From a virus (lineage: Duplodnaviria > Caudoviricetes), in IMG/VR virus record IMGVR_UViG_3300020049_002269, positions 2,188-66,187 of that record: a stretch of DNA of 64,000 bases; one strand, given 5' to 3'. The notes under the pieces were generated by a model. That model did no database searches. It saw nothing but the letters and a program-made list of their open reading frames with translations, and had not been told where the DNA came from. Numbering within the stretch: position 1 is the first letter of the stretch; the number at the start of each line of letters is the position of its first letter. The position numbers were made by a program, and so were the translations under genes. Below are positions 1 to 64,000 of the stretch, one piece after another.

Positions 1-451
1 GGTGCGACGGGGAATCGTAGGACACCCAGCGTGCAGGATCGTTCGTCAGGAAGGCGTCGATCTTGCCTGCGGTGGCGGCAGCGGTGCCCGTCTTCTGCAG
101 GATGCCCAGGTAACGCTCGTAGGTGAAGCCCTGCGGCACGGCGACGCAAGCCAGCACGGTGCCGGCGGCGATGCCAGCAGCCGACGGGATGGCGCCGGTC
201 GTGAAGTGCACCGTGGCGCTGCCGTTGGTGGCAACAGCGGCGCTGTCGTCCGATGCCAGGACAAACTCCAAGGTGCCGCTGGCGCCAGCGGTCACGGCGG
301 TCTGCACCTGGATGACCAGGTACAGGTCGCTGATCGCACCCACGTTGTTGGCAGCGCCCAGGTCGATCTGGCTGCCGACCAGGTAGGTGCCCGCAGCGCC
401 GGTGTTCACGGCAACTGCATCGGCAAACTCATTGCGAGAGTCGAGAATCAT
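1..451 (-). CDS. Capsid cement/decoration protein (Bbp16-like), runs off the left edge
   Basis: Manual translation from ATG 451: MILDSRNEFADAVAVNTGAAGTYLVGSQIDLG...YERYLG...DAFLT; directly downstream of the major capsid gene; not in the ORF track because it has no stop in the window. Confidence 0.7.
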   Translation of the reverse strand, partial: MILDSRNEFADAVAVNTGAAGTYLVGSQIDLGAANNVGAISDLYLVIQVQTAVTAGASGTLEFVLASDDSAAVATNGSATVHFTTGAIPSAAGIAAGTVLACVAVPQGFTYERYLGILQKTGTAAATAGKIDAFLTNDPARWVSYDSPSH

Positions 452-478
452 GATGTGTTCCTTTCGGTGGTCGGTGGC

Positions 479-1483
479 TTAGACCACACGGGCTTCGGTC
501 TTGGTCAGGGCGTCGACACGCTTGACGGGGATGTCGTCGAAGGTCATGACGCGCTTGCCTTCCACGGTTTCCCAATTCAGGTTGCCCGAGATCTTCTCGA
601 GGATGCCCAGACGCAGGTTCTCGCGGATGTTGCGCGGCACGTACCAGGTGGCACGGGCGCCGGTGGTCTTCACGCGCTCGGACAGCTGGATCATGGAGGT
701 GATCAGCTTCTTCTGCGCAGTCACGGCACCTGCATCACCCGCGTTCAGCACGCTGTAGTCGATGTTGGCGATGCGACCGAAGTAGCGCCAGTCGCGGATC
801 GACAGGCCCATGTCCCAGCGGTAGTGCGTGCGGTAGCCTTCCATGCGGCCGTTGCTGCCGTCGACGTTCTCGATGGTGACCTGGCCCTTGTCGGTCATCT
901 GCAGGCCAGCCTTGCTGCCCTTGGGGATGATGCCGTGGCCAGAGTTGGGCGACCATGCGCACAGCCAGATCGACATGTTGTCGTCGCCGGTGCCACCGAA
1001 GTCGATGATGTTGTCGGCGTTCTGGGCAGACAGCGAGTTGTAGCGCGGGGCCAGGCCGGTGATGCGCTCAGGGTTGGTCGTCTCGCTCTCGTAGAACAGA
1101 GCGTAGGCGGCCTGCTGGCTCATACCTTCGATGAACGCCTTGTCTTCCGACAGGCGGAAGGCGGCGGTGTTGCCGTTCAGGTCGGCCAGGGCCTTGTCGA
1201 TCTCGGCGTAGGCTTCGAGCATGCCGCACGAGTCGGTGACCTGTGCAGAGGTCGACTTCGTGGGCTGCACGCCACCGTACAGCTTGCGCCAGGTGGCCTG
1301 GGGCAGACCGGTGCGGATCGAGGTTTTGTGGCCGGTGGGCAGGTTGCCTTCGACGAAGCTCAGGTCTTCGAGGATGGCGTTGTCCTGCGACAACAGTTCG
1401 ACCAGGGTGGCGATGTTGCCGTTGGGGTCAGTGCGCTTGGCAATGTCCAGCAGCGTGGGGTTGTTTGCGTTCAGAGCAGCCAT
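479..1483 (-). CDS. Major capsid protein (BPP-1 type)
   Basis: 334 aa, MAALNANNPTLLDIAKR...TGLP..TWRKLYGGVQPTKST; position between scaffold and cement genes. Confidence 0.9.
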   Translation of the reverse strand: MAALNANNPTLLDIAKRTDPNGNIATLVELLSQDNAILEDLSFVEGNLPTGHKTSIRTGLPQATWRKLYGGVQPTKSTSAQVTDSCGMLEAYAEIDKALADLNGNTAAFRLSEDKAFIEGMSQQAAYALFYESETTNPERITGLAPRYNSLSAQNADNIIDFGGTGDDNMSIWLCAWSPNSGHGIIPKGSKAGLQMTDKGQVTIENVDGSNGRMEGYRTHYRWDMGLSIRDWRYFGRIANIDYSVLNAGDAGAVTAQKKLITSMIQLSERVKTTGARATWYVPRNIRENLRLGILEKISGNLNWETVEGKRVMTFDDIPVKRVDALTKTEARVV

Positions 1484-1496
1484 GGTGGTGGGCCTT

Positions 1497-2087
1497 TCAG
1501 TTCATGGAGGGGAACAGACGTTTTGCCGGGTCGTTGTCGGCACCTTGCGGGGAGCCGGTAACGAACCCGTCTTCGCTGATGGCCTTGCCGGCCTTGACGA
1601 GGAGCTTGATGACAGCGGGATGGTTGCCCAGTCCGCTTGCGTTCAGCACTTCCTTGAGCTCGGGTGAGCCAAAGGTGTTGAGGGTCTTGAGTGCCACGGC
1701 CATGTTCTGGTCGAACGCGTCGCCGCCGATCTCTTTGTCGGTGCGCGACTGCTCGGCCCACGCGGCCTTGGTCGTCTCGAAGACCTCTTGCTGGCGCTGT
1801 GCCATCTTGATGCCCACATCAGCCACCTTCTGCGCGGTCGCCTGGTCGAGCTTGAGCTCCTTGGCCACTGCGCTGAATTCGTCGGATGCGGTCTTGTCGA
1901 GCTCCACGCCTTCGGGCATCTGGAACGCGTAGGACTCAGGCACCACGACCTCGGCAGGTTTGTCTGCTTGGGTCTCGGTGGCCGGGGTCTGCGCGTCCGT
2001 CAGCACGGGGGCGGCAGGGTTCTCAGTGGTTTGCTGCGTCCCACCTTCGGCGGTGTCTGCGGTGGCGCTTGCTGGGGTTTCAATCAT
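1497..2087 (-). CDS. Capsid scaffolding/assembly protein
   Basis: Acidic Ala/Thr/Pro-rich N-terminus, PESYAFQMPEGVELD, GLGNHPAVIK; immediately upstream of capsid. Confidence 0.65.
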   Translation of the reverse strand: MIETPASATADTAEGGTQQTTENPAAPVLTDAQTPATETQADKPAEVVVPESYAFQMPEGVELDKTASDEFSAVAKELKLDQATAQKVADVGIKMAQRQQEVFETTKAAWAEQSRTDKEIGGDAFDQNMAVALKTLNTFGSPELKEVLNASGLGNHPAVIKLLVKAGKAISEDGFVTGSPQGADNDPAKRLFPSMN

Positions 2088-2401
2088 TGCTTGGCCTTGT
2101 ACTCTTGGAGCACTTTCATGTACCCGTCGGGGGACGCATCGAGCAGTTCAGCTGTCAGGAACAGGCCCTGGTTGCGTTTGCCTTCATTGAACGCCATGAC
2201 AGAGCCGCTGGTGTTGAACGAGCTGCGAAACACACCGGCCTCGTCCAGCAGACGAGTGGCGATGCGCCTCCCTTGGGGATGACCGAGCAACCAGCGCAGA
2301 TCGTTCAGCTCGCGCTCGCGGCGTGCGCGGGCCCCTGCCTCATCGGCTTCGGCCTCGTGCTCCTGTCGGCGCGTGTCTGTTGGATCGGTGTAGGTTGCCA
2401 C
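2084..2401 (-). CDS. Bbp19-like phage protein
   Basis: LLGHPQGRRIATRLLDEAGVFRSSFN...AFNEGKRNQGL motif typical of this family. Confidence 0.7.
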   Translation of the reverse strand: MATYTDPTDTRRQEHEAEADEAGARARRERELNDLRWLLGHPQGRRIATRLLDEAGVFRSSFNTSGSVMAFNEGKRNQGLFLTAELLDASPDGYMKVLQEYKAKQ

Positions 2402-2471
2402 GCACGCATCCTATGCGCGGTGCTACAGATCACGGACACGCAAAGGAAACAGACTACCCGTATGTTTGACA

Positions 2472-2792
2472 TCAAAGCGCCGTGCGCAGCGCCCAGGTGC
2501 TCGAAGAACCCTTGAACACGCACACCCCCGGCCCCGTGGCGTTGGTGTTGGCGATGACGTCGCCGTTCGCGTCTACTGGCAGCATCGCGAACTGTTCACC
2601 TTGGATCGTAACGAGCGCGAGCCCGTTCTGGGTTGTGAGGATCAGCCCGCCAACGGGCGGGCCGTCGCCGTGCTCGTCGCCCTGCATAACCCGCCCGTCG
2701 AGGTAGCGGTCAACCCCGTGCCCGTCCCGGTAGCCAAGCAGCACGCCTGTCTGGTCGTCCACGATCATCGGCCCGACGGCCCTGTATTTCAA
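2472..2792 (-). CDS. Hypothetical protein between portal and Bbp19-like gene
   Basis: 106-aa ORF with AGGAG RBS and codon usage matching its neighbours. Confidence 0.6.
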   Translation of the reverse strand: MKYRAVGPMIVDDQTGVLLGYRDGHGVDRYLDGRVMQGDEHGDGPPVGGLILTTQNGLALVTIQGEQFAMLPVDANGDVIANTNATGPGVCVFKGSSSTWALRTAL

Positions 2793-2810
2793 ACCCCTGT
2801 GGCTCTCCTG

Positions 2811-4499
2811 TTAAACGGTCGCACCGTTGACGGTGCCGTAGCCCTGCAGCGACTGCATCACGTCGCCGAGCCCTTGCGTGTTGATGTCGCCCGCGGTCTT
2901 GGCGGCGTCGACCATGGCGGGCATCGCGGCGGCTGACTGCTGCGCCTGCATGGCCTGTGCGCGTTGTTCACGCAGTGCTGCGACTTGGTCGTCGGGCAGG
3001 ATGATCTTGGGGTTCACACCGTAGGCGCTGCCCAGGTCGTCGACCACCTGATCGAAGTCGATCTTGTCGAGTACCTCGGGCTTCATCTGTGCGAGCCCGC
3101 CCACGGTGCCGAGCAGGCGATCCATGCCCTGCGTGGCCACTGCGCGCTGTGCCTGCGCCAGCACGCTGATGAACTCGACGTTCAGGTCCATGCCTTCGAG
3201 CTCGGGCGGGGGTGGCGGCAGGATGCCAGCTTCCTCGGCGATGTCGAAGGTGATGTCGATCAGCGGGCTCAGGAGCTCGTTGTGCAGACGCTCGAGCACG
3301 GGGCCGAGCATCAGCAACTTTTCCTCGTGTCGCTCTGCTACCTCGGTCGCGGTGATCCCGCTGCGAGTGTCGCCCTGCATCATCAGGAACAGGTCGGCGT
3401 AGTACGCCGAGCGGATGCGCTCGCGCACATCGGCGATGTCCAGGCCCAAGTGCTGTAGGTTGAGGTTGACCTCGAACGCGCTGCGCACGCCGGCCGACTG
3501 GCCCTGGCTGTCCACGTAGAACACGCCGCCGGGCAGACGAGCCTTGGTCGCCTCTTTGTAGCGAGTGGGCACCTGCAGGGGCGGGTTGACCTGGTAGTCG
3601 ATCGCCTGTCCCTTGCGCAGTTGCTGGTGCTGCAGCTGCTTCACATCGCCCAGGCACTCCATGCCGGGGCTGGTGCCGTACACGTCGTTGCCGGTGACCA
3701 CCCAGCGCGGGGCCAGCACGGGGAAGCGCTTGAAGCCCGACTCTTTCAGGAACTTGTCAGTGCCGCGCTCGTTGCCGGGCTCGAGGTAGATCGAGGCAAA
3801 GCGCATGTTCTTGGCGTCGCGCTTGGTGGCGTCACGGTTGCGCCGAGGCTCGATGATGTGCACCACGTCCACCCAGGTGTCGTAGTTGCCCTTGGTGAAC
3901 ATGTCCTGCACCGTGGTGCTGCAGTTCTCTTTGCCGAACTTCTCGACCATCTGGACCACGGTCATCTGGAACTCGCGGCACAGCGTGTCGACCTCACCCT
4001 TGTGGTTGGTGGCCAGCGCGTACTCGCCCACCGTCAGCGGGTGGTGGTGGACCACGTTGTCGAAGTCGGGCAGCACGACCGAGCAGGCGGTGCCGAACAG
4101 GCCGAGTTCCTCGTAGATCGTGTGCAGTGCGCGGTAGGTGTTGGAGCTCGCAAAGATCGCACGCAGCAACTCGGCCGTCTCATGCAGCCAGGTCTTGACC
4201 GCTGCCGACTCCATCAGGTCCTTGTCGCGGATCTCAAGGCGGAACCACGGGCGCGCCGGGCTGGTGACGCCCGACATGAGGCCGGCGGCCAGCGTGCGCA
4301 CACCGAACACTGCGGTGTTGTCGAGGATCTTGTTGGCGCGCTTGTCGCCCTTGTTGCGGTCGGTGGCGATGAACCGTCCGGCGCGGGGCTGCTGGTGCTC
4401 GCTGATCTCGCGCCAGTGCGTGACCCAGGACGAGCGCTCATTCCACAGCGCTGCCTTGCGCGCCAGCAGGCGCTGCTTGCGGTTCATCGGCTGATCCAT
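2811..4499 (-). CDS. Portal (head-to-tail connector) protein
   Basis: 562 aa; SGVTSPARPWFRL, YGTSPGMECLGDVKQLQ, TATEVAERHEEKLLMLGPVLERL are T7/BPP-1 portal motifs. Confidence 0.92.
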   Translation of the reverse strand: MDQPMNRKQRLLARKAALWNERSSWVTHWREISEHQQPRAGRFIATDRNKGDKRANKILDNTAVFGVRTLAAGLMSGVTSPARPWFRLEIRDKDLMESAAVKTWLHETAELLRAIFASSNTYRALHTIYEELGLFGTACSVVLPDFDNVVHHHPLTVGEYALATNHKGEVDTLCREFQMTVVQMVEKFGKENCSTTVQDMFTKGNYDTWVDVVHIIEPRRNRDATKRDAKNMRFASIYLEPGNERGTDKFLKESGFKRFPVLAPRWVVTGNDVYGTSPGMECLGDVKQLQHQQLRKGQAIDYQVNPPLQVPTRYKEATKARLPGGVFYVDSQGQSAGVRSAFEVNLNLQHLGLDIADVRERIRSAYYADLFLMMQGDTRSGITATEVAERHEEKLLMLGPVLERLHNELLSPLIDITFDIAEEAGILPPPPPELEGMDLNVEFISVLAQAQRAVATQGMDRLLGTVGGLAQMKPEVLDKIDFDQVVDDLGSAYGVNPKIILPDDQVAALREQRAQAMQAQQSAAAMPAMVDAAKTAGDINTQGLGDVMQSLQGYGTVNGATV

Positions 4500-4685
4500 T
4501 TACTGACCCAGCAGTGTGGCCTTGCCGGTGCTGGCACCGGTCACGCCAGAGGTACCTGTCAGCAGCGTTCCGCCGACGATGCCCGTGCGGTTGCGCTTGG
4601 CATTGTCCGTCAGGTTGGACGTGTCGGGCTGCTTAATTTCTTGCGGGGGCGGCGGGGGCGGTGGAATCTTGGGCGAGCTGCACAT
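4500..4685 (-). CDS. Small virion-associated protein
   Basis: 61 aa, Pro-rich N-terminus and TLLTG...KATLLGQ C-terminus, typical of the pre-portal gene in podoviruses. Confidence 0.6.
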   Translation of the reverse strand: MCSSPKIPPPPPPPQEIKQPDTSNLTDNAKRNRTGIVGGTLLTGTSGVTGASTGKATLLGQ

Positions 4686-4751
4686 GGTCGTGTGTCCTTG
4701 CTGGGGTTGCGCTGCATTGTGCTGCGCGCTCGCCTGCCCACGGACACGGCG

Positions 4752-6359
4752 CTAGTAGGGGCTCCAGTTGATGTCGTCGTGGTCGCCCGCCTCGCGCTCG
4801 GTGTAGCGCATCGCTCGCACCTTGGGAGTGTCGATCATGGCCAGCGCCAGTGCGCTCGCGCGGTCAGGCGATCGGCCCACCCGCTTGACGATGTCGTCGC
4901 GGCTCTCGACCTTGATGGTCATGCCCGACAACTCCCAGCGGGGGGCGCACAGTTCGGCCAGCAGGTCCTTGTCTGGTGGCAGACAGATGCCGTTGTCGGC
5001 CTCGGGGTCGAGTGCCTCTCGCAACTGCCACCACAGCTGGCTGCGCAGGTTGAAGAACGACAGCCGGCCCGACTTGTCCATGCTGGTGGCCTTCTCCGCC
5101 ACGTTGATGCCATACACCGGCTGTCCTGAGTCGTTGAGCACGTCGTAGGGGCTCGCACCCACCCCGATCACGTCCAGGTGGATGGGTGAGTGGTCGCGCT
5201 GCTCTGCGATCACCAAGCCCGCCACGGTGCGCCCGTTGGGTGTCTCGCTGCCCGGGTACATCTTGGCCGTGTCGAACCACAGCGCGGTGTCGTCGGCCTT
5301 GTGCCGCGTGAAGATGACCGTGTTGTCCTTGCCTCCTCGTGCCACGTCCACGCCCATCGAGAGCATCTCGCCTCGTGGTGAGCGCTTGCGCCAGCGCTCC
5401 ATGGCAATCTCGACCCAGCGGGTGGGCACCACCTGCCATGGGTCGTCTTCCATGCCTGCCTCGAAGTCGCCCAGCAGCATCTGGCTGCGCAGTGGCTCCG
5501 GCAGGGCCTGCAACTGTGCCATGTAGCCCGTGGAGACGAGGAAGGGGTTGTCAGTGATCTTGGACGGGATGAACGTGCGCGACTCGGGGCGCACGATCTC
5601 CTCGGGCCGGTAGGCCCGCGGGTCGAAGTCGTAGACGCGCTGCCCATGCGCCAGCACGAACATGCGGGGGTCGTCGTCCTCGACCCACACGTCCTTGCCT
5701 GTGGCGGGGTCCACGTAGACGTAGCGCAGCTTGCCCGGGGAGGTCGGGTAGAGCGGGTGGCGCTTGTCCAGCCACGGCGCAAAGAAGTCGATCACCCAGC
5801 GGCCCTCGGCCGTTGTGGGCGGGTTGAACGTCAGCAGCGTGCGCGTGCGCTGGCCGGGGCGCGTGGTGCGCACCCAGCCCTTGACGAAGCGCACCTGCTG
5901 CTCGAGGAAGTTGGCAGCCTCGTCGATGACCAGCAGGTCCTTGGGCCGGCCTTGGTACTTGGTTTCGTCGCCCAGGTTGGGCATCGAGTTGAATTCGATC
6001 TGGCGGTCCTCGTCCTCGTCACGGTAGACGGGCGGGTTGCCGTTGATCTGCTGGCGGCTGCCCAGGATCTCGGCCAGGCGGTCGATGATGCCCTTGAGCT
6101 GCGGGCCCTCGCGGCGGAACATCTGCGCCCGATGGTGCTGCGTCGTGGCCAGGCCGATGGCCAGGTCGGTCTTGCCCCCGCCAGCGGCCCCACCAAAGCC
6201 GATCACATCGGCCTCGGAGGTGTACGCCATGGTCTGTGGACCAGGTAGTGGAACCCACCGTCTCTCCTCGATGTCCTGGATCACCAGTGCGTCGAGCTCT
6301 TCGCGCTCTGCGGGGGTGAGGTAGCGCTGCAGGTCACGGACTTGGTTAGGAGTCACCAC
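4752..6359 (-). CDS. terL: Terminase large subunit
   Basis: Walker A GGAAGGGKT, Walker B LLVIDEA, motif III TFNPP, nuclease GVDVARGGKD and SPDRASAL. Confidence 0.92.
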   Translation of the reverse strand: MVTPNQVRDLQRYLTPAEREELDALVIQDIEERRWVPLPGPQTMAYTSEADVIGFGGAAGGGKTDLAIGLATTQHHRAQMFRREGPQLKGIIDRLAEILGSRQQINGNPPVYRDEDEDRQIEFNSMPNLGDETKYQGRPKDLLVIDEAANFLEQQVRFVKGWVRTTRPGQRTRTLLTFNPPTTAEGRWVIDFFAPWLDKRHPLYPTSPGKLRYVYVDPATGKDVWVEDDDPRMFVLAHGQRVYDFDPRAYRPEEIVRPESRTFIPSKITDNPFLVSTGYMAQLQALPEPLRSQMLLGDFEAGMEDDPWQVVPTRWVEIAMERWRKRSPRGEMLSMGVDVARGGKDNTVIFTRHKADDTALWFDTAKMYPGSETPNGRTVAGLVIAEQRDHSPIHLDVIGVGASPYDVLNDSGQPVYGINVAEKATSMDKSGRLSFFNLRSQLWWQLREALDPEADNGICLPPDKDLLAELCAPRWELSGMTIKVESRDDIVKRVGRSPDRASALALAMIDTPKVRAMRYTEREAGDHDDINWSPY

Positions 6360-6448
6360 TTGCCCTTGTCAGCACCGTCCAACCACGCGATGGCCGCCAG
6401 CACAGCAAGGAACCCGACCACGAGGAGAACGGCAGCGTCGAAGCTCAT
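6353..6448 (-). CDS. 31-aa single-pass membrane micropeptide
   Basis: Manual translation MSFDAAVLLVVGFLAVLAAIAWLDGADKGKW; ATG overlaps the terS stop and TGA overlaps the terL start. Confidence 0.5.
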   Translation of the reverse strand: MSFDAAVLLVVGFLAVLAAIAWLDGADKGKW

Positions 6449-6912
6449 GCCAGGTCCCCAAAGCTGTCGGCGTCGTCCTTGCGCTGCTGGGCCATAGCCA
6501 GGAGCTGAGCCACGCGGGCGGCCTTGGCGCTCTCGTCGACGATCTGCTGCACTGGGCCGCCATCGGCGCCGGTGAGCTCGGTGCGGTCCGCGTATACCTT
6601 CTTGCGCCGCCCCTTGAGGAACAGCGACAGCAGGGCGTCGCTGTAGACGCGTTCAGACCCCACCAGGGTACCCTGGTGCCACACGCCCTTGTCCGTGCCC
6701 TCCACGGCCCGCCTGAAGGCCTCCTGCTCGGCTCGGTCAACACCCTCCTCCATCGCGTCGTCCCAGGCTGCACGGAAGCTCTCGTCATTGTCGGCCGCAC
6801 GGTATGCGGTGGAGCGCTCAATCCCAACCGCAGCGCACGCACGCGAAACGACCGGCACCTCTCGCAAGGCAGCCAGGAAGGCGGGTTTCCAGTCGAAGGG
6901 GTGATGGGCCAT
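6445..6912 (-). CDS. terS: Terminase small subunit
   Basis: HTH-like N-terminus (FLAALRE..VVSRACAAVGIERSTAY), YSDALLSLFLKGRR, ELTGADGGPV; upstream of terL. Confidence 0.75.
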   Translation of the reverse strand: MAHHPFDWKPAFLAALREVPVVSRACAAVGIERSTAYRAADNDESFRAAWDDAMEEGVDRAEQEAFRRAVEGTDKGVWHQGTLVGSERVYSDALLSLFLKGRRKKVYADRTELTGADGGPVQQIVDESAKAARVAQLLAMAQQRKDDADSFGDLA

Positions 6913-6933
6913 TGCCTTGATCCTTTCACACTC

Positions 6934-7167
6934 TCAATCAGCCACGGACACGCGCACCACGCGGGCGACCACCTGCCCCCTGCGCCTGCCGCTTGCGATG
7001 TGGGCGATGCAGGACTTGCTCACGTCCAGCTTGCCTGCCACCTGCGCGTAGCTCATGCCCGACTCGAGCAGTGCCAGCGCCAGCTCGACCTCGCTGTCCA
7101 GTAGCTTGGCCCGCGGGTGAGACTGACCAACCCGCCTGCCCTGTTCGTTCAAAGTCACCGTTTTCAT
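6934..7167 (-). CDS. Small HTH DNA-binding protein
   Basis: HPRAKL...GMSYAQVAGKLDVSKSCIAHIASGRRR; start chosen at MKTVTL. Confidence 0.6.
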   Translation of the reverse strand: MKTVTLNEQGRRVGQSHPRAKLLDSEVELALALLESGMSYAQVAGKLDVSKSCIAHIASGRRRGQVVARVVRVSVAD

Positions 7168-7224
7168 CGCCAGAACCTTTCTTGCAAAACTTTGCACGTT
7201 CAGCATCAAAACACCCCCGATCCA

Positions 7225-7332
7225 TGCAACGCTGCAACGTGCCTATAGGCTTACGTTGCGTTGCGTTGCAGTTTTTGGATCTTCGCAACACTGCAACACG
7301 TATGTAACGTTGCGCCGTGTTGCAGTGTTGCA
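7225..7332. repeat. Cluster of 10 GCAAC/GTTGC pentamers in two dyads; probable replication origin
   Basis: Perfect 16-bp inverted repeat GCAACACTGCAACACG (7285-7300) / CGTGTTGCAGTGTTGC (7316-7331); second dyad centred on GCCTATAGGC; non-coding, just downstream of the primase. Confidence 0.6.
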
Positions 7333-7358
7333 GGTCCAATCCGCAAACATTTGCATGT

Positions 7359-9335
7359 TCAGCACACCGCGATACAACCATCGTCACCCAACCAGTAGGG
7401 CGCATCGTCGCCCACTGTCAGTGCTTCAAGCGCTCGGCGCACGCGCATCTTGCGAGTGTCGCGCTTGCCATCGGCCGGCGGTTCCATGCGTTTGACCGCC
7501 TCTGCGATCACCGGGCCCACCTCAATGCCTGCGGTCTGAGACAGGGCAATCTCCTGGATCACGTCGTTGACGACCCTCTCAACGGCGCCCAGTTTGCGAA
7601 TGGCCGACACCCCACCCGCTGGCAGGGCAGCCTCGACCACCACGCAACTGGTGATGGGATCGAGGTCCTCGTCCACGCCCAACTGCACGACGTCAAGATC
7701 AAAGCCCCACTCGAGCCCGTCCTCGCCGTCCTTGCTCTTGGTCAGCTTCAGGGCGCGGCCCGTGTCAGTGCGCACCACCTCGATCTCGGCGTCACACGCA
7801 GCGCGCAGGCCCGACCAGCCACGGGCACCCTTGGTGGCGTCCTTGCCACTGTGGTGGATCAGCAGCACCATGGCACCGGTGTTCTCGTGGATGCGCTTGC
7901 AGTAGCCCAGCGCCTTGCCCACGTCCTCGCCCGCGTTCTCGTTGGCACCCGGTGTGGTCTGGGCGAAGGTGTCGATGATGATCAGGTCGGCACCACCGCT
8001 GGCCTTGATGCCCTTGGCCACGTCCACCGCGTCCTGCTTCTCGAGCAGGTTGGGCGCGGCGTTGAGCACCGTCATCGGCACCGTGGCGAGGTCGACGGCG
8101 TTGTGCTGTGCATAGGCCGCCAAGCGCTTGCGAAAGCCATCAGCGCCTTCGGCGGCGATGTAGGCCACCCTGCCCTGCTTGACCCTGCGCCCGCGCCACT
8201 CAGCCCCCCTGGCGATCGCCATGCCCATGTCAAGTACCACGAACGACTTGCCCGACCCGCTGGCACCGTAGACCACGCCGAGCCCCGCCTTGGGCAGCAC
8301 ACCCTTGATGATCCACGGCAGTGCCTGCGTGCTGCTGAAGCTGTGCACGGGCTCGAACACGAAGCGCGGCGTGTCGGCGACATTGATGTCGTCGACTTGA
8401 TCCACCAGGCACTCGAACTCGTCAGCACTGGCCGGCGTGTTCAGGTTGATGCCCGCCAGCTTGAGTGCTGTTCGGATCGTGACGGTGCGCCCATCGTTCT
8501 TGCCGAACGAATCCCAGCGCTGCTGCAGCACCTCGGTGCCCGGGTACTTGTCGCTTTGCGCGCTCCAGTTGTCCCAGAACTCGAAGCCCGCGCCCGAGGT
8601 CTCGTGGTGCAGACCCATGCCGACGTGCAGCCAGTCGTCGTGGCCCAGGTCTGGGTCAAGGCGGCGCAGCATCTCCTCAATCTTGAACCGTGACAGGCCA
8701 ACCACTGGGGTGTCGCTGTTGACGATCTCGGGCTCCCATTGCGCACGCCCAAAGCGGCGCTCGAACAACGCCACTGCCTCGGTGTTCAGCGGTGCCACGG
8801 TGTCGTCGTTGCCCAGCAGCTCGGTGATGTCCAGCGTGTTGCCGGTGAAAGTCACGAAGCCCTTGGCACTGAACGTCTCAAAGCCGAACTCGTTGGATGT
8901 GCTCTTGTGGTCCTTGTGGTCACCGAGGTCACCCTTGAACAGGACCCGAATGCCCTTACCGCTGGGGCTGAACTCGGCGTAGGTGTCGGACAGCAGCGCC
9001 TCGACCTCGGGGTGGATCTTGCCGTCGCTGATGCAGTCGTCGAAGTCCAGCGCGCAGATGCCGAACTGGGGCAGCGTGGCGATGCCTACACCGTCAAACC
9101 CCCGGCGCGCGGCCGCACGCTTGGCCGCGTCGAAGGTGACCAGGTTGGCCACGTCGGTGGGGCCGCCCTGCTTGCCGTAGCGCTTGTTGCCGTTGGCGTA
9201 GTAGGGAACCTTGCGGGGCTTGGCCTCGCCCTCGTGGTGCTCAAGGCGCCACATGACCCACGCGGGCAGGTCACGGATCGCGGCGGGGGCCTCGACGTTG
9301 CGAAGGTAGGGAGTGATCTGGGCGACGTTACTCAT
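7359..9335 (-). CDS. Primase-helicase (primase N-terminus, PriCT-2, AAA_25/RepA-type helicase)
   Basis: CALDFDDC, YAEFSPSGKGIR, DWLHVGMGLHH, Walker A GASGSGKS, IIIDT; start at MSNVAQ (9335) with GGAGG RBS. Confidence 0.88.
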   Translation of the reverse strand: MSNVAQITPYLRNVEAPAAIRDLPAWVMWRLEHHEGEAKPRKVPYYANGNKRYGKQGGPTDVANLVTFDAAKRAAARRGFDGVGIATLPQFGICALDFDDCISDGKIHPEVEALLSDTYAEFSPSGKGIRVLFKGDLGDHKDHKSTSNEFGFETFSAKGFVTFTGNTLDITELLGNDDTVAPLNTEAVALFERRFGRAQWEPEIVNSDTPVVGLSRFKIEEMLRRLDPDLGHDDWLHVGMGLHHETSGAGFEFWDNWSAQSDKYPGTEVLQQRWDSFGKNDGRTVTIRTALKLAGINLNTPASADEFECLVDQVDDINVADTPRFVFEPVHSFSSTQALPWIIKGVLPKAGLGVVYGASGSGKSFVVLDMGMAIARGAEWRGRRVKQGRVAYIAAEGADGFRKRLAAYAQHNAVDLATVPMTVLNAAPNLLEKQDAVDVAKGIKASGGADLIIIDTFAQTTPGANENAGEDVGKALGYCKRIHENTGAMVLLIHHSGKDATKGARGWSGLRAACDAEIEVVRTDTGRALKLTKSKDGEDGLEWGFDLDVVQLGVDEDLDPITSCVVVEAALPAGGVSAIRKLGAVERVVNDVIQEIALSQTAGIEVGPVIAEAVKRMEPPADGKRDTRKMRVRRALEALTVGDDAPYWLGDDGCIAVC

Positions 9336-9472
9336 CTGCAGCCTCCCTGACCGCGGTGCGGTCGACACCTTTGGGGAGATGCGCGGATGGCGTCATCAAG
9401 GCGGGTGTCTGCGTTCTCGCGGGCCTCGGAAAAGAGGCGGTCCCAAGAGGCAGAGATTTCGTGCAAAAACAT
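9332..9472 (-). CDS. 46-aa leader ORF translationally coupled to the primase
   Basis: Manual translation MFLHEISASWDRLFSEAREN...GGCR; its TGA overlaps the primase ATG (ATGA). Confidence 0.45.
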   Translation of the reverse strand: MFLHEISASWDRLFSEARENADTRLDDAIRASPQRCRPHRGQGGCR

Positions 9473-9489
9473 AGGCGACTTTCACAAAT

Positions 9490-9561
9490 CGCCATGGGTG
9501 GGTGCTCCGAAGTCGCCAAACCCTACCCGCTGTCCACGGGCCGGAACACCCACCCATGGCG
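9490..9561 (-). ncRNA. Putative C4/CI-like antisense RNA
   Basis: Perfect 15-bp closing stem (9490-9504 / 9547-9561) around two small hairpins whose sequences are complementary to flanking 6-8 nt targets. Confidence 0.5.
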
Positions 9562-9599
9562 GGACAGTTTGGTTTGGCCCCTCGACTGTAGCACGGGCT

Positions 9600-9773
9600 T
9601 TAGCAGACCGTACAGACCCGACGCAGAAACACCCCACTGAAAACCACCTCACCCCGGCGCTCGGCCTGGGAGGTGTAGACGCACACCCACTCGGCGCGCT
9701 CACGGCGAACCAGGTGCACGGTGTTACCGCTGGGCAAGCGCAGCGTCATGCCCACGACCAGCGCGCGGATCAT
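9600..9773 (-). CDS. Hypothetical protein (57 aa)
   Basis: MIRALVVGMTLRLPSGNTVHLVRR...; ATGA-coupled to the upstream 30-aa ORF. Confidence 0.5.
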   Translation of the reverse strand: MIRALVVGMTLRLPSGNTVHLVRRERAEWVCVYTSQAERRGEVVFSGVFLRRVCTVC

Positions 9774-9862
9774 TCCTGCCGCCCCGCAGTGAACCATGCA
9801 CAGCACAGGAACCCCATCAGGAAGCCCACCCAGGCTGCGACGACAGCGACAACCCACGTCAT
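9770..9862 (-). CDS. 30-aa membrane peptide
   Basis: MTWVVAVVAAWVGFLMGFLCCAWFTAGRQE; ATGA overlap with the regulator stop. Confidence 0.45.
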   Translation of the reverse strand: MTWVVAVVAAWVGFLMGFLCCAWFTAGRQE

Positions 9863-10203
9863 AACGGCAACTCCATCTGCACGTCGTCGACCATCTCGCC
9901 GCTGACGATGGGGAATTCGCTGACCACGGCACGCTCGCCCAGGCACTTGGCGGCGTACTGGCACGCCCGGCATGCCGCGCAGATGTCAGTGCGCACGATC
10001 TTTGGCAGTCGGCCCTTGCTGGCCTTGTGCATGGTCGCAGTGACGGCCTCGATCTTGCCCGCCGTCTCGGCGCTGCACTGACGGTGGCCGCCGCTGTACT
10101 GACGCAGCATGCCGACCGTGGTGCCTGCGCGCTCGGCCAGGAGCTTTTGCTCGTCTGTGGTGGCCGCAGCCATCCAGACCTTGATGGAGTTGATGGTTTT
10201 CAT
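9859..10203 (-). CDS. Cro/CI-like HTH transcriptional regulator
   Basis: LLAERAGTTVGMLRQYSGGHRQCSAETAGKIE HTH; first gene of the leftward operon at the divergence point. Confidence 0.7.
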   Translation of the reverse strand: MKTINSIKVWMAAATTDEQKLLAERAGTTVGMLRQYSGGHRQCSAETAGKIEAVTATMHKASKGRLPKIVRTDICAACRACQYAAKCLGERAVVSEFPIVSGEMVDDVQMELPL

Positions 10204-10348
10204 GGGCTAGACTTTAGCAGACAGTAAGGCCCTTGCACAGTCTGCTGCGCATCCGGTAGCATCCACACGCTGCAGCGCCAGGCGCGCTGGCTGTACGTGA
10301 TGGTGGGCGCCCCCCTGGCCTAGCTCGGGTTTGCGTTTAAGCAAGAAA

Positions 10349-10373
10349 GCCCCACCAAAGCGTGGGGTTTTTT
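10349..10373 (+). terminator. Intrinsic terminator
   Basis: GCCCCAC-CAAAGC-GTGGGGT followed by a T run. Confidence 0.6.
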
Positions 10374-10374
10374 G

Positions 10375-10402
10375 TTGACGGATGTTTAGCATGTGCTAAA
10401 GT
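10375..10402 (+). promoter_or_regulatory. Sigma70 promoter with overlapping palindromic operator
   Basis: TTGACG-N16-TAAAGT; operator TTTAGCATGTGCTAAA at 10385-10400. Confidence 0.65.
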
Positions 10403-10439
10403 TCAGACATCGACAACGCAAACGGAACGGAGCAGCAAA

Positions 10440-10748
10440 ATGGCACTCGACTTCAACGACGCAGAACAGACCCACTTCGGCTTGACCGTCAACGCCCCCT
10501 ACGTGACGTCTCGTGTCAGCTACCTGGGCGGCGAGGTCACCTTGATGGTGACTGTGTCTCTCGACAAGCGCAGCGACTGGGTAAACGGCATCTTGGAGAA
10601 CAGCCGCTACGCCAAGTTCTCGATCGAGAGCGACGGCACCATTGAGCACTTCTCCGGCAGTCTGCCGAAATTCCGCAAGTGCAAGGTTGTCGACCTCGAC
10701 AGCGCTGCCGCAAAGCTCAACACCTGGGTCAGAAAGATCGCCGCCTAA
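10440..10748 (+). CDS. Hypothetical early protein
   Basis: MALDFNDAEQTHF...; GGAG RBS in the conserved leader; true start is downstream of the track start. Confidence 0.65.
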   Translation: MALDFNDAEQTHFGLTVNAPYVTSRVSYLGGEVTLMVTVSLDKRSDWVNGILENSRYAKFSIESDGTIEHFSGSLPKFRKCKVVDLDSAAAKLNTWVRKIAA

Positions 10749-10753
10749 ACGCC

Positions 10754-10948
10754 ATGACCAACCCCTTCAGCCCCACCTACAAACCGCAGATCGACATCAG
10801 CGATCTGATCAAAGAGAGCAAGCAAAGCCAGGACCGAAGCGCACGCCGCAGTGCGCAGTTGGAATCGGGCGACGCTGCTGCCGTCAAGCAGGCCAAGGGT
10901 GGCATCAGCGTGACGGTGTGGCCCAAGACGAAAGGCAAACGCAAATGA
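10754..10948 (+). CDS. Hypothetical early protein
   Basis: MTNPFSPTYKPQID...; ATGA-coupled to the next ORF. Confidence 0.5.
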   Translation: MTNPFSPTYKPQIDISDLIKESKQSQDRSARRSAQLESGDAAAVKQAKGGISVTVWPKTKGKRK

Positions 10949-11070
10949 CCCGCGAACAAGTCTCCCTGGCCCTCGAGGCCGCGCTCAAGCAGATCCGCTT
11001 CCAGGCGATGCTCAAGCCCCACGTGCAGACCCGCAGCCAACAGCGCCGAGCCAACTGGTTGCGCGGATAA
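10945..11070 (+). CDS. Hypothetical early protein (41 aa)
   Basis: MTREQVSLALEAALKQIRFQ...; coupled start. Confidence 0.45.
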   Translation: MTREQVSLALEAALKQIRFQAMLKPHVQTRSQQRRANWLRG

Positions 11071-11155
11071 CCAAGCAACGCGAAGGGTCTTTAGCCCCAG
11101 AAGCGTTTAGCAGGTGCTACACTCGAATCAAATCAAAACAACTTGAAAGACAGAC

Positions 11156-11521
11156 ATGGACGTCATCGTGAACATCGGCCTGGCCCGTCAAGGTAAGAGC
11201 AACATCGCCATCGGGACCGTGCTGCGTGAGGTCGCCTCCCACGGTTTCGAGGTGGTCGAGCACATCACCCTCGAGAGCGACACCGAACCCACGGTGGTGG
11301 CCCGTCTTCGCACCGTGCAGTCCTGGGCTACCGTCCAGCGCCGTGTGCACTACCTCTCCCTGCTGCTGGGCCAAGACTGCATCGCAGTCTACGAGTTGAG
11401 CCTGGGCAAGGGCGCGCTGTGCGGTCCCCGCGCTTCCGAGTGGGGCACCTTCAACCCTGACTTCTTCCTGCTGTTCGACAACAGCCGCCTCTCGCAACAC
11501 CTGCAGGCCTTCGCGGCCTGA
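11156..11521 (+). CDS. Hypothetical early protein, possibly SAM-lyase-like
   Basis: 121 aa with EPTVV...LGQDCIAVY motif; preceded by an operator and a -10 box. Confidence 0.5.
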   Translation: MDVIVNIGLARQGKSNIAIGTVLREVASHGFEVVEHITLESDTEPTVVARLRTVQSWATVQRRVHYLSLLLGQDCIAVYELSLGKGALCGPRASEWGTFNPDFFLLFDNSRLSQHLQAFAA

Positions 11522-11567
11522 TCCCTGCCACAATCTCCTCTCCAATCACCTCAAAAAGGACTTCACC

Positions 11568-11843
11568 ATGAACGATCTGAACACCATCAACCGCCTGAAC
11601 GCCGAGCGTTTCGCCGATCCCGTCGACAGCGCCCGCGCCAACGGCAAGCACGTCCTGGTCTACAAGAGTGGCCTGAGCGTCACCGAGATCAAGACCTTCG
11701 ACACCGCCGAGGAGGTCCAGGAAGTGGCCGCGGCAGACGGCGACCTGGCCGCCGGCGTGACCCGCCACTACTTGGCCCCGACCGCTCGCCCGTCGAGCAA
11801 CGACCAAACCCTGGCGGACTACGTCGCCCGCAAGACGGCCTGA
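11568..11843 (+). CDS. Hypothetical protein
   Basis: 91-aa ORF with AAGGA RBS. Confidence 0.6.
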   Translation: MNDLNTINRLNAERFADPVDSARANGKHVLVYKSGLSVTEIKTFDTAEEVQEVAAADGDLAAGVTRHYLAPTARPSSNDQTLADYVARKTA

Positions 11844-11940
11844 CCCACCTGCCCGGCTCCGGCCGGGCTCACCCTAAAAAATTTTGCCTTGTTGATGTAG
11901 CAGTCGCTACAATGTGCGTTCCAAACTGTAAAGGCCCATC

Positions 11941-12411
11941 ATGATCCAAGTCACACTGACCTTCGTCTCCATCGAGGCATTGCGCGCCGCGCTGCTGGAG
12001 ATCCCAGAGACCTCGCTGGTCGGCAGCCACCTGACCGCCACGGTCACCCTGCCGCCAAAGGAGGACGCTGCCCCAAAGTCGAGCAAGGCAGCCAAGAGCA
12101 CCGCTGCCGCGACACCGGTGGCCGCTGCGTCTACCCAGCCTACTGCCGAGGCGGCTGCGGAGACCGCTGCGCCCGAGAAGACGGCCGCCGAATCCAGCCC
12201 CACTGCCGCACCTGCGGAGGCCGCACAGCCAGCCTCGACTGCTGTTGACTACCCAACCCTGCAAAAGGCCGTGTTCGCACTGGCAGGCAAGTCCCGCGAT
12301 GCCGCCGCTGCAGTGGCTGCCAGCTTTGGCGTCAAGACCTTCAAGGAACTGGACAGCAGCAAGTGGGGCGAAGCCCTGGCCGCTGTGCAGGCCAAGACTG
12401 CGGAGCTGTAA
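11941..12411 (+). CDS. Ala-rich hypothetical protein preceding DUF2800
   Basis: Low-complexity linker plus C-terminal LQKAVFAL...FGVKTFKELDSSKW domain; usual position in this phage group. Confidence 0.65.
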   Translation: MIQVTLTFVSIEALRAALLEIPETSLVGSHLTATVTLPPKEDAAPKSSKAAKSTAAATPVAAASTQPTAEAAAETAAPEKTAAESSPTAAPAEAAQPASTAVDYPTLQKAVFALAGKSRDAAAAVAASFGVKTFKELDSSKWGEALAAVQAKTAEL

Positions 12412-13665
12412 ATGACCGAAGCCGCCCATAGCAAGTACAGCGCCAGCGGGTTCGAGGCGGCCCGCCTGTGCCCTGGCAAGCCGGTGATGGAAGCCGGTAA
12501 GCCCGACTCGTCCAGCGCGTTTGCGCGGGAAGGTACCGCCGCGCATTCCGTGCTCGAGATGTGCCTGACCAACAACCAGCGCGCAGGGGCCTACCTCGGC
12601 CGCCTGATCGAGGTCGAGGGCGACAAGATCGAGGTCGATGACGAGATGGTCGACCACCTCAACTGGTGCCTCGACACGATCGCCGATTACGCCGGCGACG
12701 ACGGCCTGGTCATGGCCGAGACCCGGGTGAACTACGCCGAAGACATCGGTGTCGAGCATCACGAAGCATGGGGCACGTCCGACGTGATCATCGTGCGCGG
12801 GTCCGAGGCAATTTCGGTCGATCTAAAATTCGGCCGCGGTGTCGAGGTCGATGCTGACTGCGACCAGACCAAGCTCTACCTGCTGGGCACCGTGCGCCAG
12901 GTCGACGGCCTGGTGGCCGACATCACCCACTGCCGTGCCGTCATCCTGCAGCCTCGCCTGAAGCGGTCGCCCTCTGAGTGGGACTGCAGCGTTGACGACC
13001 TGCGCAAGTGGGCCGGCACCGTGGCGTGGGATGCTGTCGAGAAGCGCGAGGCTGCACGCACCGCAGGTGGTCGAGAGGAGTTCGCCCAGTACCTCAACCC
13101 CAACGAGAAGTCGTGCAAGTTCTGCAAGGCCAAAGCCACCTGCCCTGCCCTGCGCGATGACCTGACCAGCACCGTGGCGCACACCACTTCCGCGAGCCCC
13201 GACGAGTTCGCCGACATCGCCGCGCCCAGCGTGAGCGATGCCACCGACCAGGACTGGCTCGAGGCCATGGTGGCCAAGGCCGACATGTTCGAGGACCTGC
13301 TCAAGGCAGCGCGCGCCGAGCTCGAGCGCCGCCTGCTGGCTGGCACCCCGTCCACCCGTTTCAAGGTCGTGCAGGGCAAGCGTGGTAACCGCCAGTGGTC
13401 TGACCCGAAGGCCGCCGAGCAGATGCTCAAGACCTTCCGCGTCAAGATCGAGGACATGTACGACATGAAGTTGATCAGCCCGACCAGCGCCGACAAGTTG
13501 GCCAAGGCCGAGGTCATCGGCAAACGCCAGTGGCCCAAGCTGGCCGAGCTCATCGTGCAGAACGACGGCAAGCCGCATGTAGCCCCTGCCAGCGATCCGC
13601 GCCCCGCGCTCGACATCCGCCCTGCTGTCGACGACTTTGAAAATGTTGCCGACGACCTTGCATAA
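12412..13665 (+). CDS. DUF2800 Cas4-like PD-(D/E)xK nuclease
   Basis: HSKYSAS...CP, EGTAAH, WGTSD..I, VDLKFGRG, CKFCKAKATCP. Confidence 0.85.
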   Translation: MTEAAHSKYSASGFEAARLCPGKPVMEAGKPDSSSAFAREGTAAHSVLEMCLTNNQRAGAYLGRLIEVEGDKIEVDDEMVDHLNWCLDTIADYAGDDGLVMAETRVNYAEDIGVEHHEAWGTSDVIIVRGSEAISVDLKFGRGVEVDADCDQTKLYLLGTVRQVDGLVADITHCRAVILQPRLKRSPSEWDCSVDDLRKWAGTVAWDAVEKREAARTAGGREEFAQYLNPNEKSCKFCKAKATCPALRDDLTSTVAHTTSASPDEFADIAAPSVSDATDQDWLEAMVAKADMFEDLLKAARAELERRLLAGTPSTRFKVVQGKRGNRQWSDPKAAEQMLKTFRVKIEDMYDMKLISPTSADKLAKAEVIGKRQWPKLAELIVQNDGKPHVAPASDPRPALDIRPAVDDFENVADDLA

Positions 13666-13726
13666 CCTGTAGCGCGTGCTACAATCCATCCTGTATCAAT
13701 TGCTTAACACTGAAAGGCAAACACCC

Positions 13727-14302
13727 ATGTCCACCAACCAACCTCTCGGCCGCATCCTGCTCAAGGACGTGCGCCTGGCATTCCCCAACCTGTTCGAGCC
13801 CACCACCGTGGCTGGCGAAGGCAAGCCCCGCTACAGTGCTACCCTGTTGTTCCCGGTTGACCACCCGCAGCTCGCCGACATCAAGACCAAGATCGACGCA
13901 CTGGCCAAGGACAAGTGGCGCGAGAAGGCCGCAGGCATCCTGTCGGGCCTGTACAAGACCGGCAAGGTCGCGCTGCACGACGGCGACGAGAAGGCTCAGT
14001 ACGATGGCTTCAGTGGCAACATGTTCGTCGCTGCCGCGTCTCAGGAAAACGCCCCGCCCACGGTGATCGACCAGGCCCGCAACGCGCTCACCGCCAAGAG
14101 CGGCAAGCCCTACGCTGGCTGCTACGTCAACGCGTCGTTGGAGTTCTGGGTGCAGGACAACCAATGGGGCAAGCGCGTGAACTGCACACTGCGCGGCGTG
14201 CAGTTCCTGCGTGACGGTGACAGCTTCAGCGCAGGCCGCCCGGCTGATGCTGACGAGTTTGAAGAAGTCACGGAAGGCGCAGGCGCTGACGACTTCGCGT
14301 AA
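13727..14302 (+). CDS. DUF2815 ssDNA-binding protein
   Basis: VRLAFPNLFEP, KPRYSATLL, YAGCYVNASLEFW, LRGVQFLRDGD, acidic C-terminal tail; start MSTNQP with GAAAGG RBS. Confidence 0.88.
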   Translation: MSTNQPLGRILLKDVRLAFPNLFEPTTVAGEGKPRYSATLLFPVDHPQLADIKTKIDALAKDKWREKAAGILSGLYKTGKVALHDGDEKAQYDGFSGNMFVAAASQENAPPTVIDQARNALTAKSGKPYAGCYVNASLEFWVQDNQWGKRVNCTLRGVQFLRDGDSFSAGRPADADEFEEVTEGAGADDFA

Positions 14303-14307
14303 CTGCC

Positions 14308-14325
14308 CAGCCCCTTCGGGGGCTG
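14308..14325 (+). terminator. Hairpin/terminator after SSB
   Basis: CAGCCCC-TTCG-GGGGCTG followed by TTT. Confidence 0.5.
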
Positions 14326-14412
14326 TTTGGTGTGCCGCCCGGTTGGATTCCCGGCGCGCAGGGTTCGACTCCCGTCTGCTGACTGAATGGCGCAGGCGGC
14401 ACACCAAACAGC
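14322..14412 (+). ncRNA. Structured RNA candidate with T-loop-like hairpin
   Basis: Perfect 18-bp stem 14322-14339 / 14395-14412 enclosing CGG-TTGGATTC-CCG and GGG-TTCGACT-CCC hairpins. Confidence 0.45.
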
Positions 14413-14587
14413 GGGACCTCGACTCCTTGTGCGGCCATCGGCACCAGCCGCAACCCAGGCCCAGCATGCTACCCACGCACCGCCCGCAGGCGTCATCTTC
14501 GGGCGTGGGATGCACAAACCCTATCGAGGTCGTAAGAACGCACTGGGAATGCTGGGCAACGGGCCGACCAATTTTGAAAGCGATGAG

Positions 14588-16678
14588 ATGACGATCCTCT
14601 GGTTTGACTGCGAGACCTTTTCTGAGTGCGACCTCAAGAGCGCCGGCACGCACCGATATGCCGAGCACCCCAGCACCTGCATCACGGTCGCCCAGTGGGC
14701 CGTCGACGACGGCGAGCCACAGGTCGTGGACTGTACCGCGCCTGGCCGGGTCACCGAACTCAACATCGGAATCCTGCGTGATTTCCTGAGCGAGCCGCAC
14801 GTCACCGTCATCGCGCACAACAGCATGTTCGACCGCACCCTGCTGCGCCACTGCTGGGGCATTGATGTGCCGGTCGAGCGCTGGCAGGACACGATGATCA
14901 AGGCCATGGCGCATGGCCTGCCCGGCAGCCTGGACAAGATCGGCCAGATCGTCGGCCTCGAAGCCGACCAGGCCAAGGACAAACGTGGGCGCGAGCTGAT
15001 CCAACTCTTTTGCAAGCCGCGCCCAAAGAACAGCACCCTGCGCCGCGCCACGCGCGAGACGCACCCGAAAGAATGGAATGAGTTTCTCGAATACAGCCGG
15101 CAAGACATCGTCGCCATGCGCGCGATCGACCGGCGCCTGCCCAGCTGGAACTACCGCGCCGGCCACCCTGAGCTGGCTCTGTGGCACCTCGACCAGCGAA
15201 TCAACGATCGCGGTGTTGCGGTTGATCTCGACCTGGCCCGATCCGCGATCGCTGCCGTTGATCGAGAGCAAAAGCGCCTCAAGGCCGAGGTCACCACGCA
15301 GACCGATGGGTTGGTGACCAACGCCAGCCAGCGCGACAACCTGCTGTCGTTCATCTGCGCCGAGTACGGTGTCGACCTGCCTGACCTCAAGGCCGACACG
15401 CTGCGCCGCCGCGTCGAGGACGTGAACCTGCCCGAAGGCGTGCGCCTGCTGCTCTCCCTGCGCCTCGAGGCCACCAAGACCTCGACCGCCAAGTACAAAG
15501 CGCTGGTCAACGCGACCAGCACGGACGGCCGCCTGCGCAACACCCTGCAGTTCGCCGGTGCACAGCGCACCGCCCGCTGGGCCGGTCGGATCTTCCAGCC
15601 CCAGAACATGCCGCGCCCGGACATGAAGCAGGGCCAGATCGACGAGGGCATCGACGCGCTGAAGGCCGACTGCGCCGAGCTGTTCTTCGACAACGTCATG
15701 CGCCTGACGGCCAACATCGTGCGGGGCTGCATCGTGGCGCCGCCGGGCAAGAAGCTGGTGATCGCCGACTTGTCCAACATCGAAGGCCGGGGGCTTGCGT
15801 TCCTGGCCGGTGAGCGCTGGAAGCTCAAGGCGTTCGCCGACTTCGACGCGGGCATCGGCGAGGACCTCTACAAGGTGGCCTATGGTCGCTCGTTCAACAT
15901 CGACCCCAAGGAAGCCACCGGACAGAAGCGCCAGATCGGAAAGGTCATGGAGCTGGGCCTGGGCTACGAGGGCGGCGTCGCTGCGTTCCTGACCTTCGCC
16001 GCGGTCTACAACATGGACCTCGCGGACCTGGCCAAGGCCGTGTGGTCGACGGCCAGCGCCGAAGCGCTCGACAACGCCAAGGGCATGTGGTCATGGGCGC
16101 AGAAAAAGAAGCGCACCCTGGGCCTGCCGATGGAGGTCTATGTCGCCTGCGAGGTGCTCAAGGCCGCGTGGCGAGAGGCGCACGCCGCGACCAAAGCGCT
16201 GTGGGCTGCCGCCGGTGACGCTGTGCGCTTGGCCATCAAGAACCCAGGCGAGACCTTCCCCATCGGTCAGCACCTCAAGGCCCGCCGCGATGGCGCCTGG
16301 CTGCGCATCCGCCTGCCCAGCGGCCGCTACCTCTGCTACATCCACCCCGACGTCGATGACGATGGCCAGATCACCTACTTCGGTGTCAACCAGTACACCC
16401 GCCAATGGGGTCGCATCAAGACCTACGGGGGCAAGCTCGTCGAGAACGCCACCCAGGCTTTTGCCCGTGACGTGCTGGCGGCGAACATGCCGCTGATTGA
16501 AGCGTGCGGCTACGAGATCGTGCTCTCAGTGCACGACGAACTGCTGACCGAGACGCCTGACAGTCCCGAGTTCACGGTCGACGCCTTGGCCAAGATGATG
16601 TCGCACGCACCACCCTGGGCGAAGGGCCTGCCGCTCGCTGCTGCTGGTTTTGAGTGCACCCGCTACCGCAAAGACTGA
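14588..16678 (+). CDS. Family A DNA polymerase
   Basis: Exo motif LWFDCETFS, TARWAGR..QPQN, IADLSNIEGR, RQIGKVMELGLGYEGG, LSVHDELL; start MTILWFD. Confidence 0.93.
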   Translation: MTILWFDCETFSECDLKSAGTHRYAEHPSTCITVAQWAVDDGEPQVVDCTAPGRVTELNIGILRDFLSEPHVTVIAHNSMFDRTLLRHCWGIDVPVERWQDTMIKAMAHGLPGSLDKIGQIVGLEADQAKDKRGRELIQLFCKPRPKNSTLRRATRETHPKEWNEFLEYSRQDIVAMRAIDRRLPSWNYRAGHPELALWHLDQRINDRGVAVDLDLARSAIAAVDREQKRLKAEVTTQTDGLVTNASQRDNLLSFICAEYGVDLPDLKADTLRRRVEDVNLPEGVRLLLSLRLEATKTSTAKYKALVNATSTDGRLRNTLQFAGAQRTARWAGRIFQPQNMPRPDMKQGQIDEGIDALKADCAELFFDNVMRLTANIVRGCIVAPPGKKLVIADLSNIEGRGLAFLAGERWKLKAFADFDAGIGEDLYKVAYGRSFNIDPKEATGQKRQIGKVMELGLGYEGGVAAFLTFAAVYNMDLADLAKAVWSTASAEALDNAKGMWSWAQKKKRTLGLPMEVYVACEVLKAAWREAHAATKALWAAAGDAVRLAIKNPGETFPIGQHLKARRDGAWLRIRLPSGRYLCYIHPDVDDDGQITYFGVNQYTRQWGRIKTYGGKLVENATQAFARDVLAANMPLIEACGYEIVLSVHDELLTETPDSPEFTVDALAKMMSHAPPWAKGLPLAAAGFECTRYRKD

Positions 16679-16686
16679 CCCACAAA

Positions 16687-16741
16687 ACCCCACCCCCGCG
16701 TGGGGTCTTTTGCTTTTGAAGGCTTTAGCATGTGCTACATT
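16687..16741 (+). promoter_or_regulatory. Terminator hairpin followed by operator and -10 box
   Basis: ACCCCAC-CCCCGC-GTGGGGT-CTTTT, then TTTAGCATGTGCTACA (16724-16739) overlapping TACATT; same layout as 10349-10402. Confidence 0.6.
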
Positions 16742-16747
16742 CATTCC

Positions 16748-16978
16748 ATGAACTGCTGCAACCGCAACTGCAACCAAGGGCGCAACTGCCCGCAACGAAA
16801 GCCATACATGGAACCCACGCGCAAGCACCCCCGCACCCTGCAAGAGGCGTTCGGCCCCTACACCGACGACCGCATCGAGGAGCCGCTGCGCCCCCTCGAC
16901 CGTGCCGACAAGATCGAGGCGTTTGTCTTCGTTGTCATCGGCGTCGCCACGCTGGCCGTGCTGTGGATCTGGGGCTGA
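16748..16978 (+). CDS. Hypothetical protein with Cys-rich N-terminus and C-terminal TM helix
   Basis: MNCCNRNCNQGRNCP...AFVFVVIGVATLAVLWIWG. Confidence 0.5.
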   Translation: MNCCNRNCNQGRNCPQRKPYMEPTRKHPRTLQEAFGPYTDDRIEEPLRPLDRADKIEAFVFVVIGVATLAVLWIWG

Positions 16979-16980
16979 CC

Positions 16981-17316
16981 ATGCTAGAGCGAGACATCGA
17001 GAAGTACCTGGTGCGCCGGGCGGAAGCGCTGGGCGGCGAGGTGCGCAAGGTCGCATGGGTCGGCCGTCAGGGTGCGCCCGATCGGTTGGTGATGTTGCCG
17101 AGCACCATCAAGTTCACGGGCGAACTATTCTCCCGCGCCTACGGCAGTGCGCCCCGCACCATCTGGATCGAGCTCAAGAACCCCGAGACCATCAAGACCT
17201 TCCCTGCCAACGCCCATGAGCGAGCCCAGAAGCGCGAGCACGACCGCATGCGCAAGATGGGCCAGCGCGTGGAAGTGATCGGCACCCTTGAACAAGTTGA
17301 CGCCCTGCTCTCATGA
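16981..17316 (+). CDS. VRR-NUC domain nuclease
   Basis: MLERDIEK...GAPDRLV...IWIELK...Q.REHDRMRKMGQRVEVI. Confidence 0.85.
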   Translation: MLERDIEKYLVRRAEALGGEVRKVAWVGRQGAPDRLVMLPSTIKFTGELFSRAYGSAPRTIWIELKNPETIKTFPANAHERAQKREHDRMRKMGQRVEVIGTLEQVDALLS

Positions 17317-17747
17317 ACATCACCGACCTCATCGCCCGCGCTGCCAGCGGCAACAGCAAGATCGCCAGCCAGAAACAGGCTTACATGCGCATTCAGTTGA
17401 GCAACCACAGCGCGCTCACTGCGCTGGCTGAGGGCACCGCCACCCGGCTCGACGTCGACCAGTTGATCGCCGCGCGCAACATGGCCGAGGCTTTGCGTAG
17501 CGTGGCCAGGCTTGGCATGCACCACAAAGAGATCCTGGCCGAAGGCCACATGGCTCTGATCGAGGTCGGCAAGCGCACACTCGCAGACGGCAAGCCCAGT
17601 GCCACGCCCGAGGAGATCGCCGCCCTCACCGACCTGCTCGAGTTGCACGACCTGCAGCTCGAGCAGACCACCGTCATCCAGATGGAGCGTGCAATCCGCT
17701 TGGTCAAGGACCGCGTGCGCTCGGGCCAGGTGAGCCGGATCAAATGA
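17313..17747 (+). CDS. Hypothetical helical protein (apparent homolog of 63070-63555)
   Basis: ATGA coupling on both sides; LTDLLELHDLQLEQTT motif. Confidence 0.6.
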   Translation: MNITDLIARAASGNSKIASQKQAYMRIQLSNHSALTALAEGTATRLDVDQLIAARNMAEALRSVARLGMHHKEILAEGHMALIEVGKRTLADGKPSATPEEIAALTDLLELHDLQLEQTTVIQMERAIRLVKDRVRSGQVSRIK

Positions 17748-19135
17748 CGCGCCGCCAGTACACCCCACGGGCGTTTGCGCCGCTTGCCATGGCACACATG
17801 GCCGACGTTGAGCGCTGCGCCCTGTGGGCAAAGCCCGGCATGGGCAAGAGCGTGCTGACCATGACGCACCTCGACCTGCTGCACAACGTGTGGGGCGAGG
17901 ACGCGCCCACCCTGGTGCTGGCCCCGCTGCGCGTGGCGCGCGATGGCTGGGCCACGGAGGCTGCCAAGTGGCAGCACCTGAGCGGGCTCGAGGTGGTGCC
18001 CGTGATCGGCGACGTCAAGCAGCGCGCCGCCGCCCTGCGCCGCGATGCCCAGGTGTTCACGACCAACTACGAGAATGTGGTGTGGCTGCGCGACCACTTC
18101 AAGGACGCGGGCAAAGCGTGGCCCTTCCGCACCGTGGTGCCTGACGAGTGCACCAAGGTCAAGGGGTTCCGCCTGCGCCAGGGTGGCGTGCGTGCTCAAG
18201 CGCTGGCCAGTGTCGCTCACAAGGACGTCAAGCGCTGGATCAACCTGACCGGCACCCCGGCCAGTAATGGTCTCGAGGACCTGTGGGGGCAAACATGGTT
18301 CCTCGATGCAGGCCAGCGCCTCGGGCGCACGTTCTCGGCGTTCCGCGACAGGTGGTTCCGGCCGGTGCGCGCCGGTCAGTTCCACCAGTGGCGCGCGGCC
18401 GAGCACGCGGCCGACGAGATCCACGCCCGACTGGCCGACATCTGCCTGACGCTGGACCCGCGCGACTGGTTCGACCTCAAGGAGCCGATCGTCAACGTGA
18501 TCGAGGTCACCCTGCCCGCGCCCGCCCGCGCCAAGTACCGCGAGATGGAACGCGAGCTTTTCACGATGATCGACAAGTTCGAGGTCGAGGCGGTCAGCGC
18601 TGCTGCCAAGTATGGCAAGTGCCTGCAGATGGCAGGCGGTGCGGTCTACCTCGAGGACGGCGTGCAGTGGGTCGAGGTCCACCAGGAAAAGCTCGATGCG
18701 CTGGAAGAACTGGTCGAGGCCACGGGCGACGACCCGCTGCTGGTGAGCTATCAGTTCAAGCACGAGCTCGAGCGTCTCCTGCGCCGCTTCCCCGACGCGC
18801 TGGATCTGAGCAAGGCCGACAACATGGCAGCGGCCATGGCGGGCAAGGGCAAGCTGTGGCTCGGCCACCCGGCCAGCATGGGCCACGGGGTCGACGGCCT
18901 GCAGGAGCACTGCAACACGGTGGTGTTCTTTGCGCAGGACCCGAACCTCGAGTACCACGACCAACTGCTTGAGCGCGTGGGGCCGATGCGCCAGTACCAG
19001 GCAGGAAAAGACCGACCTGTGTTCCTCCACTACCTGGTGGCCAAGGGCACAATCGACGAGGTCGAGATGATGCGCCGCGAAACAAAACGAAGTATTCAGG
19101 ACACACTCATGTCGTATATGAAAGGTAAGCAATGA
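17744..19135 (+). CDS. SNF2-like SF2 helicase
   Basis: KPGMGKS, VVPDECTKVK, NLTGTPASNG, HPASMGHGVDGLQ, ERVGPMRQ. Confidence 0.9.
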   Translation: MTRRQYTPRAFAPLAMAHMADVERCALWAKPGMGKSVLTMTHLDLLHNVWGEDAPTLVLAPLRVARDGWATEAAKWQHLSGLEVVPVIGDVKQRAAALRRDAQVFTTNYENVVWLRDHFKDAGKAWPFRTVVPDECTKVKGFRLRQGGVRAQALASVAHKDVKRWINLTGTPASNGLEDLWGQTWFLDAGQRLGRTFSAFRDRWFRPVRAGQFHQWRAAEHAADEIHARLADICLTLDPRDWFDLKEPIVNVIEVTLPAPARAKYREMERELFTMIDKFEVEAVSAAAKYGKCLQMAGGAVYLEDGVQWVEVHQEKLDALEELVEATGDDPLLVSYQFKHELERLLRRFPDALDLSKADNMAAAMAGKGKLWLGHPASMGHGVDGLQEHCNTVVFFAQDPNLEYHDQLLERVGPMRQYQAGKDRPVFLHYLVAKGTIDEVEMMRRETKRSIQDTLMSYMKGKQ

Positions 19136-19371
19136 GCATTCCCACCATCACCATGATTGAACCCGCCAGCGCACTGGACGTGCAGGCCGGCGGCGACCAC
19201 TACAAGAAGCTGAAGATCCAACCCATCGAGTACATCCACGCGAACGGCATCCCCTTCGCCGAGGGCAGCGTCATCAAGTACGTGACCCGCTGGCGCGACA
19301 AGGGCGGCGTCAAGGACCTGGAGAAGGCCCGCCATTTTCTTGACCTCCTGATTGAGTTGGAGAGCCGCTGA
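19132..19371 (+). CDS. DUF3310 protein
   Basis: QAGGDHYKKLKIQPIEYI...GSVIKYVTRWRDKGGVKDLEKARHFL. Confidence 0.85.
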   Translation: MSIPTITMIEPASALDVQAGGDHYKKLKIQPIEYIHANGIPFAEGSVIKYVTRWRDKGGVKDLEKARHFLDLLIELESR

Positions 19372-19799
19372 TGCCCTGCCAACCCACCACCCGCCGCCTT
19401 GTCACGGACGCCCTGCGGGAGTTGCGCCGGGGTACGCTGCACGAGATCCGCGCGCACATCGACCGAGGCTTTTCCGAGGAGGCGGTGCGCGCTGCCATCC
19501 AGCGCATGCACCGGCACAAGGCCGGCAAGCTGGTCTACATCGCCAGCTGGAACCGCAAGCACACCGTAGGCGGCGACCACACCCCAGTCTGGGCGCTCGG
19601 CAACAAGCCCGACGCCCCGCCGCTTGAGAACATGACCAAGGCACAGCAGGCCAAGCTGTACCGGGCCAAGCACCGCATGCGCGAGAACGTCAAGGCCGCC
19701 GCCCGTGACGGCAGCCTCCTGACCACCAACCCTTTCGCCCAACTGCTGCGCCACGTCGGCGTGCAATACCGTATCCCAAGAAAGCAAGACCATGCCTGA
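19371..19799 (+). CDS. Hypothetical, likely winged-helix DNA-binding protein
   Basis: Basic 142-aa ORF overlapping both neighbours. Confidence 0.55.
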   Translation: MPCQPTTRRLVTDALRELRRGTLHEIRAHIDRGFSEEAVRAAIQRMHRHKAGKLVYIASWNRKHTVGGDHTPVWALGNKPDAPPLENMTKAQQAKLYRAKHRMRENVKAAARDGSLLTTNPFAQLLRHVGVQYRIPRKQDHA

Positions 19800-19989
19800 T
19801 GAATTTGACCTCGCCAGCGAGCGCGAGGAGATGGACCGCGAGAACTCCCTGCGCGTGCGCAAGCCCGCCGGCCCCCGGCCCAATGGCCGCTGTCACTTCT
19901 GTGACGAGATCGTCGACGACCACGCTCGCTGGTGTGACACCGACTGCCGCGCCGGTTGGCAGCGCGAGCAGAACAGGGGGCTGCGATGA
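19792..19989 (+). CDS. DksA/TraR-like C4 zinc-finger protein
   Basis: MPDEFDLASERE...CHFCDE...WCDTDC. Confidence 0.65.
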   Translation: MPDEFDLASEREEMDRENSLRVRKPAGPRPNGRCHFCDEIVDDHARWCDTDCRAGWQREQNRGLR

Positions 19990-20357
19990 CCACCCAATCC
20001 GTCACCACTGCACCACCCGGCGAGTTGCACTGGCGCTACACGGTGCCGCGCAACACCGACAGCAAGATGCTGCTGCTGAACCTCGGGGGCGTGGCCATCA
20101 TCGGCAGTTGGTACGGGGCAGTGGGCGAACACTTCCTTGCGTGGTGCCCGCTACCGAAGCGCGATAAGGGGCTTGAGGTTTCGCTGGGCTTGGTGCTCGA
20201 CTGCTACGACGCCGGGATTCTGAATGATTTTGGTGGCGGGAACGTCGAATGGTGGCAGGACTACATCCGAGCCGAGCTTGGGAACGCTCACGACTTCTAC
20301 CAGTCGCAAATCGCCCACCACGACATCACTGCCCAGGCCAAGAAGGAGACGCCATGA
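19986..20357 (+). CDS. Hypothetical protein
   Basis: ATGA-coupled; WCPLPKRD and VEWWQDYIRAEL segments. Confidence 0.55.
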   Translation: MTTQSVTTAPPGELHWRYTVPRNTDSKMLLLNLGGVAIIGSWYGAVGEHFLAWCPLPKRDKGLEVSLGLVLDCYDAGILNDFGGGNVEWWQDYIRAELGNAHDFYQSQIAHHDITAQAKKETP

Positions 20358-20563
20358 CACCGACCAGAGAGCAAGTGATTGCAGCACCCATCGAGTCGTA
20401 CAGCGCCGAGGATCGAGCCTTCTTCGCGTTTTGGTACGCGCACATGAAAGACGATCTGATGCAGCCGCCTTTGCACGAGTGCAGCCATGCAGTCGCGCGC
20501 TACATCTTCACCGCAGGCCGAGAGCAAGGGCTCAGGGAGGCGGAGGAGGCGTGTGAGGCCTAA
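20354..20563 (+). CDS. Hypothetical protein; stop codon lies in the first box of attC1
   Basis: MTPTREQVIAA...; TAA at 20561-20563 inside GCCTAAC. Confidence 0.55.
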   Translation: MTPTREQVIAAPIESYSAEDRAFFAFWYAHMKDDLMQPPLHECSHAVARYIFTAGREQGLREAEEACEA

Positions 20564-20618
20564 CCAGACAGCTGGGCGGCGGCCACTTGTGGACGTCCGC
20601 TTGAGCGCCCGGTTAGGC
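20558..20618 (-). other. attC site 1 (61 bp)
   Basis: + strand GCCTAAC-cagaca-GCTGGGC-N21-GCTTGAGC-gcccg-GTTAGGC; 7-6-7...8-5-7 geometry with extra G in the 8-bp box; left L box degenerate. Confidence 0.8.
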
Positions 20619-20664
20619 CTGGTGGCAGATGCTCAACTATTTCAAACTTTCTTCGCTTTCCCTA

Positions 20665-20693
20665 TTGCGTTACGCGTAACGATGCGCTAAAGT
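20665..20693 (+). promoter_or_regulatory. Sigma70 promoter with 14-bp palindromic operator
   Basis: TTGCGT-N17-TAAAGT; CGTTACGCGTAACG at 20668-20681. Confidence 0.65.
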
Positions 20694-20730
20694 ACACACA
20701 TCGACAACGCAAACAGAACGGAGCAGCAAA

Positions 20731-20937
20731 ATGAAGCACCACGTAGGAATCAAGAGCAAGGCAACGGGTCAGATCGTTGTGATCGGCGGCAATCGCTGCC
20801 AGCGCTTCGCTTTCACCGGCAACGGAGTCGTCACCCCCAAGGCGTTCGACACCCTGCCCGAGGGTCTTGAGAAGTGCCAACACTGTGCTGCGGAACTCGC
20901 CCGGGCTCGTGCCCGCCTTGCACGCAAGCACGCTTAA
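20731..20937 (+). CDS. Hypothetical cassette protein (68 aa)
   Basis: GGAG RBS in the conserved leader. Confidence 0.6.
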   Translation: MKHHVGIKSKATGQIVVIGGNRCQRFAFTGNGVVTPKAFDTLPEGLEKCQHCAAELARARARLARKHA

Positions 20938-20947
20938 ATACGACCAG

Positions 20948-21068
20948 GGCTTCGGCCCGCCCACCCCTCACATGACCACAGATGCCCCCAAGCCGATGAC
21001 GAACGCGGAACGCCAGCGCGCTTTCCGCGCCCGCAAAGCAGCACAAACAGCAGCCGAGGTGCGCGGCG
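20948..21068 (+). repeat. Direct repeat copy 1 (121 bp; copy 2 at 63880-64000)
   Basis: 120/121 identical; single C/A difference at 21013/63945 (synonymous Arg codon). Confidence 0.95.
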
Positions 21069-21163
21069 TGTTCGCCCGCCCCGATGACCACCAGGCCGTG
21101 AAGGACTACGCCGCCAAGCTGGCCAAGAAGCGGGCGAAGGCGGAGAAGGCTGATGGGGCCTAA
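20972..21163 (+). CDS. Small basic helical putative DNA-binding protein
   Basis: MTTDAPKPMTNAERQRAFRARKAAQ...; stop inside the attC2 box; duplicated at the window end. Confidence 0.7.
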   Translation: MTTDAPKPMTNAERQRAFRARKAAQTAAEVRGVFARPDDHQAVKDYAAKLAKKRAKAEKADGA

Positions 21164-21213
21164 CCAATAAGTTAACCGGCGCCGTCGGCGTCCGGTTGAA
21201 CTGGCGGTTAGGC
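21158..21213 (-). other. attC site 2 (56 bp)
   Basis: GCCTAAC-caataa-GTTAACC-ggcgccgtcggcgTcc-GGTTGAAC-tggcg-GTTAGGC; extrahelical G and T on the + strand. Confidence 0.92.
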
Positions 21214-21240
21214 GTTACGGACTAAACAGAAAGGATGCAC

Positions 21241-21522
21241 ATGAGCACCGAAGCAATGAAACTTGCGCTTGAGGCAATTCAGGACTTGCGAGGCTATCGA
21301 CCAGATATTGATAAGGCAATCGACGCGATCCGCACCGCCATCCAGCAGGCAGAGGCCCAGCAGCCCGCCACGCCTGAGCGGGTGCCGATGACGGATGAAG
21401 AAATAGGTTATTGGTATTCCCGCACACCATCAAACTTTGTATTCAGCCACTTCAAGGCAGCTATTCGCTCAGCCGAAGCCCACCACGGCATCACCACCAC
21501 CCCGCAGCCAAGTAACGCCTAA
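21241..21522 (+). CDS. Hypothetical cassette protein (phage mosaic type)
   Basis: MSTEAMKLALEA...AEAQQPA...MTDEEI...AIRSAEAHHGI; GAAAGGA RBS; stop inside the attC3 box. Confidence 0.7.
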   Translation: MSTEAMKLALEAIQDLRGYRPDIDKAIDAIRTAIQQAEAQQPATPERVPMTDEEIGYWYSRTPSNFVFSHFKAAIRSAEAHHGITTTPQPSNA

Positions 21523-21639
21523 CGCTGAGGTAACAGGCGCGCCGACTACCGGCGCAAACAAAGGAGAGGAAGCATGAACACACGAAACATCAAAACGAAG
21601 CTGCTGATCGGCGCGTCCTTGTTGACCGCCGTGTTAGCG
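21517..21639 (-). other. attC site 3 (123 bp), overlapped by the start of a lipoprotein gene
   Basis: GCCTAAC-gctga-GGTAACA-ggcgcgccga...tcggcgcgTcct-TGTTGACC-gccgt-GTTAGCG. Confidence 0.8.
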
Positions 21640-21816
21640 GCTGGGTGCAGTAATGAAAACTTGAATTTGCAACTAAGCAATGCCGTTAGCGAAGCAGACA
21701 AGCATACAGGGGTGATTCTATATAGCGGATATAGCTTCCAGCTTGTGCGCGTGAATATCAACGGCGTGGATTACATCGCCAACAGCAAAGGCGGACTTGT
21801 TCGTGTTGACCGCTAA
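21574..21816 (+). CDS. Small lipoprotein (cassette gene)
   Basis: MNTRNIKTKLLIGASLLTAVLAAG-C lipobox; GGAGAGG RBS inside attC3; stop inside the attC4 box. Confidence 0.75.
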   Translation: MNTRNIKTKLLIGASLLTAVLAAGCSNENLNLQLSNAVSEADKHTGVILYSGYSFQLVRVNINGVDYIANSKGGLVRVDR

Positions 21817-21912
21817 CGTTGCCAATAACCGGATACCAACGGCGCCGCAGGACTGACCGGAGCGCACCACGGCCACCCGCCGATGGTATTCCGGTTGATT
21901 GGCTGGTTAGGC
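21811..21912 (-). other. attC site 4 (102 bp)
   Basis: CGCTAAC-gttgcc-AATAACC-ggataccaacggcg...cgccgatggtaTtcc-GGTTGATT-ggctg-GTTAGGC. Confidence 0.9.
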
Positions 21913-21939
21913 CCGACGTGACCAACTAGGAGAACCACT

Positions 21940-22182
21940 GTGCAGATTACAGAGTACGTGCCCGCCGAGAAGTTTGGCCAGTTCCACGCGATCCTGTGCG
22001 CGACAGGTGGGCGCTACCTACGCGACCCATTCCCGTTGTGGGCGCGCGTGGAGGTGCATTACGAGCCAGGCGACTACAAGGCGCACTGCGAGGCATGGGC
22101 GCGCTGTGTGACGCCGATTCGAGAGGTCAGGCGAGATCAATGGTGGCGCGTGGCGCTGCGCCGCTGTGGACTGCGGGCCTAA
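21940..22182 (+). CDS. Hypothetical cassette protein (80 aa)
   Basis: GTG start with AGGAG RBS; stop inside the attC5 box. Confidence 0.65.
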   Translation: MQITEYVPAEKFGQFHAILCATGGRYLRDPFPLWARVEVHYEPGDYKAHCEAWARCVTPIREVRRDQWWRVALRRCGLRA

Positions 22183-22233
22183 CAAGACAGCTAAGCGCGC
22201 GGCGTAGCCGTCCGCTTGAGCGAACGGTTAGGC
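22177..22233 (-). other. attC site 5 (57 bp)
   Basis: GCCTAAC-aagaca-GCTAAGC-gcgcggcgtagccgTcc-GCTTGAGC-gaacg-GTTAGGC; clearly related to attC1. Confidence 0.92.
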
Positions 22234-22251
22234 GGCGCATCGGAGGATCAC

Positions 22252-22494
22252 ATGGACGACCCGCAAGAAAGAGCAAAGCGACTGGCGACAACAGCCGCCG
22301 AGGAATTTGTTAGGTGCAACGGCATCTCGACCGGCACGCCAGATGAATTCATTTTTCACGGCGCAGACCTTGCCGATGAGTATTTTCAGGACTGTATCGC
22401 GCACCTGAAATGGGCCGGCGAATGCGTGGTTTTTGAGCATGATGAAGAAACGACGGTTCTTCTCGGAGATTACACATTGGGGAGCTTTGAATGA
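22252..22494 (+). CDS. Hypothetical acidic cassette protein
   Basis: MDDPQERAKRL...; GGAGG RBS just after attC5. Confidence 0.65.
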   Translation: MDDPQERAKRLATTAAEEFVRCNGISTGTPDEFIFHGADLADEYFQDCIAHLKWAGECVVFEHDEETTVLLGDYTLGSFE

Positions 22495-22766
22495 GCAAAT
22501 CAACAGTGCCGCAGCGCGCCAAGAAGTACGCAGACAACTTCAACGCATCGCAAGACCTGACGCTGCAACACGCCGCATGCGCGGGGTTCAGGGCCGGATT
22601 TGAAGCGCACAAACGCGACGTTCGGCCAACACTGCACGATCTTGAGGACGAATGCCGTCGCAGGTTCTATTACCTGAGCAAGATGGGTCTATGGGATGAC
22701 TACCTGGCCAGAAAAGAGCAGGGCGAATTTGAGTTCGTGCGCGGCATTAAGCGCTGCGCAAAGTGA
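22491..22766 (+). CDS. Hypothetical cassette protein (91 aa)
   Basis: ATGA-coupled to the previous ORF; ends 1 nt before the GCCTAAC box. Confidence 0.6.
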   Translation: MSKSTVPQRAKKYADNFNASQDLTLQHAACAGFRAGFEAHKRDVRPTLHDLEDECRRRFYYLSKMGLWDDYLARKEQGEFEFVRGIKRCAK

Positions 22767-22805
22767 CGCCTAACCGTTATTAGGCGTCGGAACCTGACGG
22801 ATAAC
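22765..22805 (-). other. attI-like tyrosine-recombinase core site
   Basis: GACGCCTAA-CCGTTA-TTAGGCGTC (9-bp arms, 6-bp spacer), no L boxes; on minus an upstream GTTATCC lies 31 nt before the G/TT crossover. Confidence 0.55.
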
Positions 22806-22842
22806 GATGGCCCTCACTGGGCCATCCACACAGAAAGCACAC

Positions 22843-23031
22843 ATGAGCTTTACCATTACCCCAACGCGATGCGAAATCTGGGGCGAAGAACTGGAAGCGG
22901 TGATTGAGATGCAAGACAAGTACGCCTCCAGCGTCACCATCAAGGCGCTGCAATCGCCCGCCTCATGGCGCGAACTGGCCGAGGCCGTGCAGTGCGCACT
23001 GGAGACGATGCACCCGGAGTCAGCCAAATGA
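22843..23031 (+). CDS. Hypothetical protein
   Basis: MSFTITPTRCEIW...; coupled to the next ORF. Confidence 0.55.
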   Translation: MSFTITPTRCEIWGEELEAVIEMQDKYASSVTIKALQSPASWRELAEAVQCALETMHPESAK

Positions 23032-23228
23032 CCGACACCAAAGTAGCTTGGAAGCGCCGAGCATTGAGGGCTGAGCAGGAGCTTGAGGACCTTCGGAAAA
23101 TCCGCGATTCCGAGACGGACATGCAGCGCAGCTTGCTCAGGCAGGCTGGCGGGTTTGCCGTGGCGATCAGCGAAATTGAGGACGCTATCCAAGCGGCAAA
23201 AGACTACATCGGAGGGAGTGCACGATGA
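23028..23228 (+). CDS. Hypothetical coiled-coil protein
   Basis: MTDTKVAWKRRALRAEQELEDLRK... Confidence 0.55.
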   Translation: MTDTKVAWKRRALRAEQELEDLRKIRDSETDMQRSLLRQAGGFAVAISEIEDAIQAAKDYIGGSAR

Positions 23229-23539
23229 CACGCGAACAGAAACTAGCCCACCTTCAAGCGTGGCACGACGCCATGACCCGCGCAGACGACGCAATCCAGC
23301 CGGTCATCGACGCGCTCAAGCTGTGCGGAGAAGACCCCATCACGAACACTGTATGGCAGTTGCAAACCGACCTCACGCGGGCCTATGCCGAGATTCTGGA
23401 TGACGCGTTTGAATCGCTGAGCTGGTACGCGAGCGAGAACGACATGGGCGCGAAAGGTAGAGAGGCTGGCATCGGATCAGATGTGCGCCCAATCCGCACG
23501 GTGGAAGACCTGCTGTGGCTGATTGAGGTGACAGCATGA
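23225..23539 (+). CDS. Hypothetical protein
   Basis: 104 aa; LSWYASENDMG...IRTVEDL; GGAGG-like RBS. Confidence 0.6.
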   Translation: MTREQKLAHLQAWHDAMTRADDAIQPVIDALKLCGEDPITNTVWQLQTDLTRAYAEILDDAFESLSWYASENDMGAKGREAGIGSDVRPIRTVEDLLWLIEVTA

Positions 23540-23665
23540 GCCGCAGAGCACGCGCCCGCCGCGAGGCCATCGAATCCAAGTACGTCGCCATGCTTGAGGA
23601 TGACGACACAGACGAAGCAGACTGGGAAGACGCGGACTATAACAGCCTGCGACTGTATGACGAGA

Positions 23666-24118
23666 TTAGCGAGGATTCACCGGCCAGGCTTCAATCATTG
23701 TCCTGAGGTCTGTGACGTGTCCGTCAGCTTTTCCCGCCAGCGCTGTAAGCTCTGCTGCACACTCTCCGAATACGTCTGCTGAGGCAATGGAGTAGTCAAC
23801 TGCGGAGGCGGGGGAAGCTGTGACGGCTGCAGATCGCTTTTTGATGGTGATGCGCAGCCGGTCAAGCTCAGAGCGAGCACCGTCAGCAGCAAGGCGGATT
23901 TCGTTTTCTCGTGTGCGCGCATTGTTCAGGGCCTCCGTATATTGGTCAGTGATGAGGCGCGTTTTGCGCTCTGCCTCGTTTCGTTCGGCTTGGCGCTCTG
24001 CCTCTATGGCGGAAATCTGTGATTGGTAGTGCGACTCAACCCGCCACCCATTGACAACAGCCCCCGCCACAAACGCAGCAAGCACCACCAACCCCTTAAC
24101 GTACACAGTCTGGATCAT
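23666..24118 (-). CDS. i-spanin (Rz-like)
   Basis: N-terminal TM helix GLVVLAAFVAGAVVNGW followed by coiled coil; downstream of the endolysin. Confidence 0.75.
   Translation of the reverse strand: MIQTVYVKGLVVLAAFVAGAVVNGWRVESHYQSQISAIEAERQAERNEAERKTRLITDQYTEALNNARTRENEIRLAADGARSELDRLRITIKKRSAAVTASPASAVDYSIASADVFGECAAELTALAGKADGHVTDLRTMIEAWPVNPR
23695..23922 (-). CDS. o-spanin lipoprotein (Rz1-like), embedded in the i-spanin
   Basis: Lipobox LSLTG-C, Pro-rich mature part, different frame fully inside Rz. Confidence 0.75.
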   Translation of the reverse strand: MRAHEKTKSALLLTVLALSLTGCASPSKSDLQPSQLPPPPQLTTPLPQQTYSESVQQSLQRWREKLTDTSQTSGQ

Positions 24119-24633
24119 TTGACCACCTCCTGAGCAATGGCAGAAGCGACAAGCCATTTGCGTGCGTTGTAAGTCTCTAGGTCCGCTTTGTTGCTGATGA
24201 AGAAGACCTCGACCACCATGCCGCCAGCGCGGACAAAGCCCAACCGGCCACGCGCCGTCTGAGTCTGGTCGATCCATCCCTGATCACCTCTCAGACGCAT
24301 ACCAAGCACATCGGCAATAGCTTTAGCGATCCTCTGCGCCTTGGCCTTGTCACGCGGCATAGCGACAACCTCAACACCCGTAGCAGTCTGGTTGGCCGAT
24401 GCGTTGCAGTGCAATTCAATCGCACAATCAGAACCCGGCACAAGCGTCAGTGCATGGGCAAGAGGCAGGTTCTGCCATGCCTCACCATCTGTCCTGACAT
24501 CATGACCCGTGAGCCTAACCTTGTGCGCCACACAATCACGAAGCCACGTCATCAAGTCGCGTTCGTTCTCGCCATGCGCTACTGCGCCAGGGTCTTTGTC
24601 GCTGTGTCCTGCTGTGATTGTGATGGTTTTCAT
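24115..24633 (-). CDS. Endolysin, N-acetylmuramoyl-L-alanine amidase (Amidase_3)
   Basis: ITAGHS..DPGA...E, IELHCNAS, GVEV, VVEVFFISNKAD; start MKTITIT. Confidence 0.88.
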   Translation of the reverse strand: MKTITITAGHSDKDPGAVAHGENERDLMTWLRDCVAHKVRLTGHDVRTDGEAWQNLPLAHALTLVPGSDCAIELHCNASANQTATGVEVVAMPRDKAKAQRIAKAIADVLGMRLRGDQGWIDQTQTARGRLGFVRAGGMVVEVFFISNKADLETYNARKWLVASAIAQEVVK

Positions 24634-24854
24634 GTGATCAGTGTAAGCCATGAGGCCATAATTACACCACCGATGACCGTCGCCAGCGCGTCGATGCGGT
24701 CGGGCGTGCCGTGCCCATGTGCATCCCATACTTCTTTGCCGACTGCTGCCACGATGACAGCCAGCATCGCCGGGACGACGCCCCACGGCAGCAGGGCCGC
24801 AGCGACGACAGCGCCTGCGAGTGTGTGGGCGATTTTGTCGATGGAGATCATCAC
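24630..24854 (-). CDS. Small membrane protein
   Basis: DKIAHTLAG...KEVWD...DALAT, hydrophobic. Confidence 0.6.
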   Translation of the reverse strand: MMISIDKIAHTLAGAVVAAALLPWGVVPAMLAVIVAAVGKEVWDAHGHGTPDRIDALATVIGGVIMASWLTLIT

Positions 24855-26719
24855 GCCACCCGCACTTGCAGCACCGACCCGTTGCGGTACAGCCCACCGA
24901 TTGGGATCCCGCCAGTAGCTGCCGCCGCATCGCTTGCGTAGGCTGGAACGTCTTGGATCAGCGTAGTTCCTCCGCCGAGCGCAATGTTGTTGAACACGTT
25001 GTTGAATCGCACCAATCGGCTTGTGGTGCCAAATGCGTTCAGTGTTGCGCCATCACGAAACACGTTGTTGTAAATAGTGATGTCCTGAGCATCACCATTT
25101 GTCCCTGCCGTTGCCCCAGGCTGACCGCCTATAGCTACCTCTTTTGAGAAGACGTTACCGTCTACAACCCAGCGATTTGGCGCATTGGTGCCGTTAGTGT
25201 TTGGTCCTGAATAAATATCCGTCGTGCCAGTAGTTCCGCTGAACACGTTATCCGAAATCTTCCAGTCGTTCCCGCCGCTGCTGGACGATGTTTGCGCAAG
25301 CAGCAGTCCGTTCTGGCAGTTCTTGACCCTGTTTCCCGTGAAGGCGACATTGCTTGACGACAGGTGATAGATGACGTGTGTCAGGTTCTCGAACTGATTC
25401 CCTGAAATAATCTTTTCGCCGCCGCTGGCGAACATACAGATAGCGTAGAAATTGCCTGTTGGCGAGACCCCGGCCACACGGTTATTCGTGAACTGAATCG
25501 AATGGCTGTACGCCCCAGAAGACACATCCAACACACACGCGGAAGGAAGCGCGGTGTTAGTGCGCAAAAAGATATTCCCATCAATGACTGTGTTCTCTGC
25601 GCTGTTCAGCAGATAGATGTACCCGCTGTTGCCGCCAGAGCAGACCACGTTGTCAAACACGTTGCTGCTGATGATGGTTTCGCCCAGCGTGTCCTCAAGA
25701 TGGATAGCCGAGTCACCGGCCACGTTCTTGACTGTGTTGCCGCTGATGATGACGCCGCGCACGCTGGTGATGCCCACAAAACGCTTTTCGGTTGCGGCTG
25801 TCGGATACCCGGCGCTGCCAGTGAACACGTTGTTTGTGATCGTCCAGAACTCAGAAGCCCCCGTCGATGTCTGGTTGGCCTCAACGAAGTCGGCCCCCAT
25901 GTTGACTGCTGTGTTGCCGTCAATCAGGACATGGTTGGATGAATAGCCCGCTTGCCCGATGATGCCGTAGCCTGTTGAGTCAAACGTACACCCACTGACG
26001 GTTACGTTATCGCACTCCCAAAGCCAAACCCGCTGATTCCCGCCGTGGAAATACACGTTCAGGAATTTGACGTTCTGCGAGTCACTGATAACCCGGATGC
26101 CCCCGTCAGCGCCCGCCGTGCCGTCCAACGTCAGATCGCGGATGCTCAGATTGTCGAAGCCGTTGGTGTCGATGTAGACGCTACCAGCCGCAGATTTGAG
26201 TACGCTGTCATGCCCCAACCCAAAGATTGACTGACCATCCGCCGTAAACGCAACGCTGGTTTCGTAGAGCGTGATGCCTGGCGGAATAAGAACAGATTTG
26301 CCGGTGTTGAGCGCATCCTGAAGGGAAGAATAGTCATTGACGCTCACAAACTCCCGCAGCTTTGCCTGCACAGTCGTGGCGACTGCGCCAGAGCCAGACC
26401 CGATGAACCCCACCAGCGCAGCGCCGCCAGTTGCGGCCAGGTCTGCGCGAAGAACACTAGCCCCATCAACAGAAACAAACTGCGCACGGATCGTAACTGT
26501 CCGACCATTACCTACGACGGTAATGTCATACAAACCATCAGGCGCATAGAAAGCAACCTTAGCAGAGCTGTCGGCAGTGAATGGGTTTGCCAGAGGGGAA
26601 CCAGATTCGTCCTGCAAACCAGTCGCAAGCGTAGCTGTTCCTGCCTCGTAAACAGTGACGGTAGCACCCGGCATGATATTACCTGATGCATCTTGCGCGA
26701 AGTATGTTTTCAGTTCCAT
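24851..26719 (-). CDS. Tailspike / depolymerase with right-handed beta-helix
   Basis: N-terminal QDASGNIMPGATVTVY..NPFTAD adaptor, many pectate-lyase-like repeats (ISGNTV, FTNNRV), C-terminal GGLYRNGSVLQVR. Confidence 0.8.
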   Translation of the reverse strand: MELKTYFAQDASGNIMPGATVTVYEAGTATLATGLQDESGSPLANPFTADSSAKVAFYAPDGLYDITVVGNGRTVTIRAQFVSVDGASVLRADLAATGGAALVGFIGSGSGAVATTVQAKLREFVSVNDYSSLQDALNTGKSVLIPPGITLYETSVAFTADGQSIFGLGHDSVLKSAAGSVYIDTNGFDNLSIRDLTLDGTAGADGGIRVISDSQNVKFLNVYFHGGNQRVWLWECDNVTVSGCTFDSTGYGIIGQAGYSSNHVLIDGNTAVNMGADFVEANQTSTGASEFWTITNNVFTGSAGYPTAATEKRFVGITSVRGVIISGNTVKNVAGDSAIHLEDTLGETIISSNVFDNVVCSGGNSGYIYLLNSAENTVIDGNIFLRTNTALPSACVLDVSSGAYSHSIQFTNNRVAGVSPTGNFYAICMFASGGEKIISGNQFENLTHVIYHLSSSNVAFTGNRVKNCQNGLLLAQTSSSSGGNDWKISDNVFSGTTGTTDIYSGPNTNGTNAPNRWVVDGNVFSKEVAIGGQPGATAGTNGDAQDITIYNNVFRDGATLNAFGTTSRLVRFNNVFNNIALGGGTTLIQDVPAYASDAAAATGGIPIGGLYRNGSVLQVRVA

Positions 26720-26728
26720 GTCTATGCC

Positions 26729-27703
26729 TTAAAACTTGAGCATTGCCGAGAAGGCGGTATTGCGTGGTCTAGTTTCGTTCCCGCCTGTTGCTTGTGTCTG
26801 ATTTGTTATTGCGAAATTTGGCCCACCAACCGGGATTCCTCCGGTGCCTGTCGTGTTTGAAATAGGAATTGCGTGCGTGTGGCTTTTGATTTCGTCATCC
26901 TGCCAAGACCCCATAGCACGCCCAGCATCAACGCCTCGCCCATCATCCCAGAACCGCTGGAATTCCCCGCGAACGTCGAACGCACGGAACGTCACGCCAT
27001 CAGCGTTATCTGCCATGAGCAGTGTGCCCGCCTGCCAAACACCAACCGCCACGAATCGCCCATTGTGCAGGCCCCACGCACGCAGGGCAGCGTACTGAGA
27101 GCGGCTCAGAGCCAACGTTTCAGAGCCGACCCGACGATAGCCTGTTCGTGCTGTTGGCTGCGTGTCCATCTCAATGCGGCCAACGAATTGCGATGCGTAG
27201 CCAGTGTACGAAGCGCCGTTAGCCGTGAACGACTGCCACGTCATGAGCGAGTTGTAATCGTCATGCCAGATGGGGCCAACGTTTGCTGTTGGCAAAGCCT
27301 CGCCCGATGTGAAAAACCGACGCTGATACGCATCAATCCAGGACGCCCCCACAGCGCCGGGTTCGGTGTTGTTCGTTGCAGCAGTAGAAAGCCATGCACG
27401 CGAGTTGTGGTACACCACCGCATTGATTGGATAAGGCGCACCCAACGACGACCACGATGCCGCGCCCTGCAACTGAATCTCTCCAATGGCCTGGGTCGCC
27501 ATGAACAAAACGCCGTTCATTTCCTCACGGCCAACCGGCTTGTAATCAGGGTCAGGCACACCCGGCGAGATTTCACGCGGGCGCTCATAGTCAAACCCCC
27601 AGCCCTGTGGCAAGCTCACCGAACCGTCAGGCTGAGTAGCAGATGGGATAGTGATTTTGTCGCCAGCGTTTGCAAATGGCGTCTTGAAAATGTGGGCCAT
27701 CAA
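26729..27703 (-). CDS. Tail fiber with collar domain
   Basis: IFKTPFANAGDK...GWGFDYE N-terminus; DVRGEFQRFWDDGRGVD...SWQDDEIKSHTH...ETRPRN C-terminus. Confidence 0.82.
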   Translation of the reverse strand: MMAHIFKTPFANAGDKITIPSATQPDGSVSLPQGWGFDYERPREISPGVPDPDYKPVGREEMNGVLFMATQAIGEIQLQGAASWSSLGAPYPINAVVYHNSRAWLSTAATNNTEPGAVGASWIDAYQRRFFTSGEALPTANVGPIWHDDYNSLMTWQSFTANGASYTGYASQFVGRIEMDTQPTARTGYRRVGSETLALSRSQYAALRAWGLHNGRFVAVGVWQAGTLLMADNADGVTFRAFDVRGEFQRFWDDGRGVDAGRAMGSWQDDEIKSHTHAIPISNTTGTGGIPVGGPNFAITNQTQATGGNETRPRNTAFSAMLKF

Positions 27704-28335
27704 GCCTCCAAAATAAGTGCTGTCTCGTTAAAAACGAGCACGTTTGTTTCGCTGATATTGTATCCAACAGTGGACGGGCGCAGCAGTAAATCGTATTTCT
27801 CAAGCACAAGACGCAACGAACTCGGAATGAGAAAATTGAACTGATAGTCAATCGTCATGTCCTGATTGTCTGTGACGTATGCGTTCCCACCGAAGTCAGT
27901 AAACACCGTTGACAAAATGCGATTGATGTTAGGTAGTGTCGGGCGCGTCGTGAGTTGCGCATAACGCAATCTGATAACCAAACGCTTTTGATCTGTGGTC
28001 AAAGAGATGGTGCCAGAGTTCAGGCGAGAGAAGTTACCGTTCTCAAAGTTCTCGTTGTACTGACCAAAACCGAAAGCAGGCTCAGCAGCAGAGGCGTCAA
28101 CATCTACGCCTAGATCAATATCGAGAATCCGAGACCAGACAGCCAGCCCGAAATCGTTTGCCGTGTTGAAGTCAAACACGTCACGAATCCAAGATTCCCA
28201 GAACTCAACCTGAGCCCCATCAAACCATGCTTGCTCAGCCTCAACAATACGGCGCAGGTTATCCGCCCCTTCGTATTGCCACAGAATGGCCAGAAGCAGG
28301 TTTACGTTAGCGTCGATATGCTGAATCGTGCTCAT
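27700..28335 (-). CDS. Baseplate wedge protein (DUF2612-like)
   Basis: ILWQY..A..L, FNTANDFGLAVWSRIL; position after baseplate J. Confidence 0.7.
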   Translation of the reverse strand: MSTIQHIDANVNLLLAILWQYEGADNLRRIVEAEQAWFDGAQVEFWESWIRDVFDFNTANDFGLAVWSRILDIDLGVDVDASAAEPAFGFGQYNENFENGNFSRLNSGTISLTTDQKRLVIRLRYAQLTTRPTLPNINRILSTVFTDFGGNAYVTDNQDMTIDYQFNFLIPSSLRLVLEKYDLLLRPSTVGYNISETNVLVFNETALILEA

Positions 28336-29522
28336 ACGATGTTGACCGTAATGGCAGAGCGTTGCAGGGTTGCGACTTCATCAAGCGCAACGATCAATGG
28401 TGCTGTTGTCCACGTTGCGCCGTCTGTAGAAATCTCGATGTTTGTCACGATCAGTGGCGGCTGAACTTGATTGATCGCGCCTGAGAACTCAAACGGGTAT
28501 ACGTTATCGCCAACCTTAAGACCCATGCCGCCCTCAAGATCACCATTCACATAATTCATGATGGCATCACGGACAATGGTCTGCGCATCAAGCGGCGTAG
28601 CCTTCACGCTCACACGAACAAGGATTGGGATTTGAGTAGGACGGTCGAACTTTACCGTAGAGTTTTGACCTGAGTATTGGTCAGATACTACGATGGATTG
28701 CGCCCCGTTAAATCCAGCGCCAGCCGTCTTTGTTTCGTACAGCGCGTTAGCCACATCTGCGTCTGACCCGCCTTCTACACAGGCGTAAACAGAGTGAGCA
28801 ATCATGCTAATGCCATCAATGGTCTGCGTGGTTGCCGCCGTGTTTTCCCGGAACGACATGCTCCGCACCTCGGGTATTGACATGATCCGCGAGACGATTG
28901 CCTCCGCGACAGACATGTTTTGCAGGGCCAGAGTGTCACGTCGGCGACGGCGTGCTGCGATGTCAGATTCTTCCAGATCGCCAGGCACCGCCGCGTTTGG
29001 ATTGTCTACAGTTTCCCACCCTAGGACAGCAGAAGCGACGGTATCCAGCCCGTTTGCAGGCACTTCAACAGGCCCGTATTCAATGGCCGTCATGCTCCCC
29101 GTGATCGTTCCGCCAGCGCCGATGATGTACGGATTGTCAGTCGTGAAAATCTGACCAGACCCCGACACGATGGCTTGAGATCCTGCCGGGATGTTAGTGC
29201 CTGGCACGCCAGAGAACACCACGCCTGAGATGGTCGATTGCGTCGCAGAGCGGCGAGCACCACCCGTGAACGACATGAGTGCGTCAAGGAAAACACCACC
29301 AGCAACGTCCGGATTGATCTGGTTAGCCAGCTCTGCATTGTTGCGGGCAACTGCGTCACGCTCTTCGGTTTGCAGGGTGATGATGACGCCTTGAGGCGTC
29401 TCTGGCGTCGTCACAAGATCAGCCCCGAACACGGACTTCCATTCAGCCACCACGTCGGCGCGTGTCGTCGCAGTGTCTGGGACGATAACGCCTAGCGTGT
29501 CGATGTAGTCGTAATCAGCCAT
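28332..29522 (-). CDS. Baseplate J-like protein
   Basis: PETPQGVII, ESDIAARRRR, RENT, AHSVYACVEGG. Confidence 0.85.
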   Translation of the reverse strand: MADYDYIDTLGVIVPDTATTRADVVAEWKSVFGADLVTTPETPQGVIITLQTEERDAVARNNAELANQINPDVAGGVFLDALMSFTGGARRSATQSTISGVVFSGVPGTNIPAGSQAIVSGSGQIFTTDNPYIIGAGGTITGSMTAIEYGPVEVPANGLDTVASAVLGWETVDNPNAAVPGDLEESDIAARRRRRDTLALQNMSVAEAIVSRIMSIPEVRSMSFRENTAATTQTIDGISMIAHSVYACVEGGSDADVANALYETKTAGAGFNGAQSIVVSDQYSGQNSTVKFDRPTQIPILVRVSVKATPLDAQTIVRDAIMNYVNGDLEGGMGLKVGDNVYPFEFSGAINQVQPPLIVTNIEISTDGATWTTAPLIVALDEVATLQRSAITVNIV

Positions 29523-29859
29523 TCACTGTTCCTTGTCCGAATTCTGTTGTGATCGTGGCTGTATAGCCTAGAACATCGCCGACTTGTTGTGCCGTCAACT
29601 CATCAATACGGATGACACCCGGGCATTGCAGCAAGCGGCGACGAAGGCCAGCTTCAAACTGTGCGATGTTGGGAGACGATCCAAAAGCAACACCAAAATA
29701 CGGGATACCCGCGTCAGCCGCGTGAATCATTTCGCCAAGCAGCGTAGATGCATACTGACGGGCAGTGAGCAACACAGCGTCAATGTCTGTCTTGAATGTA
29801 AGGTTACCCAGCTCATTCAAGAGTAGATCGTTGTTTTCATTGACGCGCAAGGTTCTCAC
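29515..29859 (-). CDS. Baseplate wedge / sheath initiator (gp25/W-like)
   Basis: LGEMIH..DAGIPYF..., position before J. Confidence 0.65.
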   Translation of the reverse strand: MRTLRVNENNDLLLNELGNLTFKTDIDAVLLTARQYASTLLGEMIHAADAGIPYFGVAFGSSPNIAQFEAGLRRRLLQCPGVIRIDELTAQQVGDVLGYTATITTEFGQGTVNG

Positions 29860-30491
29860 AAAGGTCCGCCCGTGTTACTTGGTCCCGAATCCACGCCAGA
29901 ATGAACGTGAGTGCTTCCGATGTTGACGCCGTTATTGGTCATGGTGCCTGTGACTGACATATTACCAACCACCTCTATCTCCGCCGCCTCAATCTTGACC
30001 TTGCCAGAGTGGAGCGACACACACACGCTGCCGTCAAGGGATTGGATCACCAATGCGTCAGCGTTTGCGCCATCAATTACCCACGATTTTAGCGTGTCGG
30101 GGAAGAACATACCATCGCTAAACGAGTGCTGGCGCAAAGTATTGGGCCAATCCTCAAGGCCCCCGCGCTGCATGATGAGGCTCATATCCCGGTCGGTGGC
30201 TTTGAGCCATCCGAAGTCACCGGGCTTAACAGGGAATCGAATGAAGAACCCCCCACCACCAAATCGAAACACCGGGATATTTGAAAGCTGAGCACGGCTG
30301 ATCTTCTGGCCGTCCGTGGTGCCAAGCATCACCAGAGGCTTGATGACAGCACGGTTCGTGGCGTCGTCGTAGCTAACCACCTTGGCGGGGATCATGTCGT
30401 CCACGCCGCGTAGGAAGTTCTGCAACACGTCAGTCATGACGCCTGCAAAGTCTCCATCATTTGCTTTGTCTAGGTTGGGTGGTGAACTCAT
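29856..30491 (-). CDS. Baseplate central spike (Gp138/gpV-like)
   Basis: PVFRFGGGGFFIRFPVKPGD, RQHSFSDG, C-terminal HVHSGV. Confidence 0.8.
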   Translation of the reverse strand: MSSPPNLDKANDGDFAGVMTDVLQNFLRGVDDMIPAKVVSYDDATNRAVIKPLVMLGTTDGQKISRAQLSNIPVFRFGGGGFFIRFPVKPGDFGWLKATDRDMSLIMQRGGLEDWPNTLRQHSFSDGMFFPDTLKSWVIDGANADALVIQSLDGSVCVSLHSGKVKIEAAEIEVVGNMSVTGTMTNNGVNIGSTHVHSGVDSGPSNTGGPL

Positions 30492-31303
30492 AAGCGGGTG
30501 CAGGTTGCGACGTAGAAGAATGGGTCATCATGCGATGCAACTTCAAACTTCAACTGGTCGATAGTGTAATCTCCGCTGGCGGCTTTGTTGAACTTTGAAT
30601 CCAAGCGAAGCAATCCGCCTAGCGCAGATTCTCCGTCGATCAAAAAAGTAACGTCCACGCCCTTTTCGGTGATCTTTGGCAATCCAACAAGCCCGCTATT
30701 CATGTTGAGAATACGTGTCTTCCCTGTCAACGCCTTGTCCTGATCCTTTACAACAAGTTCGGCATCATCCACGAATGCACGCACACCGCCAGCCTCTTGG
30801 AGTTTGTTCACGAGGTGCAGGGCTGATCCGGTGAACGCGAAGTTTCCTATGTTCTTATCGGTGGCTTGGAAGTTCAGCGTGAGGCCAAGGCGTGATGCAA
30901 CCTGCTGCGCCAAAGATTGAAGACGCACCAGAGCTTGTCCGTCAATCGCGACGATGTTGCCCTTTTGTGCTGATCCGGTCTTTGCCTTGATGATCACATC
31001 AACGTCAGGCGGTAGGCCTGGCTCTGCACTTTCTATGTCGCCATAGAACAGGCGAAACGTACCCGTACTCACTCGGCCCGCATCCACATACAAGCGCTTT
31101 GGCGACTTGTTGGAATTGAAAGGGCTTGTCTCTGTCAGTATGTAATCACGCACGTCCGTAGACAATCCCGTGATTGTCACGGTGCATTCATTCTGAGTCG
31201 GATTGGCCTTCTTCACCCCTGACGCCTTGACGCGCAGACCTTCGTACCAGCGGATTTGCCCTGATACCTCAATCCCCACACGAATGACACGCAGGTCAAC
31301 CAT
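30488..31303 (-). CDS. Baseplate hub protein
   Basis: 271 aa, LYVDAG..LFYGDI, TGLVGLP-like segment; synteny. Confidence 0.65.
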   Translation of the reverse strand: MVDLRVIRVGIEVSGQIRWYEGLRVKASGVKKANPTQNECTVTITGLSTDVRDYILTETSPFNSNKSPKRLYVDAGRVSTGTFRLFYGDIESAEPGLPPDVDVIIKAKTGSAQKGNIVAIDGQALVRLQSLAQQVASRLGLTLNFQATDKNIGNFAFTGSALHLVNKLQEAGGVRAFVDDAELVVKDQDKALTGKTRILNMNSGLVGLPKITEKGVDVTFLIDGESALGGLLRLDSKFNKAASGDYTIDQLKFEVASHDDPFFYVATCTRL

Positions 31304-31605
31304 TACGCCAAGTCCTCAGCGGTGACGTAGTGCAACGACTGGTCAACGGTGAATCGCTCCCACCACGGATTATCGTCTCGCTCGGTGACGAACATGAAAT
31401 TGCCGTGCCCCGCAGCCAAGCGGCGGTATGGGATCACTGGCATACCAGCAACTGCCCGTTGCCCGCGCAGGATAGGCGTATCGTTCAGATCAACATCGAT
31501 GCACATCGTATCGTTTGCGGTCTTGATCGTGAGCGCCCATCGGTTGCCATCAAGCGTAACCGTGATGGCCTGATTGGGTGACTGCTGAATCGGAATGGTA
31601 CGCAT
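31303..31605 (-). CDS. Baseplate plug-like protein
   Basis: IPIQQSPNQAITVTLDG...GNFMF; synteny. Confidence 0.6.
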   Translation of the reverse strand: MRTIPIQQSPNQAITVTLDGNRWALTIKTANDTMCIDVDLNDTPILRGQRAVAGMPVIPYRRLAAGHGNFMFVTERDDNPWWERFTVDQSLHYVTAEDLA

Positions 31606-32129
31606 CAGAACAACGCCCGGTAAAGGAGTGATTGCTTTTTGACTTTCGCCTGTGTGGGGGCGGGTGTCTCGGTGGTCTGTTGCTGCCCGCGCTTAACAGT
31701 GCTGGCCTGTTTCTTTTGCGTGACTTTCTTTGGCGGCAACTCGCCGTATTCAGGCTGAATCGTGCGCCACTCTTGCAGCACAACAGGCACGGCGATGGTG
31801 CTGCCATTCTCTGGCGTCTCATCGTGCGGGATGGCCGTGATGATCAGCGAGAAATAGACGGCAACCTTGGTCTGAACAGTCAGGATGCGCTTCTCAGAGA
31901 ACGCCGCACGCAGTTCAGAGAAAGCGTTTCGCGTGTCATCCGTCAGCAGGAAATCGACCGTGATTTGAATTGGCTGGCGTACAAAATGGTCTGATCGTGT
32001 GGTACCGTCCTCGACGGGAAACTGCGTCAGTTTGCCATCTTCACGCACGCTCACGCGCATAGGCTGAGAAGCCGTGAACAACTGGTTCAGCGACTCATCC
32101 TCAAGGATGGCGACAAGGGTTGTTTCCAT
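31605..32129 (-). CDS. Dit-like tail tube initiator
   Basis: FPVEDG..RSDH...QPI; directly after the tape measure. Confidence 0.6.
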   Translation of the reverse strand: METTLVAILEDESLNQLFTASQPMRVSVREDGKLTQFPVEDGTTRSDHFVRQPIQITVDFLLTDDTRNAFSELRAAFSEKRILTVQTKVAVYFSLIITAIPHDETPENGSTIAVPVVLQEWRTIQPEYGELPPKKVTQKKQASTVKRGQQQTTETPAPTQAKVKKQSLLYRALF

Positions 32130-33565
32130 TACCGTGCCACCCCTGTTGCTGCCGATGTTTGCAGGCTCTTAAGCTGACCGTTCAGCGAGCCGCCAATGTC
32201 CTTGCTGATGCCTTGTGCATCCGTGGCTTGAGTCTGCACCTTCACCTCACCAATGCTGACGTTTGTCTCTGATTTTCCGCCGACGGTATTGGAGATGGCC
32301 GCGCTAGACATGGCGTTAGTGGGGGCGCCAGCAGCCGCAGATACAGCCTCAGCGCCAGCAGCTACGCCGCCACCATCGTCACCAAATCCAAAGAACCCTG
32401 CAACAGCCTTGCCAGCATTGCGGACCTTGTCCACGCCGCTCATAACCTTGCCAACGAACGCATCCCAAGCCGCCGTAATACCGCTCCAAATGCCCATGAC
32501 GAAATCACCCAGAGCCTTGAATGCTGCGATGGCGGCAGGAATGACACGCCCAATGAGCGAGTCATTGCCCTCGATGAAGTTCATCACGTCATCGTAGGCA
32601 AGCGCGAACAACGCCGCAAGACCTGCGATAGCTGCGCCCATGAGGATCAGAGGCCATGTGGCTGCGATGGTTGCCACCGCTGCGCTAATCATGGCGGGCA
32701 GGTACATCGCAGTGATGATCCCAGCAATCCCGATGAAGAACCCGATAACCACATCCTTATTCTCAGCGGCCCATGATGCAGCCTTGCCAACCCACGTAAC
32801 GAACGCCGTCAGGGCAGGCAGGATCGCTTGATAGAACCCGTCAGCAGCACCAGACACCACCATCTTGGTAGCGTTCATGGCATCTTGAAACTGTTTCGCG
32901 TTTTCGACGGCCTCTTTGGTGACCTTGCTGTTTTCCTGCTGAGTGCGCAGAAGATCCTCTAGAGCGCGTCGCCCCTTCAGGATCATCTCCACGGTGCGGT
33001 TATCTGTGATGCCCAGTTCCTTGATACGGAACACAGCCTCACCGCGTGGCATGCCCTCGACAGCGGAGGCCAGATCAAGCATACCTTGACTTGCGTTTTT
33101 TGCCTGCCCGTTTGCGTCCTTGAGCGAGATGCCTAGAGCGGCAAAGGTCTTGGCCCGGCCAGACTCCACATCGGCCATTGCCTCGCCCATGCTTTCGGCC
33201 ATGTCGGTGAGGCTGTCGCGTGCGCCTTGAGCGTCACCACCCATTGACTCAGCGGCACGCCCGAAGGCGTCTACTTCTTCCGTCGCCAAGCCCAAAGCGT
33301 CAGCCGTGCGACTGATCGCCATGATCTGCTCGGCTCGTCCAATGGCGCCAGTCACGGCTTGCGAAGCGGCCACCGCACCGGCAAACCATCCCACCAGCTT
33401 TCCAGTCAACGAACGGAAAGACTCCGTGCTTTTGCCCGCCTGCTTGTCTGCCTCCTTCATCGACTTGACAAGATCGTCCGTCGATTGCTCGGCCTTGTTC
33501 AGGCCCTGATTCATCTTAGATGTATCGGCCTCGAACAGGATGCGGAAGGTATCAAGCAGCGCCAT
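32129..33565 (-). CDS. Tape measure protein (short)
   Basis: 478 aa, helical Ala-rich with a hydrophobic segment; follows the chaperone genes. Confidence 0.78.
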   Translation of the reverse strand: MALLDTFRILFEADTSKMNQGLNKAEQSTDDLVKSMKEADKQAGKSTESFRSLTGKLVGWFAGAVAASQAVTGAIGRAEQIMAISRTADALGLATEEVDAFGRAAESMGGDAQGARDSLTDMAESMGEAMADVESGRAKTFAALGISLKDANGQAKNASQGMLDLASAVEGMPRGEAVFRIKELGITDNRTVEMILKGRRALEDLLRTQQENSKVTKEAVENAKQFQDAMNATKMVVSGAADGFYQAILPALTAFVTWVGKAASWAAENKDVVIGFFIGIAGIITAMYLPAMISAAVATIAATWPLILMGAAIAGLAALFALAYDDVMNFIEGNDSLIGRVIPAAIAAFKALGDFVMGIWSGITAAWDAFVGKVMSGVDKVRNAGKAVAGFFGFGDDGGGVAAGAEAVSAAAGAPTNAMSSAAISNTVGGKSETNVSIGEVKVQTQATDAQGISKDIGGSLNGQLKSLQTSAATGVAR

Positions 33566-34115
33566 TAGCGTCTCTGGTTAGCGTACTCAGCCGCTAGGGC
33601 TTCGTTGTGTCGGTTGACGGTTGCGATTTCCCATAGGTTCATCGCGTCTTCAATGTCTATGCTTGATTGGAGTTCTGTCCAGCTTGCAAATCCTGCACTA
33701 ACGATGGCGGCAAAGAATCCATCAGCGTTTTGATAACCAATGGCAGGTACTTTTGAAGCAGGGAGCCCACGAAGTCTGAGTTCCCTGCGATCCCGAAAAA
33801 AGAGGTGTTGTACCGCAACATTTCCAGCTCCAAGCGAATCAGCGCTTCGCCGTCTGGAACGTGGTTATCAATCAATGCCTGAGTGGTCAAGCGCAGATGC
33901 GATCCGTCTTCGCGCTCAACTGCGACATAACGGAACATCAGCTGCATGGCCTCGGTGCTGACCCCATAGTCTCCAATCTTGGGGATATTGGAAACAGGGT
34001 ACTTCGCCAGAATTTCACGCCCTACCGTTGCGGGAAGGCGTGAGATTACGAACGAATGTTCGCCACCGTCTACGTCTTTGACGCTAACGGTTTTGGGTTT
34101 GATGAGGTCAGCCAA
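33565..34115 (-). CDS. Tail assembly chaperone G (33657-34115) and G-T -1 frameshift fusion
   Basis: T TTT TTC slippery heptamer at 33801-33795; the -1 frame is open to TAA at 33567-33565 and reads ...IEDAMNLWEIATVNRHNE. Confidence 0.72.
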
Positions 34116-34143
34116 TTCAATCTCCTATCAGATGATGCGGAGA

Positions 34144-34593
34144 TTATGCCCGAGTAATGCTCAAGTCTTGGAAGGCAAACACATAAGCGTTTGACTTGAT
34201 GCGGCCAGAAGAGGCAATCGAGCCGCCAGGATTGCCGGAGGTCATCTTGCCTTCGCTGAAGGTTTTGGTGCTGCCGTCAGGGTAGGAGGCCACCAAAGTG
34301 ATGACATCGCGGGCGTGACGCTTGCCACGGGCTGCGCGGTTGGCATCCCACAGGATCGCCAGGTTCTTGTCCGACTCAGAGCCTGGCACCACATTGATGG
34401 TAGGCGTCATGGGGGCCGGTGCGCTCCATGCGATCAAGTCGCCATTGACGTTCATCGCCGTGCTGGCAATCTCGACGGCGGGGATGTCGAAAGGGTCCGC
34501 ATCATCGGCCACTTCGGTGATGGTGAAGCCAGAGGGGAAGGTCTCCGAAGCGCGGAGAACGAGGGTGAAGCCAATTGCGCTAATGTCTTGCAT
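34144..34593 (-). CDS. Tail tube protein (DUF3277-like)
   Basis: DISAIG...FPSGFTITE.ADDADP; follows the sheath. Confidence 0.75.
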   Translation of the reverse strand: MQDISAIGFTLVLRASETFPSGFTITEVADDADPFDIPAVEIASTAMNVNGDLIAWSAPAPMTPTINVVPGSESDKNLAILWDANRAARGKRHARDVITLVASYPDGSTKTFSEGKMTSGNPGGSIASSGRIKSNAYVFAFQDLSITRA

Positions 34594-34638
34594 GTCTGTT
34601 TCCTTTGTGAATCGCGCCCCGAAGGGCGCTTAGTTCGT

Positions 34639-36129
34639 TCAGATCAGGTTGTGTGAGCCTTCGACCTTGCGCACAACATCGCCCTTGCTGTAAACCAATG
34701 TGTACTTGGCGGTGTACTCGGTCACGCCAGACACCGGCACGCTTTGCACAATCGCCACATCAGCCCAAAAGCCTTTGCTCTGCACGTCACGCCATGCGTC
34801 AGGATCGCCGCTCAGTTGCGTTACAGCGATCTTCTGTGCGGTGGTCAGCACCTTGTCAATGATGATCGTGCCGTTGAACTTGGCCTTGTTCACGCCGTCA
34901 ATCACTTGAGCCAGCACGTAAGAGCGGCCCTCGTTGTTCGCTGGAATCTTGTTCAGCGACAGTTGCAGGCTCAGCAGCGCGGCGGTCAGGTAAGCCTTGA
35001 GCCATTGCTCATTGGCATGGACAGACATATCGACCGGAGCCGTAGCACCACCCAGCAGAAAGCCGCGCTGGAAAAAGCTGATGTTCTGCCCTGCCGATGC
35101 TGTCTGACCGTAGTAGTTCACCCGGGCAGTGTCGTAGATATTGGCGAGTGCGTCGGTCGTCACGTCAGCAGTGAAGCCACCGACCTGACGATACATGTAG
35201 TTCACCGTGGCGTTGCGTCGCTCGTAGTCAGTAGCGGACATGATCGCGGCGGGGATGGCTTCTTTGTACTCGCCTGCCGTGCCGTTCAGGATGATGCCCG
35301 TAGATTGGATGCCAGACAGCGCGGCGACAGTGGCCGTGTAGGTGCTAGGCGTCACGCTGACATAGAACTGATACTTGACGTTCTCACCGGCCACATACTG
35401 CGCCACAGCCTTAGCCTCGACGTCGGTGATGGACTCACCAAACGAAGCCGATCCGAACGAGTCGGACGCTTCTTCAGCAGCTTGGAAGGCATCCAAAGGA
35501 TTATGAGCAGCCACACCCGGCGACAGGATGGCTTGCGGGTCATTCAGGCCCAACAGCGTAGACAGCGGAGTCACGCCAACCGAGACAGCAGCGCTACCAA
35601 CCACACCACCCGAGATGATGAACTGTGCGCGGCCCACATCATAGGTTACGGTGGCGGCAGTGAACTGCGTGCCCGTGCCTGTGCGGATGGCTGTCTGCAA
35701 AGCGGTTGCCACATTGGCAAACGATAGAGCCGCCGAAAGATTGATGGCCGCGATGGTGTTGGTGTTTGCGCCGAGCGTGATATTCAGCGAACCTGCGCTA
35801 ACTGCGGTCAGCTCAGCAAGTGTTGCAGGAGTTGCGCTATACACAGCAGGCACACGTCCAGCTGGGGCGTAGGCGGCGAACTGCAAAGCACGCGGGGCCG
35901 ATGCAGGGGCGGGGCTCACATAGCCGAAGTATTGACGGGCAAAAACAGCTTCGTCACTGGTCGATCCGAAGAAGTCGTCAGCATCGCCAGAGCCCAACTC
36001 AAGAATTGAGCCAACAGGCACGCGGGGGTCAGAGGTGAAGCGGCGATGATCCAGCTTGCGCTGCGCCACGCTGGATGCGCCAGACACCGAACTGATGATG
36101 TCCACATAACGGGTGATTTTGATTGCCAT
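34639..36129 (-). CDS. Tail sheath protein (DUF3383-like)
   Basis: RYVDIISSV, NYYGQT, NEQWLK, IPANNEG, YSKGDVVRKVEGSH. Confidence 0.82.
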   Translation of the reverse strand: MAIKITRYVDIISSVSGASSVAQRKLDHRRFTSDPRVPVGSILELGSGDADDFFGSTSDEAVFARQYFGYVSPAPASAPRALQFAAYAPAGRVPAVYSATPATLAELTAVSAGSLNITLGANTNTIAAINLSAALSFANVATALQTAIRTGTGTQFTAATVTYDVGRAQFIISGGVVGSAAVSVGVTPLSTLLGLNDPQAILSPGVAAHNPLDAFQAAEEASDSFGSASFGESITDVEAKAVAQYVAGENVKYQFYVSVTPSTYTATVAALSGIQSTGIILNGTAGEYKEAIPAAIMSATDYERRNATVNYMYRQVGGFTADVTTDALANIYDTARVNYYGQTASAGQNISFFQRGFLLGGATAPVDMSVHANEQWLKAYLTAALLSLQLSLNKIPANNEGRSYVLAQVIDGVNKAKFNGTIIIDKVLTTAQKIAVTQLSGDPDAWRDVQSKGFWADVAIVQSVPVSGVTEYTAKYTLVYSKGDVVRKVEGSHNLI

Positions 36130-36137
36130 GTCTATCC

Positions 36138-36674
36138 TCAGACTCGGTGAATATCCACGCCGATACCGGCATGGTGGGTTTGTTGCGTGGTCAGTCGCTT
36201 ATGACTCACCACAAAATCAAATGATGGGTTTTGTTCGTACTGGTCTAGATCGTTCACGAAATAAGGCGCACGAACCGGAGAAGGCATTTGCACGCCTACG
36301 CCGTTACTGGTCATATTTTGCACGAATCGCAGCGATTGCGCCAGCATTCTAACGATATTGCACAGGTCTTTTGCCGTCAGAGCAGTGGTGTTATTTGGGT
36401 CATCCGGCGAGAACACGTTAACCTGAAACTGAGTTTGCACAAACTGAGCTTCTACTGTTTCAAGCTCCAACGTATCAGGATTGGTAATGGTCGTGCGGCC
36501 CTGCCATCCTCGTGCAGTATCCGAGACTGTCCAGAAGTAAACACCACGCGCCACGCGCCCCTGAGCGACGCTAGGCTGATTCCCGGGGATGACGGGGAGG
36601 TCAGTGATACCCGCGTGCGTGAGGCAATCAAGCAGCGTATTGCGGATCAGGGCTTGTAGCTGCTTGTCGTTCAT
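36138..36674 (-). CDS. Tail terminator / gateway protein
   Basis: Start MNDKQL; DQYEQNPSFDF; precedes the sheath. Confidence 0.6.
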   Translation of the reverse strand: MNDKQLQALIRNTLLDCLTHAGITDLPVIPGNQPSVAQGRVARGVYFWTVSDTARGWQGRTTITNPDTLELETVEAQFVQTQFQVNVFSPDDPNNTTALTAKDLCNIVRMLAQSLRFVQNMTSNGVGVQMPSPVRAPYFVNDLDQYEQNPSFDFVVSHKRLTTQQTHHAGIGVDIHRV

Positions 36675-37039
36675 GCTGCGCCCACATCCACAAGCGTCAG
36701 ACCGTTCCACCCATCGACCATGTACCAATCTTCAGAGCCGACAACCTCGAACTTGCGCCCGTTGTAGATGATGAGGTCTGGCGACTCGCCACGATTGACG
36801 CCAACCACAGGGTTGGCCGTGTACATCTTGGCATACACCTTCTTGGTGTCAAACCCCATCTCATGAACTTCATCAGCGGGCATGGGCTGCACAGACCCAA
36901 TGATGGTCACGTCTGCGTAGTAGGTCACAACAAAGTTTCCGATGCTGTTTTGCGTGCGCGACCTGAACTGTCGCCACTTGGCTTGCTGAGGAGAGATTGC
37001 GCCGAGTGCGATGTTCAGGAGATTGATGCCGGGGATCAT
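36671..37039 (-). CDS. Head closure / collar protein
   Basis: MIPGINLL...GSVQP...DLIIYNGRKFEV. Confidence 0.65.
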   Translation of the reverse strand: MIPGINLLNIALGAISPQQAKWRQFRSRTQNSIGNFVVTYYADVTIIGSVQPMPADEVHEMGFDTKKVYAKMYTANPVVGVNRGESPDLIIYNGRKFEVVGSEDWYMVDGWNGLTLVDVGAA

Positions 37040-37524
37040 ACTGTGACCTTGTAATCTACTGAGTTGAGCATTAGCCCAGTGGCAACCAATGGTTTTGAGA
37101 TGCTGCCAGGGCGTGCTGTAGCGGCTACACCTTGCGTCAACTTACGCAAGCGTGCGTCAACAGTTGAATCCTGCAAGGCTGGCGACGTGACAGACTGGAT
37201 AGATTCCTTGATCTGCCCGCTGATCTTCATGCCCATCTGGTCAAGCACTTGTTTTGTGCTCAACTGTCCGTTGGCTACGGCTTTAAACCCGCTCAGGAAA
37301 TTGCGCTGCCATGTGGTGCGCTCTGCATTCATGGCGGGGCGCATGAAAGGACGGGCCGGGATTGGCCCCCATCCAAACTCATGGATTGAGGCAACATAGG
37401 CAACGGGCACACCAGATGGATATACGGCAGTGTCGAAGAAACCCACCTCAAGGCGGGCATTCTTGATGCTTTCCATCTCCTTGCGAAGACGAGCAATCCC
37501 CTTGCCGTAGATCACCTTAGCCAT
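37036..37524 (-). CDS. Neck / virion morphogenesis protein
   Basis: VAYVASIHEFG..IPARPFMRP...KPLVATG. Confidence 0.7.
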   Translation of the reverse strand: MAKVIYGKGIARLRKEMESIKNARLEVGFFDTAVYPSGVPVAYVASIHEFGWGPIPARPFMRPAMNAERTTWQRNFLSGFKAVANGQLSTKQVLDQMGMKISGQIKESIQSVTSPALQDSTVDARLRKLTQGVAATARPGSISKPLVATGLMLNSVDYKVTV

Positions 37525-37946
37525 CGACCCCGCCCAGGGAAAACGCCACCTACAGAGCGAAACGCCGAACGCTCAGGCAACCCGCCAACGTAGACGCCGC
37601 CCTTAGAGCAACGATCCAGCATGGCAAGCAACTGCCCGCCATAGGGTGACTTGAACAGCCAGAATTTATAGGCACTAGTCCCAAAAGGGGGCGCAGCAAA
37701 CGCCACGCTTACCTTATCAATGGTGGCCGAAGTCACCGCACCTGCACCACCATTACCAGTGGCCACTTGGCCTTGGATATAGAGAAGATGGGCAACCATG
37801 AGTTGCCACATCTGCACATCGCAGTCGCAGCCGTCTTGACCAATCAGGCACAGCGCAGAAGTCGCAGCGGCCTGCGCAGTGGCGTCAGGCACGCTATCGA
37901 ACACCGGATAAGCGGTGCGGAATGCTGATAGGTCGAAGACTGCCAT
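37512..37946 (-). CDS. Head-tail connector (DUF4054-like)
   Basis: FRTAYPVF...LMVAHLL...SPYGGQLL. Confidence 0.75.
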   Translation of the reverse strand: MAVFDLSAFRTAYPVFDSVPDATAQAAATSALCLIGQDGCDCDVQMWQLMVAHLLYIQGQVATGNGGAGAVTSATIDKVSVAFAAPPFGTSAYKFWLFKSPYGGQLLAMLDRCSKGGVYVGGLPERSAFRSVGGVFPGRGRWLR

Positions 37947-38299
37947 TAGCGGCCCTTGGCTGCACGGGTGCGGACACCCGTCTTTTGCTCTTGCGCCTCA
38001 GCATCAGCCTCAGTATCAGGGGCCGAAGCGTCAGCACGCTCCATGTCAACAACCACCTTCTCCACATCGTGGCGCTTCGATTCCCAGCGGATGAAGCCGT
38101 TTTTGTGGTGAAGCTGGAACAGGGGCAACTTCTTGAGGGCTTCCAGTTGGGCAGTGGTCACAGGCGTGACAACGCCAGCACTGGTCAGCATGTATTTGTC
38201 GGGCACGTTAGCACCGCCAGCGATCAAGACGAATTGATCCTCGCCGATCATGTAGCTAACCGAGGCAGTCAGCGTGCTGTAAACGTAAAAGTCAGACAT
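37946..38299 (-). CDS. Hypothetical head-associated protein
   Basis: YVYSTL...IAGGANV...GVVT; between capsid and connector genes. Confidence 0.6.
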   Translation of the reverse strand: MSDFYVYSTLTASVSYMIGEDQFVLIAGGANVPDKYMLTSAGVVTPVTTAQLEALKKLPLFQLHHKNGFIRWESKRHDVEKVVVDMERADASAPDTEADAEAQEQKTGVRTRAAKGR

Positions 38300-38349
38300 T
38301 CATTCCTCCAATATAGGCGGGTGGATTTTACACCACCCGCCCGCGTTGA

Positions 38350-39435
38350 TTACACGCCGGTCACGCGCACGCACAGGTACGGGCGCTTCCACATCACACC
38401 AGCCGTGGCGGTGCCGAAGTCTTCGATGTAGCCCTTGGCGCGACGCTCGGCGCCGATGTTGAACATCTTGGCCGGAACGATCTGTTGCAGAGCTGCGCCG
38501 CCATCGGTCGAACCGTCGCTGATGCTTTCAGCCCAGTAATACGCCACGTTTGCGCCGCCGTTAGCAGCGGTGAACTCGGGAGCGTACTCAACACGAACCG
38601 AAGGATAGTTCGCGTTCAGCCAAGCCAACGGGGTCTGACCGTAGGTGTTCGGCTTGGTCATGATGGTCGAATAACCAACCGGCAGGGCGATGGTGAACGC
38701 AGAATTCTGGTCCACGTTGCCGCCGCTGTTGGTCATGATCGAGCCGAGGCGGGTAGCCATCTCGGTGGTGATCTCGTCGAACGTCATGGCGCTGTAGGTC
38801 TTGCTGCCTGCGGTCGTGGCGTATGCGGCCAAGCCGGGATCATTCAGCAGGCCATACACACCAGCAGCGCCCGAGGCGAAGCCCACGAAGCCAGCGCGGT
38901 TGCGGGCGATTTCCAACGACAGCAGCGCGGCGCCACGCTTCTCAGCAGCCATCGAAATGCCGCCAGCGGCCTCGCGGGCGTCTTCCAAGTTGGAGACTTG
39001 AAAGCCCTGCTCGAAACGCACGATACCGCGAGTCTCGTAGGCGTGACCATACGAAGCCAAAGGGATGTTGGACGAATCACCGTACAACTCGGCCTTGGCC
39101 ACGGGGGTCGAGACGCGCTGAACGATGGTGTCGTCGTACCAGTTGCCAGCAGCGGTGATGCCAGCCAGACGGTCGATGTTGCGGACGGTGGTCAGTTGAC
39201 GCACCAGACCCGGCAGCCACACTTGCAGGAATTGCTGCAAAGCGGCACCAGAGCGACCGGCAGGACCGACCAGAGCGGTGTCCATGGCAGCATGGACAGC
39301 TTGGTCAAAGCCGATGACGCCCAAGTCGGGCAGGGACTGATAAGCCGCAACGGCTTGGTCAGCAGCGATTTGCACGGGTTTGCGCTGGGCCAGTTCGCGG
39401 CCCGACACAGAGTGCTTGATTTCAGAGGTCTTCAT
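38350..39435 (-). CDS. Major capsid protein (DUF2184-like)
   Basis: 361 aa; RNRAGFVG...YGLLNDP; position after the cement gene. Confidence 0.85.
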   Translation of the reverse strand: MKTSEIKHSVSGRELAQRKPVQIAADQAVAAYQSLPDLGVIGFDQAVHAAMDTALVGPAGRSGAALQQFLQVWLPGLVRQLTTVRNIDRLAGITAAGNWYDDTIVQRVSTPVAKAELYGDSSNIPLASYGHAYETRGIVRFEQGFQVSNLEDAREAAGGISMAAEKRGAALLSLEIARNRAGFVGFASGAAGVYGLLNDPGLAAYATTAGSKTYSAMTFDEITTEMATRLGSIMTNSGGNVDQNSAFTIALPVGYSTIMTKPNTYGQTPLAWLNANYPSVRVEYAPEFTAANGGANVAYYWAESISDGSTDGGAALQQIVPAKMFNIGAERRAKGYIEDFGTATAGVMWKRPYLCVRVTGV

Positions 39436-39449
39436 GTGTCGGACTCCAA

Positions 39450-39932
39450 TTACAGGCGGACCACAGCCAACGACGGGGCGTTAGCAGCAGAAGGATTGTG
39501 GCGAACCACGGTAGCACCGGCGATCTGGGTTTGACCAGCGGTAGCGGTGCCAGCACCCAGGGTGCCGTCAGCGTTGACGAAGAACACAGGATCACCAATG
39601 GTCACAGCAGTGCCGACAGACAGCAGCACATACACTTCACCCTTGACGCAGAACTCAGACACGCGGCCATTGCTCACCGAGTCGGTGGTAGCGGCCAGAG
39701 TGTTGATAGCGTGCGCCTTGGGGTTGACCATGATGCCAGCGAACAGGCCAGTACCACCGGCTTGCACAGACTCGACCGATTCGGTCTTGTAGGTGAACGC
39801 ACGGCCAAAGACGTTGTTGGCTTCGGTGGTGGTGTCAACGATTGCGGTGATGCCGGTGTAAGGCGCGTCAAACGCGATTTCACCGGGGATGCCCGACACG
39901 AGGTCGGAGATAACGGACGAGGGGAAAGCCAT
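39450..39932 (-). CDS. Capsid cement/decoration protein
   Basis: Start MAFPSSV (TAATG overlap); GIPGEIAFD...FGRAFT...FAGIMVNPK. Confidence 0.7.
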   Translation of the reverse strand: MAFPSSVISDLVSGIPGEIAFDAPYTGITAIVDTTTEANNVFGRAFTYKTESVESVQAGGTGLFAGIMVNPKAHAINTLAATTDSVSNGRVSEFCVKGEVYVLLSVGTAVTIGDPVFFVNADGTLGAGTATAGQTQIAGATVVRHNPSAANAPSLAVVRL

Positions 39933-41020
39933 TATTTGGACTCCTTCCACAGTTGGTTCAGGCTAACCACCTTGCCGCCAGAATCAGCAGCAAACGTGGG
40001 CTTGTTCAGGTCAGGGGTGCGGCCATGCAGCCAAGCATCCAGAGCGACGCGCTCAGTGCCAGCCTTGGCGGGCACTTCCAGCTTCTTGACAGCGTAAGCG
40101 GCCAGAGCGTCAGCGGTCATGCTGGCATGGTCGAAAGCGCCGATGAAAGGCGACACCTTGGCGTACAGGGCGTCACGGTCTGCGATCTGACCCAGCAGGG
40201 AGCTGGAGTCTTGAGCGGTAGACAGTTGCTTGCGCAGCTCTGCCAGCTCGGCGCGCATGGCGTCCATTGCCTTGGTTGCCGGATCTTCGGCTGGGTCGGC
40301 GGCGGCGGGAGTCGGGGCAGGATCAGCGTCCACACCCAGCTCTTCGCCAGCTTCTTCCTCGGCCTTGATTTCGGCCAAGATTTGTTTGATTTGGGCTTTC
40401 AGGTCCACATCAGTACCGGAGACCTCAGCCGCCGGTTTGGTTTCGTCAGCCATTAGGGCCTCCTTTAACATTGCAGAGTCAAGCGCACACAAGTGCGCAG
40501 CGGAATCAAGCACCGACACGTCGGGGCCTGTGCGGCCCTCTGTGACAAGTGCCAGATGATTTGCCCGAATCTCTCGTTGTATAGCGTCATACGCTTCACC
40601 GTTGAAAGTTCCGGGCGTCATATCGAGTTTGAATCGGTAGCCTGGTGACAACTCACGCTTAGTTCCAGACTTAACCAGACCCTTTGCCGATTCGGAATAG
40701 ACCTTGATGTTGCCGCGCAGGTAGGGTGCATCGAAGTAAACATCTTCCCCGATAACGCCTTGCACGCCTTTGCGCTCGGCGGGTGTAAAACCTGAGGCCT
40801 CATCCCCCAGCATGGCGTGCTCGTCGACCAGCGGCATCAGCTTGAACGAATCAATCGTCTCTTGCGATGACAGCTCTTCTTCAGGTCGATAAACCTTATA
40901 AATTCGGTCAGGCTCAGACGCGCCAATCTCCCGACCTAGGTACGGGTAGACGCCGGTCTTGGAGATAGGATTGCCCTTGATCTCCACAAACCCGTTAATG
41001 TCCACAGATTGCGCGCTCAT
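39932..41020 (-). CDS. DUF2213 head maturation protease/scaffold
   Basis: PISKTGVYPYLGREI, VYRPEEEL, RELSPGY, NHLALV..GRTG. Confidence 0.85.
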   Translation of the reverse strand: MSAQSVDINGFVEIKGNPISKTGVYPYLGREIGASEPDRIYKVYRPEEELSSQETIDSFKLMPLVDEHAMLGDEASGFTPAERKGVQGVIGEDVYFDAPYLRGNIKVYSESAKGLVKSGTKRELSPGYRFKLDMTPGTFNGEAYDAIQREIRANHLALVTEGRTGPDVSVLDSAAHLCALDSAMLKEALMADETKPAAEVSGTDVDLKAQIKQILAEIKAEEEAGEELGVDADPAPTPAAADPAEDPATKAMDAMRAELAELRKQLSTAQDSSSLLGQIADRDALYAKVSPFIGAFDHASMTADALAAYAVKKLEVPAKAGTERVALDAWLHGRTPDLNKPTFAADSGGKVVSLNQLWKESK

Positions 41021-41049
41021 GCTTCCATTATATCCAAAATGGTGGTTTG

Positions 41050-41340
41050 TCAATACTCTACCAAGGCAATGATTACTTCGTGCTCTAGCTTGCGTGTGGC
41101 GGCAGTCGTGATCTGAATTGTGATCTTGTATCGCGTGCCAGATGTGCCGCCGCTAATCCAGAACTTCACCACTCCTTGGTTATGGCTTGCGGCCTTGTCG
41201 CCTGAGCCTAGCGTGATGCCGTCCTGTGCCGTTACAGCAAGCGTGGCAATACTGTCTCCAACATTCGACAGGTACGGGTTAAAGTCAATGTCGTAGTCCT
41301 GCTCGTCGAAATTCTGCTTTTCAAATTTGGCGACAATCAT
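41050..41340 (-). CDS. Fiber adaptor-like small virion protein
   Basis: DYDIDF..YL...VKFWISGGTSGTRYKIT. Confidence 0.55.
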   Translation of the reverse strand: MIVAKFEKQNFDEQDYDIDFNPYLSNVGDSIATLAVTAQDGITLGSGDKAASHNQGVVKFWISGGTSGTRYKITIQITTAATRKLEHEVIIALVEY

Positions 41341-42116
41341 ATGGATGCCTTAAAGATTCCTGCCGGTACTGTAGCTGAATACTCGCCAGCGGTTACTGAT
41401 GCGACAAATTGTGATGGGATGAAGACTGCGCCACCATCGACAAGATACGCCGCTTGAAGATCAGCATACACCTGGGTTATTGGCGCTTCAACTGTGTAGC
41501 TGGCATCAAGATCGCTTGACACCAACCCGCGCACCATGAATGCGTGTTCGCTTGTTGCGCCGACTGCCGTGCGCAGATCGTATGCAGCAGACGCATCCGA
41601 TTGAACGGCTGCGCGCACATTGTATGAGGCATCCAAAGACGCCCCCACTCCGCTTGCCGTCTGTATTTCGTATGCCGCGCTAAGGTCTGCGATTGCATTG
41701 GTCCGAACCACATAGCTTGCCGACGCATCAGACAGGACAGCGCCACGCACGATATAAGCTGCGCTTGAATCCGTCTGCACACTGGCGCAGATGATGTACG
41801 CCGCTGCTGCGTCAGCCTGTGCCGCTGCGAGGATGGCGTATCCGGCTGACAGATCACTGCTTACCGCGCTTGCCGTCTGGATGTTGTAGCTTGCCGAAAG
41901 GTCTGCGCTTACGCTTGAACGAATAGCATAAGACGCAGCCTGATCCGACGAAACCGAGCCACGGATTGCATAGCTCGCGGACTGATCGCTGCTGACTGTT
42001 GTTGTCCCGCCTCCCGAGGTGGTGTCAATCCAATACTGCCCGCCCGGCGTCATGGCCGAGCGCGTGCCCGTCCCTATGACGTACTCACCACCGGGCGTCT
42101 GATAGCTTGCCATCAA
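41337..42116 (-). CDS. Virion protein with about 13 tandem 14-16 aa repeats
   Basis: V-x-S-D-x-S-A-S-Y-x-I/V-R repeats visible in the translation. Confidence 0.65.
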   Translation of the reverse strand: MMASYQTPGGEYVIGTGTRSAMTPGGQYWIDTTSGGGTTTVSSDQSASYAIRGSVSSDQAASYAIRSSVSADLSASYNIQTASAVSSDLSAGYAILAAAQADAAAAYIICASVQTDSSAAYIVRGAVLSDASASYVVRTNAIADLSAAYEIQTASGVGASLDASYNVRAAVQSDASAAYDLRTAVGATSEHAFMVRGLVSSDLDASYTVEAPITQVYADLQAAYLVDGGAVFIPSQFVASVTAGEYSATVPAGIFKASI

Positions 42117-43447
42117 GCCACCTCAAGCTGCGGGCAGACGTAAATGGTCGTGCTCGGCTTTGCGACACGCACCTTTGCCTGAATGAAACCTTTTTCTTGA
42201 GGCGTGAACGTCACGGACAGCTTTTGCTTGACGGGCGTCGTGATGCCGGTGGTTGTCCATGTGGCCGTGCTGGCGTCTTGATCAGCAGCAGCGGCCAACT
42301 GGCTGGGCCGCTCATCACTCACCAGCGCACCGAGCGGATAGCCTGCGTCATCAAGGTATTGCACCTCTAGCCATGCATTGTCATTTTTGAGCGTAACACC
42401 ATCTGTCAGCACCTCGATGGACACCGTGACTGGTGAGCCGGTCACATCGTTCCATCGTGTGATCGGTGGGGCGTCGAAGTTGATCAGTGGGTATGTAACT
42501 CCGGTGTTCGTGGCGATCCGCCATGAAATAGGCGTAACACCGTCAGACGCGCCACCTGTTCTGTAAACAGCCGTCTCAGTGTTCAGCCCAGCGCCCCACC
42601 CCGACGTGATCAATCGGTAGTTCGTATCTGCCGAGTCGCAGTTGATCATCAACGCCTTCAGGCCACCCTGAGCCAGAGCCGCGCCAGAAACAATGCCGCC
42701 CGTCCATCCTGCGGGCATCTTGCACGAATCAAACTTCACCTGACCAACGCCGTTCAGGTTCGCAGCAAGCAGGTTCACGCCTGTTGCGGCTGTTGTCATA
42801 TTCAGGCCATACACGTCAACGTCAGCGGCCACCACGCTGAAGGTCTTGATGAACTCGGTGATCGCAGACCCAGCCAGAGCACCGTCTTTAATGCTCAGGC
42901 TTGCGGCGTACATCTGAAAGCCTTGCCCCGCGTTGCCGAATCGGATCTCGGCATTCTCCAGAATGAACTTTGTGTTACGGTTCGTTGCGCCGGTTCCTAA
43001 ACTGACGCGGCTACCAGCTCCTGTGTTTTTAAGCTCAATGCCGCCGCCGACGATGCGAACGGAGTGGTATCCGATGCCAGAGTCAAACACGAGATTGCGC
43101 GTTGCAGTCGAACCTTCACCGGCCGTCCAAAAAACACCCTTGCTGTAGAAGCCGTTGTTGAGTGTCAGGTTTGTGGAGTTGGTTGAGCCAATCCGCGCCC
43201 CAGCCTGCTCAACAGTCGGAGGGAAACCGCTGGTCCGGTCGCATGAAATGATCTGATGGACGTTCTGGTAGTTTGCCGGAAACGTGATCGCCACCCCCGT
43301 CAACTCGACGTGATCTGATGCCACGAACACCCGCGTAGGATTGCTACCCTGCGCCGTGATGACAGCCGCCAGCGTCGTGTACGCATCAGCCCAGGACGTT
43401 CCGTTTCCGGCGCCAGTTGCGCCGCTCCAGAGTGCTACGTCAGCCAT
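42113..43447 (-). CDS. Putative virion structural protein (beta-rich)
   Basis: 444 aa; GNGTSWADAYTTL N-terminus; coupled in the structural operon. Confidence 0.6.
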   Translation of the reverse strand: MADVALWSGATGAGNGTSWADAYTTLAAVITAQGSNPTRVFVASDHVELTGVAITFPANYQNVHQIISCDRTSGFPPTVEQAGARIGSTNSTNLTLNNGFYSKGVFWTAGEGSTATRNLVFDSGIGYHSVRIVGGGIELKNTGAGSRVSLGTGATNRNTKFILENAEIRFGNAGQGFQMYAASLSIKDGALAGSAITEFIKTFSVVAADVDVYGLNMTTAATGVNLLAANLNGVGQVKFDSCKMPAGWTGGIVSGAALAQGGLKALMINCDSADTNYRLITSGWGAGLNTETAVYRTGGASDGVTPISWRIATNTGVTYPLINFDAPPITRWNDVTGSPVTVSIEVLTDGVTLKNDNAWLEVQYLDDAGYPLGALVSDERPSQLAAAADQDASTATWTTTGITTPVKQKLSVTFTPQEKGFIQAKVRVAKPSTTIYVCPQLEVA

Positions 43448-43941
43448 TATGGGTTCGTGTCGCCCTGCACGCGCAGAGTGAAGGTGTCAGAAGCAGCAGC
43501 AGCGCCAGCAGTAACAACCCGACGAATCCACACGGGAAAGTGCTGACCTGAAGGAACATCACCCAATGTCAGCCCGGCAGCAAACGATGCCGGGGACGAG
43601 AATGTCACGCCCGTTGGTGCCGTTGTCTCGTTTGCAATCGTCTGCTCGGTTGCATTCAGGCCGGACGTACCAAGCCCCACAAAAATCTCCGTGCCAGGGC
43701 TTGGCGTCTGCGCTTGAATCCACAGCTTCGCGCCGATAAGCGTCAACGTGCCGTTGGTGTTCTGAACGTACACGCAACGATAATCCGTGATGCCTGCACC
43801 CGCCTCTGCGCTGCTCACATCATCAAAGATCCCGACAGGAACATCGACAGATGACTTAACGCCACCAAGCGATGCGGCAGGGTTGCTGTTCGCCGCGCCT
43901 CCGCTCAATCGGTATTTGATTTCGGTTGGTACGATTGCCAT
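43447..43941 (-). CDS. Putative virion structural protein
   Basis: IKYRLSGGAANSNPAASLGG...DYRCVYVQN...PVWIRR. Confidence 0.6.
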   Translation of the reverse strand: MAIVPTEIKYRLSGGAANSNPAASLGGVKSSVDVPVGIFDDVSSAEAGAGITDYRCVYVQNTNGTLTLIGAKLWIQAQTPSPGTEIFVGLGTSGLNATEQTIANETTAPTGVTFSSPASFAAGLTLGDVPSGQHFPVWIRRVVTAGAAAASDTFTLRVQGDTNP

Positions 43942-43953
43942 ATTGATTCCCTA

Positions 43954-44811
43954 TTACTCGTCATCGCCCCAAGATAGCTGGGGCACCATGAAACACCGGC
44001 AATTCGGAAGGCTTCCAGGAAGCCCCCGAGTGCCATCTTTGTCTATTACCGGCAGATTATCCAGAGTGAACACCTTGCCGTCCAGTCTTTCGTGAATCTC
44101 ACGCGGGTGAGCGCCACCACGCGAGTGACGCCAGACGAATTCCTTAACGCCTGCCGACTTCGCCCGCTCGACTTGGATCGCAGATGTCACGCGACGAACT
44201 TGATTCATTGCGATCAGATCACGGCGGCGGTCTGTGATTCCTTCGTACTTGTCCAGAAACTCACGCACGTCAGCAAGGCCACGCCCGCCAGGCTGCAGGG
44301 ATCGCATCACGCTACCCTCGATTTGCGTGTGGTACTTCTCGCCAATCGACTTGATCAAGGCGACGTTCTCTTTGATAGCGGATTGAACAACCTGCTTCAA
44401 TGACGCTGGCATCTTGTCAGTCTTGAGCGTGATGCCGCCGCTCAACTCTTTAAGCGATGTGTTCAGGGTATCTGTGCTGGCCTTGTCCACGCCTCGCAGC
44501 ATGTTCTCAACAATGACGGGCGCACGCTCACGGAACAGGCGCGCAAAGCGACGCTTCAGCGCATTGAGAGCAACGCTTGCCTTATTGGCAATCGACGCAT
44601 CCATGACGATGGCCGGTGTGTCGTCAAACGTGGCAACCAGTTCGCGCCGATACTCACGATACATCAGGCGCAACAGCTTTGTGATCTCAGCGCTATACCG
44701 TTCAATCTGCCCAGCCGAAGGACGCAAAGCACCGCCAACCAGCTTGCCCGATGAGCGCTGGTCTACGTACTTCTCGCGTTTCTTGGTCAGGCGGATATTG
44801 CGGGCCATCAC
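43954..44811 (-). CDS. Minor head protein (Mu gpF-like)
   Basis: FVWRHS.G...R..HE.LDGKVF...PGSLPNCRC. Confidence 0.85.
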   Translation of the reverse strand: MMARNIRLTKKREKYVDQRSSGKLVGGALRPSAGQIERYSAEITKLLRLMYREYRRELVATFDDTPAIVMDASIANKASVALNALKRRFARLFRERAPVIVENMLRGVDKASTDTLNTSLKELSGGITLKTDKMPASLKQVVQSAIKENVALIKSIGEKYHTQIEGSVMRSLQPGGRGLADVREFLDKYEGITDRRRDLIAMNQVRRVTSAIQVERAKSAGVKEFVWRHSRGGAHPREIHERLDGKVFTLDNLPVIDKDGTRGLPGSLPNCRCFMVPQLSWGDDE

Positions 44812-45116
44812 TCAACCATTTTCTTTTCGGCAAACTTTCGGCCCCATGCGCGCACCTGATCTGCGCCAAATAGGCCAACCCCACCGCCGATGAATGTAGC
44901 CCAATTACCAGACATGCCCAAAGCCTCGATCATGTAGGCGATGCTCAAAGCAATAAGGCCGCACAATACGGACTCCAAAACCCGGCGCATCATCCTTGGC
45001 TCTTTACCGTCATACATCACACGCACAAAAGCCACCATAGCGGCCAAAGCGGATGCACGGAAAGGCTCTGGCAATAGTTCAATGAGTTTCATGATGGCGT
45101 CGGTGGTGTCCTGCAT
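44808..45116 (-). CDS. Lambda S-like holin
   Basis: Three hydrophobic segments, FIGGGVGLFGADQVR, basic C-terminus. Confidence 0.7.
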   Translation of the reverse strand: MQDTTDAIMKLIELLPEPFRASALAAMVAFVRVMYDGKEPRMMRRVLESVLCGLIALSIAYMIEALGMSGNWATFIGGGVGLFGADQVRAWGRKFAEKKMVE

Positions 45117-46622
45117 TTACATCTCTGGCAGTTGGGTTGGTGCTGCATTTTGCAACAATTCAGTGACCAAATCATCATCCTGCGGGACATCTTCCGCCAG
45201 GCCGAAGTAATCCGAATCCTTGTCGCGGCGCAATTGTTCGCGCACGTCCTCACCGTCGATTGCGCCAATACCGGCATATGCGACGGCGGCTTGCGCCTTC
45301 TTGAGGTTAACGTCAGCCCATTCCTGAGCAGTCGGGCTATCAAGCGGACGCCATGACGTCTCCACTTCGATATCCTCAGTGATGCCGAATTTAGGCTTGA
45401 TGGCAGACAGCCACACCAATTGATGGTGACGTTCCAGCAGGGGGTCTAGGTCATTGGCTTGGATGGATTCCAGCATGATCCGGTAGTCCTCGGCTTCGGA
45501 TTCGCCCGTGGCGTTAAAGCCCTTGGGGGTAGTGCCAAGCAGCTTGGTAGCTGGCACCTCAGCAATCGAGGCAACCAGTTGATACTGCGTCATGATGGTG
45601 GTATCTAGGTCTGCGAGGCTTGTGTCTTGCTGGGTTATTTCGTCGGCCTCTTTGTCAATTACCATGACACCATAGTTATCTCGCACCTGAGAAAAGTCTA
45701 GCATTCTCGCAATTGACTTTTGCAGGTCAGAGAAAAATCCTGCCCCGTCAGTCTTGTGGACGATAAGACGTTTTGTCATGGCCAGCTGCGGGGCCTCATT
45801 GGCCGTGCGCTCGGATGCGTACACGCGCTCGTAGATCAACTGCGGCACGCTCTTACCACCGTACTGATACATCGGCTTGATGGCATCAGGCACAGGGTGG
45901 GGGATGTACACGCACAGGTGGGATCGGTGGTAGCGCTGCTTTCCGATGACGTAATACTCAGGCTCGTAAAAGCGCAGCGATGCGGGATCGCTCAATGAGC
46001 CGTCGGTCAGCTCTGGCACGATCCAGATTGGGTCTACTTGCGAGATGCCCTGATACGATCCCGGCGTGACGCCATCCGGGTTAAATGGCTTCTCGTAGTA
46101 TTGCGGGTCAGTGCTTCGCACTTTGAAGATCGCCACGCGGATACCGTAGATGCGGCCCATGTGGATGTATTTCCGCATGGCTGCATTGATGCCGTACTTC
46201 TTGTCCTGTTTCTTGAACTCTGCAAGGATTTCTTCGGATTGCGGCGTACCTTCTGGCAGGCTCACGTCATAGCCGACGCGCACCGCATCACGTGCTGGCA
46301 TGTTACATGCTTTGTCCACCAACCAGTGCTGAGAAATGAGGGCAGATACCTGCCAGCTCACCACGCCTTGGGATGCGTACCAAAAGAACTGCGCATCAGG
46401 CACACCGGCGCCAGCTAGGTTTTGCTTGAACTCTGGAACAAGGCCCGTCGAACTGTCCATTGCTGCGCCGCTTGCGCCCGCTGGGGTTTGGAATGCAGCC
46501 GACAGAATGGCTAGCTTGTCCATCGCTGCGGATGTACGCACATGCTCTCCATCTGTTGTGTAGATGGAAGCTCTAGTAGCCAGCTGCGGCTCAGCATGTG
46601 GCTTTGGTTTTCGTCCGAACAT
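45117..46622 (-). CDS. Portal protein (DUF1073-like)
   Basis: LVDKACNMPARDAVR, RIYG, IPATKLLGTTPKGFNATGESE-like segment. Confidence 0.88.
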   Translation of the reverse strand: MFGRKPKPHAEPQLATRASIYTTDGEHVRTSAAMDKLAILSAAFQTPAGASGAAMDSSTGLVPEFKQNLAGAGVPDAQFFWYASQGVVSWQVSALISQHWLVDKACNMPARDAVRVGYDVSLPEGTPQSEEILAEFKKQDKKYGINAAMRKYIHMGRIYGIRVAIFKVRSTDPQYYEKPFNPDGVTPGSYQGISQVDPIWIVPELTDGSLSDPASLRFYEPEYYVIGKQRYHRSHLCVYIPHPVPDAIKPMYQYGGKSVPQLIYERVYASERTANEAPQLAMTKRLIVHKTDGAGFFSDLQKSIARMLDFSQVRDNYGVMVIDKEADEITQQDTSLADLDTTIMTQYQLVASIAEVPATKLLGTTPKGFNATGESEAEDYRIMLESIQANDLDPLLERHHQLVWLSAIKPKFGITEDIEVETSWRPLDSPTAQEWADVNLKKAQAAVAYAGIGAIDGEDVREQLRRDKDSDYFGLAEDVPQDDDLVTELLQNAAPTQLPEM

Positions 46623-46631
46623 TTGCGGGCC

Positions 46632-48002
46632 TTAGCTGTAGATAGATTTGCGTTTGCTGTAGAGGTCACGCAATGCCTGACTCATGGCATCAACGCGGTC
46701 ATCATTTGCAGCCGCTGGGAATGTGGTTACCTCTTCCACGAATTCACGCACCCAAGGCGCAATATCAGGATGAGGCAACCAAACATTACCAGATTCCCAC
46801 TCGGCGGTGCAAGCGTGGGCACGGGCTATTTTACTGCCATCCGGCTCAATAGCAACCATACCTGATATTTCGGCTTTAAGCGAATCAAGAATGGCGGGGC
46901 CGTTTGCCTTGTCTTCAATCAGTTTACGGCGCGCCTCTGGGTATCGTGCTGTCATGTTCTTCACGGCTTGCTTTGACGCTGTAAAGCCCATGCGCTCACG
47001 CACCTCATGCAGCAGGTATGTGTTAGCCCCGGCCTTTGCCCATACCTGACCGGCCACATAGTCCGAACCTTCGGAGTCCTTGAACGTCATGTCCCAAGAC
47101 TGGATGACCTTATCGAACTTGGTTGGCAAGTCTTTTGGCAGGTAGTACCTTACCCCCAAGTCCTTGAAGATCGCCCCGCCTAGCGTCTTTGGTGAGCCTT
47201 GGTACATGGCAGACCAGAAGTAATCACCCAAGGCTTGCTTGGTCTCTAACAGCTTTTCAAGTGGGTGCAGGTCAGGCACCAGAGGCTCACCCTTGTCATT
47301 GATCGCTGGAAAGCTCAGGCGCCTAGCCTTGGGGTTTGCTGCCAGCACGCGCCCGGATAGGTCATCAGTGGCCCAACGGGTCGCCATGATGATGTGCCCG
47401 CTGTTCTTTGACAGGCGAGTCAAGAACGTGGACCCGTACCACTTCCAGATTGATTCCTTGACGGTCGGGCTTAGGGCCTCTTTGCTGTTCTTGATGGGGT
47501 CGTCGATGATCCCGATATCAACACGCTTACCCGTCAGAGGACCGCCTACGCCTTGACCTACATATGCGCCACGCCCATTAGGCACCTCGAATTTGTCGCT
47601 ATTGGCTACGCCTCCGCTTTTCGCCATAGACGAATGCGGGAACAGTTGCGCGTATTCAGGCGTTGACATGATCGCCTGAACATCCCTGTTCATGTCCGAC
47701 GCAAGGTCTTTTGCATAGGACAGACCAGCTAGGCGCAAATCTGGATAATGCCCAAAGATGAACGCAGGCAGGTATCGAGATACCATGTCCGACTTGCCGT
47801 GCTGTGGCGGAGCTTCCAGGATCAGCAGAGGGCGCAGACCGGCTAGGCAGTCAGCCAGGAATCGCTCAAGCTCGGCGCAGACCTTAATCGAGAAGTCGCT
47901 GACGATGTAATCCGGGTTTATGTACCGGATAAACGACAAAAGGGAGCGCCTAGCCTCCCTGCGTCTTAGCAGCTCTTTCGCTGCTTCAGCCCTTGTCACC
48001 AT
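46632..48002 (-). CDS. terL: Terminase large subunit
   Basis: PPQHGKS, GIIDDPIK, MATRWATDD, SWDMTFK, IEDKANG, NDDRVDAMSQA. Confidence 0.92.
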   Translation of the reverse strand: MVTRAEAAKELLRRREARRSLLSFIRYINPDYIVSDFSIKVCAELERFLADCLAGLRPLLILEAPPQHGKSDMVSRYLPAFIFGHYPDLRLAGLSYAKDLASDMNRDVQAIMSTPEYAQLFPHSSMAKSGGVANSDKFEVPNGRGAYVGQGVGGPLTGKRVDIGIIDDPIKNSKEALSPTVKESIWKWYGSTFLTRLSKNSGHIIMATRWATDDLSGRVLAANPKARRLSFPAINDKGEPLVPDLHPLEKLLETKQALGDYFWSAMYQGSPKTLGGAIFKDLGVRYYLPKDLPTKFDKVIQSWDMTFKDSEGSDYVAGQVWAKAGANTYLLHEVRERMGFTASKQAVKNMTARYPEARRKLIEDKANGPAILDSLKAEISGMVAIEPDGSKIARAHACTAEWESGNVWLPHPDIAPWVREFVEEVTTFPAAANDDRVDAMSQALRDLYSKRKSIYS

Positions 48003-48462
48003 TGGCGATAGCGGCTAACTCGGCGTCGCTTAGGTCTGATACGTCCTTGGTTAGGATTGGTCCGCCGTTTGCGCCGGTTAGCTCTTGGGTGATCTTGTCG
48101 CCGTACTTCTTGGGCGCCAGCTTGGACAGCAGCCATTTTCGGGTGTCTACTTGCAAGCGTTGCTTGGCGACTGCGCCTGTGTCAGTTGTGCCCATTGGCG
48201 TGGTAGGTACGGCAGCATCAGCAATGTCGAGAAGGTCTTCTGACATAGAGTGAACGCGGGCATTTAGCGCAGACTCATAACGCTCCCTTAGCTTGTCGTC
48301 CTCAATGATCCACATGTAGAACGACTTGCGGGAAGGCATCCCAGGCTCGGAACAAATAGCGTTGACCGATTCGCCAGACATGATGCGCTCTAGGATTTCG
48401 TCCACGAGCGATTCATCCCGAGTGATCCGAGGCTTTCGCGTAGTTGTTACCTTTTCAGACAT
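47986..48462 (-). CDS. terS: Terminase small subunit
   Basis: GESVNAICSEPGMPS...RLQVDTRKWLLSKLAPKKYGDK...ELTGANGGPI. Confidence 0.85.
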   Translation of the reverse strand: MSEKVTTTRKPRITRDESLVDEILERIMSGESVNAICSEPGMPSRKSFYMWIIEDDKLRERYESALNARVHSMSEDLLDIADAAVPTTPMGTTDTGAVAKQRLQVDTRKWLLSKLAPKKYGDKITQELTGANGGPILTKDVSDLSDAELAAIANGDKG

Positions 48463-48474
48463 ACTCTTACTGTA

Positions 48475-48645
48475 TCACTTCACGATGCGGTAGGCGATGA
48501 TGTGGTTTCTGCGCCAATCAGAATCACACAAAGATACTGGACCGTGCTCACTAAAATCTCGAAGGCGAATCATGATCGTCGTATCAACCGGGCCTGGGCG
48601 CTCCCCACCACCCCACTCAATCCAATCGCTTTCCGGCTGATTCAT
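48475..48645 (-). CDS. Hypothetical protein
   Basis: WIEWGGGERP...IIAYRIV. Confidence 0.55.
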   Translation of the reverse strand: MNQPESDWIEWGGGERPGPVDTTIMIRLRDFSEHGPVSLCDSDWRRNHIIAYRIVK

Positions 48646-48649
48646 GCAG

Positions 48650-48925
48650 TCAGCTCCAACGCCATCTGGCCTCCCCATACAACGCCACATAAGCCACCAG
48701 GTCATTGATGCTGTCCGCGTGTGGTTCGGTGGTCGTGTTGTCTCGCACCATCTTGAGCAAGGCCATGAGAAGCCACCCGTTAGCCTCGGACAGTGACTGA
48801 CCTGTGATGGCATTGAACGCGGCTACCGCTTTTCCCATGCTTCGCTCACCTTCAGGCGAGTCGTACTGTTTGGCGCGCTCTGCCATGATTTCGGCGGAAC
48901 GTGTGAGGATTTCGGGGGCTTTCAT
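48650..48925 (-). CDS. DUF6378-like protein
   Basis: ERAKQYDSPEGERSM...LLKMVR...DSINDLVAY; AAGGAG RBS. Confidence 0.65.
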   Translation of the reverse strand: MKAPEILTRSAEIMAERAKQYDSPEGERSMGKAVAAFNAITGQSLSEANGWLLMALLKMVRDNTTTEPHADSINDLVAYVALYGEARWRWS

Positions 48926-48950
48926 GAACTGTGCTCCTTGTTGAATGGGT

Positions 48951-49054
48951 TGATGGTGGCCGGACTTGAACCAGCGCGTGACATCCGGGCTCACAGGGCA
49001 TTTCCTCCCCGCTGCATGTTCGGCCTGTCGCTCTACCAACTGAGCTACACCATC
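48951..49054 (-). ncRNA. tRNA-like RNA with 26-nt anticodon loop and long variable region
   Basis: GATGGTG/CACCATC acceptor, GCTC-AGTTGGTA-GAGC D arm, GCTGG-TTCAAGT-CCGGC T arm, ACAGG/CCTGT stem; no CCA. Confidence 0.6.
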
Positions 49055-49416
49055 AAGGATGCACACACAAGGCAGACCCTAAATTCCTGCCTGTGCCCGT
49101 AGGGTGATGGGTTGCGTGTACATCCTTCATGGCCTCGGTCTTTCCCGAGTGTCAGATGGCGCATGTCTCCCATGCTTATCACCGACCTTCATGGCTGTGT
49201 GCCATGCGTCATCATGCATACCATCATCGAAACACACTAACGGCATAGGCTGTTGGATGCGCCCCACCTAACCGAACCAACTTCGGCAGTGCGTTTCGAT
49301 GATAGTCCCGGCTCCCCCAAAATACGCAGGCCGGGGCTACGCTCAACTCTTGCCGTCATCGCGACGTTCCGACCGGAGGCAATCGGTGCAAGTGTGGGGG
49401 TTGAATGGAGTATAGC

Positions 49417-49725
49417 TTATTTTGCGAGAAGCCAGACACGCCCGTTGCCATCTGGGCAATGCGCGGATTGCTTGACCTTGTAAGGCTTGCCGGTTGCTTC
49501 CAGCCACTTGCGAAGGGTTTGTGCGATTCGCCCTGCTTCTTTTGGTTCGCAGACGATTGCAGAGCCAATCTTGAGCTTGGCAAAGACTGGCGTGTATTTG
49601 CTCTGGCCTGCCCGTGCGCTATGGACGGGGCTGTCGTGCTCGATCTTGAGCAGGTCAGGGTCAATGCCGTCGACGTTAAAACGCGGGGCTTGTGCGAGAT
49701 GGAAAACGGATGGTACGGCGTTCAT
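49417..49725 (-). CDS. Hypothetical protein
   Basis: Start MNAVPSV; SKYTPVFAKLKIG...GRVWLL. Confidence 0.55.
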   Translation of the reverse strand: MNAVPSVFHLAQAPRFNVDGIDPDLLKIEHDSPVHSARAGQSKYTPVFAKLKIGSAIVCEPKEAGRIAQTLRKWLEATGKPYKVKQSAHCPDGNGRVWLLAK

Positions 49726-49895
49726 AGCAGGATGATTCCAAAGATGATGGCGATGATGGTGATGCTGATGGCGACTGGTTGCCATGGCTGTTTGTGGCTG
49801 CGGCCTTGTGGATCGTCGTATAGCCACTTGGTCACCATGTCGTCGGTGCTGGGGTGGGGCATGGGGTGCTCGTGTAGGGGGGTGTCTTCGATCAT
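49722..49895 (-). CDS. Hypothetical protein with C-terminal TM helix
   Basis: MIEDTP...AISITIIAIIFGIILL; GGAG RBS. Confidence 0.5.
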   Translation of the reverse strand: MIEDTPLHEHPMPHPSTDDMVTKWLYDDPQGRSHKQPWQPVAISITIIAIIFGIILL

Positions 49896-50277
49896 TTGCG
49901 CTTCTCCACACAGTGCGGACATTCCATGAGCTTGGTGCGTGGATTCTTTTTGAACCCACCAGGCGCACGCCATGTATCGCAGCTCATGCAGTGTTTGGTG
50001 ACTCCACCGGGGCCTAGTGGCTGATCGGTGGCGTTTGCGCCTTTGTTGGTGTGTCGGCGGAGGGTCATTTCACCAACACGTCAAAGTAGGCCAAAGCCAA
50101 AGCAGACAGCACGCCACCAACCACAACAACGCTCAGGGCGTCTAGTGCGATCTGGGTCCAGTTGATGGTGCGCTTTGCAAAATAAAGATGTTGCCTGTAG
50201 TGCTTCATGTAATTCTCCTGTGTTGACGCCTCAATCATAACGAGACTGAGGCTGGCTGTGTTGAATAGCCTTGTGGG

Positions 50278-50538
50278 TTAGTCGGGATTGGTGGCTTTGG
50301 CGATGAACGCCATCACGTTTCCGCGCATCACTGCGCCGTCGAATTGGTACTTCTTGCGGCTAGGCCAGTAATCGAGGCGCTTCCCGGCAACCGTTCGCGA
50401 CCAGTGGTGCTCGGTGTGCTTCGTCCATCCACCGTCATCCGCGCCGATTGCCTCAACCATGAAGCGCTGACGGTCTGCGGCGAACTTCTCTCTGCTGCAC
50501 TGCTTGAGCGCGTCCCAGATCGGGTCACGGTAGATCAT
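50278..50538 (-). CDS. Hypothetical protein
   Basis: WTKHTEHHWS...LDYWPSRKKY. Confidence 0.6.
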   Translation of the reverse strand: MIYRDPIWDALKQCSREKFAADRQRFMVEAIGADDGGWTKHTEHHWSRTVAGKRLDYWPSRKKYQFDGAVMRGNVMAFIAKATNPD

Positions 50539-50735
50539 TCCTTCACCTCCGCCTCATCCGCAGCCGTCAACAGCGCTGCAGCGAGTTCGCGGGCTTGTGA
50601 GGGTGTGATGCGGTGCGAAAAGGTCATTGCGCCGGATGCTGCCCCGAGAGACACGATAGGCTTGCCCATGTAATGCCATGCGCGAACGTCTAGATTGTCG
50701 CCGAACTCGTTGGTTGATGTGTAGACGGTTTTCAT
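50535..50735 (-). CDS. Hypothetical protein
   Basis: TPSQARELAAALLTAADEAE motif; coupled. Confidence 0.55.
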   Translation of the reverse strand: MKTVYTSTNEFGDNLDVRAWHYMGKPIVSLGAASGAMTFSHRITPSQARELAAALLTAADEAEVKE

Positions 50736-51130
50736 TCTGCGTCCTGTGCGAGTGCGAGGTTGTGAGCGTGGGCGGCGGCGTGGAGTTGGGCCAGAGAGGC
50801 GCGCACCTGTTCGCCAGCGGGGGATGCGATCAAATCTGACATCAATCGTTGAAGTCGTTCGCTTTCCATGTGCTCGGTGATGAGTTCAGCGAAGCAGCAA
50901 GCGCTTTCAACAACCATCTTGCCTTTGACTGTGCGGGAAGTGGTGAATTCCTCGTCAAATGAGGCGTGACGGGAAAGTTTGTTAACTACTTCCTCCGTGA
51001 TCTGCGCCCACTTCTTGTCGGTCAGATTGTCGATGTGCTCGTCTTGTTTGTCTGCTTCCTCAAGGTCTTTGAGGTGGCGGCGCAGGTCTTGGTCTACTGG
51101 GTCCATGTTGGTGCTCCGTTGTTGATTCAA
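50732..51130 (-). CDS. Hypothetical protein
   Basis: Coupled ORF in the leftward early operon. Confidence 0.5.
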   Translation of the reverse strand: MNQQRSTNMDPVDQDLRRHLKDLEEADKQDEHIDNLTDKKWAQITEEVVNKLSRHASFDEEFTTSRTVKGKMVVESACCFAELITEHMESERLQRLMSDLIASPAGEQVRASLAQLHAAAHAHNLALAQDAE

Positions 51131-51555
51131 GCGCGTGCGCGCAGCTCGTCGTAGAGATTTGACACGAGTGCTTCGTATGCACCATCGCCCATAGTCTTGT
51201 TGAAGGCATCGCGCACACAGAAGCCACGTTGCACGAAGTCAAAAAAGACTTCCGCTTTTTCTACCACTGCCGCGCTCAGTTTCTGTTGAATGTTGCTCAT
51301 GTCTTGCTCCGTTGTTGATGTGTTGATTGTGCCGGTGATGTTGGTGGTGTGCAATCAAAGACCATGCGGGGTGGTGGGGATTAGTGCCTCGTCGATTCCT
51401 GTTCCGCCACATCCACCGCCAGCGAGAAGTCGTCCAGCTCATCCGCCAGGTCTTTTAGGTCCACAGCAAGCGCGTGAGACACCGGGCACCCTTGGCGGGC
51501 ATAGTCGATTGACTGAGCCACCTCGCGCAGCATGAGGGTCAGGCGGGCGAGGGAT

Positions 51556-51750
51556 TCATTTAGCACGGCAGTCCTTGCACTTCGGGTCAACCTTGCCCAG
51601 TTCCGTCTTGCGGTACTGGCAGTCTTTGGTCATCTCGTCGGGGATTGACACCGTGTGCCGCGCCTCGACGTGGTAGCCGATGCGTGCCCAGCCTTGTTGC
51701 ACTAGGGCTGTGGTGCGTAGGGGCTTGCGGTTGTGGCAGCCGTAGGTCAT
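51556..51750 (-). CDS. Small Cys-containing protein
   Basis: YGCHNR...CQY...DPKCKDC. Confidence 0.55.
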   Translation of the reverse strand: MTYGCHNRKPLRTTALVQQGWARIGYHVEARHTVSIPDEMTKDCQYRKTELGKVDPKCKDCRAK

Positions 51751-52427
51751 TTCGTGTCCTTGGCTGCGTCGATGGCGGCGTCGATGTTGGAGTCGAGTGT
51801 TTGAGCGTATGCGTCCATTGCATCAAAGCTCACAGACACACGCCAGCTCGGCGCCCCTGAAAATCCAAGGACACCGTTATCGCGCAGCCACCGATACCTC
51901 TCCGCATCCCGCATCACGTCACTCGGCACGCTCGGCGCTGGGTGGAGTTTTGGGCTGTGCTTGAGCAGAGTTGGGTGTCGGCCAAGCGACCTAACAAATT
52001 TGCACACCGTGGCCCGCTCAAACATAGACGGCTCGTGCATCAGTTGCGACCCGATCCAGCTTGCAATTTGAATCGAGTTCCACGCCACCGGCTCACTCGT
52101 GGCGGGCTGCTGGGCCTCAAGGCGCTTTTGCACTGACTTGCACGCCGTGTTGTCGGGCTGCTGGGCCTCTGCCTGCGTGGCCTGGGCTGGCTGCGGGGTG
52201 GTGTAGAGCTGGGTCCAGCCACTTAGGACGAGCGGGGCGGTATCAGTCCACTCGGCGCCTTCGTCAGTTTCACGCATCCACCACGATGGATCACCCTGCA
52301 CCTGGGCGCGGGCTTGCAGGGCGTAGGCGCGCATTTGGTCGGCAGTGAAGCCTCGCAATGCTTGCGTGCCCACAACGATTACGCCTTCAGGCTCTGGCAG
52401 CGGCGGCAGTTGGTTGGTGTCGGTCAT
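51747..52427 (-). CDS. Mosaic accessory protein (ea22/nin-like)
   Basis: LPPLPEP, FTADQMRAYA, EPVAW, DAERYRWLRD and LDSNIDAAIDAA modules. Confidence 0.65.
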   Translation of the reverse strand: MTDTNQLPPLPEPEGVIVVGTQALRGFTADQMRAYALQARAQVQGDPSWWMRETDEGAEWTDTAPLVLSGWTQLYTTPQPAQATQAEAQQPDNTACKSVQKRLEAQQPATSEPVAWNSIQIASWIGSQLMHEPSMFERATVCKFVRSLGRHPTLLKHSPKLHPAPSVPSDVMRDAERYRWLRDNGVLGFSGAPSWRVSVSFDAMDAYAQTLDSNIDAAIDAAKDTK

Positions 52428-52499
52428 CTCTCACTCCTTCGTTGACATGACGCCATGTTAGCGGGGTTGGGTTGTGGTGTGTGGAATGACCCCACTGGG

Positions 52500-52840
52500 C
52501 AGTCGGGATAGCTTAGCAGATGACTTCGCATAGCTTAACTTCAAGTAACTATTTCAAAACGTGCGCTAAGTTGTTGATTCATAAGGGGAAATTGCTATAA
52601 GATAGTTATATAGATATATATACATATATAGATTACTCTCTCCCCTAGATCGGCGGGTGATGTCTGAGTCCCTTGATTTCTGTCTCCCTGTAAGTAGATC
52701 AATAAATGGGCCATGCATCTTTATAAATCCATTTATGTGAGCGTTTTGACGATCCTGTCTATCCTATCGTAAGTTGTTGATTCATAAGGATTTTTTCGGA
52801 TAGCGCACGAAAAGAAGCGTGCGAAGTTATGCTATCCAAT
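52500..52840. other. AT-rich non-coding region, probable replication origin
   Basis: 20-bp direct repeat TAAGTTGTTGATTCATAAGG at 52567-52586 and 52770-52789; (TA)n tract; several GATAG/CTATC pentamers; next to the primase. Confidence 0.5.
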
Positions 52841-52906
52841 AGCTGGGGGGGCTTGATCTGGTCGTTTTGTTGGCTAAGATGCGAACATCAACACACCGAG
52901 CAACCA

Positions 52907-55255
52907 ATGCACATCACCTACAAACAGGCCCTAGAGGCCGGATGGGTCGTCTTCCCATTGCACCAGATCGTCAAAGACACCCACGGAAGCCTTTCCTGCG
53001 GCTGTGGCGACGTTAAATGCAGCGCCATAGGAAAACACCCACGCGCAAGCAGTTGGCAGCACACAGGCGTTTTTGACGAACATCAGCTGTCCTACCTTGA
53101 AGACGAGGAAGGGCAGTTCTTTGGCAATCAGCTTTTGCGCCATCACGGCGTGCTGTTGCCTGCGTCAAGCCTGCTCGTTGTGGACGTGGACGGGCGCAAC
53201 GGTGGATGGGCTAGCGCTGACAAACTGGCGCACATCCGCGCACAGGCGGGCTACATCGTCAAGACCGGAAGCGGCGACGGGGAGCACTGGTATTTCCACA
53301 TCCCCGCCGAGTGGCACGGACGCTCATTGGTGACGGGCCTGAAGGAATATCCCGGCATCGACTTCAAGAGCACCGGGTTCGTCGTTGGCGCTGGGTGCGA
53401 TCACTTCAGCGGTAAGCGGTACGAGGCTATTCACGGCGCACCGGATGAGGTTGACACAGCACCTGCAGAATTGTTGGAGATGCTGCACCGTGCAGAGCGC
53501 ACACGTTTTGTCATGGACGGCGCAACCATCGACTACAGCCATGAAGACCTCGCCGGTATTGTCATGGGCATCCGAAACGGTGGCCGAGACTATGAGCGCT
53601 GGATTCGTGTGGGGATGGGCATTCACCATGCGACAGGCGGGACAGATGACGGTTACGGGCTGTGGCTGCAATGGTCTGCCCAGAGCACATCTCATGACGA
53701 TCATCAGATGCCGATGAAGTGGCATTCGTTTGGCAAGAGCTCCAGCACCGTGACCATTGGAACCCTGATTGAATGGGCGCGGGCTGATGGGTGGCAGGCC
53801 CCGATTGTTTTCACAGACAAAACGGATTGGTGGCAATTGCCAGAGCCAACGGGGTCTATCGACTTGCTGACCCCTCCCGGCCTGGTTGGGGAGGTCTGCG
53901 CATGGATCAATTCCCGCTGTGCCATGCCGCGTGAAAACCTTGCAGTCGCTGCGGCGTTGCAGATCGTCAGCAATGCGGCAGGGCTGCACTATCTGGTGGC
54001 AGGGCGCAACACCAGCCTGAACCTGATCACGTTTGCCATCGCAGCAAGCCGTACAGGTAAGGGCGCGGTGAAACGGTGCATCAATGACGTTAACCGCGCC
54101 CTAGGCTTGGCACGCGCAGAGCATGGCAAGTTCAAGTCCAGCCAGGAACTGGTGCGAAACGCCATCCATCACCAACCCGTCATCTACACCTATGACGAGT
54201 TCGGCAAACAGTTAGAAAAGCTGGCAGGCTCTGGCAAGGGCAAGACGCCCTACCTGGAAGACCTCATGGCCGAGCTGATTGCCATGTACTCCGAGGCGAC
54301 AGGCGTTCACCAAGTCAGCGGCGACGTTAAGCGCGAGCTCATGGAAGAAGCTGACAAGGAAATTGCCAAGGCGTGCAAAGCGGCAGACCTAGGGGACAAA
54401 GAATCACCGAGCGACTACGCCCGTGAATTCCCGGACTCTGACCTTGCAAAAGCGTTGGAGAAGCGCCGCCAAGTGGAGAACGGCGTTGTAGAGCCGTACT
54501 TGTCGTTTTTCGGATTGTCTGAGCCCAGCTCGTTTGACGCTGCAATCAACGCTGACCCGTGGCTGTTGACGGGTGGCCTTTTGGGGCGTGCGCTGATCTT
54601 CACAGAGCCGGATGACGTTCCGGAAGAAAAGCCGTATCACCTGATCAACAATTCCGGTCTGCCTGAACACATCCTCATGCGCCTGTTGGCACTGAGAACG
54701 GGGGGAAGCGCAAGCATCGAAAAGGATGAACGCATTGAGCGAAATGGAGAATGGCGCTACATCGACTTTGACTCAGGCGCACAAGCCATGCTCACAAACG
54801 TGCGGCAATACTGGCGCGAAGTGGCTTTGATCGAGCGAGACGCGGGTAGCGGTCTGGCTAGCCAAGCACTCGGCGCGACTGAACTTTGCATCAAGGTCGC
54901 CGGGATTCTTGGTGCTGGTGGCGGCGTCATTACTAGCGTAGAGATGGCATGGGCACACGAACTGGTCAAGAAGGTAACGCACGCCAAAATCCGAAAGGCC
55001 AAAGCCGATGACAAGATTGAATCAACCGATACTGAAGAACGCGGGGCCGGGATGCTTGAATCCATCATGACGGCAGTGGATCAGGCAGGAGAGATCACGC
55101 CAGGCGTGCTACGCCAGAAGATCAGGGGCGGGCGCAAGATGGGGCCAAAGCCCATCCAATCCGCACTTGACCACCTCGTCGAAGTCGGCAAGCTGAAGGT
55201 CGAAATCCGCACGGGCAAGAAGGGCCGGTCGTTTTCTTACTACAGCAAAAAATAA
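52907..55255 (+). CDS. Bifunctional primase-polymerase with PriCT-2 and C-terminal helicase-like domain
   Basis: GWVVFPLH...C.C....C...GKHP, LLVVDVDGRNGG, TGSG.G.HWYF, YERWIRVGMGIH, SRTGKG; start MHITYK. Confidence 0.85.
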   Translation: MHITYKQALEAGWVVFPLHQIVKDTHGSLSCGCGDVKCSAIGKHPRASSWQHTGVFDEHQLSYLEDEEGQFFGNQLLRHHGVLLPASSLLVVDVDGRNGGWASADKLAHIRAQAGYIVKTGSGDGEHWYFHIPAEWHGRSLVTGLKEYPGIDFKSTGFVVGAGCDHFSGKRYEAIHGAPDEVDTAPAELLEMLHRAERTRFVMDGATIDYSHEDLAGIVMGIRNGGRDYERWIRVGMGIHHATGGTDDGYGLWLQWSAQSTSHDDHQMPMKWHSFGKSSSTVTIGTLIEWARADGWQAPIVFTDKTDWWQLPEPTGSIDLLTPPGLVGEVCAWINSRCAMPRENLAVAAALQIVSNAAGLHYLVAGRNTSLNLITFAIAASRTGKGAVKRCINDVNRALGLARAEHGKFKSSQELVRNAIHHQPVIYTYDEFGKQLEKLAGSGKGKTPYLEDLMAELIAMYSEATGVHQVSGDVKRELMEEADKEIAKACKAADLGDKESPSDYAREFPDSDLAKALEKRRQVENGVVEPYLSFFGLSEPSSFDAAINADPWLLTGGLLGRALIFTEPDDVPEEKPYHLINNSGLPEHILMRLLALRTGGSASIEKDERIERNGEWRYIDFDSGAQAMLTNVRQYWREVALIERDAGSGLASQALGATELCIKVAGILGAGGGVITSVEMAWAHELVKKVTHAKIRKAKADDKIESTDTEERGAGMLESIMTAVDQAGEITPGVLRQKIRGGRKMGPKPIQSALDHLVEVGKLKVEIRTGKKGRSFSYYSKK

Positions 55256-55316
55256 TCTTTGCATTGCAGTCATCTGTGATATGATGACTGCACATCAACA
55301 CAAAGGAGCACATCGA

Positions 55317-55514
55317 ATGATGGCTGAACTACTGGACGAAGTGCGAAAGCACGACCGGGCCGAGGTTTCGTACAAAACCGGCGTATCACTTAGCACACTC
55401 AACACCCTGCTAAGTGGCGCAAACCAAAACCCGACGATCGCAACACTCAACAAGTTGCGTGCGTTTTTGGACCAAAAGGAGGCTGAAAATGGGACTACTG
55501 GACAGGGCAAGTAA
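55317..55514 (+). CDS. Cro-like XRE HTH protein
   Basis: AEVSYKTGVSLSTLNTLLSGANQNPTIATLNKL. Confidence 0.75.
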   Translation: MMAELLDEVRKHDRAEVSYKTGVSLSTLNTLLSGANQNPTIATLNKLRAFLDQKEAENGTTGQGK

Positions 55515-56316
55515 GCCAGCACCAAAGCCGCCGATGCTGTGCATCGTGGGCTCCCCCGGAACAGGTAAGACAACGCTCGGCGCGTTGTTCCCTGGTGCGA
55601 TCATTGTGCAAGCTGAAGACGGTGCGGCAGTGTTTGAGAACTGGGACGATGACACACAGCCTGCTGTGTTGCCTCGCTTGCCCAAGTCAACGCCAGAGCG
55701 CAGCACCCGTGCGACGCTCATGCAGACGATGGACGAGCTGATCAACACAGATCACGGGTACAAAACGCTTGTCGTTGACAGCGTAACCAGCCTGCAAATG
55801 CTGTTTGAGCATGAAATCGCACTTCGTGATGGCGTCAACACCGTGGCAGATGCAAGCGGCGGTTTTCACAAGGGCTTTGCAGAGGTGGCATCTTGGCACG
55901 CTGAGTTCGTTTACAAGTGCGAACAACTGCGCGCAGTCAAAAAGATGGGTGTCGTTTTCTTGGCTCACAGTGGCATCAAGAAGATCCGAAACCGTCCTGA
56001 TGCTGCGGCTGACTACTCCGTGTTTTCACTTGACATGGACAACCAAGCATTGAGCGTGTACACGTCACAATGTGATGCTGTTCTGTACTTGCGCAAGGAA
56101 GAATTTGTGCAAGGCCAGGAGACTGACCGCAAGGGCCGAACGACCAAGTACGGGCGCCTGATGCAGACAGGCGAGCGCAAGCTGGTGACGACTGGTGACG
56201 GTACGGTCGGGTACATCAACGCAAAAAACCGATACGGTATGCCCGCCGAGCTGGACGTGCCACACGGGGAAAACCCAATCATCCCTTTTATCAAGTTCTA
56301 CGCGAAGGAGCAATAA
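55489..56316 (+). CDS. AAA_24 family ATPase (Sak4-like)
   Basis: GSPGTGKTT, YKTLVVDSVT, FLAHS, AKNRYGMP. Confidence 0.85.
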   Translation: MGLLDRASKPAPKPPMLCIVGSPGTGKTTLGALFPGAIIVQAEDGAAVFENWDDDTQPAVLPRLPKSTPERSTRATLMQTMDELINTDHGYKTLVVDSVTSLQMLFEHEIALRDGVNTVADASGGFHKGFAEVASWHAEFVYKCEQLRAVKKMGVVFLAHSGIKKIRNRPDAAADYSVFSLDMDNQALSVYTSQCDAVLYLRKEEFVQGQETDRKGRTTKYGRLMQTGERKLVTTGDGTVGYINAKNRYGMPAELDVPHGENPIIPFIKFYAKEQ

Positions 56317-56853
56317 ATGAGCTTTTGGACGACAAGCACCGGCGAGGCCGTGCAACAGGTTGGATCTTTTGAGGCGGGTGGTGGTGCTTTGGCTCCCATT
56401 CCTGAAGGGACGGCAGTTCTGGCAAGCGCTGAGGAATCGACCTGGAAAGAGTATCAAGGCGACCGATACATCAACATTAAATGGCGTGTTGCCAAGCCTG
56501 CCGAGTACGCGAACCGCGTCATCTTTCAGAAGGTGCGAGTGTGCGATGCTGACAGCTCAAAGGCAGACCGCGCAAAGCAAATGCTGGCTGCGATTGCCAC
56601 GAACACGGGCGGCGCTCTGTTCCAGTCGATGCAGAAGAATCGTGAGCAAGAGCCGAGCGACGCCAGCTTGTCTACGCTGTGCAATCGCCCGATGGTGCTG
56701 AAGCTCGGCGTGTGGGACATGAACGGCAAGACCGGCAACCACGTCAATGCGGTTTCGCCTCCTAAGTCTCAGACGGCTGCGCCAGCGCCCGCACCGAAGC
56801 CGAAGCCTGCGCCGGTTATTGATGACATGGACGACGAAATCCCTTTTAACTAA
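56317..56853 (+). CDS. ssDNA-binding protein (DUF669-like)
   Basis: PIPEGT...acidic C-terminal DDMDDEIPFN. Confidence 0.75.
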   Translation: MSFWTTSTGEAVQQVGSFEAGGGALAPIPEGTAVLASAEESTWKEYQGDRYINIKWRVAKPAEYANRVIFQKVRVCDADSSKADRAKQMLAAIATNTGGALFQSMQKNREQEPSDASLSTLCNRPMVLKLGVWDMNGKTGNHVNAVSPPKSQTAAPAPAPKPKPAPVIDDMDDEIPFN

Positions 56854-56957
56854 GGCTGTCAAGCCAAGAGCGGCGAAAGCTGCTTGACAGCCTAAAGTAT
56901 GGCAAAAAAAAAGCCGTATCAGAATAAACCGATACGGCTAAAAAGGAGCAATACCAA

Positions 56958-57866
56958 ATGCAAGCAAACGATAACACAGTCGAGCAACGCACGCAAGAAT
57001 GGCACGAGCAGCGCAAGTTGCGGATCACGGGTAGCCGTGTCGGGGCCATCTTGGGATTGTCGCCTTGGCAGACTCGCGACGACGTTCTGCGTGCGATGGT
57101 GCGCGAGTATCACGGCGCTCCTTCTGAATTTTTAGGGTCTGTAGCAACCGACCACGGCAATGCAAACGAGCAGCGTGCCGTTTTGGCTTTCATGCGTGAG
57201 ACTGGCCTGAACGTCGAGAAGTGCGGTTTCTTCCCGTATGGTGACCGCATGGGGGCAAGCCCTGACGGTCTGACTGATGACGGCGGTGTGCTTGAAATCA
57301 AAGTGCCTTTTGGGTTGCGCAACGAACCAAAAGCAAAGTTCAAGCCTCTTGCCGAGCAACCCCACTACGCCGCCCAGGTGCAGATGGAAATGCTTTCCGC
57401 TGGCCGCAAGCACGCTTATTTTGCGCAGTACATCGCACCGAAAGGCGACCCGCTTAGCCCAGACTATGTGCCAGAGCAAATCAACGTCGAGCGCGTTGAG
57501 CTTGACGATACATGGCTAGACCGGAACCTTGACGCGATCAGCCATTTCTACGACTTGTTGCTGTCCGAGCTGAACAACCCAGAGCACCTAGAACCGTTGC
57601 GCGTCATCATCGACGCACAGGAAGTCCTGGACGAAATCGACATGCTCCGAACGAGGCAGAAAGCAGACGAGGCACGCGAGAAAGAATTGCTGTCTGTGCT
57701 GATAAAACAGGCTGAAGGCAAAAACGCGCTGGTCAATGGCCGCAAGCTAACGTTGTCCAAAGACAGCAAGAGCGTAGCATACGCCAAAGCCATCGCGGAG
57801 CTTGCGCCAGACGCAGACCTTAGCAAGTGGACGAGCGTTAAGCGTGGGTCTTGGAGGCTCACATGA
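56958..57866 (+). CDS. YqaJ/lambda-exonuclease family nuclease
   Basis: QRTQEWHEQRKLRITGS, GASPDG, LEIKVP, YAAQVQ. Confidence 0.88.
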   Translation: MQANDNTVEQRTQEWHEQRKLRITGSRVGAILGLSPWQTRDDVLRAMVREYHGAPSEFLGSVATDHGNANEQRAVLAFMRETGLNVEKCGFFPYGDRMGASPDGLTDDGGVLEIKVPFGLRNEPKAKFKPLAEQPHYAAQVQMEMLSAGRKHAYFAQYIAPKGDPLSPDYVPEQINVERVELDDTWLDRNLDAISHFYDLLLSELNNPEHLEPLRVIIDAQEVLDEIDMLRTRQKADEAREKELLSVLIKQAEGKNALVNGRKLTLSKDSKSVAYAKAIAELAPDADLSKWTSVKRGSWRLT

Positions 57867-59677
57867 TCCATGCGCGTCCGTACCAACAGGAAGCACACGA
57901 TGCTGTGATTGAGCATTGGAAGCGCAGCACCCTGCCTTGCGTTGTAGAGGCTGCAACCGGGGCGGGCAAGAGCGTGATCGTCGCCATGCTTGCGCATACC
58001 TTGCACAATCTGTCAGGTGGTAAGCGCGTTTTGTGCCTTGCGCCAGGCGCAGAGCTTGTGACCCAAAACGCTGAGAAGTACAAAGCCATTGGCGAGCGGT
58101 GCAGCATCTACAGCGCCAGCGCGGGAAGTAAAAGCCTGCGCTATCAGGTGGTGTTCGCAACTGAAGGTACGTTCAAAAGCCAGGCCAAGCGGATGGGTCC
58201 TGACTTTGCGGGGGTGATCGTAGACGAGTGCCATCGGCTCACGCCCACCATCAGAAAGATCATCGAAGACATGCGCAGCGGCAATCCTAATCTGCGCGTG
58301 TGCGGTCTGTCTGCGACGCCTTTTAGATTGGGCGACGGGTTCATTTTTGGTGTAGATCCTGACGGTAAGGCCATGCCAGACACCATCGCTCGTGAGCCGT
58401 ACTTTCACCAGTGTGTTTACGCCATCTCGGCGCGGATGCTTCTCAGCATGGGATACCTGACTCCCCTGCGTGCTGCTGATATCAACGCGGAAAGCTATGA
58501 CACATCAGGGCTGAAGGTAAAAGCCAACGGGACATTTGACCCTACATCGCTGAAAGCCGCATTCGAGGGATGGGGCCGCAAGACAAGCGCGATCATTGCT
58601 GATGTGGTTGCGCAGACGCAGACGGCCACTGGCGTCATGATTTTTTCAGCGACAGTGCAACATGCCAAAGAGGTGATGGCAAGCCTTCACCCAGACAATG
58701 CACGGTTGATCACTGGCGAGACACCGAAGACAGAACGAGACAAGATCATCAAGGACTTCAAAGCACGCAAGTTTTTGTACCTTGTGAACGTTTCGGTGCT
58801 AACCACAGGGTTTGACGCAGAGCACGTCTCACACATCGCCATCCTGCGAGCTACCGAATCCGTGAGCCTTTTACAGCAGATCATGGGCCGAGGCATGAGA
58901 CTGTGCGAAGGAAAGCACGAATGCGTGGTGCTGGACTACGCTGGCAACATTGACAAGCACATGCCTGATGGAGACTTGTATGCTCCCCAGATCAAGGCTG
59001 CGTACCAGTCAAGCGGAGGCGGTGTAATTGAGTGCCTGTGCGAAGGATGCGGGCGTGTGAACCTGTTCTCGGCACGGCCTAACGATAGCCATTACAACGT
59101 GGACGAGTACGGGTACTTTGCAGACTTGGACGGAGAACGCATCACGGTGCAGAACCATAAGGGGGAAGCTGTTCCCATGCCTGCGCACTTCGGCAGGCGG
59201 TGCCAGCATGTACACCTGAGAACGGGTGAGCGGTGCGATTACTTTTGGTCGTGCAAGGTTTGCACAGTCTGTGATCATGCGAATGACATTGCTGCTAGGT
59301 TTTGCAGCGGCTGTAAGACAGAGCTTGTGAACCCGAACGACAAGCTGATCGAGTTCTTCACAGCTCACAAGAAAGACCCGACACTTCCCCAGACTGATCA
59401 GGTGGTGTCAATCGACTACGTGCGAGGGATCAGCCGTGCAGGCAACGACATGTTGACGGCCAACATTGTGACCAGTCGGCGCAAGTTCTCGGTGTACCTT
59501 TTGGAAAACAACAACTACGCAGCCGCAAAGAAGGCAGCGTTTGCGGCTGGAACGGGTGAGTTCGCGCGCACGCCAAGGACGATCACATACGTGAAAGACG
59601 GGGACTTCTGGAAAGTGCTAGGGTTTGATCGTCCTAGCGACGAGGAAGAATTGCAAAGGAGACTGTGTGAAGTTTGA
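57863..59677 (+). CDS. SF2 DEAD/DEAH-type helicase with C-terminal Zn ribbon
   Basis: ARPYQ, ATGAGKS, IVDECH, LSATP, LTTGFD, QIMGRGMR. Confidence 0.9.
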   Translation: MIHARPYQQEAHDAVIEHWKRSTLPCVVEAATGAGKSVIVAMLAHTLHNLSGGKRVLCLAPGAELVTQNAEKYKAIGERCSIYSASAGSKSLRYQVVFATEGTFKSQAKRMGPDFAGVIVDECHRLTPTIRKIIEDMRSGNPNLRVCGLSATPFRLGDGFIFGVDPDGKAMPDTIAREPYFHQCVYAISARMLLSMGYLTPLRAADINAESYDTSGLKVKANGTFDPTSLKAAFEGWGRKTSAIIADVVAQTQTATGVMIFSATVQHAKEVMASLHPDNARLITGETPKTERDKIIKDFKARKFLYLVNVSVLTTGFDAEHVSHIAILRATESVSLLQQIMGRGMRLCEGKHECVVLDYAGNIDKHMPDGDLYAPQIKAAYQSSGGGVIECLCEGCGRVNLFSARPNDSHYNVDEYGYFADLDGERITVQNHKGEAVPMPAHFGRRCQHVHLRTGERCDYFWSCKVCTVCDHANDIAARFCSGCKTELVNPNDKLIEFFTAHKKDPTLPQTDQVVSIDYVRGISRAGNDMLTANIVTSRRKFSVYLLENNNYAAAKKAAFAAGTGEFARTPRTITYVKDGDFWKVLGFDRPSDEEELQRRLCEV

Positions 59678-60104
59678 ATCATGGCTACCCGTCTACGGCG
59701 ATCAAACCTACCGAGGCGACTGCCCAACTGAATCAAACGAGCAAGTCACACTGTTCGCCAGGATCCGCAAGCGATGGCCCGACACAATCGGACGAGTTGC
59801 GATCCACCCACGAAACGAGGGAAAGCGCACCCCTGGGCAGGTCTGGCACCAGAAAGCCGAAGGCATGACGGATGGGGCCAGCGATGTGATAATCCCAGGT
59901 TGCCCTGCGTTTGTGCTCGAGCTTAAGAGACGAGACCATACTGCAAGCACATGGCAAAAAGGACAGGTTGAGTACCTTAAAGCAGCCCACGACATGGGCG
60001 CTTTTGTCTGCGTTGCCTTGGGGGCTGACGCAGCGATTGAGGCAATTGAATGTTACCTACTCATCACCACAAAGACGACGCCAAGTGGATCAAAGACCAG
60101 CTAA
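59667..60104 (+). CDS. VRR-NUC nuclease
   Basis: HPRNEGKR, GASDVII, VLELKR, Q.EYL; GTG start. Confidence 0.8.
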   Translation: MKFESWLPVYGDQTYRGDCPTESNEQVTLFARIRKRWPDTIGRVAIHPRNEGKRTPGQVWHQKAEGMTDGASDVIIPGCPAFVLELKRRDHTASTWQKGQVEYLKAAHDMGAFVCVALGADAAIEAIECYLLITTKTTPSGSKTS

Positions 60105-60289
60105 GAAAGCTGCCTCACCACCTGGCGAGCAAGGCTATGGAAGCGTATAGCAGCGTCTATCTGTCAGCGATAAACGCAGAGCCAGAGGAGCACAAGAAAG
60201 AGAACGCGGCACGTTTCTCAGCTAACAGCCGTCTGCGCATCTATGTTGGTAACGTGCTGAGAATACCCGACCCCACAACAAGGACATAG
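60050..60289 (+). CDS. Hypothetical protein
   Basis: 79-aa ORF overlapping the nuclease end. Confidence 0.45.
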   Translation: MLPTHHHKDDAKWIKDQLRKLPHHLASKAMEAYSSVYLSAINAEPEEHKKENAARFSANSRLRIYVGNVLRIPDPTTRT

Positions 60290-60346
60290 CCCCCAATCAC
60301 TGCGGGTAGTGCTATGATTTTTCTATCAACAACGAAGGAGAGTGAA

Positions 60347-61057
60347 GTGAACAATCTTGATCTTTTCGGACAAGAGAAGAACGCTGAAATTTTGAACGAG
60401 TTTCAACATCTTGTTGAGGCTTATGTTGCATCGCTTGATCTTGACGAGCGAGTGACGGTAATCAACGAAGTGCGCGAGATGCTGCACAAGATCAGCCCGT
60501 TCGCGTCTGAGCCTGTGGACTTTGTGAAGTGGGTAAAAAACCCGCTCGTTCATCAGAACGACTACAACCCAAACAGCGTTGCGCCTCCAGAGATGGAGCT
60601 GCTGCGCGTGTCGATTCAGGCTGATGGGTACACGCAGCCAATTGTGTCAATGCCTGATCCTGATGGGCGGTATGAGGTGATTGACGGGTTCCACCGTCAC
60701 CGCGTCGGCAAGGAGTGCGAAGACATTCAATCTCGCGTGCATGGCTACTTGCCATTGGTGCAAATCCGTGAAAGTCAGAAAGACCGCAACAGCCGCATGG
60801 CATCCACCATTCGGCACAACCGAGCACGCGGAAAGCACAAGGTCGAGGCAATGTCAGACATTGTTATTGAACTCAAGAAGCGTAACTGGTCAGAGGACAG
60901 GATCGCCAAAGAGCTTGGCATGGAGCCTGACGAGGTGCTGCGTCTTTGCCAATTGTCTGGCCTTGCTGAATTGTTTACAGATCAAGAGTTCAGCAAGTCA
61001 TGGGACATTGACGACATTGAAGATGAATTCACCGGACTTGATGAGGCGCAGGAATGA
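60347..61057 (+). CDS. ibrB: IbrB-like ParB/Srx-domain protein
   Basis: EPVDFVKWV, NDYNPNSVAPPEM.LL..SI..DGYTQPIV, IDGFHR, STIRHNRARGKH. Confidence 0.85.
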   Translation: MNNLDLFGQEKNAEILNEFQHLVEAYVASLDLDERVTVINEVREMLHKISPFASEPVDFVKWVKNPLVHQNDYNPNSVAPPEMELLRVSIQADGYTQPIVSMPDPDGRYEVIDGFHRHRVGKECEDIQSRVHGYLPLVQIRESQKDRNSRMASTIRHNRARGKHKVEAMSDIVIELKKRNWSEDRIAKELGMEPDEVLRLCQLSGLAELFTDQEFSKSWDIDDIEDEFTGLDEAQE

Positions 61058-61479
61058 AGCGCATCTATCACACATGGGATAAGTGGGAGTGCTATCCGGC
61101 AGGGTTCTACGAGAACAAGCCAAAGAACAAAGACCTTGATGATGAATCATGCAGAAACATGTATGCCGAATTCTTGCGTGATATCCCGATGTTTGAGGCC
61201 GCAATGCAATCCATCATCGATAGGTGGCCGAACTCATGCGAGCACTACCTTAGCAACGAAAGCATGAACCGAATCGCATGGCTTGGTCAGGCCGCAATGT
61301 GCTACGCATACGGCATACCTTCTGTGTTTCGGGGTGGTTTCAATCGCATGACGAACGATGAACAAGAGCGAGCAAACCAATCCGCACTCAAGTACTTGAA
61401 CCGATGGCTTGTGAAGCATGGTGAAAGTGCTTTGACGATGGAAGAAGCGCAGTCCAAAACCGAAGCAAACTTGTATTGA
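61054..61479 (+). CDS. Conserved hypothetical protein in the ibr module
   Basis: YHTWDKWEC...NRIAWLGQAAMC; coupled between ibrB and ibrA. Confidence 0.65.
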   Translation: MKRIYHTWDKWECYPAGFYENKPKNKDLDDESCRNMYAEFLRDIPMFEAAMQSIIDRWPNSCEHYLSNESMNRIAWLGQAAMCYAYGIPSVFRGGFNRMTNDEQERANQSALKYLNRWLVKHGESALTMEEAQSKTEANLY

Positions 61480-62678
61480 TCATGTCAACACTCAAAAAAT
61501 ACAAAGAGCAAAACGTACTTGATGCTGCGCGTGAGCGCATTGCGTATGCGTTTGATGTGTTTGAGCGCATCTATGTGTCGTTCAGCGGCGGCAAGGATTC
61601 AAGCGTCATGCTTCACCTTGTTATGCAAGAAGCCATCAAGCGTGATCGTATTGTTGGCGTGCTGATCGTTGACCTTGAGGCTCAGTACAGCGCCACCATT
61701 GAGCACATCCATGAAATGATCGCCATGTACAAATCACACATGGACTTGCATTGGGTGTGTGTGCCGCTAAAACTTCGCAATGCCGTCACGAACTACGAGC
61801 CTCAGTGGATGGCATGGCAACCAGAGAAAAAAGACATCTGGGTGCGCGACATCCCCAAGGATGCAACAACGCATTACGACTGGTATGTCCCAGGCATGGA
61901 GTTTGAAGAATTCATCGTGGTGTGGGGTGAGTGGTATGCACAAGGCAAACCGACTGGTGGGTTTATTGGCATCCGTGCTGACGAGAGCCTGAACCGATTC
62001 CGCACCATTGCAGTGTGGGATAAAAAGATGCACGGAGGAAAGCGCTACACCACAAACATCAGCGGAGATCTTTACAACGTGTACCCAATCTATGATTGGC
62101 GCACAGAGGACATTTGGCGATTCCATGCAAAGTATCCAGACCTGCCCCACAATCGCATCTATGACCTGATGCACAAGGCTGGAGTGCCAATCAGCCAGCA
62201 GCGGCTGTGCCAGCCTTATGGAGACGATCAGCGCAAGGGCTTGTGGCTGTATCACATACTTGAGCCTCAGACATGGTTTAAGTTGATCGCCCGCGTCAAT
62301 GGCGCAAACACAGGTGCCTTGTATGTTCAAGAAAACGGCAACGTGATGGGCTATAACAAGATCAACAAGCCAGATGGACACACATGGAAGTCCTTCACCA
62401 ATCTGCTTTTGCAGTCCTTGCCAAAGCCAACACGAGACCATTACATCAAACGGTTTCGCTCATTCATCAAAGGATGGCAAGGGCGCGGATACGCCGAGAT
62501 TCCAGACGAAGCGCCAAAGACTCTTGAAGACAAACATTGGGCACCATCATGGCGTCGCATGTGCAAGGTCTTGCTGCGCAATGACTGGTGGTGCAAAGGG
62601 CTTGGCCTAACTCAACCAAAGAGTGAGGCTTACGGCAAGTTTCTCGAAATCAAAAAGGCCAAGAAAGCCGACGCATAA
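61476..62678 (+). CDS. ibrA: IbrA-like PAPS-reductase/PP-loop protein (DUF3440)
   Basis: VSFSGGKDS, IGIRADESLNRF, YPIYDW..EDIW, QRLCQPYG, PSWRRMCK.LL.ND.WC. Confidence 0.88.
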   Translation: MIMSTLKKYKEQNVLDAARERIAYAFDVFERIYVSFSGGKDSSVMLHLVMQEAIKRDRIVGVLIVDLEAQYSATIEHIHEMIAMYKSHMDLHWVCVPLKLRNAVTNYEPQWMAWQPEKKDIWVRDIPKDATTHYDWYVPGMEFEEFIVVWGEWYAQGKPTGGFIGIRADESLNRFRTIAVWDKKMHGGKRYTTNISGDLYNVYPIYDWRTEDIWRFHAKYPDLPHNRIYDLMHKAGVPISQQRLCQPYGDDQRKGLWLYHILEPQTWFKLIARVNGANTGALYVQENGNVMGYNKINKPDGHTWKSFTNLLLQSLPKPTRDHYIKRFRSFIKGWQGRGYAEIPDEAPKTLEDKHWAPSWRRMCKVLLRNDWWCKGLGLTQPKSEAYGKFLEIKKAKKADA

Positions 62679-62689
62679 GCAACCAAAAG

Positions 62690-62717
62690 AAAGGCCCACC
62701 ACCACTAGCGGGCCTTT
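62690..62717 (+). terminator. Intrinsic terminator after ibrA
   Basis: AAAGGCCC-N12-GGGCCTTT. Confidence 0.5.
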
Positions 62718-62743
62718 CTCAACCAAGTCAAAGTAGGAGACCT

Positions 62744-63073
62744 ATGGACTTCCCAATCTACCAACTCCAAGCCATGCGCACGGCCAAGCCGATGGAGCCG
62801 ATTGACGACCTGATGCACGCAGCATTGGGCCTTGCTGGCGAGGCTGGCGAGTTTGCCGACGCCGTGAAAAAGAACTTTGTCTATGGTCGAGAGCTTGACC
62901 GTGAGAACGCTATTGAGGAACTTGGCGACATTCTTTGGTTTGTGGCGCTGGGCTGTAATGCTTTGGGCATTTCAATGTCTGATGTGGCGCAACGCAACAT
63001 TGACAAGCTGCGTCGTCGGTATCCTGAGAAGTACGAGGATGAGTTGGCTTACAAGCGTATGGACAAAGCATGA
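62744..63073 (+). CDS. MazG-like nucleotide pyrophosphohydrolase
   Basis: LGLAGEAGEFADAVKK...EELGDILWF...NIDKLRRRYP. Confidence 0.85.
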   Translation: MDFPIYQLQAMRTAKPMEPIDDLMHAALGLAGEAGEFADAVKKNFVYGRELDRENAIEELGDILWFVALGCNALGISMSDVAQRNIDKLRRRYPEKYEDELAYKRMDKA

Positions 63074-63555
63074 GCAAACGCAAACGCTACCGCCCCAAGC
63101 CCGTCAACCCGAGCGTGCTGGCATTGGCGAGCATCGGCCAGTCAAAGCTGATGCCAGAGGATCAAGAGGCCCGCATTGCACCGCCTCGCCTTGCGCTTGA
63201 GCAGATCACCAAAGGGCAGGCATCACAAGCCGACTGGCAGGCGATATTTGATGTGATCAACATGCTGGATCGTTTTGTGAAAATGCCCACCGTGATGCGA
63301 CACGGTAAGGACTACCTGAACACCGTGCAGGGCGTTCTCGTGGCGATTCTTGACAGGCAGAAAGCAACAGGCACAAAGGCGATCTATCCTGGAGAGCTGG
63401 AAGACATTCGCGGATTGGTTGATCTTTGGTCTGAGCTTCTCGCCACCGTCACGCACCGTGAATACTCGCTTGCCGAGGATCGCGCACATGCTCGGCTTGT
63501 GTCTGTGCTGCGCGCAAGAAAGCCAGTGCCTGGCGTGATCGTGTGTGAGGCGTAA
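63070..63555 (+). CDS. Hypothetical helical protein
   Basis: Same apparent family as 17313-17747. Confidence 0.6.
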   Translation: MSKRKRYRPKPVNPSVLALASIGQSKLMPEDQEARIAPPRLALEQITKGQASQADWQAIFDVINMLDRFVKMPTVMRHGKDYLNTVQGVLVAILDRQKATGTKAIYPGELEDIRGLVDLWSELLATVTHREYSLAEDRAHARLVSVLRARKPVPGVIVCEA

Positions 63556-63642
63556 TCCCGACTGATCCGTGTGGGCTTTGCTTGCGTGCACTAGCGGTAG
63601 TGTTAAGATCACTACATCGACAACGCAAACGGAGAACGCAAG

Positions 63643-63867
63643 ATGACCACCACCAACACACGCCGCCTGCATCTGCGCGACACGAAGACGGGCAACGCAA
63701 CGTGCGCAGGTCGCCGCACCGGATACGGGCGCGAATACATCGTCGCCAAGTATTCCGAATTCGCAGTTTCCCCGACGGAAGCCCGCTGCGAGAAGTGCAC
63801 CAGCGGCAAACTGTTCGCTTTCCTGGAGCAACAGACCGCGAAAGCTCTGATCGGCGCCGCCGTCTGA
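63643..63867 (+). CDS. Hypothetical protein (74 aa)
   Basis: GGAG RBS within the conserved leader; C...C..C motif. Confidence 0.6.
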   Translation: MTTTNTRRLHLRDTKTGNATCAGRRTGYGREYIVAKYSEFAVSPTEARCEKCTSGKLFAFLEQQTAKALIGAAV

Positions 63868-63879
63868 ACTGAACACCAT

Positions 63880-64000
63880 GGCTTCGGCCCGCCCACCCCT
63901 CACATGACCACAGATGCCCCCAAGCCGATGACGAACGCGGAACGACAGCGCGCTTTCCGCGCCCGCAAAGCAGCACAAACAGCAGCCGAGGTGCGCGGCG
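63880..64000 (+). repeat. Direct repeat copy 2, containing the 5' part of a second copy of the MTNAERQR gene (ATG 63904); runs off the edge
   Basis: 120/121 identical to 20948-21068. Confidence 0.95.

Follow-up and report, generated by a model that had tools for sequence, protein, structure and literature searches.

A 66-kb virus record that is probably a chimeric assembly of a podovirus fragment and a complete circular myovirus genome

We conclude that the virus record analyzed here is most likely not one DNA molecule but the product of a tail-plus-loop path in a short-read de Bruijn graph. The window, by which we mean the whole 64,000-nt stretch that we analyzed, contains a podovirus fragment (segment A, positions 1–20196, 64–66% GC), about half of a genome of ~44–45 kb, and a complete 42,932-bp myovirus genome (segment B, positions 21069–64000, ~55% GC) that closes through a small shared gene. 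Segment A extends a further 2,187 bp to the left of the window, up to the contig start, which falls inside an ORF and truncates it. The 66,187-bp IMG/VR contig has its final base at window position 64000, and the record's length equals 23,255 + 42,932 bp. The contig's end is an internal exact repeat of k-mer-like length, duplicate hallmark gene sets coincide with a break in composition, and each part has stand-alone relatives of normal size (~43–45 kb) that lack the other part.

The direct repeat and the end of the contig

The window carries a 126-nt direct repeat with 98% identity, whose copies at 20943–21068 and 63875–64000 (both on the plus strand) lie 42,932 bp apart. The first copy consists of a hairpin (GGGC-TTCG-GCCC) and the first 32 codons of a shared 63-aa gene (20972–21163, plus strand); the second lies at the extreme end of the contig, which cuts the gene after codon 32. 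The copies differ at two positions, one in the non-coding hairpin flank (20947/63879) and one at a synonymous site (21013/63945, CGC/CGA, Arg); counted from 20948, this is the 121-bp repeat with one synonymous mismatch that the first-pass annotation had reported. That annotation was also right that different small ORFs stand behind homologous leaders upstream of each copy. ORF68 (20731–20937) precedes the first copy, and ORF74 (63643–63867, plus strand), itself preceded by B's own promoter and leader at ~63590–63642, stands before the second. A common 17-nt leader occurs at 10407, 20698 and 63614, against 0.01 occurrences expected by chance.

The last 55 nt of the contig are an exact copy of 21014–21068, and the SNP lies immediately to their left. 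This terminal run looks like the trace of a de Bruijn vertex with k=55, in which case the contig looks like a tail (A) that enters a cycle (B) and walks it once. A k of 55 is standard in SPAdes; the assembler and k for this record are undocumented. An independent contig, L128, stops on the same base as this record. Both L128 and a second contig, L124, contain ORF74 and the repeat at 99.5% identity, and L124 continues through to the end of the shared gene.

The proposed sequence of events is as follows. Segment B, closed by the shared gene, would form a cycle in the assembly graph, and the path from A, roughly half of an unrelated ~44–45 kb podovirus, would enter this cycle via sequence common to co-occurring phages. 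The assembler would have walked A, entered the cycle, completed one round and stopped on meeting the already-used 55-mer at 21014–21068, which is why the contig would end on that 55-mer. The two 'gene copies' would then be two paths converging on one graph vertex, and the repeat copies would represent one locus in two allelic forms, from two B-type strains whose cassettes differ, or else a single small gene that two different phages have in common. We infer the graph topology, the assembler's k and the exact position of the false join. A chimeric assembly through the repeat had been listed as an alternative in the first-pass annotation, and it is now favored by the terminal 55-mer and by contig L004, in which B closes on itself via the shared gene.

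The same repeat can be read in a second way. The direct repeats formally flank B, attC-like sites adjoin the repeat, and the assembler did choose the path from A to B, as would be expected of a real cointegrate in which recombination, homologous or site-specific, had inserted B into A between shared-gene copies (A-left, repeat, B, repeat, A-right). The first-pass annotation had proposed such nesting, which we consider highly improbable. The contig stops at the second copy, A-right is not attached and the carrier sequence does not resume; the podovirus continuation that was to be sought right of the window cannot exist on this record, because the contig ends at 64000. Six-frame searches of the whole record found neither tyrosine (PF00589) nor serine (PF00239) recombinases, with positive controls detected, which bears out the earlier remark that no integrase is seen in either segment; among the scanned ORFs, to which the check for transposases was confined, there were zero recombinase or transposase matches. 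A cointegrate of ~45 + 43 kb would exceed every related genome (39–46 kb), and neither capsid would be likely to hold it. Finally, the record holds two unrelated head and packaging sets, whose stand-alone relatives were noted above, the exact 55-mer at its end agrees with a loop in the graph, and L004 closes B without A.

The databases treat the record as a unit: CheckV rates it 100% complete, and IMG/VR lists one virus and calls it linear. Accordingly, A and B might be parts of one genuine 66-kb linear phage, with the repeat an internal duplication that falls at the end by chance, but this is scarcely credible. The TerL, portal and capsid sets are duplicated and unrelated, and B also has TerS, sheath, tube, baseplate and lysis genes; the left end truncates an ORF and the right end truncates a gene; and no relative has both gene sets. 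There is moreover a 10-point GC break, with GC falling from 64–66% to 54–58% around 20–21 kb. The 4-mer signature shifts between ~20.25 and 21.15 kb, and 4-mer correlations are 0.94–0.95 within each segment and 0.84 between segments.

A circular myovirus genome in segment B

Gene matches confirm the earlier claim of a full myovirus gene set in the 42,932-bp right-hand segment, including sheath, tube, baseplate, TerL, TerS and capsid. On the minus strand lie the spanin and endolysin (23666–24930), fibres (24851–27703), baseplate (27700–31303), tape measure (32129–33565), tube (34144–34593), sheath (34639–36129), capsid (38350–39435), protease (39932–41053), portal (45117–46622), TerL (46632–48002) and an Sf6-like TerS (47986–48462). 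The early genes, on the plus strand, encode a prim-pol (52829–55255), Sak4 (55414–56316), SSB (56317–56853), exonuclease (56958–57866), helicase (57851–59677), ParB-like protein (60314–61057), PAPS-reductase-like protein (61476–62678) and MazG (62744–63073). A small-ORF array (21241–23539) follows the closure point. Segment B thus combines complete structural, packaging, lysis and replication gene sets with closure into a circle. A Mu-like transposable phage was considered and rejected, since the early region consists of prim-pol, Sak4, SSB, exonuclease and helicase, without a transposase-like match. A tRNA scan found none.

The closure is seen in contig L004, which comes from another metagenome and lacks A. 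One synteny block in it spans B-end, the shared gene and B-start. On the B-end side it contains the ParB-like gene (98%), ORF141 (99%), the PAPS-reductase-like gene (97.5%), ORF161 (92%) and cassettes; it then runs onward through the shared gene (100% at the amino acid level), ORF22807 (89%), ORF23225 (96%), the spanin (96%) and the endolysin (86%). This block indicates that B-end joins B-start in nature. The Sf6-like TerS, the one feature that bears on packaging, suggests that B probably packages by a headful mechanism; headful packaging would make B circularly permuted, and a circularly permuted genome would form a cycle in the assembly graph.

Another B-type relative, G012 (TerL 86%), has an implied genome of ~43 kb and lacks A's capsid gene. 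Most of the matches to the PAPS-reductase gene, records G006–G010, lack B's sheath and have only that module in common with B; they were dropped as B relatives. L004 was kept on account of its long synteny. A megablast of B against cultured phages gave zero matches.

The podovirus fragment, the cassette array and the probable joint

In segment A, PHROG matches identify the major capsid (479–1483), protease (1497–2087), portal (2811–4499), TerL (4752–6359) and primase-helicase (7359–9368) on the minus strand, followed on the plus strand by an exonuclease (12412–13665), a Gp2.5-like SSB (13676–14302), a DNA polymerase (14387–16678), an endonuclease (16732–17316) and a helicase (17744–19135). Relatives L084–L119 align with segment A up to 20196, ~750 bp left of the repeat. 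The five complete A-type relatives measure 44.0–45.1 kb (CheckV 100% complete; two of the five with DTRs); all five have A's capsid gene, at 48–78% identity, and none has B's sheath. In one relative, L085, tail-fibre and giant virion-protein genes come after the helicase arm; this record lacks them, and no separate contig with the missing half of A was identified. Megablast against cultured phages gave short matches, and those only for A.

Between the end of this alignment and the repeat core lies a cassette stretch (20313–21013, plus strand), which B-type arrays elsewhere match. It contains ORF69 (20354–20563), attC-like element 1 (20559–20617), a sigma70-like promoter with a palindrome and leader (20640–20733) and ORF68, followed by the hairpin and the 5′ part of the first shared-gene copy, all on the plus strand. 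ORF69 recurs at 98.6–99.2% identity in contigs L212–L214 with B-start sequence directly after it, and L004 13084–13218 is 94% identical to 20594–20733. Altogether, the B-type arrays of four independent contigs contain ORF69 and the promoter that lies here to the left of the repeat; viral contigs yielded no ORF69 relatives. Because 20313–21013 matches B-type arrays, the two copies of the repeat could represent alleles of two B strains, which would place the joint with A near 20196–20313.

A hybrid 123-aa ORF (19986–20357, plus strand) spans this position. Its residues 1–70 are A-type, 88% identical to a 79-aa protein of A relatives, whereas residues 71–123 form a promiscuous C-terminal module that is borne on many unrelated N-termini. 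No protein combining both halves at high identity was found among 5.8 billion proteins. Seventeen database matches once read as a natural full-length 123-aa form were withdrawn; they consist of the conserved C-terminal module with a weak alignment extension. We lean toward a false join at ~20196–20313, inside the hybrid ORF, with the 55-mer as the alternative site. The exact joint at ~20196 is absent from other viral contigs, an absence that carries no weight either way.

The hybrid ORF also bears on a third reading, in which A really carries 20197–21013, perhaps along with the entire small-ORF array and the lysis cassette, having obtained this sequence from B-type phages through recombination at conserved linkers. 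The assembler would then have erred later, by following B and not A's tail module, so that the contig would still be chimeric and B would still stand alone. No stop codon interrupts the ORF at the suspected joint, its good third-position GC makes it look coding there, and an ATGA overlap couples it to ORF69; this coupling, however, is a property of the C-terminal module, since L212 has the ATGA behind a different gene. At 10391–10442 (plus strand), segment A has the −10 box of the promoter once more, together with the leader, RBS and start codon, at 92% identity to 20682–20733. This copy lies deep within A, before a phrog_3308 ORF, and L085 has a diverged version before the homologous ORF. Furthermore, A relative L084 and B have a 74-aa endolysin N-terminal piece in common (match to 24636–24858). 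The promoter copy and the endolysin piece indicate that A and B draw on one gene pool. Other tblastx matches between the downstream regions of A relatives and the contig were mostly high-GC noise, and only the L084 match was accepted.

The mobility of the shared gene and of the C-terminal module among many phage types likewise suits a natural mosaic, but the A-type genomes themselves do not. The four complete A-type genomes searched all lack attC-like elements and give no DNA match to 20197–21220; a relative that is 64% complete likewise lacks the attC-like pattern, and its record has a single 21-nt match to that interval. The helicase-flanking regions of 36 A-type contigs lack the shared gene, the settings in which ORF69 and the promoter turn up are all B-type or other ones, and the hybrid ORF is unique in the protein search. 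We therefore hold a natural mosaic to be unlikely. It is correspondingly doubtful that the A-to-array joint is real and that a podovirus and a myovirus, both virulent, unrelated to each other and of one community, carry the same promoter-bearing, attC-like-bounded cassettes, with the 63-aa gene at 98% nucleotide identity. If that joint were true, cassettes would move between unrelated phage families via attC-like or conserved linker sites without a phage-encoded integrase.

The shared 63-aa gene has 76 homologues, almost all on contigs shorter than 3.5 kb, which is what a breakpoint that recurs in assemblies would produce, and it occurs in at least three phage types. The first-pass claim that two unrelated phages share this module therefore holds in general; for podovirus A itself the sharing is unestablished, because the 20313–21013 flank matches B-type arrays elsewhere. 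The prediction that the gene finishes ~95 nt past 64000 holds in L124 and L004, but the podovirus sequence that was to follow did not materialize. In independent contigs, what comes after the shared gene is B-start in L004 and other genes in L124 and L122, the next one in L124 being a PAPS-reductase-like gene; it is never A-type sequence.

Two further attC-like elements lie in this region, element 2 (CCTAAC...GTTAGG; 21159–21212, plus strand), which overlaps the stop codon of the shared gene, and element 3 (22178–22232). The core pattern was found three times against 0.01 expected, and the elements overlap stop codons. Compared with shuffled sequences, two of the elements fold strongly (z −3.9 to −5.2) and one weakly (−1.3). 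An Rfam search of 19.5–24 kb returned zero matches, and Pfam and PHROGs searches with the shared gene, ORF68 and ORF74 gave nothing usable. Parts of the array (the 63-aa gene, ORF69 and the C-terminal module) recur at 85–99% identity in several unrelated phage backbones. What remains real is the small-gene array that causes the tangle, with its promoter-bearing cassettes, attC-like hairpins and conserved linkers.

Curation and comparison with known systems

A nested phage or a phage–phage cointegrate would be remarkable if true; the evidence points to an assembly artefact, and the main value of the analysis is therefore curation. The IMG/VR entry ought to become two, one for the complete circular 42,932-bp myovirus genome and one for the ~22–23 kb podovirus fragment, as the label '100% complete, linear, 66 kb' misleads statistics on size, host and taxonomy. 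A contig end that equals an internal exact repeat of k-mer length, together with duplicated hallmark genes, is a signature for which virus catalogues can be screened.

Both partners resemble cultured phages. The portals of BPP-1-like, Limnohabitans DC33 and Caulobacter BL94/Jess A-type podoviruses (39–46 kb) are 55–58% identical to A's, their head and replication layout is the same, and there are short nucleotide matches near the capsid gene; unlike them, A contains only about half a genome and misses the tail, injection and lysis genes. Similarly, Pseudomonas phage vB_PcuM_KLEP17-4 and the Bordetella avium vB_BaM-IFTN phages (~39–44 kb) have sheaths 55–61% identical to B's, a similar genome size and the same late-gene order. 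B differs from cultured myoviruses in having no nucleotide-level match and in carrying an IbrAB-like module, MazG and an attC-like cassette array, with no integrase found. The array itself may resemble the CALINs of virulent phages (Qi et al. 2023, PMC9892861), where hairpins with RYYYAAC...GTTRRRY-type ends likewise stand right after small ORFs in a genome without an integrase; here, by contrast, the cassettes have their own promoter and leader, and the elements are candidate attC sites by core pattern.

The architecture of the record imitates several known arrangements. As in a prophage or an integrative element with att direct repeats, direct repeats of ~121–126 bp enclose a complete phage genome, but integrase and transposase are absent, nothing lies past the right-hand repeat and a phage fragment stands in for the 'host'. 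As in the assembly overlap (DTR) of a circular genome, the contig end repeats B's start and marks a closed 42,932-bp cycle. Unlike the usual overlap, the matching copy is internal, behind a 23-kb foreign tail, and detectors of end repeats consequently call the record 'linear'. A further comparison is with chimeric contigs in short-read virome and metagenome assemblies (Roux et al. 2017, PMC5610896), in which two genomes are likewise joined at a short near-identical region common to co-existing viruses; as in those cases, this contig ends on an exact repeat of k-mer length and is ~1.5x the size of any related genome. It differs from them in that one of the two genomes is circular and was traversed in full a single time, and so looks like an element that lies between direct repeats.

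Gene content of the two segments

The contents of its two segments show that this contig carries two complete, unrelated packaging and head gene sets. The podovirus part (segment A, 1–20196) encodes a major capsid protein, protease, portal, TerL and primase-helicase on the minus strand, and an exonuclease, Gp2.5-like SSB, DNA polymerase, endonuclease and helicase on the plus strand. The myovirus part (segment B, 21069–64000) encodes a spanin, endolysin, fibres, baseplate, tape measure, tube, sheath, capsid, protease, portal, TerL and Sf6-like TerS on the minus strand, and a prim-pol, Sak4, SSB, exonuclease, helicase, ParB-like protein, PAPS-reductase-like protein and MazG on the plus strand. 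GC content falls from 64–66% to 54–58% around 20–21 kb, 4-mer usage correlates at 0.94–0.95 inside each segment and at 0.84 between them, and a 4-mer likelihood-ratio scan passes from A-like to intermediate at about 20.25 kb and turns B-like at about 21.15 kb. Six-frame searches, in which positive controls were detected, found neither tyrosine nor serine recombinases anywhere in the record, in agreement with its first-pass description as integrase-less.

Relatives of the A helicase lie on contigs of 44–46 kb, and cultured A relatives (BPP-1-like phages, Limnohabitans DC33 and Caulobacter BL94) measure 39–46 kb. Five A relatives are CheckV 100% complete, two of them with DTRs; all five carry the A capsid gene (48–78% identity), and none the B sheath. 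Past its helicase arm, the close relative L085 has convergent genes for tail fibre and a 1,417-aa virion protein, both missing from the record, whose left end truncates an open ORF. These missing genes, the cut ORF and the sizes of the relatives together indicate that A is about half a podovirus genome, and so holds some 22–23 kb of a genome of about 44–45 kb.

Closure of segment B and the end of the contig

L004, a 17.1-kb B-type contig from a different metagenome and without A genes, contains a block running from the B-end side (ParB-like, 98%; ORF141, 99%; PAPS-reductase-like, 97.5%; ORF161, 92%), through about 2 kb of other cassettes, to the shared 63-aa gene (20972–21163; 100% amino acid identity, and 98.7% nucleotide identity to 20943–21165), and on to the B-start side (ORF22807, 89%; ORF23225, 96%; spanin, 96%; endolysin, 86%). 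Because this block covers both sides of the contig-end repeat, B-end joins B-start via the shared gene in nature, and, judged by this gene order, B is closed on itself through that gene. The closed map is coherent, with early genes from 52.8 to 64.0 kb and then from 21.07 to 23.5 kb, and late genes from 51.4 kb down to 23.7 kb. The nearest structural relative, the genome G012 (TerL 86%), spans 35.6 kb at 82% completeness, implying about 43 kb, and lacks the A capsid gene; cultured relatives of the B sheath are 39–44 kb.

The module at 60314–63073 (L004 counterpart, 8396–10816) encodes the ParB-like protein, a 141-aa ORF, the PAPS-reductase-like (IbrAB-like) protein and then MazG. The first three share 97–99% protein identity with L004, whereas the other L004 replication genes share 30–36%, a difference that makes these three look mobile; MazG is an 18-aa remnant in L004. 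The N-terminal ~74 aa of the B endolysin (24636–24858) match 6692–6914 of L084, a close A-type relative (67–72% protein identity; 85.7% nucleotide identity over 175 nt), which hints that A-type and B-type phages swap lysis-gene domains and may share hosts.

The direct repeat (20943–21068 and 63875–64000) is 126 nt long, with 98% identity and a spacing of 42,932 bp. Its copies differ in a non-coding hairpin flank (20947/63879) and in a synonymous Arg codon (21013/63945), and both contain a GGGC-TTCG-GCCC hairpin and codons 1–32 of the 63-aa gene. The small ORFs upstream, ORF68 (20731–20937) and ORF74 (63643–63867), are different, and each follows a sigma70-like promoter and a common 17-nt leader. 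The repeat is therefore as first noticed, with one synonymous mismatch in its coding part and different ORFs upstream. Three sites in the window carry the leader (10407, 20698 and 63614; 0.01 expected), and three different genes are headed by the same −10 box, identical 17-nt leader, RBS and start codon (10391–10442, 20682–20733 and 63600–63645). The first of these lies deep within segment A, before a phrog_3308 ORF; in L085 a diverged version of this start region stands before the homologous ORF, at another genome position.

The window covers bases 2188–66187 of the IMG/VR record, which is classed as linear, so position 64000 is its final base and the sequence that the first-pass annotation predicted past this point has no place on the record. 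Read back from this end, the repeat comprises 55 exact nucleotides (63946–64000 = 21014–21068), a SNP and then 65 exact bases, and the record's length is 66,187 bp = 23,255 + 42,932. An exact, SNP-bounded 55-nt terminal copy of an internal site fits a de Bruijn walk returning to a used vertex: two paths would converge on one vertex, and the returning walk would stop there on an internal copy of k-mer length. A k of 55 is standard in SPAdes. The ENA contig L128 (OFRO01003549.1) carries the ORF74-repeat cassette at 3557–3943 (99.5% identity), with different genes upstream and the same final base as the record, a sign that a second, independent assembly broke at this point of its graph too. Chimeric virome contigs are known to arise from similar regions of co-existing viruses (PMC5610896). 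The first-pass annotation had proposed that B is nested between the repeat copies as a cointegrate, which is unsupported, since the contig ends at the second copy and B closes in L004 without A. Its alternative, chimeric assembly through the repeat, is favoured by the terminal 55-mer, the shared end of L128 and the two unrelated hallmark sets; we consider it very probable that the record is a chimeric assembly.

Position of the join

Homology to A relatives stops abruptly at 20196, within a 123-aa ORF (19986–20357). Residues 1–70 match a 79-aa protein of A relatives at 88% identity, residues 71–123 (20196–20357) form a C-terminal module that some 90 proteins, unrelated at their N-termini, share at 80–95% identity, and none of 5.8 billion proteins carries both halves at high identity. 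The module, ~45–53 aa and highly conserved with the motif YDAGILNDFGGGNVEWWQDYIRAEL (P0085, P0093, P0098, P0110), occurs on proteins of roughly 60–216 aa, a few of which also bear an RF-1 domain (PF00472).

ORF69 (20354–20563) recurs at 98.6–99.2% nucleotide identity in three independent ENA contigs (L212, L213 and L214), where the genes ahead of it differ from the record. B-start sequence comes directly after it in all three, corresponding to 22768–23166 in L212 and to 21156–21384 in L213 and L214. The promoter and leader at 20594–20733 are 94% identical to those of L004. Given these contexts and this match, 20313–21013 looks like B-type array material. In the simplest reading, two B-type strains, one with cassettes ORF69/ORF68 and the other with ORF74, would converge at the 55-mer, and A would be attached near 20196–20313 via a stretch common to the hybrid 123-aa ORF. 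Alternatively, A natively owns the cassettes and the misjoin is the 55-mer itself. We regard this as unlikely: 20197–21220 is unmatched in all four re-searched complete A relatives, and these four and one 64%-complete relative contain no attC-like element. The topology of the graph, its k and the precise place of the misjoin are inferred; with either join, the record mixes two replicons.

The cassette array

What stays of interest here is the cassette array, rather than the nesting or cointegrate claim. Three plus-strand, attC-like hairpins with CCTAAC...GTTAGG ends (20559–20617, 21159–21212 and 22178–22232; 0.01 expected in the window) each overlap the stop codon of the small ORF ahead of them. 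Their ends fit the attC core consensus, two of the three fold far better than shuffled controls (z −3.9 to −5.2), and similar hairpins occur in L004 (12336–12390, 13052–13107) and the contigs L121, L123, L125, L127 and L128. Unrelated small genes share a conserved 3′ tail (20313–20357; L212 1151–1195; P0093 and other L212 genes). This tail encodes the protein end ...GITAQAKKETP, its stop overlaps the next ATG, and it supplies both RBS and start codon to the gene that follows, a make-up suggestive of a recombination linker.

The 63-aa gene has 76 homologues (P0001–P0076), nearly all on 0.5–3.5 kb contigs across ENA, JGI and Logan assemblies; it lies on eight metagenome contigs with varied flanks, and a 40-kb phage that also encodes ERF and Gp157 has it too. 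One homologue, P0058, is in a Propionivibrio MAG, a possible hint of host group. The conserved cassette boundaries account for natural shuffling as well as for graph collisions. A genuine recombinant molecule may exist at low abundance beside the favoured chimeric assembly. Clusters of attC sites without an integrase have been reported from virulent phages (PMC9892861).

Follow-up and report, generated by a model that had tools for sequence, protein, structure and literature searches.

The window, by which we mean the whole 64-kb stretch of DNA analysed here, comes from a 66-kb viral record and carries an array of five integron recombination sites (attC) on its + strand. Box motifs are clustered around them: of the eight GCCTAAC and four GTTAGGC copies in the 64 kb, five and four, respectively, fall within 20558–22774 (2.2 kb). 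The third site, attC3, overlaps the start of a gene for a small predicted lipoprotein. The features referred to below are as follows.

20558–22233, + strand: array of five attC sites (20558–20618, 21158–21213, 21517–21639, 21811–21912 and 22177–22233)
21517–21639, + strand: attC3, a complete site of 123 nt (from the R1 covariance model, the ssDNA fold and the arm duplex energy)
21517–21523, + strand: R' box GCCTAAC of attC3, with predicted cleavage between A21522 and C21523
21524–21545, + strand: left arm, with spacer GCTGA, L-box GGT-AACA-GG and inner stem CGCGCCGA (from the fold; noncoding in the window)
21546–21607, + strand: variable terminal loop of 62 nt, with the RBS, ATG and n-region codons inside
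21608–21639, + strand: right arm of 32 nt, composed of TCGGCGCG, T24 (21616), CC, T21 (21619), TGTT, G16 (21624), ACC, GCCGT and the R'' box GTTAGCG
21574–21816, + strand: gene for a predicted 80-aa prolipoprotein, lipobox L-A-A-G-C, Cys25 codon at 21646–21648
21523–21816, + strand: predicted cassette 3, 294 bp (from sister-cassette analogy, the box rule and contig breaks)
21811–21912, + strand: attC4, the attC of the next cassette (R1 model, 26 bits; fold)

Every + strand gene that precedes a site ends at the TAA of that site's left box. The TAA inside the R' box of attC3 is the stop codon of the preceding 93-aa gene, and the left box of attC4 (CGCTAAC, 21811–21817) holds that of the 80-codon ORF. 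This left box also complements the right box of attC3, GTTAGCG, a hallmark of cassette junctions. An earlier note on this DNA had described the boxes, the RBS, the ATG, the 80-aa ORF, the translation of the right arm and the next left box correctly throughout, and the five attC sites it listed are the same five found by our covariance model R1.

The structure of attC sites and the choice of the recombined strand are textbook knowledge. In the recombined bottom strand, 5'-RYYYAAC-3' lies on the 5' arm and the extrahelical bases lie on the other arm, namely a G at position 16, a T at 23 or 24 and sometimes a third base at 20; cleavage of this strand follows the rule 5'-AA^C-3' (PMC5027507). The boxes of attC3 (GCCTAAC at 21517–21523 and GTTAGCG at 21633–21639) show the inverted pattern RYYYAAC...GTTRRRY with the conserved AAC/GTT, and CTAAC pairs with GTTAG. 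On the arm facing the AAC triplet, G21624 (position 16) and T21616 (position 24) are extrahelical with 6 bp of stem between them, and a third T is bulged. The length of 123 nt falls within the 57–141 nt of attC sites, and relatives with the same arms measure 56–125 nt, their variation in length lying in the terminal loop. We checked the strand convention on the aadA1 attC of plasmid R100, which lies downstream of aadA1 on the gene strand: the gene strand carries the extra base on its 5' arm, and the complement shows G16 and T23. In all five window sites, it is the + strand whose bulged bases fit this scheme, a G lying exactly 16 nt from its 3' end and a T at position 23 or 24. Because the extrahelical bases sit on its 3' arm, the + strand, which is the phage coding strand, is the attC bottom strand. 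Cleavage is therefore predicted in the left box, at GCCTAA^C, and each attC stands ahead of its cassette's gene; at all five sites the bottom strand is the gene strand.

The earlier note had suggested folding the + strand of 21517–21639 as ssDNA. In the minimum-energy fold the two arms indeed pair around the 62-nt loop in the canonical bottom-strand geometry, and those of the – strand do not. The fold of the whole 123-mer is not unusual against shuffled sequences (z-score −0.59), because the loop is long and makes up most of the site. Such a value would suit a chance origin, in which the left arm happens to complement the signal-peptide DNA in GC-rich sequence beside a lone GCCTAAC box. The arms themselves argue otherwise: their duplex reaches −22.7 kcal/mol, compared with a mean of −9.6 (sd 2.8) for 18,250 other 30-nt windows of the same DNA, of which only three pair equally well.

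The left-arm motif TAACGCNNAGGTAACNGGCGC is found at more than 120 bacterial loci, often in several copies per locus, as well as in 20 viral contigs. The bacterial loci are mostly from Marinobacter, with others from Halomonas, Idiomarina, Methylophaga and a metagenome-assembled Accumulibacter genome, and the copies are 89–90-nt repeats with matching right arms. Three of five genomes holding this attC family encode an integron integrase above the curated cut-off. The covariance model R1 was trained on 42 attC sites that lie in other loci, none from the window and none with an embedded ORF, gathered by the motif from the attC3 left arm plus a loose right-arm pattern. Run over the 64 kb, R1 returned five sites at E ~6e-4 or better, all on the + strand; the next match had E 0.048. 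The best match was attC3 (49.5 bits, E ~1e-13, model positions 1–90 of 90, ends at 21517–21639), a rank that is partly by construction, because the training motif came from its own left arm. Over 29 sources R1 identified 80 sites, all on one strand within each locus. In the 80-site alignment, which is fitted to the model, 97.6% of cells are paired, 172 cells carry double changes, and compensatory changes occur at 10 of the 12 L-stem pairs. None of 500 shuffles reached the observed values, and slid controls were 29–43% paired. Stretch 21517–21639 thus genuinely belongs to an integron attC family that is widespread. The recurrence of the same arm pair in other contigs, the covariance model with its E of 1e-13 and the duplex statistics together effectively refute a chance origin of the dyad, to which we assign next to no probability.

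The same DNA is coding. The loop of attC3 carries the RBS GGAGAGG (21563–21569), the ATG (21574) and the codons for a positively charged n-region, MNTRNIKTKLL. Read in the frame of the ORF, the right arm (21608–21639) gives (I)GASLLTAVLA, the h-region of the signal peptide, and the A-G-C codons of the lipobox come directly after the R'' box. The leader agrees with the PROSITE-type lipobox rule for lipoprotein signals: R4, K7 and K9 lie in the n-region, SLLTAVLAAGC follows, and Cys25 falls within residues 15–35. Consistently, residues 10–24 have a mean hydropathy of 2.17, and the h-region is uncharged. We thus predict a lipoprotein with a signal peptidase II-type signal and a mature domain of 55 aa. 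Its 17 homologues (71–86 aa) share a well conserved mature part with 25 invariant columns and differ in their leaders; the lipobox cysteine is kept in at least 90% of them, and the leader ..LIGASLLTAVLA.GC is common only to the window and L041. Two homologues (L042 and L043) also lie within an attC array. There an ordinary attC sits entirely upstream of the gene, the right box is GTTAGGG and the homologue gene ends in CCCTAA|C. Scanning viral contigs with the 80-aa lipoprotein confirmed no relative.

The earlier note had suggested a superinfection-exclusion-type function, and this suggestion gained no support, with no Pfam, significant PHROG or fold match behind it. The mature domain matched no Pfam family, and PHROGs gave nothing significant; a match to the PHROG for Cor (E 0.04) covers residues 1–39 of a homologue, that is, the leader only. 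The AF2 model of the protein is weak (pLDDT 62), with a best Foldseek E of 0.73, and at this model quality no PDB match reached E 0.001. A protein atlas returned only unnamed viral clusters with scores below 0.9. Membership of the Cor/Llp group is defined by similarity of the mature domain in sequence or fold, and neither was found.

Relatives that share the leader DNA or the hairpin allow the two roles of the site to be compared. The 23-nt core of the right arm is identical in nine other loci, and the window, L038 and L041 share an identical 33-nt leader block; a search of the genome collection for the exact 23-nt right arm gave no match. Among all copies, DNA identity stops at the last base of GTTAGCG, and the lipobox codons that follow differ at both synonymous and non-synonymous positions. 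The left arm is also present at six sites in five contigs (L047, L048 with two copies, L049, L050 and L052) whose upstream flanks differ, and which front another lipoprotein (phrog_10627), unrelated to that of the window. With a 90-aa protein, P0018 (phrog_902), which has the same leader on an unrelated mature domain, three unrelated mature domains share the leader; the third of these lipoproteins keeps the leader DNA but lacks the outer left arm. In the window and L047 the inner stem reads CGCGCCGA/TCGGCGCG; in L048, L050 and L052 it reads CGCTGCGCC/GGCGCAGCG, with an additional Ala codon and matching additional bases in the noncoding arm. The loops with the RBS and n-region differ between groups of sites. 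Across the copies, the noncoding left arm visibly covaries with the coding right arm.

The earlier note had proposed that homologues be examined for both the pairing and the peptide, and here the outcome is divided. The arms covary across six contexts, whereas three lineages (L038–40, L041 and L051) keep the 33-nt leader DNA and lack the outer left arm, so the signal peptide can persist without the dyad. Conversely, in L182 the hairpin is retained and the ORF is reduced to a 24-codon remnant. As these loci show, the hairpin and coding roles can come apart. Such separability would be expected if attC3 were a fossil, its cassette fixed and its right arm now retained only as signal-peptide code. 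Under that explanation, however, the conservation of the noncoding left arm and its covariation with the right arm across six contexts would be hard to account for, as would a DNA identity that spans synonymous positions and stops exactly at the R'' box.

Movement of this type of cassette is best seen in a 298-bp sister cassette with the same attC type. Its copies in four contexts, of which one contig contributes two, are 99.3–100% identical, and its flanks (80 nt on each side) are only 20–41% identical. Such identity in four contexts implies recent movement of the sister cassette and argues further against the fossil explanation, which we regard as unlikely. The sister unit is delimited by TAA|C at its start and CGCTAA|C at its end, just as predicted for 21523–21816. 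On the strength of this analogy and the box rule described below, cassette boundaries at 21523–21816, as the earlier note had drawn them, are supported. The predicted cassette contains attC3 minus its first 6 nt, the RBS and the whole gene, and it ends on the stop codon in CGCTAA.

We also considered a crossover at G|TTAGCG, with the + strand as the top strand, which would give a cassette of 21634–21906 with a truncated gene. This placement is at odds with the extrahelical bases, which lie on the 3' arm of the + strand, and it was rejected because the sister cassette contains the upstream attC and leaves out the one downstream.

We compared the three variable bases of each right box with the left boxes in all arrays. 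Of 51 neighbour pairs, 31 show full complementarity to the left box of the following site and five to that of the same site; 26 match the following box alone and none its own alone. Several failures of this rule have an undetected site in between. The earlier note had taken the complementarity of the attC3 right box and the next left box as a sign of a former circular cassette. The complementarity holds as a family-wide rule, but it does not by itself show on which side the crossover falls; that side is given by where the extrahelical bases sit and by how far the conserved sister cassette extends.

Assembled contigs (Logan) from four wastewater, activated-sludge and freshwater runs cover parts of 20400–22900 and show presence only. 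Contig pieces end at 21523 in two runs and begin at 21813–21815 in four, with unrelated sequence to their left; pieces also end at 22183 and 22774, which are predicted junctions. One wastewater contig (run X9) has the attC3 arms around a standard 28-nt loop. In these contigs, which record presence only, the cassette 3 cargo (21660–21743) has zero depth in all four runs, no joint skips 21523–21816, and no second context of the cargo was found. Looking up contigs that encode the identical protein likewise returned no accessible record.

We found no tyrosine recombinase of any type in the 66-kb record (neither TIGR02249 nor PF00589 matched). The lack of an integrase favours the fossil explanation; it also means that the record holds no complete integron and that, because there is no intI, the array is a CALIN (cluster of attC sites lacking integrase) rather than an integron. 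Any recombination must therefore use a host enzyme. The record itself is possibly a chimera or a lariat assembly: the 126 bp at its end repeat 20943–21068, relatives of 8.5–20.2 kb do not share 24–64 kb, and two replication modules are present. Sites attC2–5 all lie on one side of the 126-bp repeat. A megablast of 19000–24000 against deposited phages gave no match, and the box cluster is absent from the related podovirus-like contigs L002–L037.

The dyad could instead be maintained for an RNA role, as an mRNA hairpin that presents the RBS, a stabiliser or a weak terminator, with the modules shuffled by ordinary phage recombination, homologous or illegitimate, at repeated junctions. Sense transcription indeed includes the hairpin, whose loop holds the RBS and ATG, L041 has repeated junction motifs (CTAACCCTGAGAGGAGAC) without hairpins, and the mosaicism of phage genomes is well known. 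We nevertheless consider this explanation very unlikely. The combination of G16 with T23/24, the 6-bp spacing and the RYYYAAC/GTTRRRY boxes is specific to IntI and occurs in all five sites; the same attC family fills bacterial arrays in IntI-bearing genomes; and the unit boundaries fall inside the AAC core.

On balance, we infer that attC3 is quite probably an integron attC that doubles as a translation start and lipoprotein leader, within a 294-nt cassette mobilised by a host IntI. The double role of hairpin and export signal put forward in the earlier note holds on comparative grounds (geometry, R1, covariation, the sister cassette and the box rule), with the qualification that the dyad is dispensable for the peptide. 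In this reading the variable loop of attC3, grown to 62 nt, has taken in the Shine-Dalgarno site, the ATG and the charged n-region; in frame, the 3' arm (L'' and R'') reads SLLTAVLA, with AAG-C placed directly behind R''. In the mechanism we propose, the hairpin of a single-stranded + strand would present G16 and T24 to the host IntI, which would cut GCCTAA^C and CGCTAA^C and release a 294-nt circle consisting of the attC and a complete, self-translating lipoprotein gene. The junction of the circle formed from 21523–21816 is predicted to be CGCTAA^CGCTGAGG. After translation, the leader would direct Sec export, and Lgt and Lsp would then process the protein at Cys25. Continued recombination of this copy, a host IntI as its recombinase and lipidation of the protein are thus the predicted parts of the scheme, which otherwise rests on the observed structure, family membership, covariation, mobility of the sister cassette and conservation of the lipobox cysteine.

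The orientation of the cassettes differs between bacteria and phages. In the bacterial arrays, ORFs lie opposite the motif strand (67 versus 10 downstream and 63 versus 5 upstream), as in canonical cassettes. Every site in the viral contigs has a long same-strand ORF that reaches or enters its left box, and a same-strand ORF starts inside the site or a few tens of bases past it. The strand call for the viral loci rests on stop-frame and start-offset tests; the open-frame test is uninformative in these GC-rich loci. As the ORFs share the motif strand in the viral arrays and oppose it in the bacterial ones, the phage-borne cassettes are inverted relative to canonical cassettes. Here the bottom strand carries the ORFs, and the attC lies on the 5' side of the ORF with which it overlaps.

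These observations lead to a wider reading, which we offer tentatively: the attC3 type may be a portable N-terminal module, an integron recombination site equipped with a ribosome-binding site, a start codon and a lipoprotein leader, and wastewater phages may carry a distinct class of inverted cassettes. As a portable module, it may turn unrelated cargo joined just behind the R'' box into an exported lipoprotein. In the inverted class, the attC bottom strand may be the sense strand and the whole attC may be coding, the left arm reading ..NAEVTGA-stop, and the box pair GCATAA/GTTATGC may supply both a stop and a start codon. Cassettes may then be packed without intergenic space, and transcription may leave the recombinogenic strand unpaired.

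An attC is usually seen as a noncoding structure that follows a gene. Integron biology has yet to explain how attCs come to be joined to genes and how much additional constraint they can bear. In attC3 one strand would face three demands at once, namely the structural code of the integrase (extrahelical bases and stems), a translation start and a hydrophobic export signal, so that sites of this type offer a natural system for measuring the sequence freedom of an attC. They suggest that phages can carry cassettes without intergenic DNA, and they point to a possible route by which small phage lipoproteins are exchanged as 0.3-kb units between wastewater phages and bacteria. Even if the site does not recombine, it would be a clear case of a structured repeat co-opted as coding sequence.

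Among known phage proteins, Cor, Llp and the o-spanins are likewise short and phage-encoded and carry a lipoprotein-type signal; the mature part here is ~55 aa. They differ from the protein described here in that there is no significant similarity in sequence or fold, and the 80-aa gene lies outside any lysis cassette.

With canonical attC sites (aadA7/aadA1 and VCR2 of Vibrio cholerae), attC3 shares the R'/R'' boxes, the unpaired spacer, the L box, the terminal loop and the extrahelical G16, N20/21 and T24 on the bottom strand, as well as a length within 57–141 nt; its layout of three bulges is that of VCR2. The attC of a canonical cassette comes after a top-strand gene, whereas that of cassette 3 comes before a bottom-strand gene. 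Unlike canonical sites, attC3 overlaps the first 22 codons of its gene, and it has no integrase or attI in cis. The chromosomal attCs of Marinobacter and Halomonas have near-identical arms (left TAAC-GCTGA-GGTAAC-CGGCGC, right GCG-T-CCGGTT-G-ACC-GCCTG-GTTA), but these copies are 89–90 nt long with a fixed noncoding loop, and their ORFs are on the opposite strand.

The sections of Qi et al. 2023 (PMC9892861) drawn on here already report phage genomes with several attCs and no intI, and phage attCs that are recombinable by IntI1. As described there, the arrays have the typical bacterial orientation, with some divergent sites and methyltransferase cargo; those sections, unlike the present case, describe no attC with a translation start or signal-peptide coding. 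A full-text literature search likewise turned up no published attC that contains a translation start or codes for a signal peptide. Clusters of attC sites in phages have already been published, and the double-coding attC appears to be new.

The 126-bp sequence at window positions 20943–21068 recurs as a direct repeat with 98.4% identity at 63875–64000, the very end of the record, and separates the array of integron-type recombination sites, with attC1 on its left side and attC2–5 on its right. The 24–64 kb part of the window is absent from L002–L037, the relatives of window 8.5–20.2 kb, and the record holds two replication modules:

12–19 kb, replication module 1, DNA pol A/DUF2800/SNF2
52–60 kb, replication module 2, Prim-Pol and helicase

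The record may be a lariat, or a chimeric assembly from two phages.

The array is closed by a small hairpin at window 22765–22788 (GACGCCTAA-CCGTTA-TTAGGCGTC), whose left arm is the terminus of cassette 5, the last unit. A sequence near-identical to that of the hairpin arm, GAGGCCTAA, ends the gene preceding attC1, and GAGGCGTAA forms the end of the gene at window 63070–63555. The array may first have been inserted at window 22765–22788.

Other repeats and hairpins were also found in the window. A 52-nt leader (..ACATCGACAACGCAAAC..) is repeated with 92% identity at 10391–10442 and 20682–20733 and occurs also at 63600–63640, its copies preceding different small ORFs. A hairpin, GCCAAAC...GTTTGGC, lies at 9515–9578 and is kept in the related contigs L004, L007, L011 and L032. 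Densely packed TGCAAC/GTTGCA repeats at 7224–7333 form two long hairpins, and this run possibly represents iterons or an operator.

The closest homologue of the attC3 lipoprotein is carried by a phage contig (L041:4900–5440), in which the gene junctions read CGCTAAC-CCTGAGAGGAGAC-N-ATG without hairpins and CGCTAAC is the terminus of two different genes. The 298-bp lipoprotein-B cassette, which pairs an attC3-type site with a second, unrelated lipoprotein, occurs in viral contig L048 as two 100% identical copies, 1.9 kb apart and with different neighbours:

L048:8414–8710, minus strand, lipoprotein-B cassette
L048:10305–10601, minus strand, lipoprotein-B cassette

Another attC3-type site (L182:186–309, minus strand) has the RBS, ATG and arm, but its ORF ends after 24 codons (MSKNRLKPALTVGASLLTVELGWF); the hairpin is therefore retained there without a lipoprotein. 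Long-loop attC sites with an ORF start within the loop were also observed at L187:2890–3012 and L181:9201–9325, the latter ORF running on into a Dam-like methyltransferase. Their right arms, read in the same frame, give GAASELSAGLD and GAASLLTDVLG, respectively, neither of which is a signal peptide.

In a common viral attC type of 76–79 nt, the entire site is coding (L173, L176–L180, L184–L186 and L050:1403–1478). Read-through of the upstream ORF translates the left arm as ..NAEVTGA up to a TGA stop within the loop ATGA, and the ATG of this ATGA starts the downstream ORF. In many of these sites, such as those of the MPHGQYGCILADPPW methyltransferases, the right box GTTATGC provides an in-frame ATG, and the matching cassette end, GCATAA, gives the stop codon.

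Follow-up and report, generated by a model that had tools for sequence, protein, structure and literature searches.

A short palindromic site at positions 22765-22788 of the window (the whole 64,000-nucleotide stretch of phage DNA analysed here) appears, from comparison of its copies in other contigs, to be a repeatedly used integron-type recombination joint. We lean towards the explanation that the right half of this joint (22774-22812 at least) is a conserved docking site of the attI or delta-attI type, which would act as double-stranded DNA and be used by an integron integrase (IntI) of the host.

Orientation of the attC array

Three canonical attC sites of the array on the + strand, attC1 (20556-20620), attC2 (21156-21215) and attC5 (22175-22235), scored 67.8, 73.1 and 75.3 bits, respectively, with a covariance model (R1) that was built solely on + strand phage attC sites. 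Two further + strand sites are less regular: attC3 (21517-21639) is a long site overlapping the start of a lipoprotein gene and reaches 17.1 bits (E 0.25), and attC4 (CGCTAAC ... GTTAGGC, about 103 nt, 21812-21914) was recognized by eye only, with no R1 report at E ≤ 1. The first cassette in canonical orientation (22236-22773, + strand) contains two overlapping, family-less open reading frames (22252-22494 and 22491-22766), and searches of PHROGs and Pfam assigned no protein family to any of the seven cassette reading frames or the four downstream of them.

The initial annotation had taken the minus strand as the canonical direction of this array, and both the positions of the bulged bases and the behavior of R1 on a known integron confirm it. 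The orientation was read from an alignment of 29 attC sites from the window and viral contigs, in which the R box spans 7 bp, compensatory changes are seen in the L box, and a bulged G and a bulged T stand at 16 and 23 nt from the 3' end. When the + strands are folded, as for attC2 with its G16 and T23, these two bulged bases lie on the 3' arm, opposite the AAC arm, and in the sites of the array they are 6 bp apart. The rule for the attC bottom strand, as given in the available part of Nivina 2016 (PMC5027507), is that the extrahelical bases lie on the arm opposite the AAC triplet and, for IntI1, are separated by 6 bp. In addition, with R1 the aadA1 attC of plasmid R100 (In2 integron) scores 46.7 bits when read from the strand opposite to the gene, and the strand of the aadA1 gene yields no match at E ≤ 1; attC matches in a true integron of Aromatoleum likewise fall on the strand opposite the array direction. 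The + strand, on which attC5 and the other sites were annotated, is the attC bottom strand; the earlier orientation is therefore right, and in canonical orientation the array begins, as had been proposed, with the short site at 22765-22788.

In the arrays of the window and of L039-L084, cassette reading frames lie mostly on the attC bottom strand, the opposite of classical integron cassettes. Under a crude longest-ORF rule, 69 intervals between attC sites divided into 32 bottom-strand, 6 top-strand and 31 ambiguous cases. Separately, contigs of two sequencing runs (X1 and X9) join position 21155 to 22175 with nine shared letters, although the sides of the joint are only 20-27 letters long; this form would be expected from a deletion of three cassettes by attC2 x attC5 recombination, to which it points weakly.

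Anatomy of the short site

The site is an unstranded palindrome, GACGCCTAA-CCGTTA-TTAGGCGTC, whose arms occupy 22765-22773 and 22780-22788 and whose loop occupies 22774-22779; as a DNA fold it reaches -9.2 kcal/mol (z -4.8). The sequence thus bears out the 9-bp inverted arms and 6-nt spacer described before, and sequence and fold agree with the further statement that L boxes are absent; extrahelical bases are absent too. On the + strand the site reads TGA-CGCCTAA-CCGTTA-TTAGGCGTC from 22764 to 22788, and the palindrome overlaps the TGA stop codon (22764-22766) of the reading frame 22491-22766. To its right, on the minus strand, is a direct-repeat-like box, GTTATCC (22799-22805, GGATAAC on the + strand), whose G lies 31 nt 5' of the crossover G in GTTAGGC, exactly where it had been placed. 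A second hairpin, GATGGCCC-TCACT-GGGCCATC, was found by folding at 22806-22826 on the + strand.

Taken by itself, the 9-bp palindrome is not significant. The window contains three perfect palindromes with 9-bp arms and loops of 3-8 nt, compared with a mean of 2.05 and a maximum of 7 in 40 first-order simulations, and as the palindrome is no commoner than chance, the signal comes from comparison and context. The box GCCTAAC occurs 12 times in the window against 4.41 expected, a count reached by none of 100 shuffles, and 9 of the 12 occurrences fall in 20558-22774, where they frame attC-like sites. In the short site this box (22768-22774) is the R box, GTTAGGC on the top (minus) strand; conservation among the copies described below starts at its last + strand base, C22774, and it is here that the site trades cassettes with attC sites. 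From these boundaries, crossover is inferred to take place between 22773 and 22774 (AA|C on the + strand, G|TT on the top strand), a position resolved only to the common CTAAC(C).

The short site is not an attC. With R1 it scores 15.4 bits (E 0.68), where attC1, attC2 and attC5 reach 67.8-75.3 bits, and of the marks of an attC only the 6-bp R pairing is conserved, with neither L boxes nor bulges. Nor does it look like an intrinsic terminator, which would have a T-run behind a GC-rich hairpin: here GGAACC and no T-run comes after the stem, and a terminator scan made no call at 22765-22830, so that the possibility of its being simply a terminator, raised as a refutation of the attI-like reading, became improbable.

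A conserved element in eight copies

Eight copies of the element were found in seven contigs, one each in the window, L077, L078, L079, L081 and L082 and two in L084. Conservation runs rightwards from C22774 for at least 45 nt in all eight copies and for about 78 nt in seven. The conserved core (22774-22812, minus strand) consists of the spacer, an inverted L-box-like GACGCCTAAT (top strand, 22779-22788), an 11-nt variable stretch and GATAACGATGGCC, and from the C of the box onwards the copies have in common CCG(T/A/C)TATTAG..TC, 11 variable bases and (G/T)ATAACGATG.CC. Part of this agreement was forced, as the metagenome scan that added three of the contigs used a search pattern requiring CCGWTATTAGGCGTC-N11-GATAACGATG. 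The inverted GCCTAAT box is present in seven of the eight copies, with the eighth diverged; the repeat-like box is GATAAC in seven and TATAAC in one; and seven also carry the second hairpin and a ribosome-site block.

To the left of AA|C, by contrast with the conserved right side, the eight copies adjoin eight unrelated neighboring cassettes or sequences. The left half-box itself varies (GCCTAA in six copies, GTCTAA in one and CGCTAA in one), and one cassette length further leftwards there is a canonical attC in six copies, a truncated attC in one and none in one. The 9-bp arms are peculiar to the window, where three outer bases come from the adjoining cassette, while most other copies pair 6 bp (GCCTAA/TTAGGC) or less; judged by this comparison, the left arm belongs to the cassette and the right arm to the conserved element. 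The exact 24-mer of the short site gave no matches in viral contigs because its three outer bases are cassette-specific.

In the window, L077, L078 and L079 the short site is the first site of the array. In L084, however, a single array has two copies, separated by cassettes and a canonical attC, which shows that the element does not serve uniquely as the head of an array. L082 has one copy and no attC within about 4-5 kb; there the element comes after the backbone genes that follow it elsewhere, and a convergent phage integrase (PF00589, 34.1 bits) ends 66 nt away. With its element but no array, L082 looks as an empty platform would. A scan of viral contigs with an attC arm motif returned 39 loci in 36 contigs, many of them arrays of 2-8 sites, and within the DNA fetched only 3 of these 36 other attC-bearing contigs have the element; such arrays can therefore exist without it. 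An all-against-all comparison of 35 loci revealed no second kind of head element beyond the last attC, only shared cassettes. Two further observations were made in these arrays. At 1971-2000, L084 contains a half attC with the left arm GCCTAACCAATAAGTTAATCGGCGCCGC and no right arm, and at 4595-4633 in another viral array (L069) there is a perfect palindrome with 11-bp arms, GCCTAATCCGC...GCGGATTAGGC (39 nt, GCCTAAT...ATTAGGC), which may be another short R-box site.

These comparisons bear on two alternatives to a docking site. One is that the element acts only in RNA or transcription, as a terminator, attenuator or leader of the downstream gene, its likeness to an R box being incidental. A stop codon is overlapped, two stable hairpins fold, the conserved block reaches as far as the ribosome site and start codon (ATG) of the gene behind it, and in L077, L079 and L082 a different palindrome of up to 12 bp, CGTTATTAGGCG-N8-CGCCTGATAACG, forms within the element instead. 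All of this would suit such a role, but the missing T-run and silent terminator scan, the unconserved left arm and the exact-boundary cassette swaps, which it leaves unexplained, make it very improbable as the whole account. Given the alternative palindrome in those three contigs, the DNA might nevertheless have an RNA role in addition.

The other alternative holds that the site is an attC that has lost its center and keeps only its R boxes, the site of a "leader plus gene" cassette that recombines, or once recombined, as an attC-like hairpin. Bottom-strand cassettes do read "attC then gene", and the element likewise precedes a gene; the unit in L084 has a canonical attC on its far side; TTAGGCGT also terminates attC2-type sites; and folded attC sites are easily deleted by replication slippage, according to the available part of the attG preprint (10.1101/2022.09.11.507474). 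What counts against it is that the L box and bulged bases are missing and the R1 score is low, that the stem beyond 6 bp is unconserved, that the gene after the conserved leader differs (three genes, and none in L082), and that the arrays of the viral contigs contain no full-length attC version of the element. We regard it as unlikely, though it is the strongest of the competing readings.

Cassette swaps at the joint

The initial annotation had proposed that related phages would differ in their cassettes exactly at 22773/22774, and this is what was found, both in the eight different neighbors of the eight copies and in three cassettes that end at the short site in one contig and at an attC in another (a half attC in one case). 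In the window, the cassette ending in gene c20972 adjoins attC2, but in L078 it adjoins the short site, its two versions being identical up to GCCTAACC and unrelated beyond. A second gene shows the same pattern, running into the short site in L081 and into the half attC in L084. The third is the first cassette of the window itself: a 725-letter contig of run X9 is about 95% alike to 22209-22775 and then continues into a canonical attC. In addition, both flanks of the array in L078 match those of the window at 93-98% identity, yet the cassette at the joint is a different one. Read joints with sides of less than 30 letters, such as 20618->22755 and 21216->22765, were excluded as evidence of swaps, and uncovered parts of 20300-23700 in four runs were not counted as informative. 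In combination, the conservation edge, the eight neighbors and the swaps with attC point to a recombination joint. Joints do therefore map to the proposed insertion point, while the attI-like reading as a whole is only partly supported.

It could be argued instead that a single insertion into an ordinary secondary (attG-type) site left the site behind as a fossil of its left junction, with no specific role, and that the diversity arose by later homologous exchange between phages. IntI1 does insert at GWT sites (10.1101/2022.09.11.507474), and inverted GTTRRRY motifs occur at the boundaries of phage attC clusters (Qi 2023, PMC9892861), as the available parts of these two sources describe. Homologous exchange in a common flank, however, cannot create new joints at the box, and eight different joints are seen, with three of the cassettes also in attC contexts; this argues for repeated site-specific exchange. 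An inverted GCCTAAT box and GTTATC at attI1-like distances are not accounted for by such a fossil, and the retention of 45-78 nt in phages with little other DNA in common (L077) suggests that the element is under selection. A fossil junction thus seems improbable, and a docking site remains the reading that we prefer.

Source of the recombinase and bacterial counterparts

The statement that the phage carries no intI held up, as TIGR02249 and PF00589 give no match in the 66-kb record of the window. This record contains no tyrosine recombinase of any kind, and the enzyme would therefore have to come from the host. None of the eight viral records searched, a set apart from those of L081, L082 and L084, contains an integron integrase above the cut-off.

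The bacterial genomes sampled yielded no counterpart, either of the site or of the exact attC motif; for the motif the sample comprised 401 genomes of one class, none of which had it, a count that applies to that sample only. A search of genome contigs with a core-only pattern returned two matches in total, both attributed to chance: one in Oceanisphaera has no attC, no GATAAC and no RYYYAAC box, and one in an Aromatoleum metagenome-assembled genome lies inside a reading frame of 995 aa and has no attC and no GATAAC. That Aromatoleum metagenome-assembled genome (locus L099, G008:C1:425500-445000) does contain a true chromosomal integron, with an IntI of 448.7 bits and at least nine attC sites of a longer family, and it was rejected as a counterpart, its attC sites scoring only 14-36 bits and its attI region being, by eye, unlike the short site. 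Phages related through the helicase were also considered; none of 36 loci (L001-L036) has an attC array, and since the part of the window between 20196 and 24667 has no homology in them, they offer no empty-site comparison. GenBank phages include no close relative, with at most 4% of the query covered; the nearest GenBank matches of the phage-A part of the record are phages of Burkholderiales. The sequencing runs in which this DNA was found are wastewater, river, freshwater and digester metagenomes from nine studies.

Comparison with attI1 and other known sites

Read on its top strand, the site is GTTATCC-GTCAGGTTCCGAC-GCCTAAT-AACG-G|TTAGGC or, set out by distance, GTTATC, 14 nt, GACGCCTAAT, AACG and G|TT; attI1 of R100 is GTTACGC-AGCAGGGCAGTC-GCCCTAAA-ACAAA-G|TTAAAC. 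The similarity of spacing claimed earlier is real, with GTTA at -32 in R100 attI1 and at -31 here. The label given to the attI1 box probably needs correction: a GTTA does stand at -32, but this repeat is the proximal of two, which we take to be DR2 and not DR1. The sites agree in the GTTA-N17-CCTAA spacing; both have an inverted CCTAA-type box, which in the phage site would be the L box, and both meet the first cassette at a G|TTRRRY R box. In canonical orientation the phage site, like attI1, comes first in the array in the window, L077, L078 and L079. The R box conforms to GTTRRRY with the joint at G|TT, and the boundary and the half-box variation fall at AA|C in all eight copies. Overall identity to R100 attI1 is 15 of 32 positions, a value reached by 49 of 10,000 shuffles with an anchor that was chosen post hoc.

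The two sites also differ. Compared with attI1, and also with an attI2-type core, the L-to-R spacing of the phage site is 1 nt shorter; it has one GTTA repeat where attI1 has two; it has no intI or Pc promoter beside it, and no promoter was predicted at the short site; the element may occur twice per array or alone; and cassette genes run towards it, whereas they run away from attI1. The proposal of an attI-like insertion site is supported by the R box, the joint, the distance to the repeat and the comparative signs of use; it does not hold for a unique head of the array (L084), and in L082 there is no array at all.

Truncated attI sites of 14-18 nt are reported to replace attC sites inside arrays and to be excised and inserted by IntI1 (PMC12901181, from the part of the article available). 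The phage site resembles these delta-attI sites in being a short partial attI (core ...G|TTRRRY) in the place of an attC within an array, and the published layout "attC-ORF-delta-attI" is that of L084, with its attC, gene and short site. The core published for delta-attI2, AATAAAATG|TT, is similar to AATAACGG|TT of the phage site, and the sequence before the phage crossover also resembles that of a Shewanella attI, as far as the published excerpts go. In those excerpts, however, delta-attI sites are truncated forms of the known attI1 or attI2 in clinical integrons with intI, whereas the phage element is a distinct sequence, conserved over 45-78 nt and so far found only in phage-like viral and metagenome contigs.

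Clusters of attC sites without an integrase (CALINs) have already been published for phages, with attC arrays in phage genomes that lack intI, as here (Qi 2023, PMC9892861, in its available part). That source also describes a Shewanella prophage, M16-3, with an attC cluster headed by its own attI, which is one nucleotide from the attI of S. oneidensis MR-1, and with a complete integron including intI in the same prophage; and a phage, TJE1, with inverted GTTRRRY motifs at the boundary of its attC cluster, interpreted there as a terminator that might also give rise to illegitimate recombination. In contrast to these cases, as far as the available text describes them, the present site is conserved across several phages, shows comparative signs of repeated use and has no known bacterial counterpart.

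Insertion of cassettes by IntI1 at GWT (attG) sites, which as double-stranded DNA require a minimum of 18 nt and from which excision is possible, is described in the available part of a preprint (10.1101/2022.09.11.507474). The phage site would likewise be a double-strand target outside an integron platform with a G|TT crossover. According to the same text, attG sites have only GWT and weak flanking motifs in common and are unlike attI, while the phage site has an inverted box and a repeat laid out as in attI1. Since GTT at the crossover is trivial as a criterion for an attG site, we would argue that the additional attI-like boxes speak for more than an attG.

Downstream genes and genome context

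The conserved block leads into a ribosome-site-like AGAAAG and the ATG (22843) of the first downstream backbone gene, a family-less protein of 62 aa (22831-23031, + strand). In L078, L079 and L084 a homologue of this gene comes after the element, in L082 before it. The earlier view that the site is at the promoter-distal end of the early operon was correct for the array but not for the operon, as four more small + strand reading frames (22843-23706) follow. An ATG within GATAACGATGG, in frame with the ATG at 22843, is a putative start (window 22807-22842), and the 12 codons between the two ATGs are nearly conserved ahead of three different genes. Further downstream, an Rz-like spanin reading frame (23666-24277, minus strand) with an embedded out-of-frame reading frame (23695-23922, minus strand) that has a lipoprotein-like signal shows the usual Rz/Rz1 layout, and an amidase-type endolysin (24115-24930) adjoins it.

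The record looks composite. A podovirus-like part (1-20200) with head, portal, terminase and primase genes, a DNA polymerase operon and high GC3 extends up to about 20200, and a myovirus-like complete genome of about 42.9 kb extends from 20943 to 63875, with the last 126 nt (63875-64000) repeating 20943-21068 at 98.4%. The 66-kb record may be a chimeric assembly or a true tandem of two phages. The zone of the possible join contains attC1; attC2 through the short site are inside the second phage. A promoter- or leader-like block of 52 nt is found at 10391-10442 and 20682-20733 with 92% identity, and in a similar form at about 63590-63640; these places are ahead of the early operon, inside the c20731/c20972 cassette and near the end of the record.

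Proposed mechanism and biological meaning

In the explanation that we favor, the TTAGGC that completes the palindrome would be contributed by the adjoining cassette. An integron integrase supplied by the host, probably of the class 1 kind, would pair the site with the folded bottom strand of a cassette attC, and strand exchange would occur at G|TT, so that cassettes could be gained, lost or exchanged at 22773/22774, a short way ahead of the backbone genes from 22843. The anatomy and orientation of the site, its conservation boundary, the differing neighbors, the swaps and the absence of a recombinase are observations. From them we infer IntI as the probable agent, action on double-stranded DNA and the direction of events, whether gain or loss.

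A broader and more tentative reading is that certain phages of wastewater and freshwater maintain, as a group, an integron platform without an integrase, in which the docking site would borrow the integrase of the host to load and swap cassettes from a phage-specific pool. With their genes on the attC bottom strand, such cassettes would be read from the phage early promoter and would be antisense to Pc in a bacterial integron, and for this reason the pool might be phage-specific. Habitats of the kinds sampled in the runs with this DNA commonly harbor class 1 integrons.

Integron cassettes are thought to enter arrays at attI, next to intI, and integrase-less attC clusters, including those of phages, are usually taken as passive debris. 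A literature search that covered articles without their supplements returned no published conserved attI-like site that lacks an integrase, is found in several phages and has comparative evidence of use. The site described here bears, in a phage without an integrase, what appears to be the footprint of repeated and exact cassette exchange. If this is true, phages would be recipients and shufflers of cassettes by means of an enzyme supplied by the host, and a natural example would be added to the recently described delta-attI and attG substrates.
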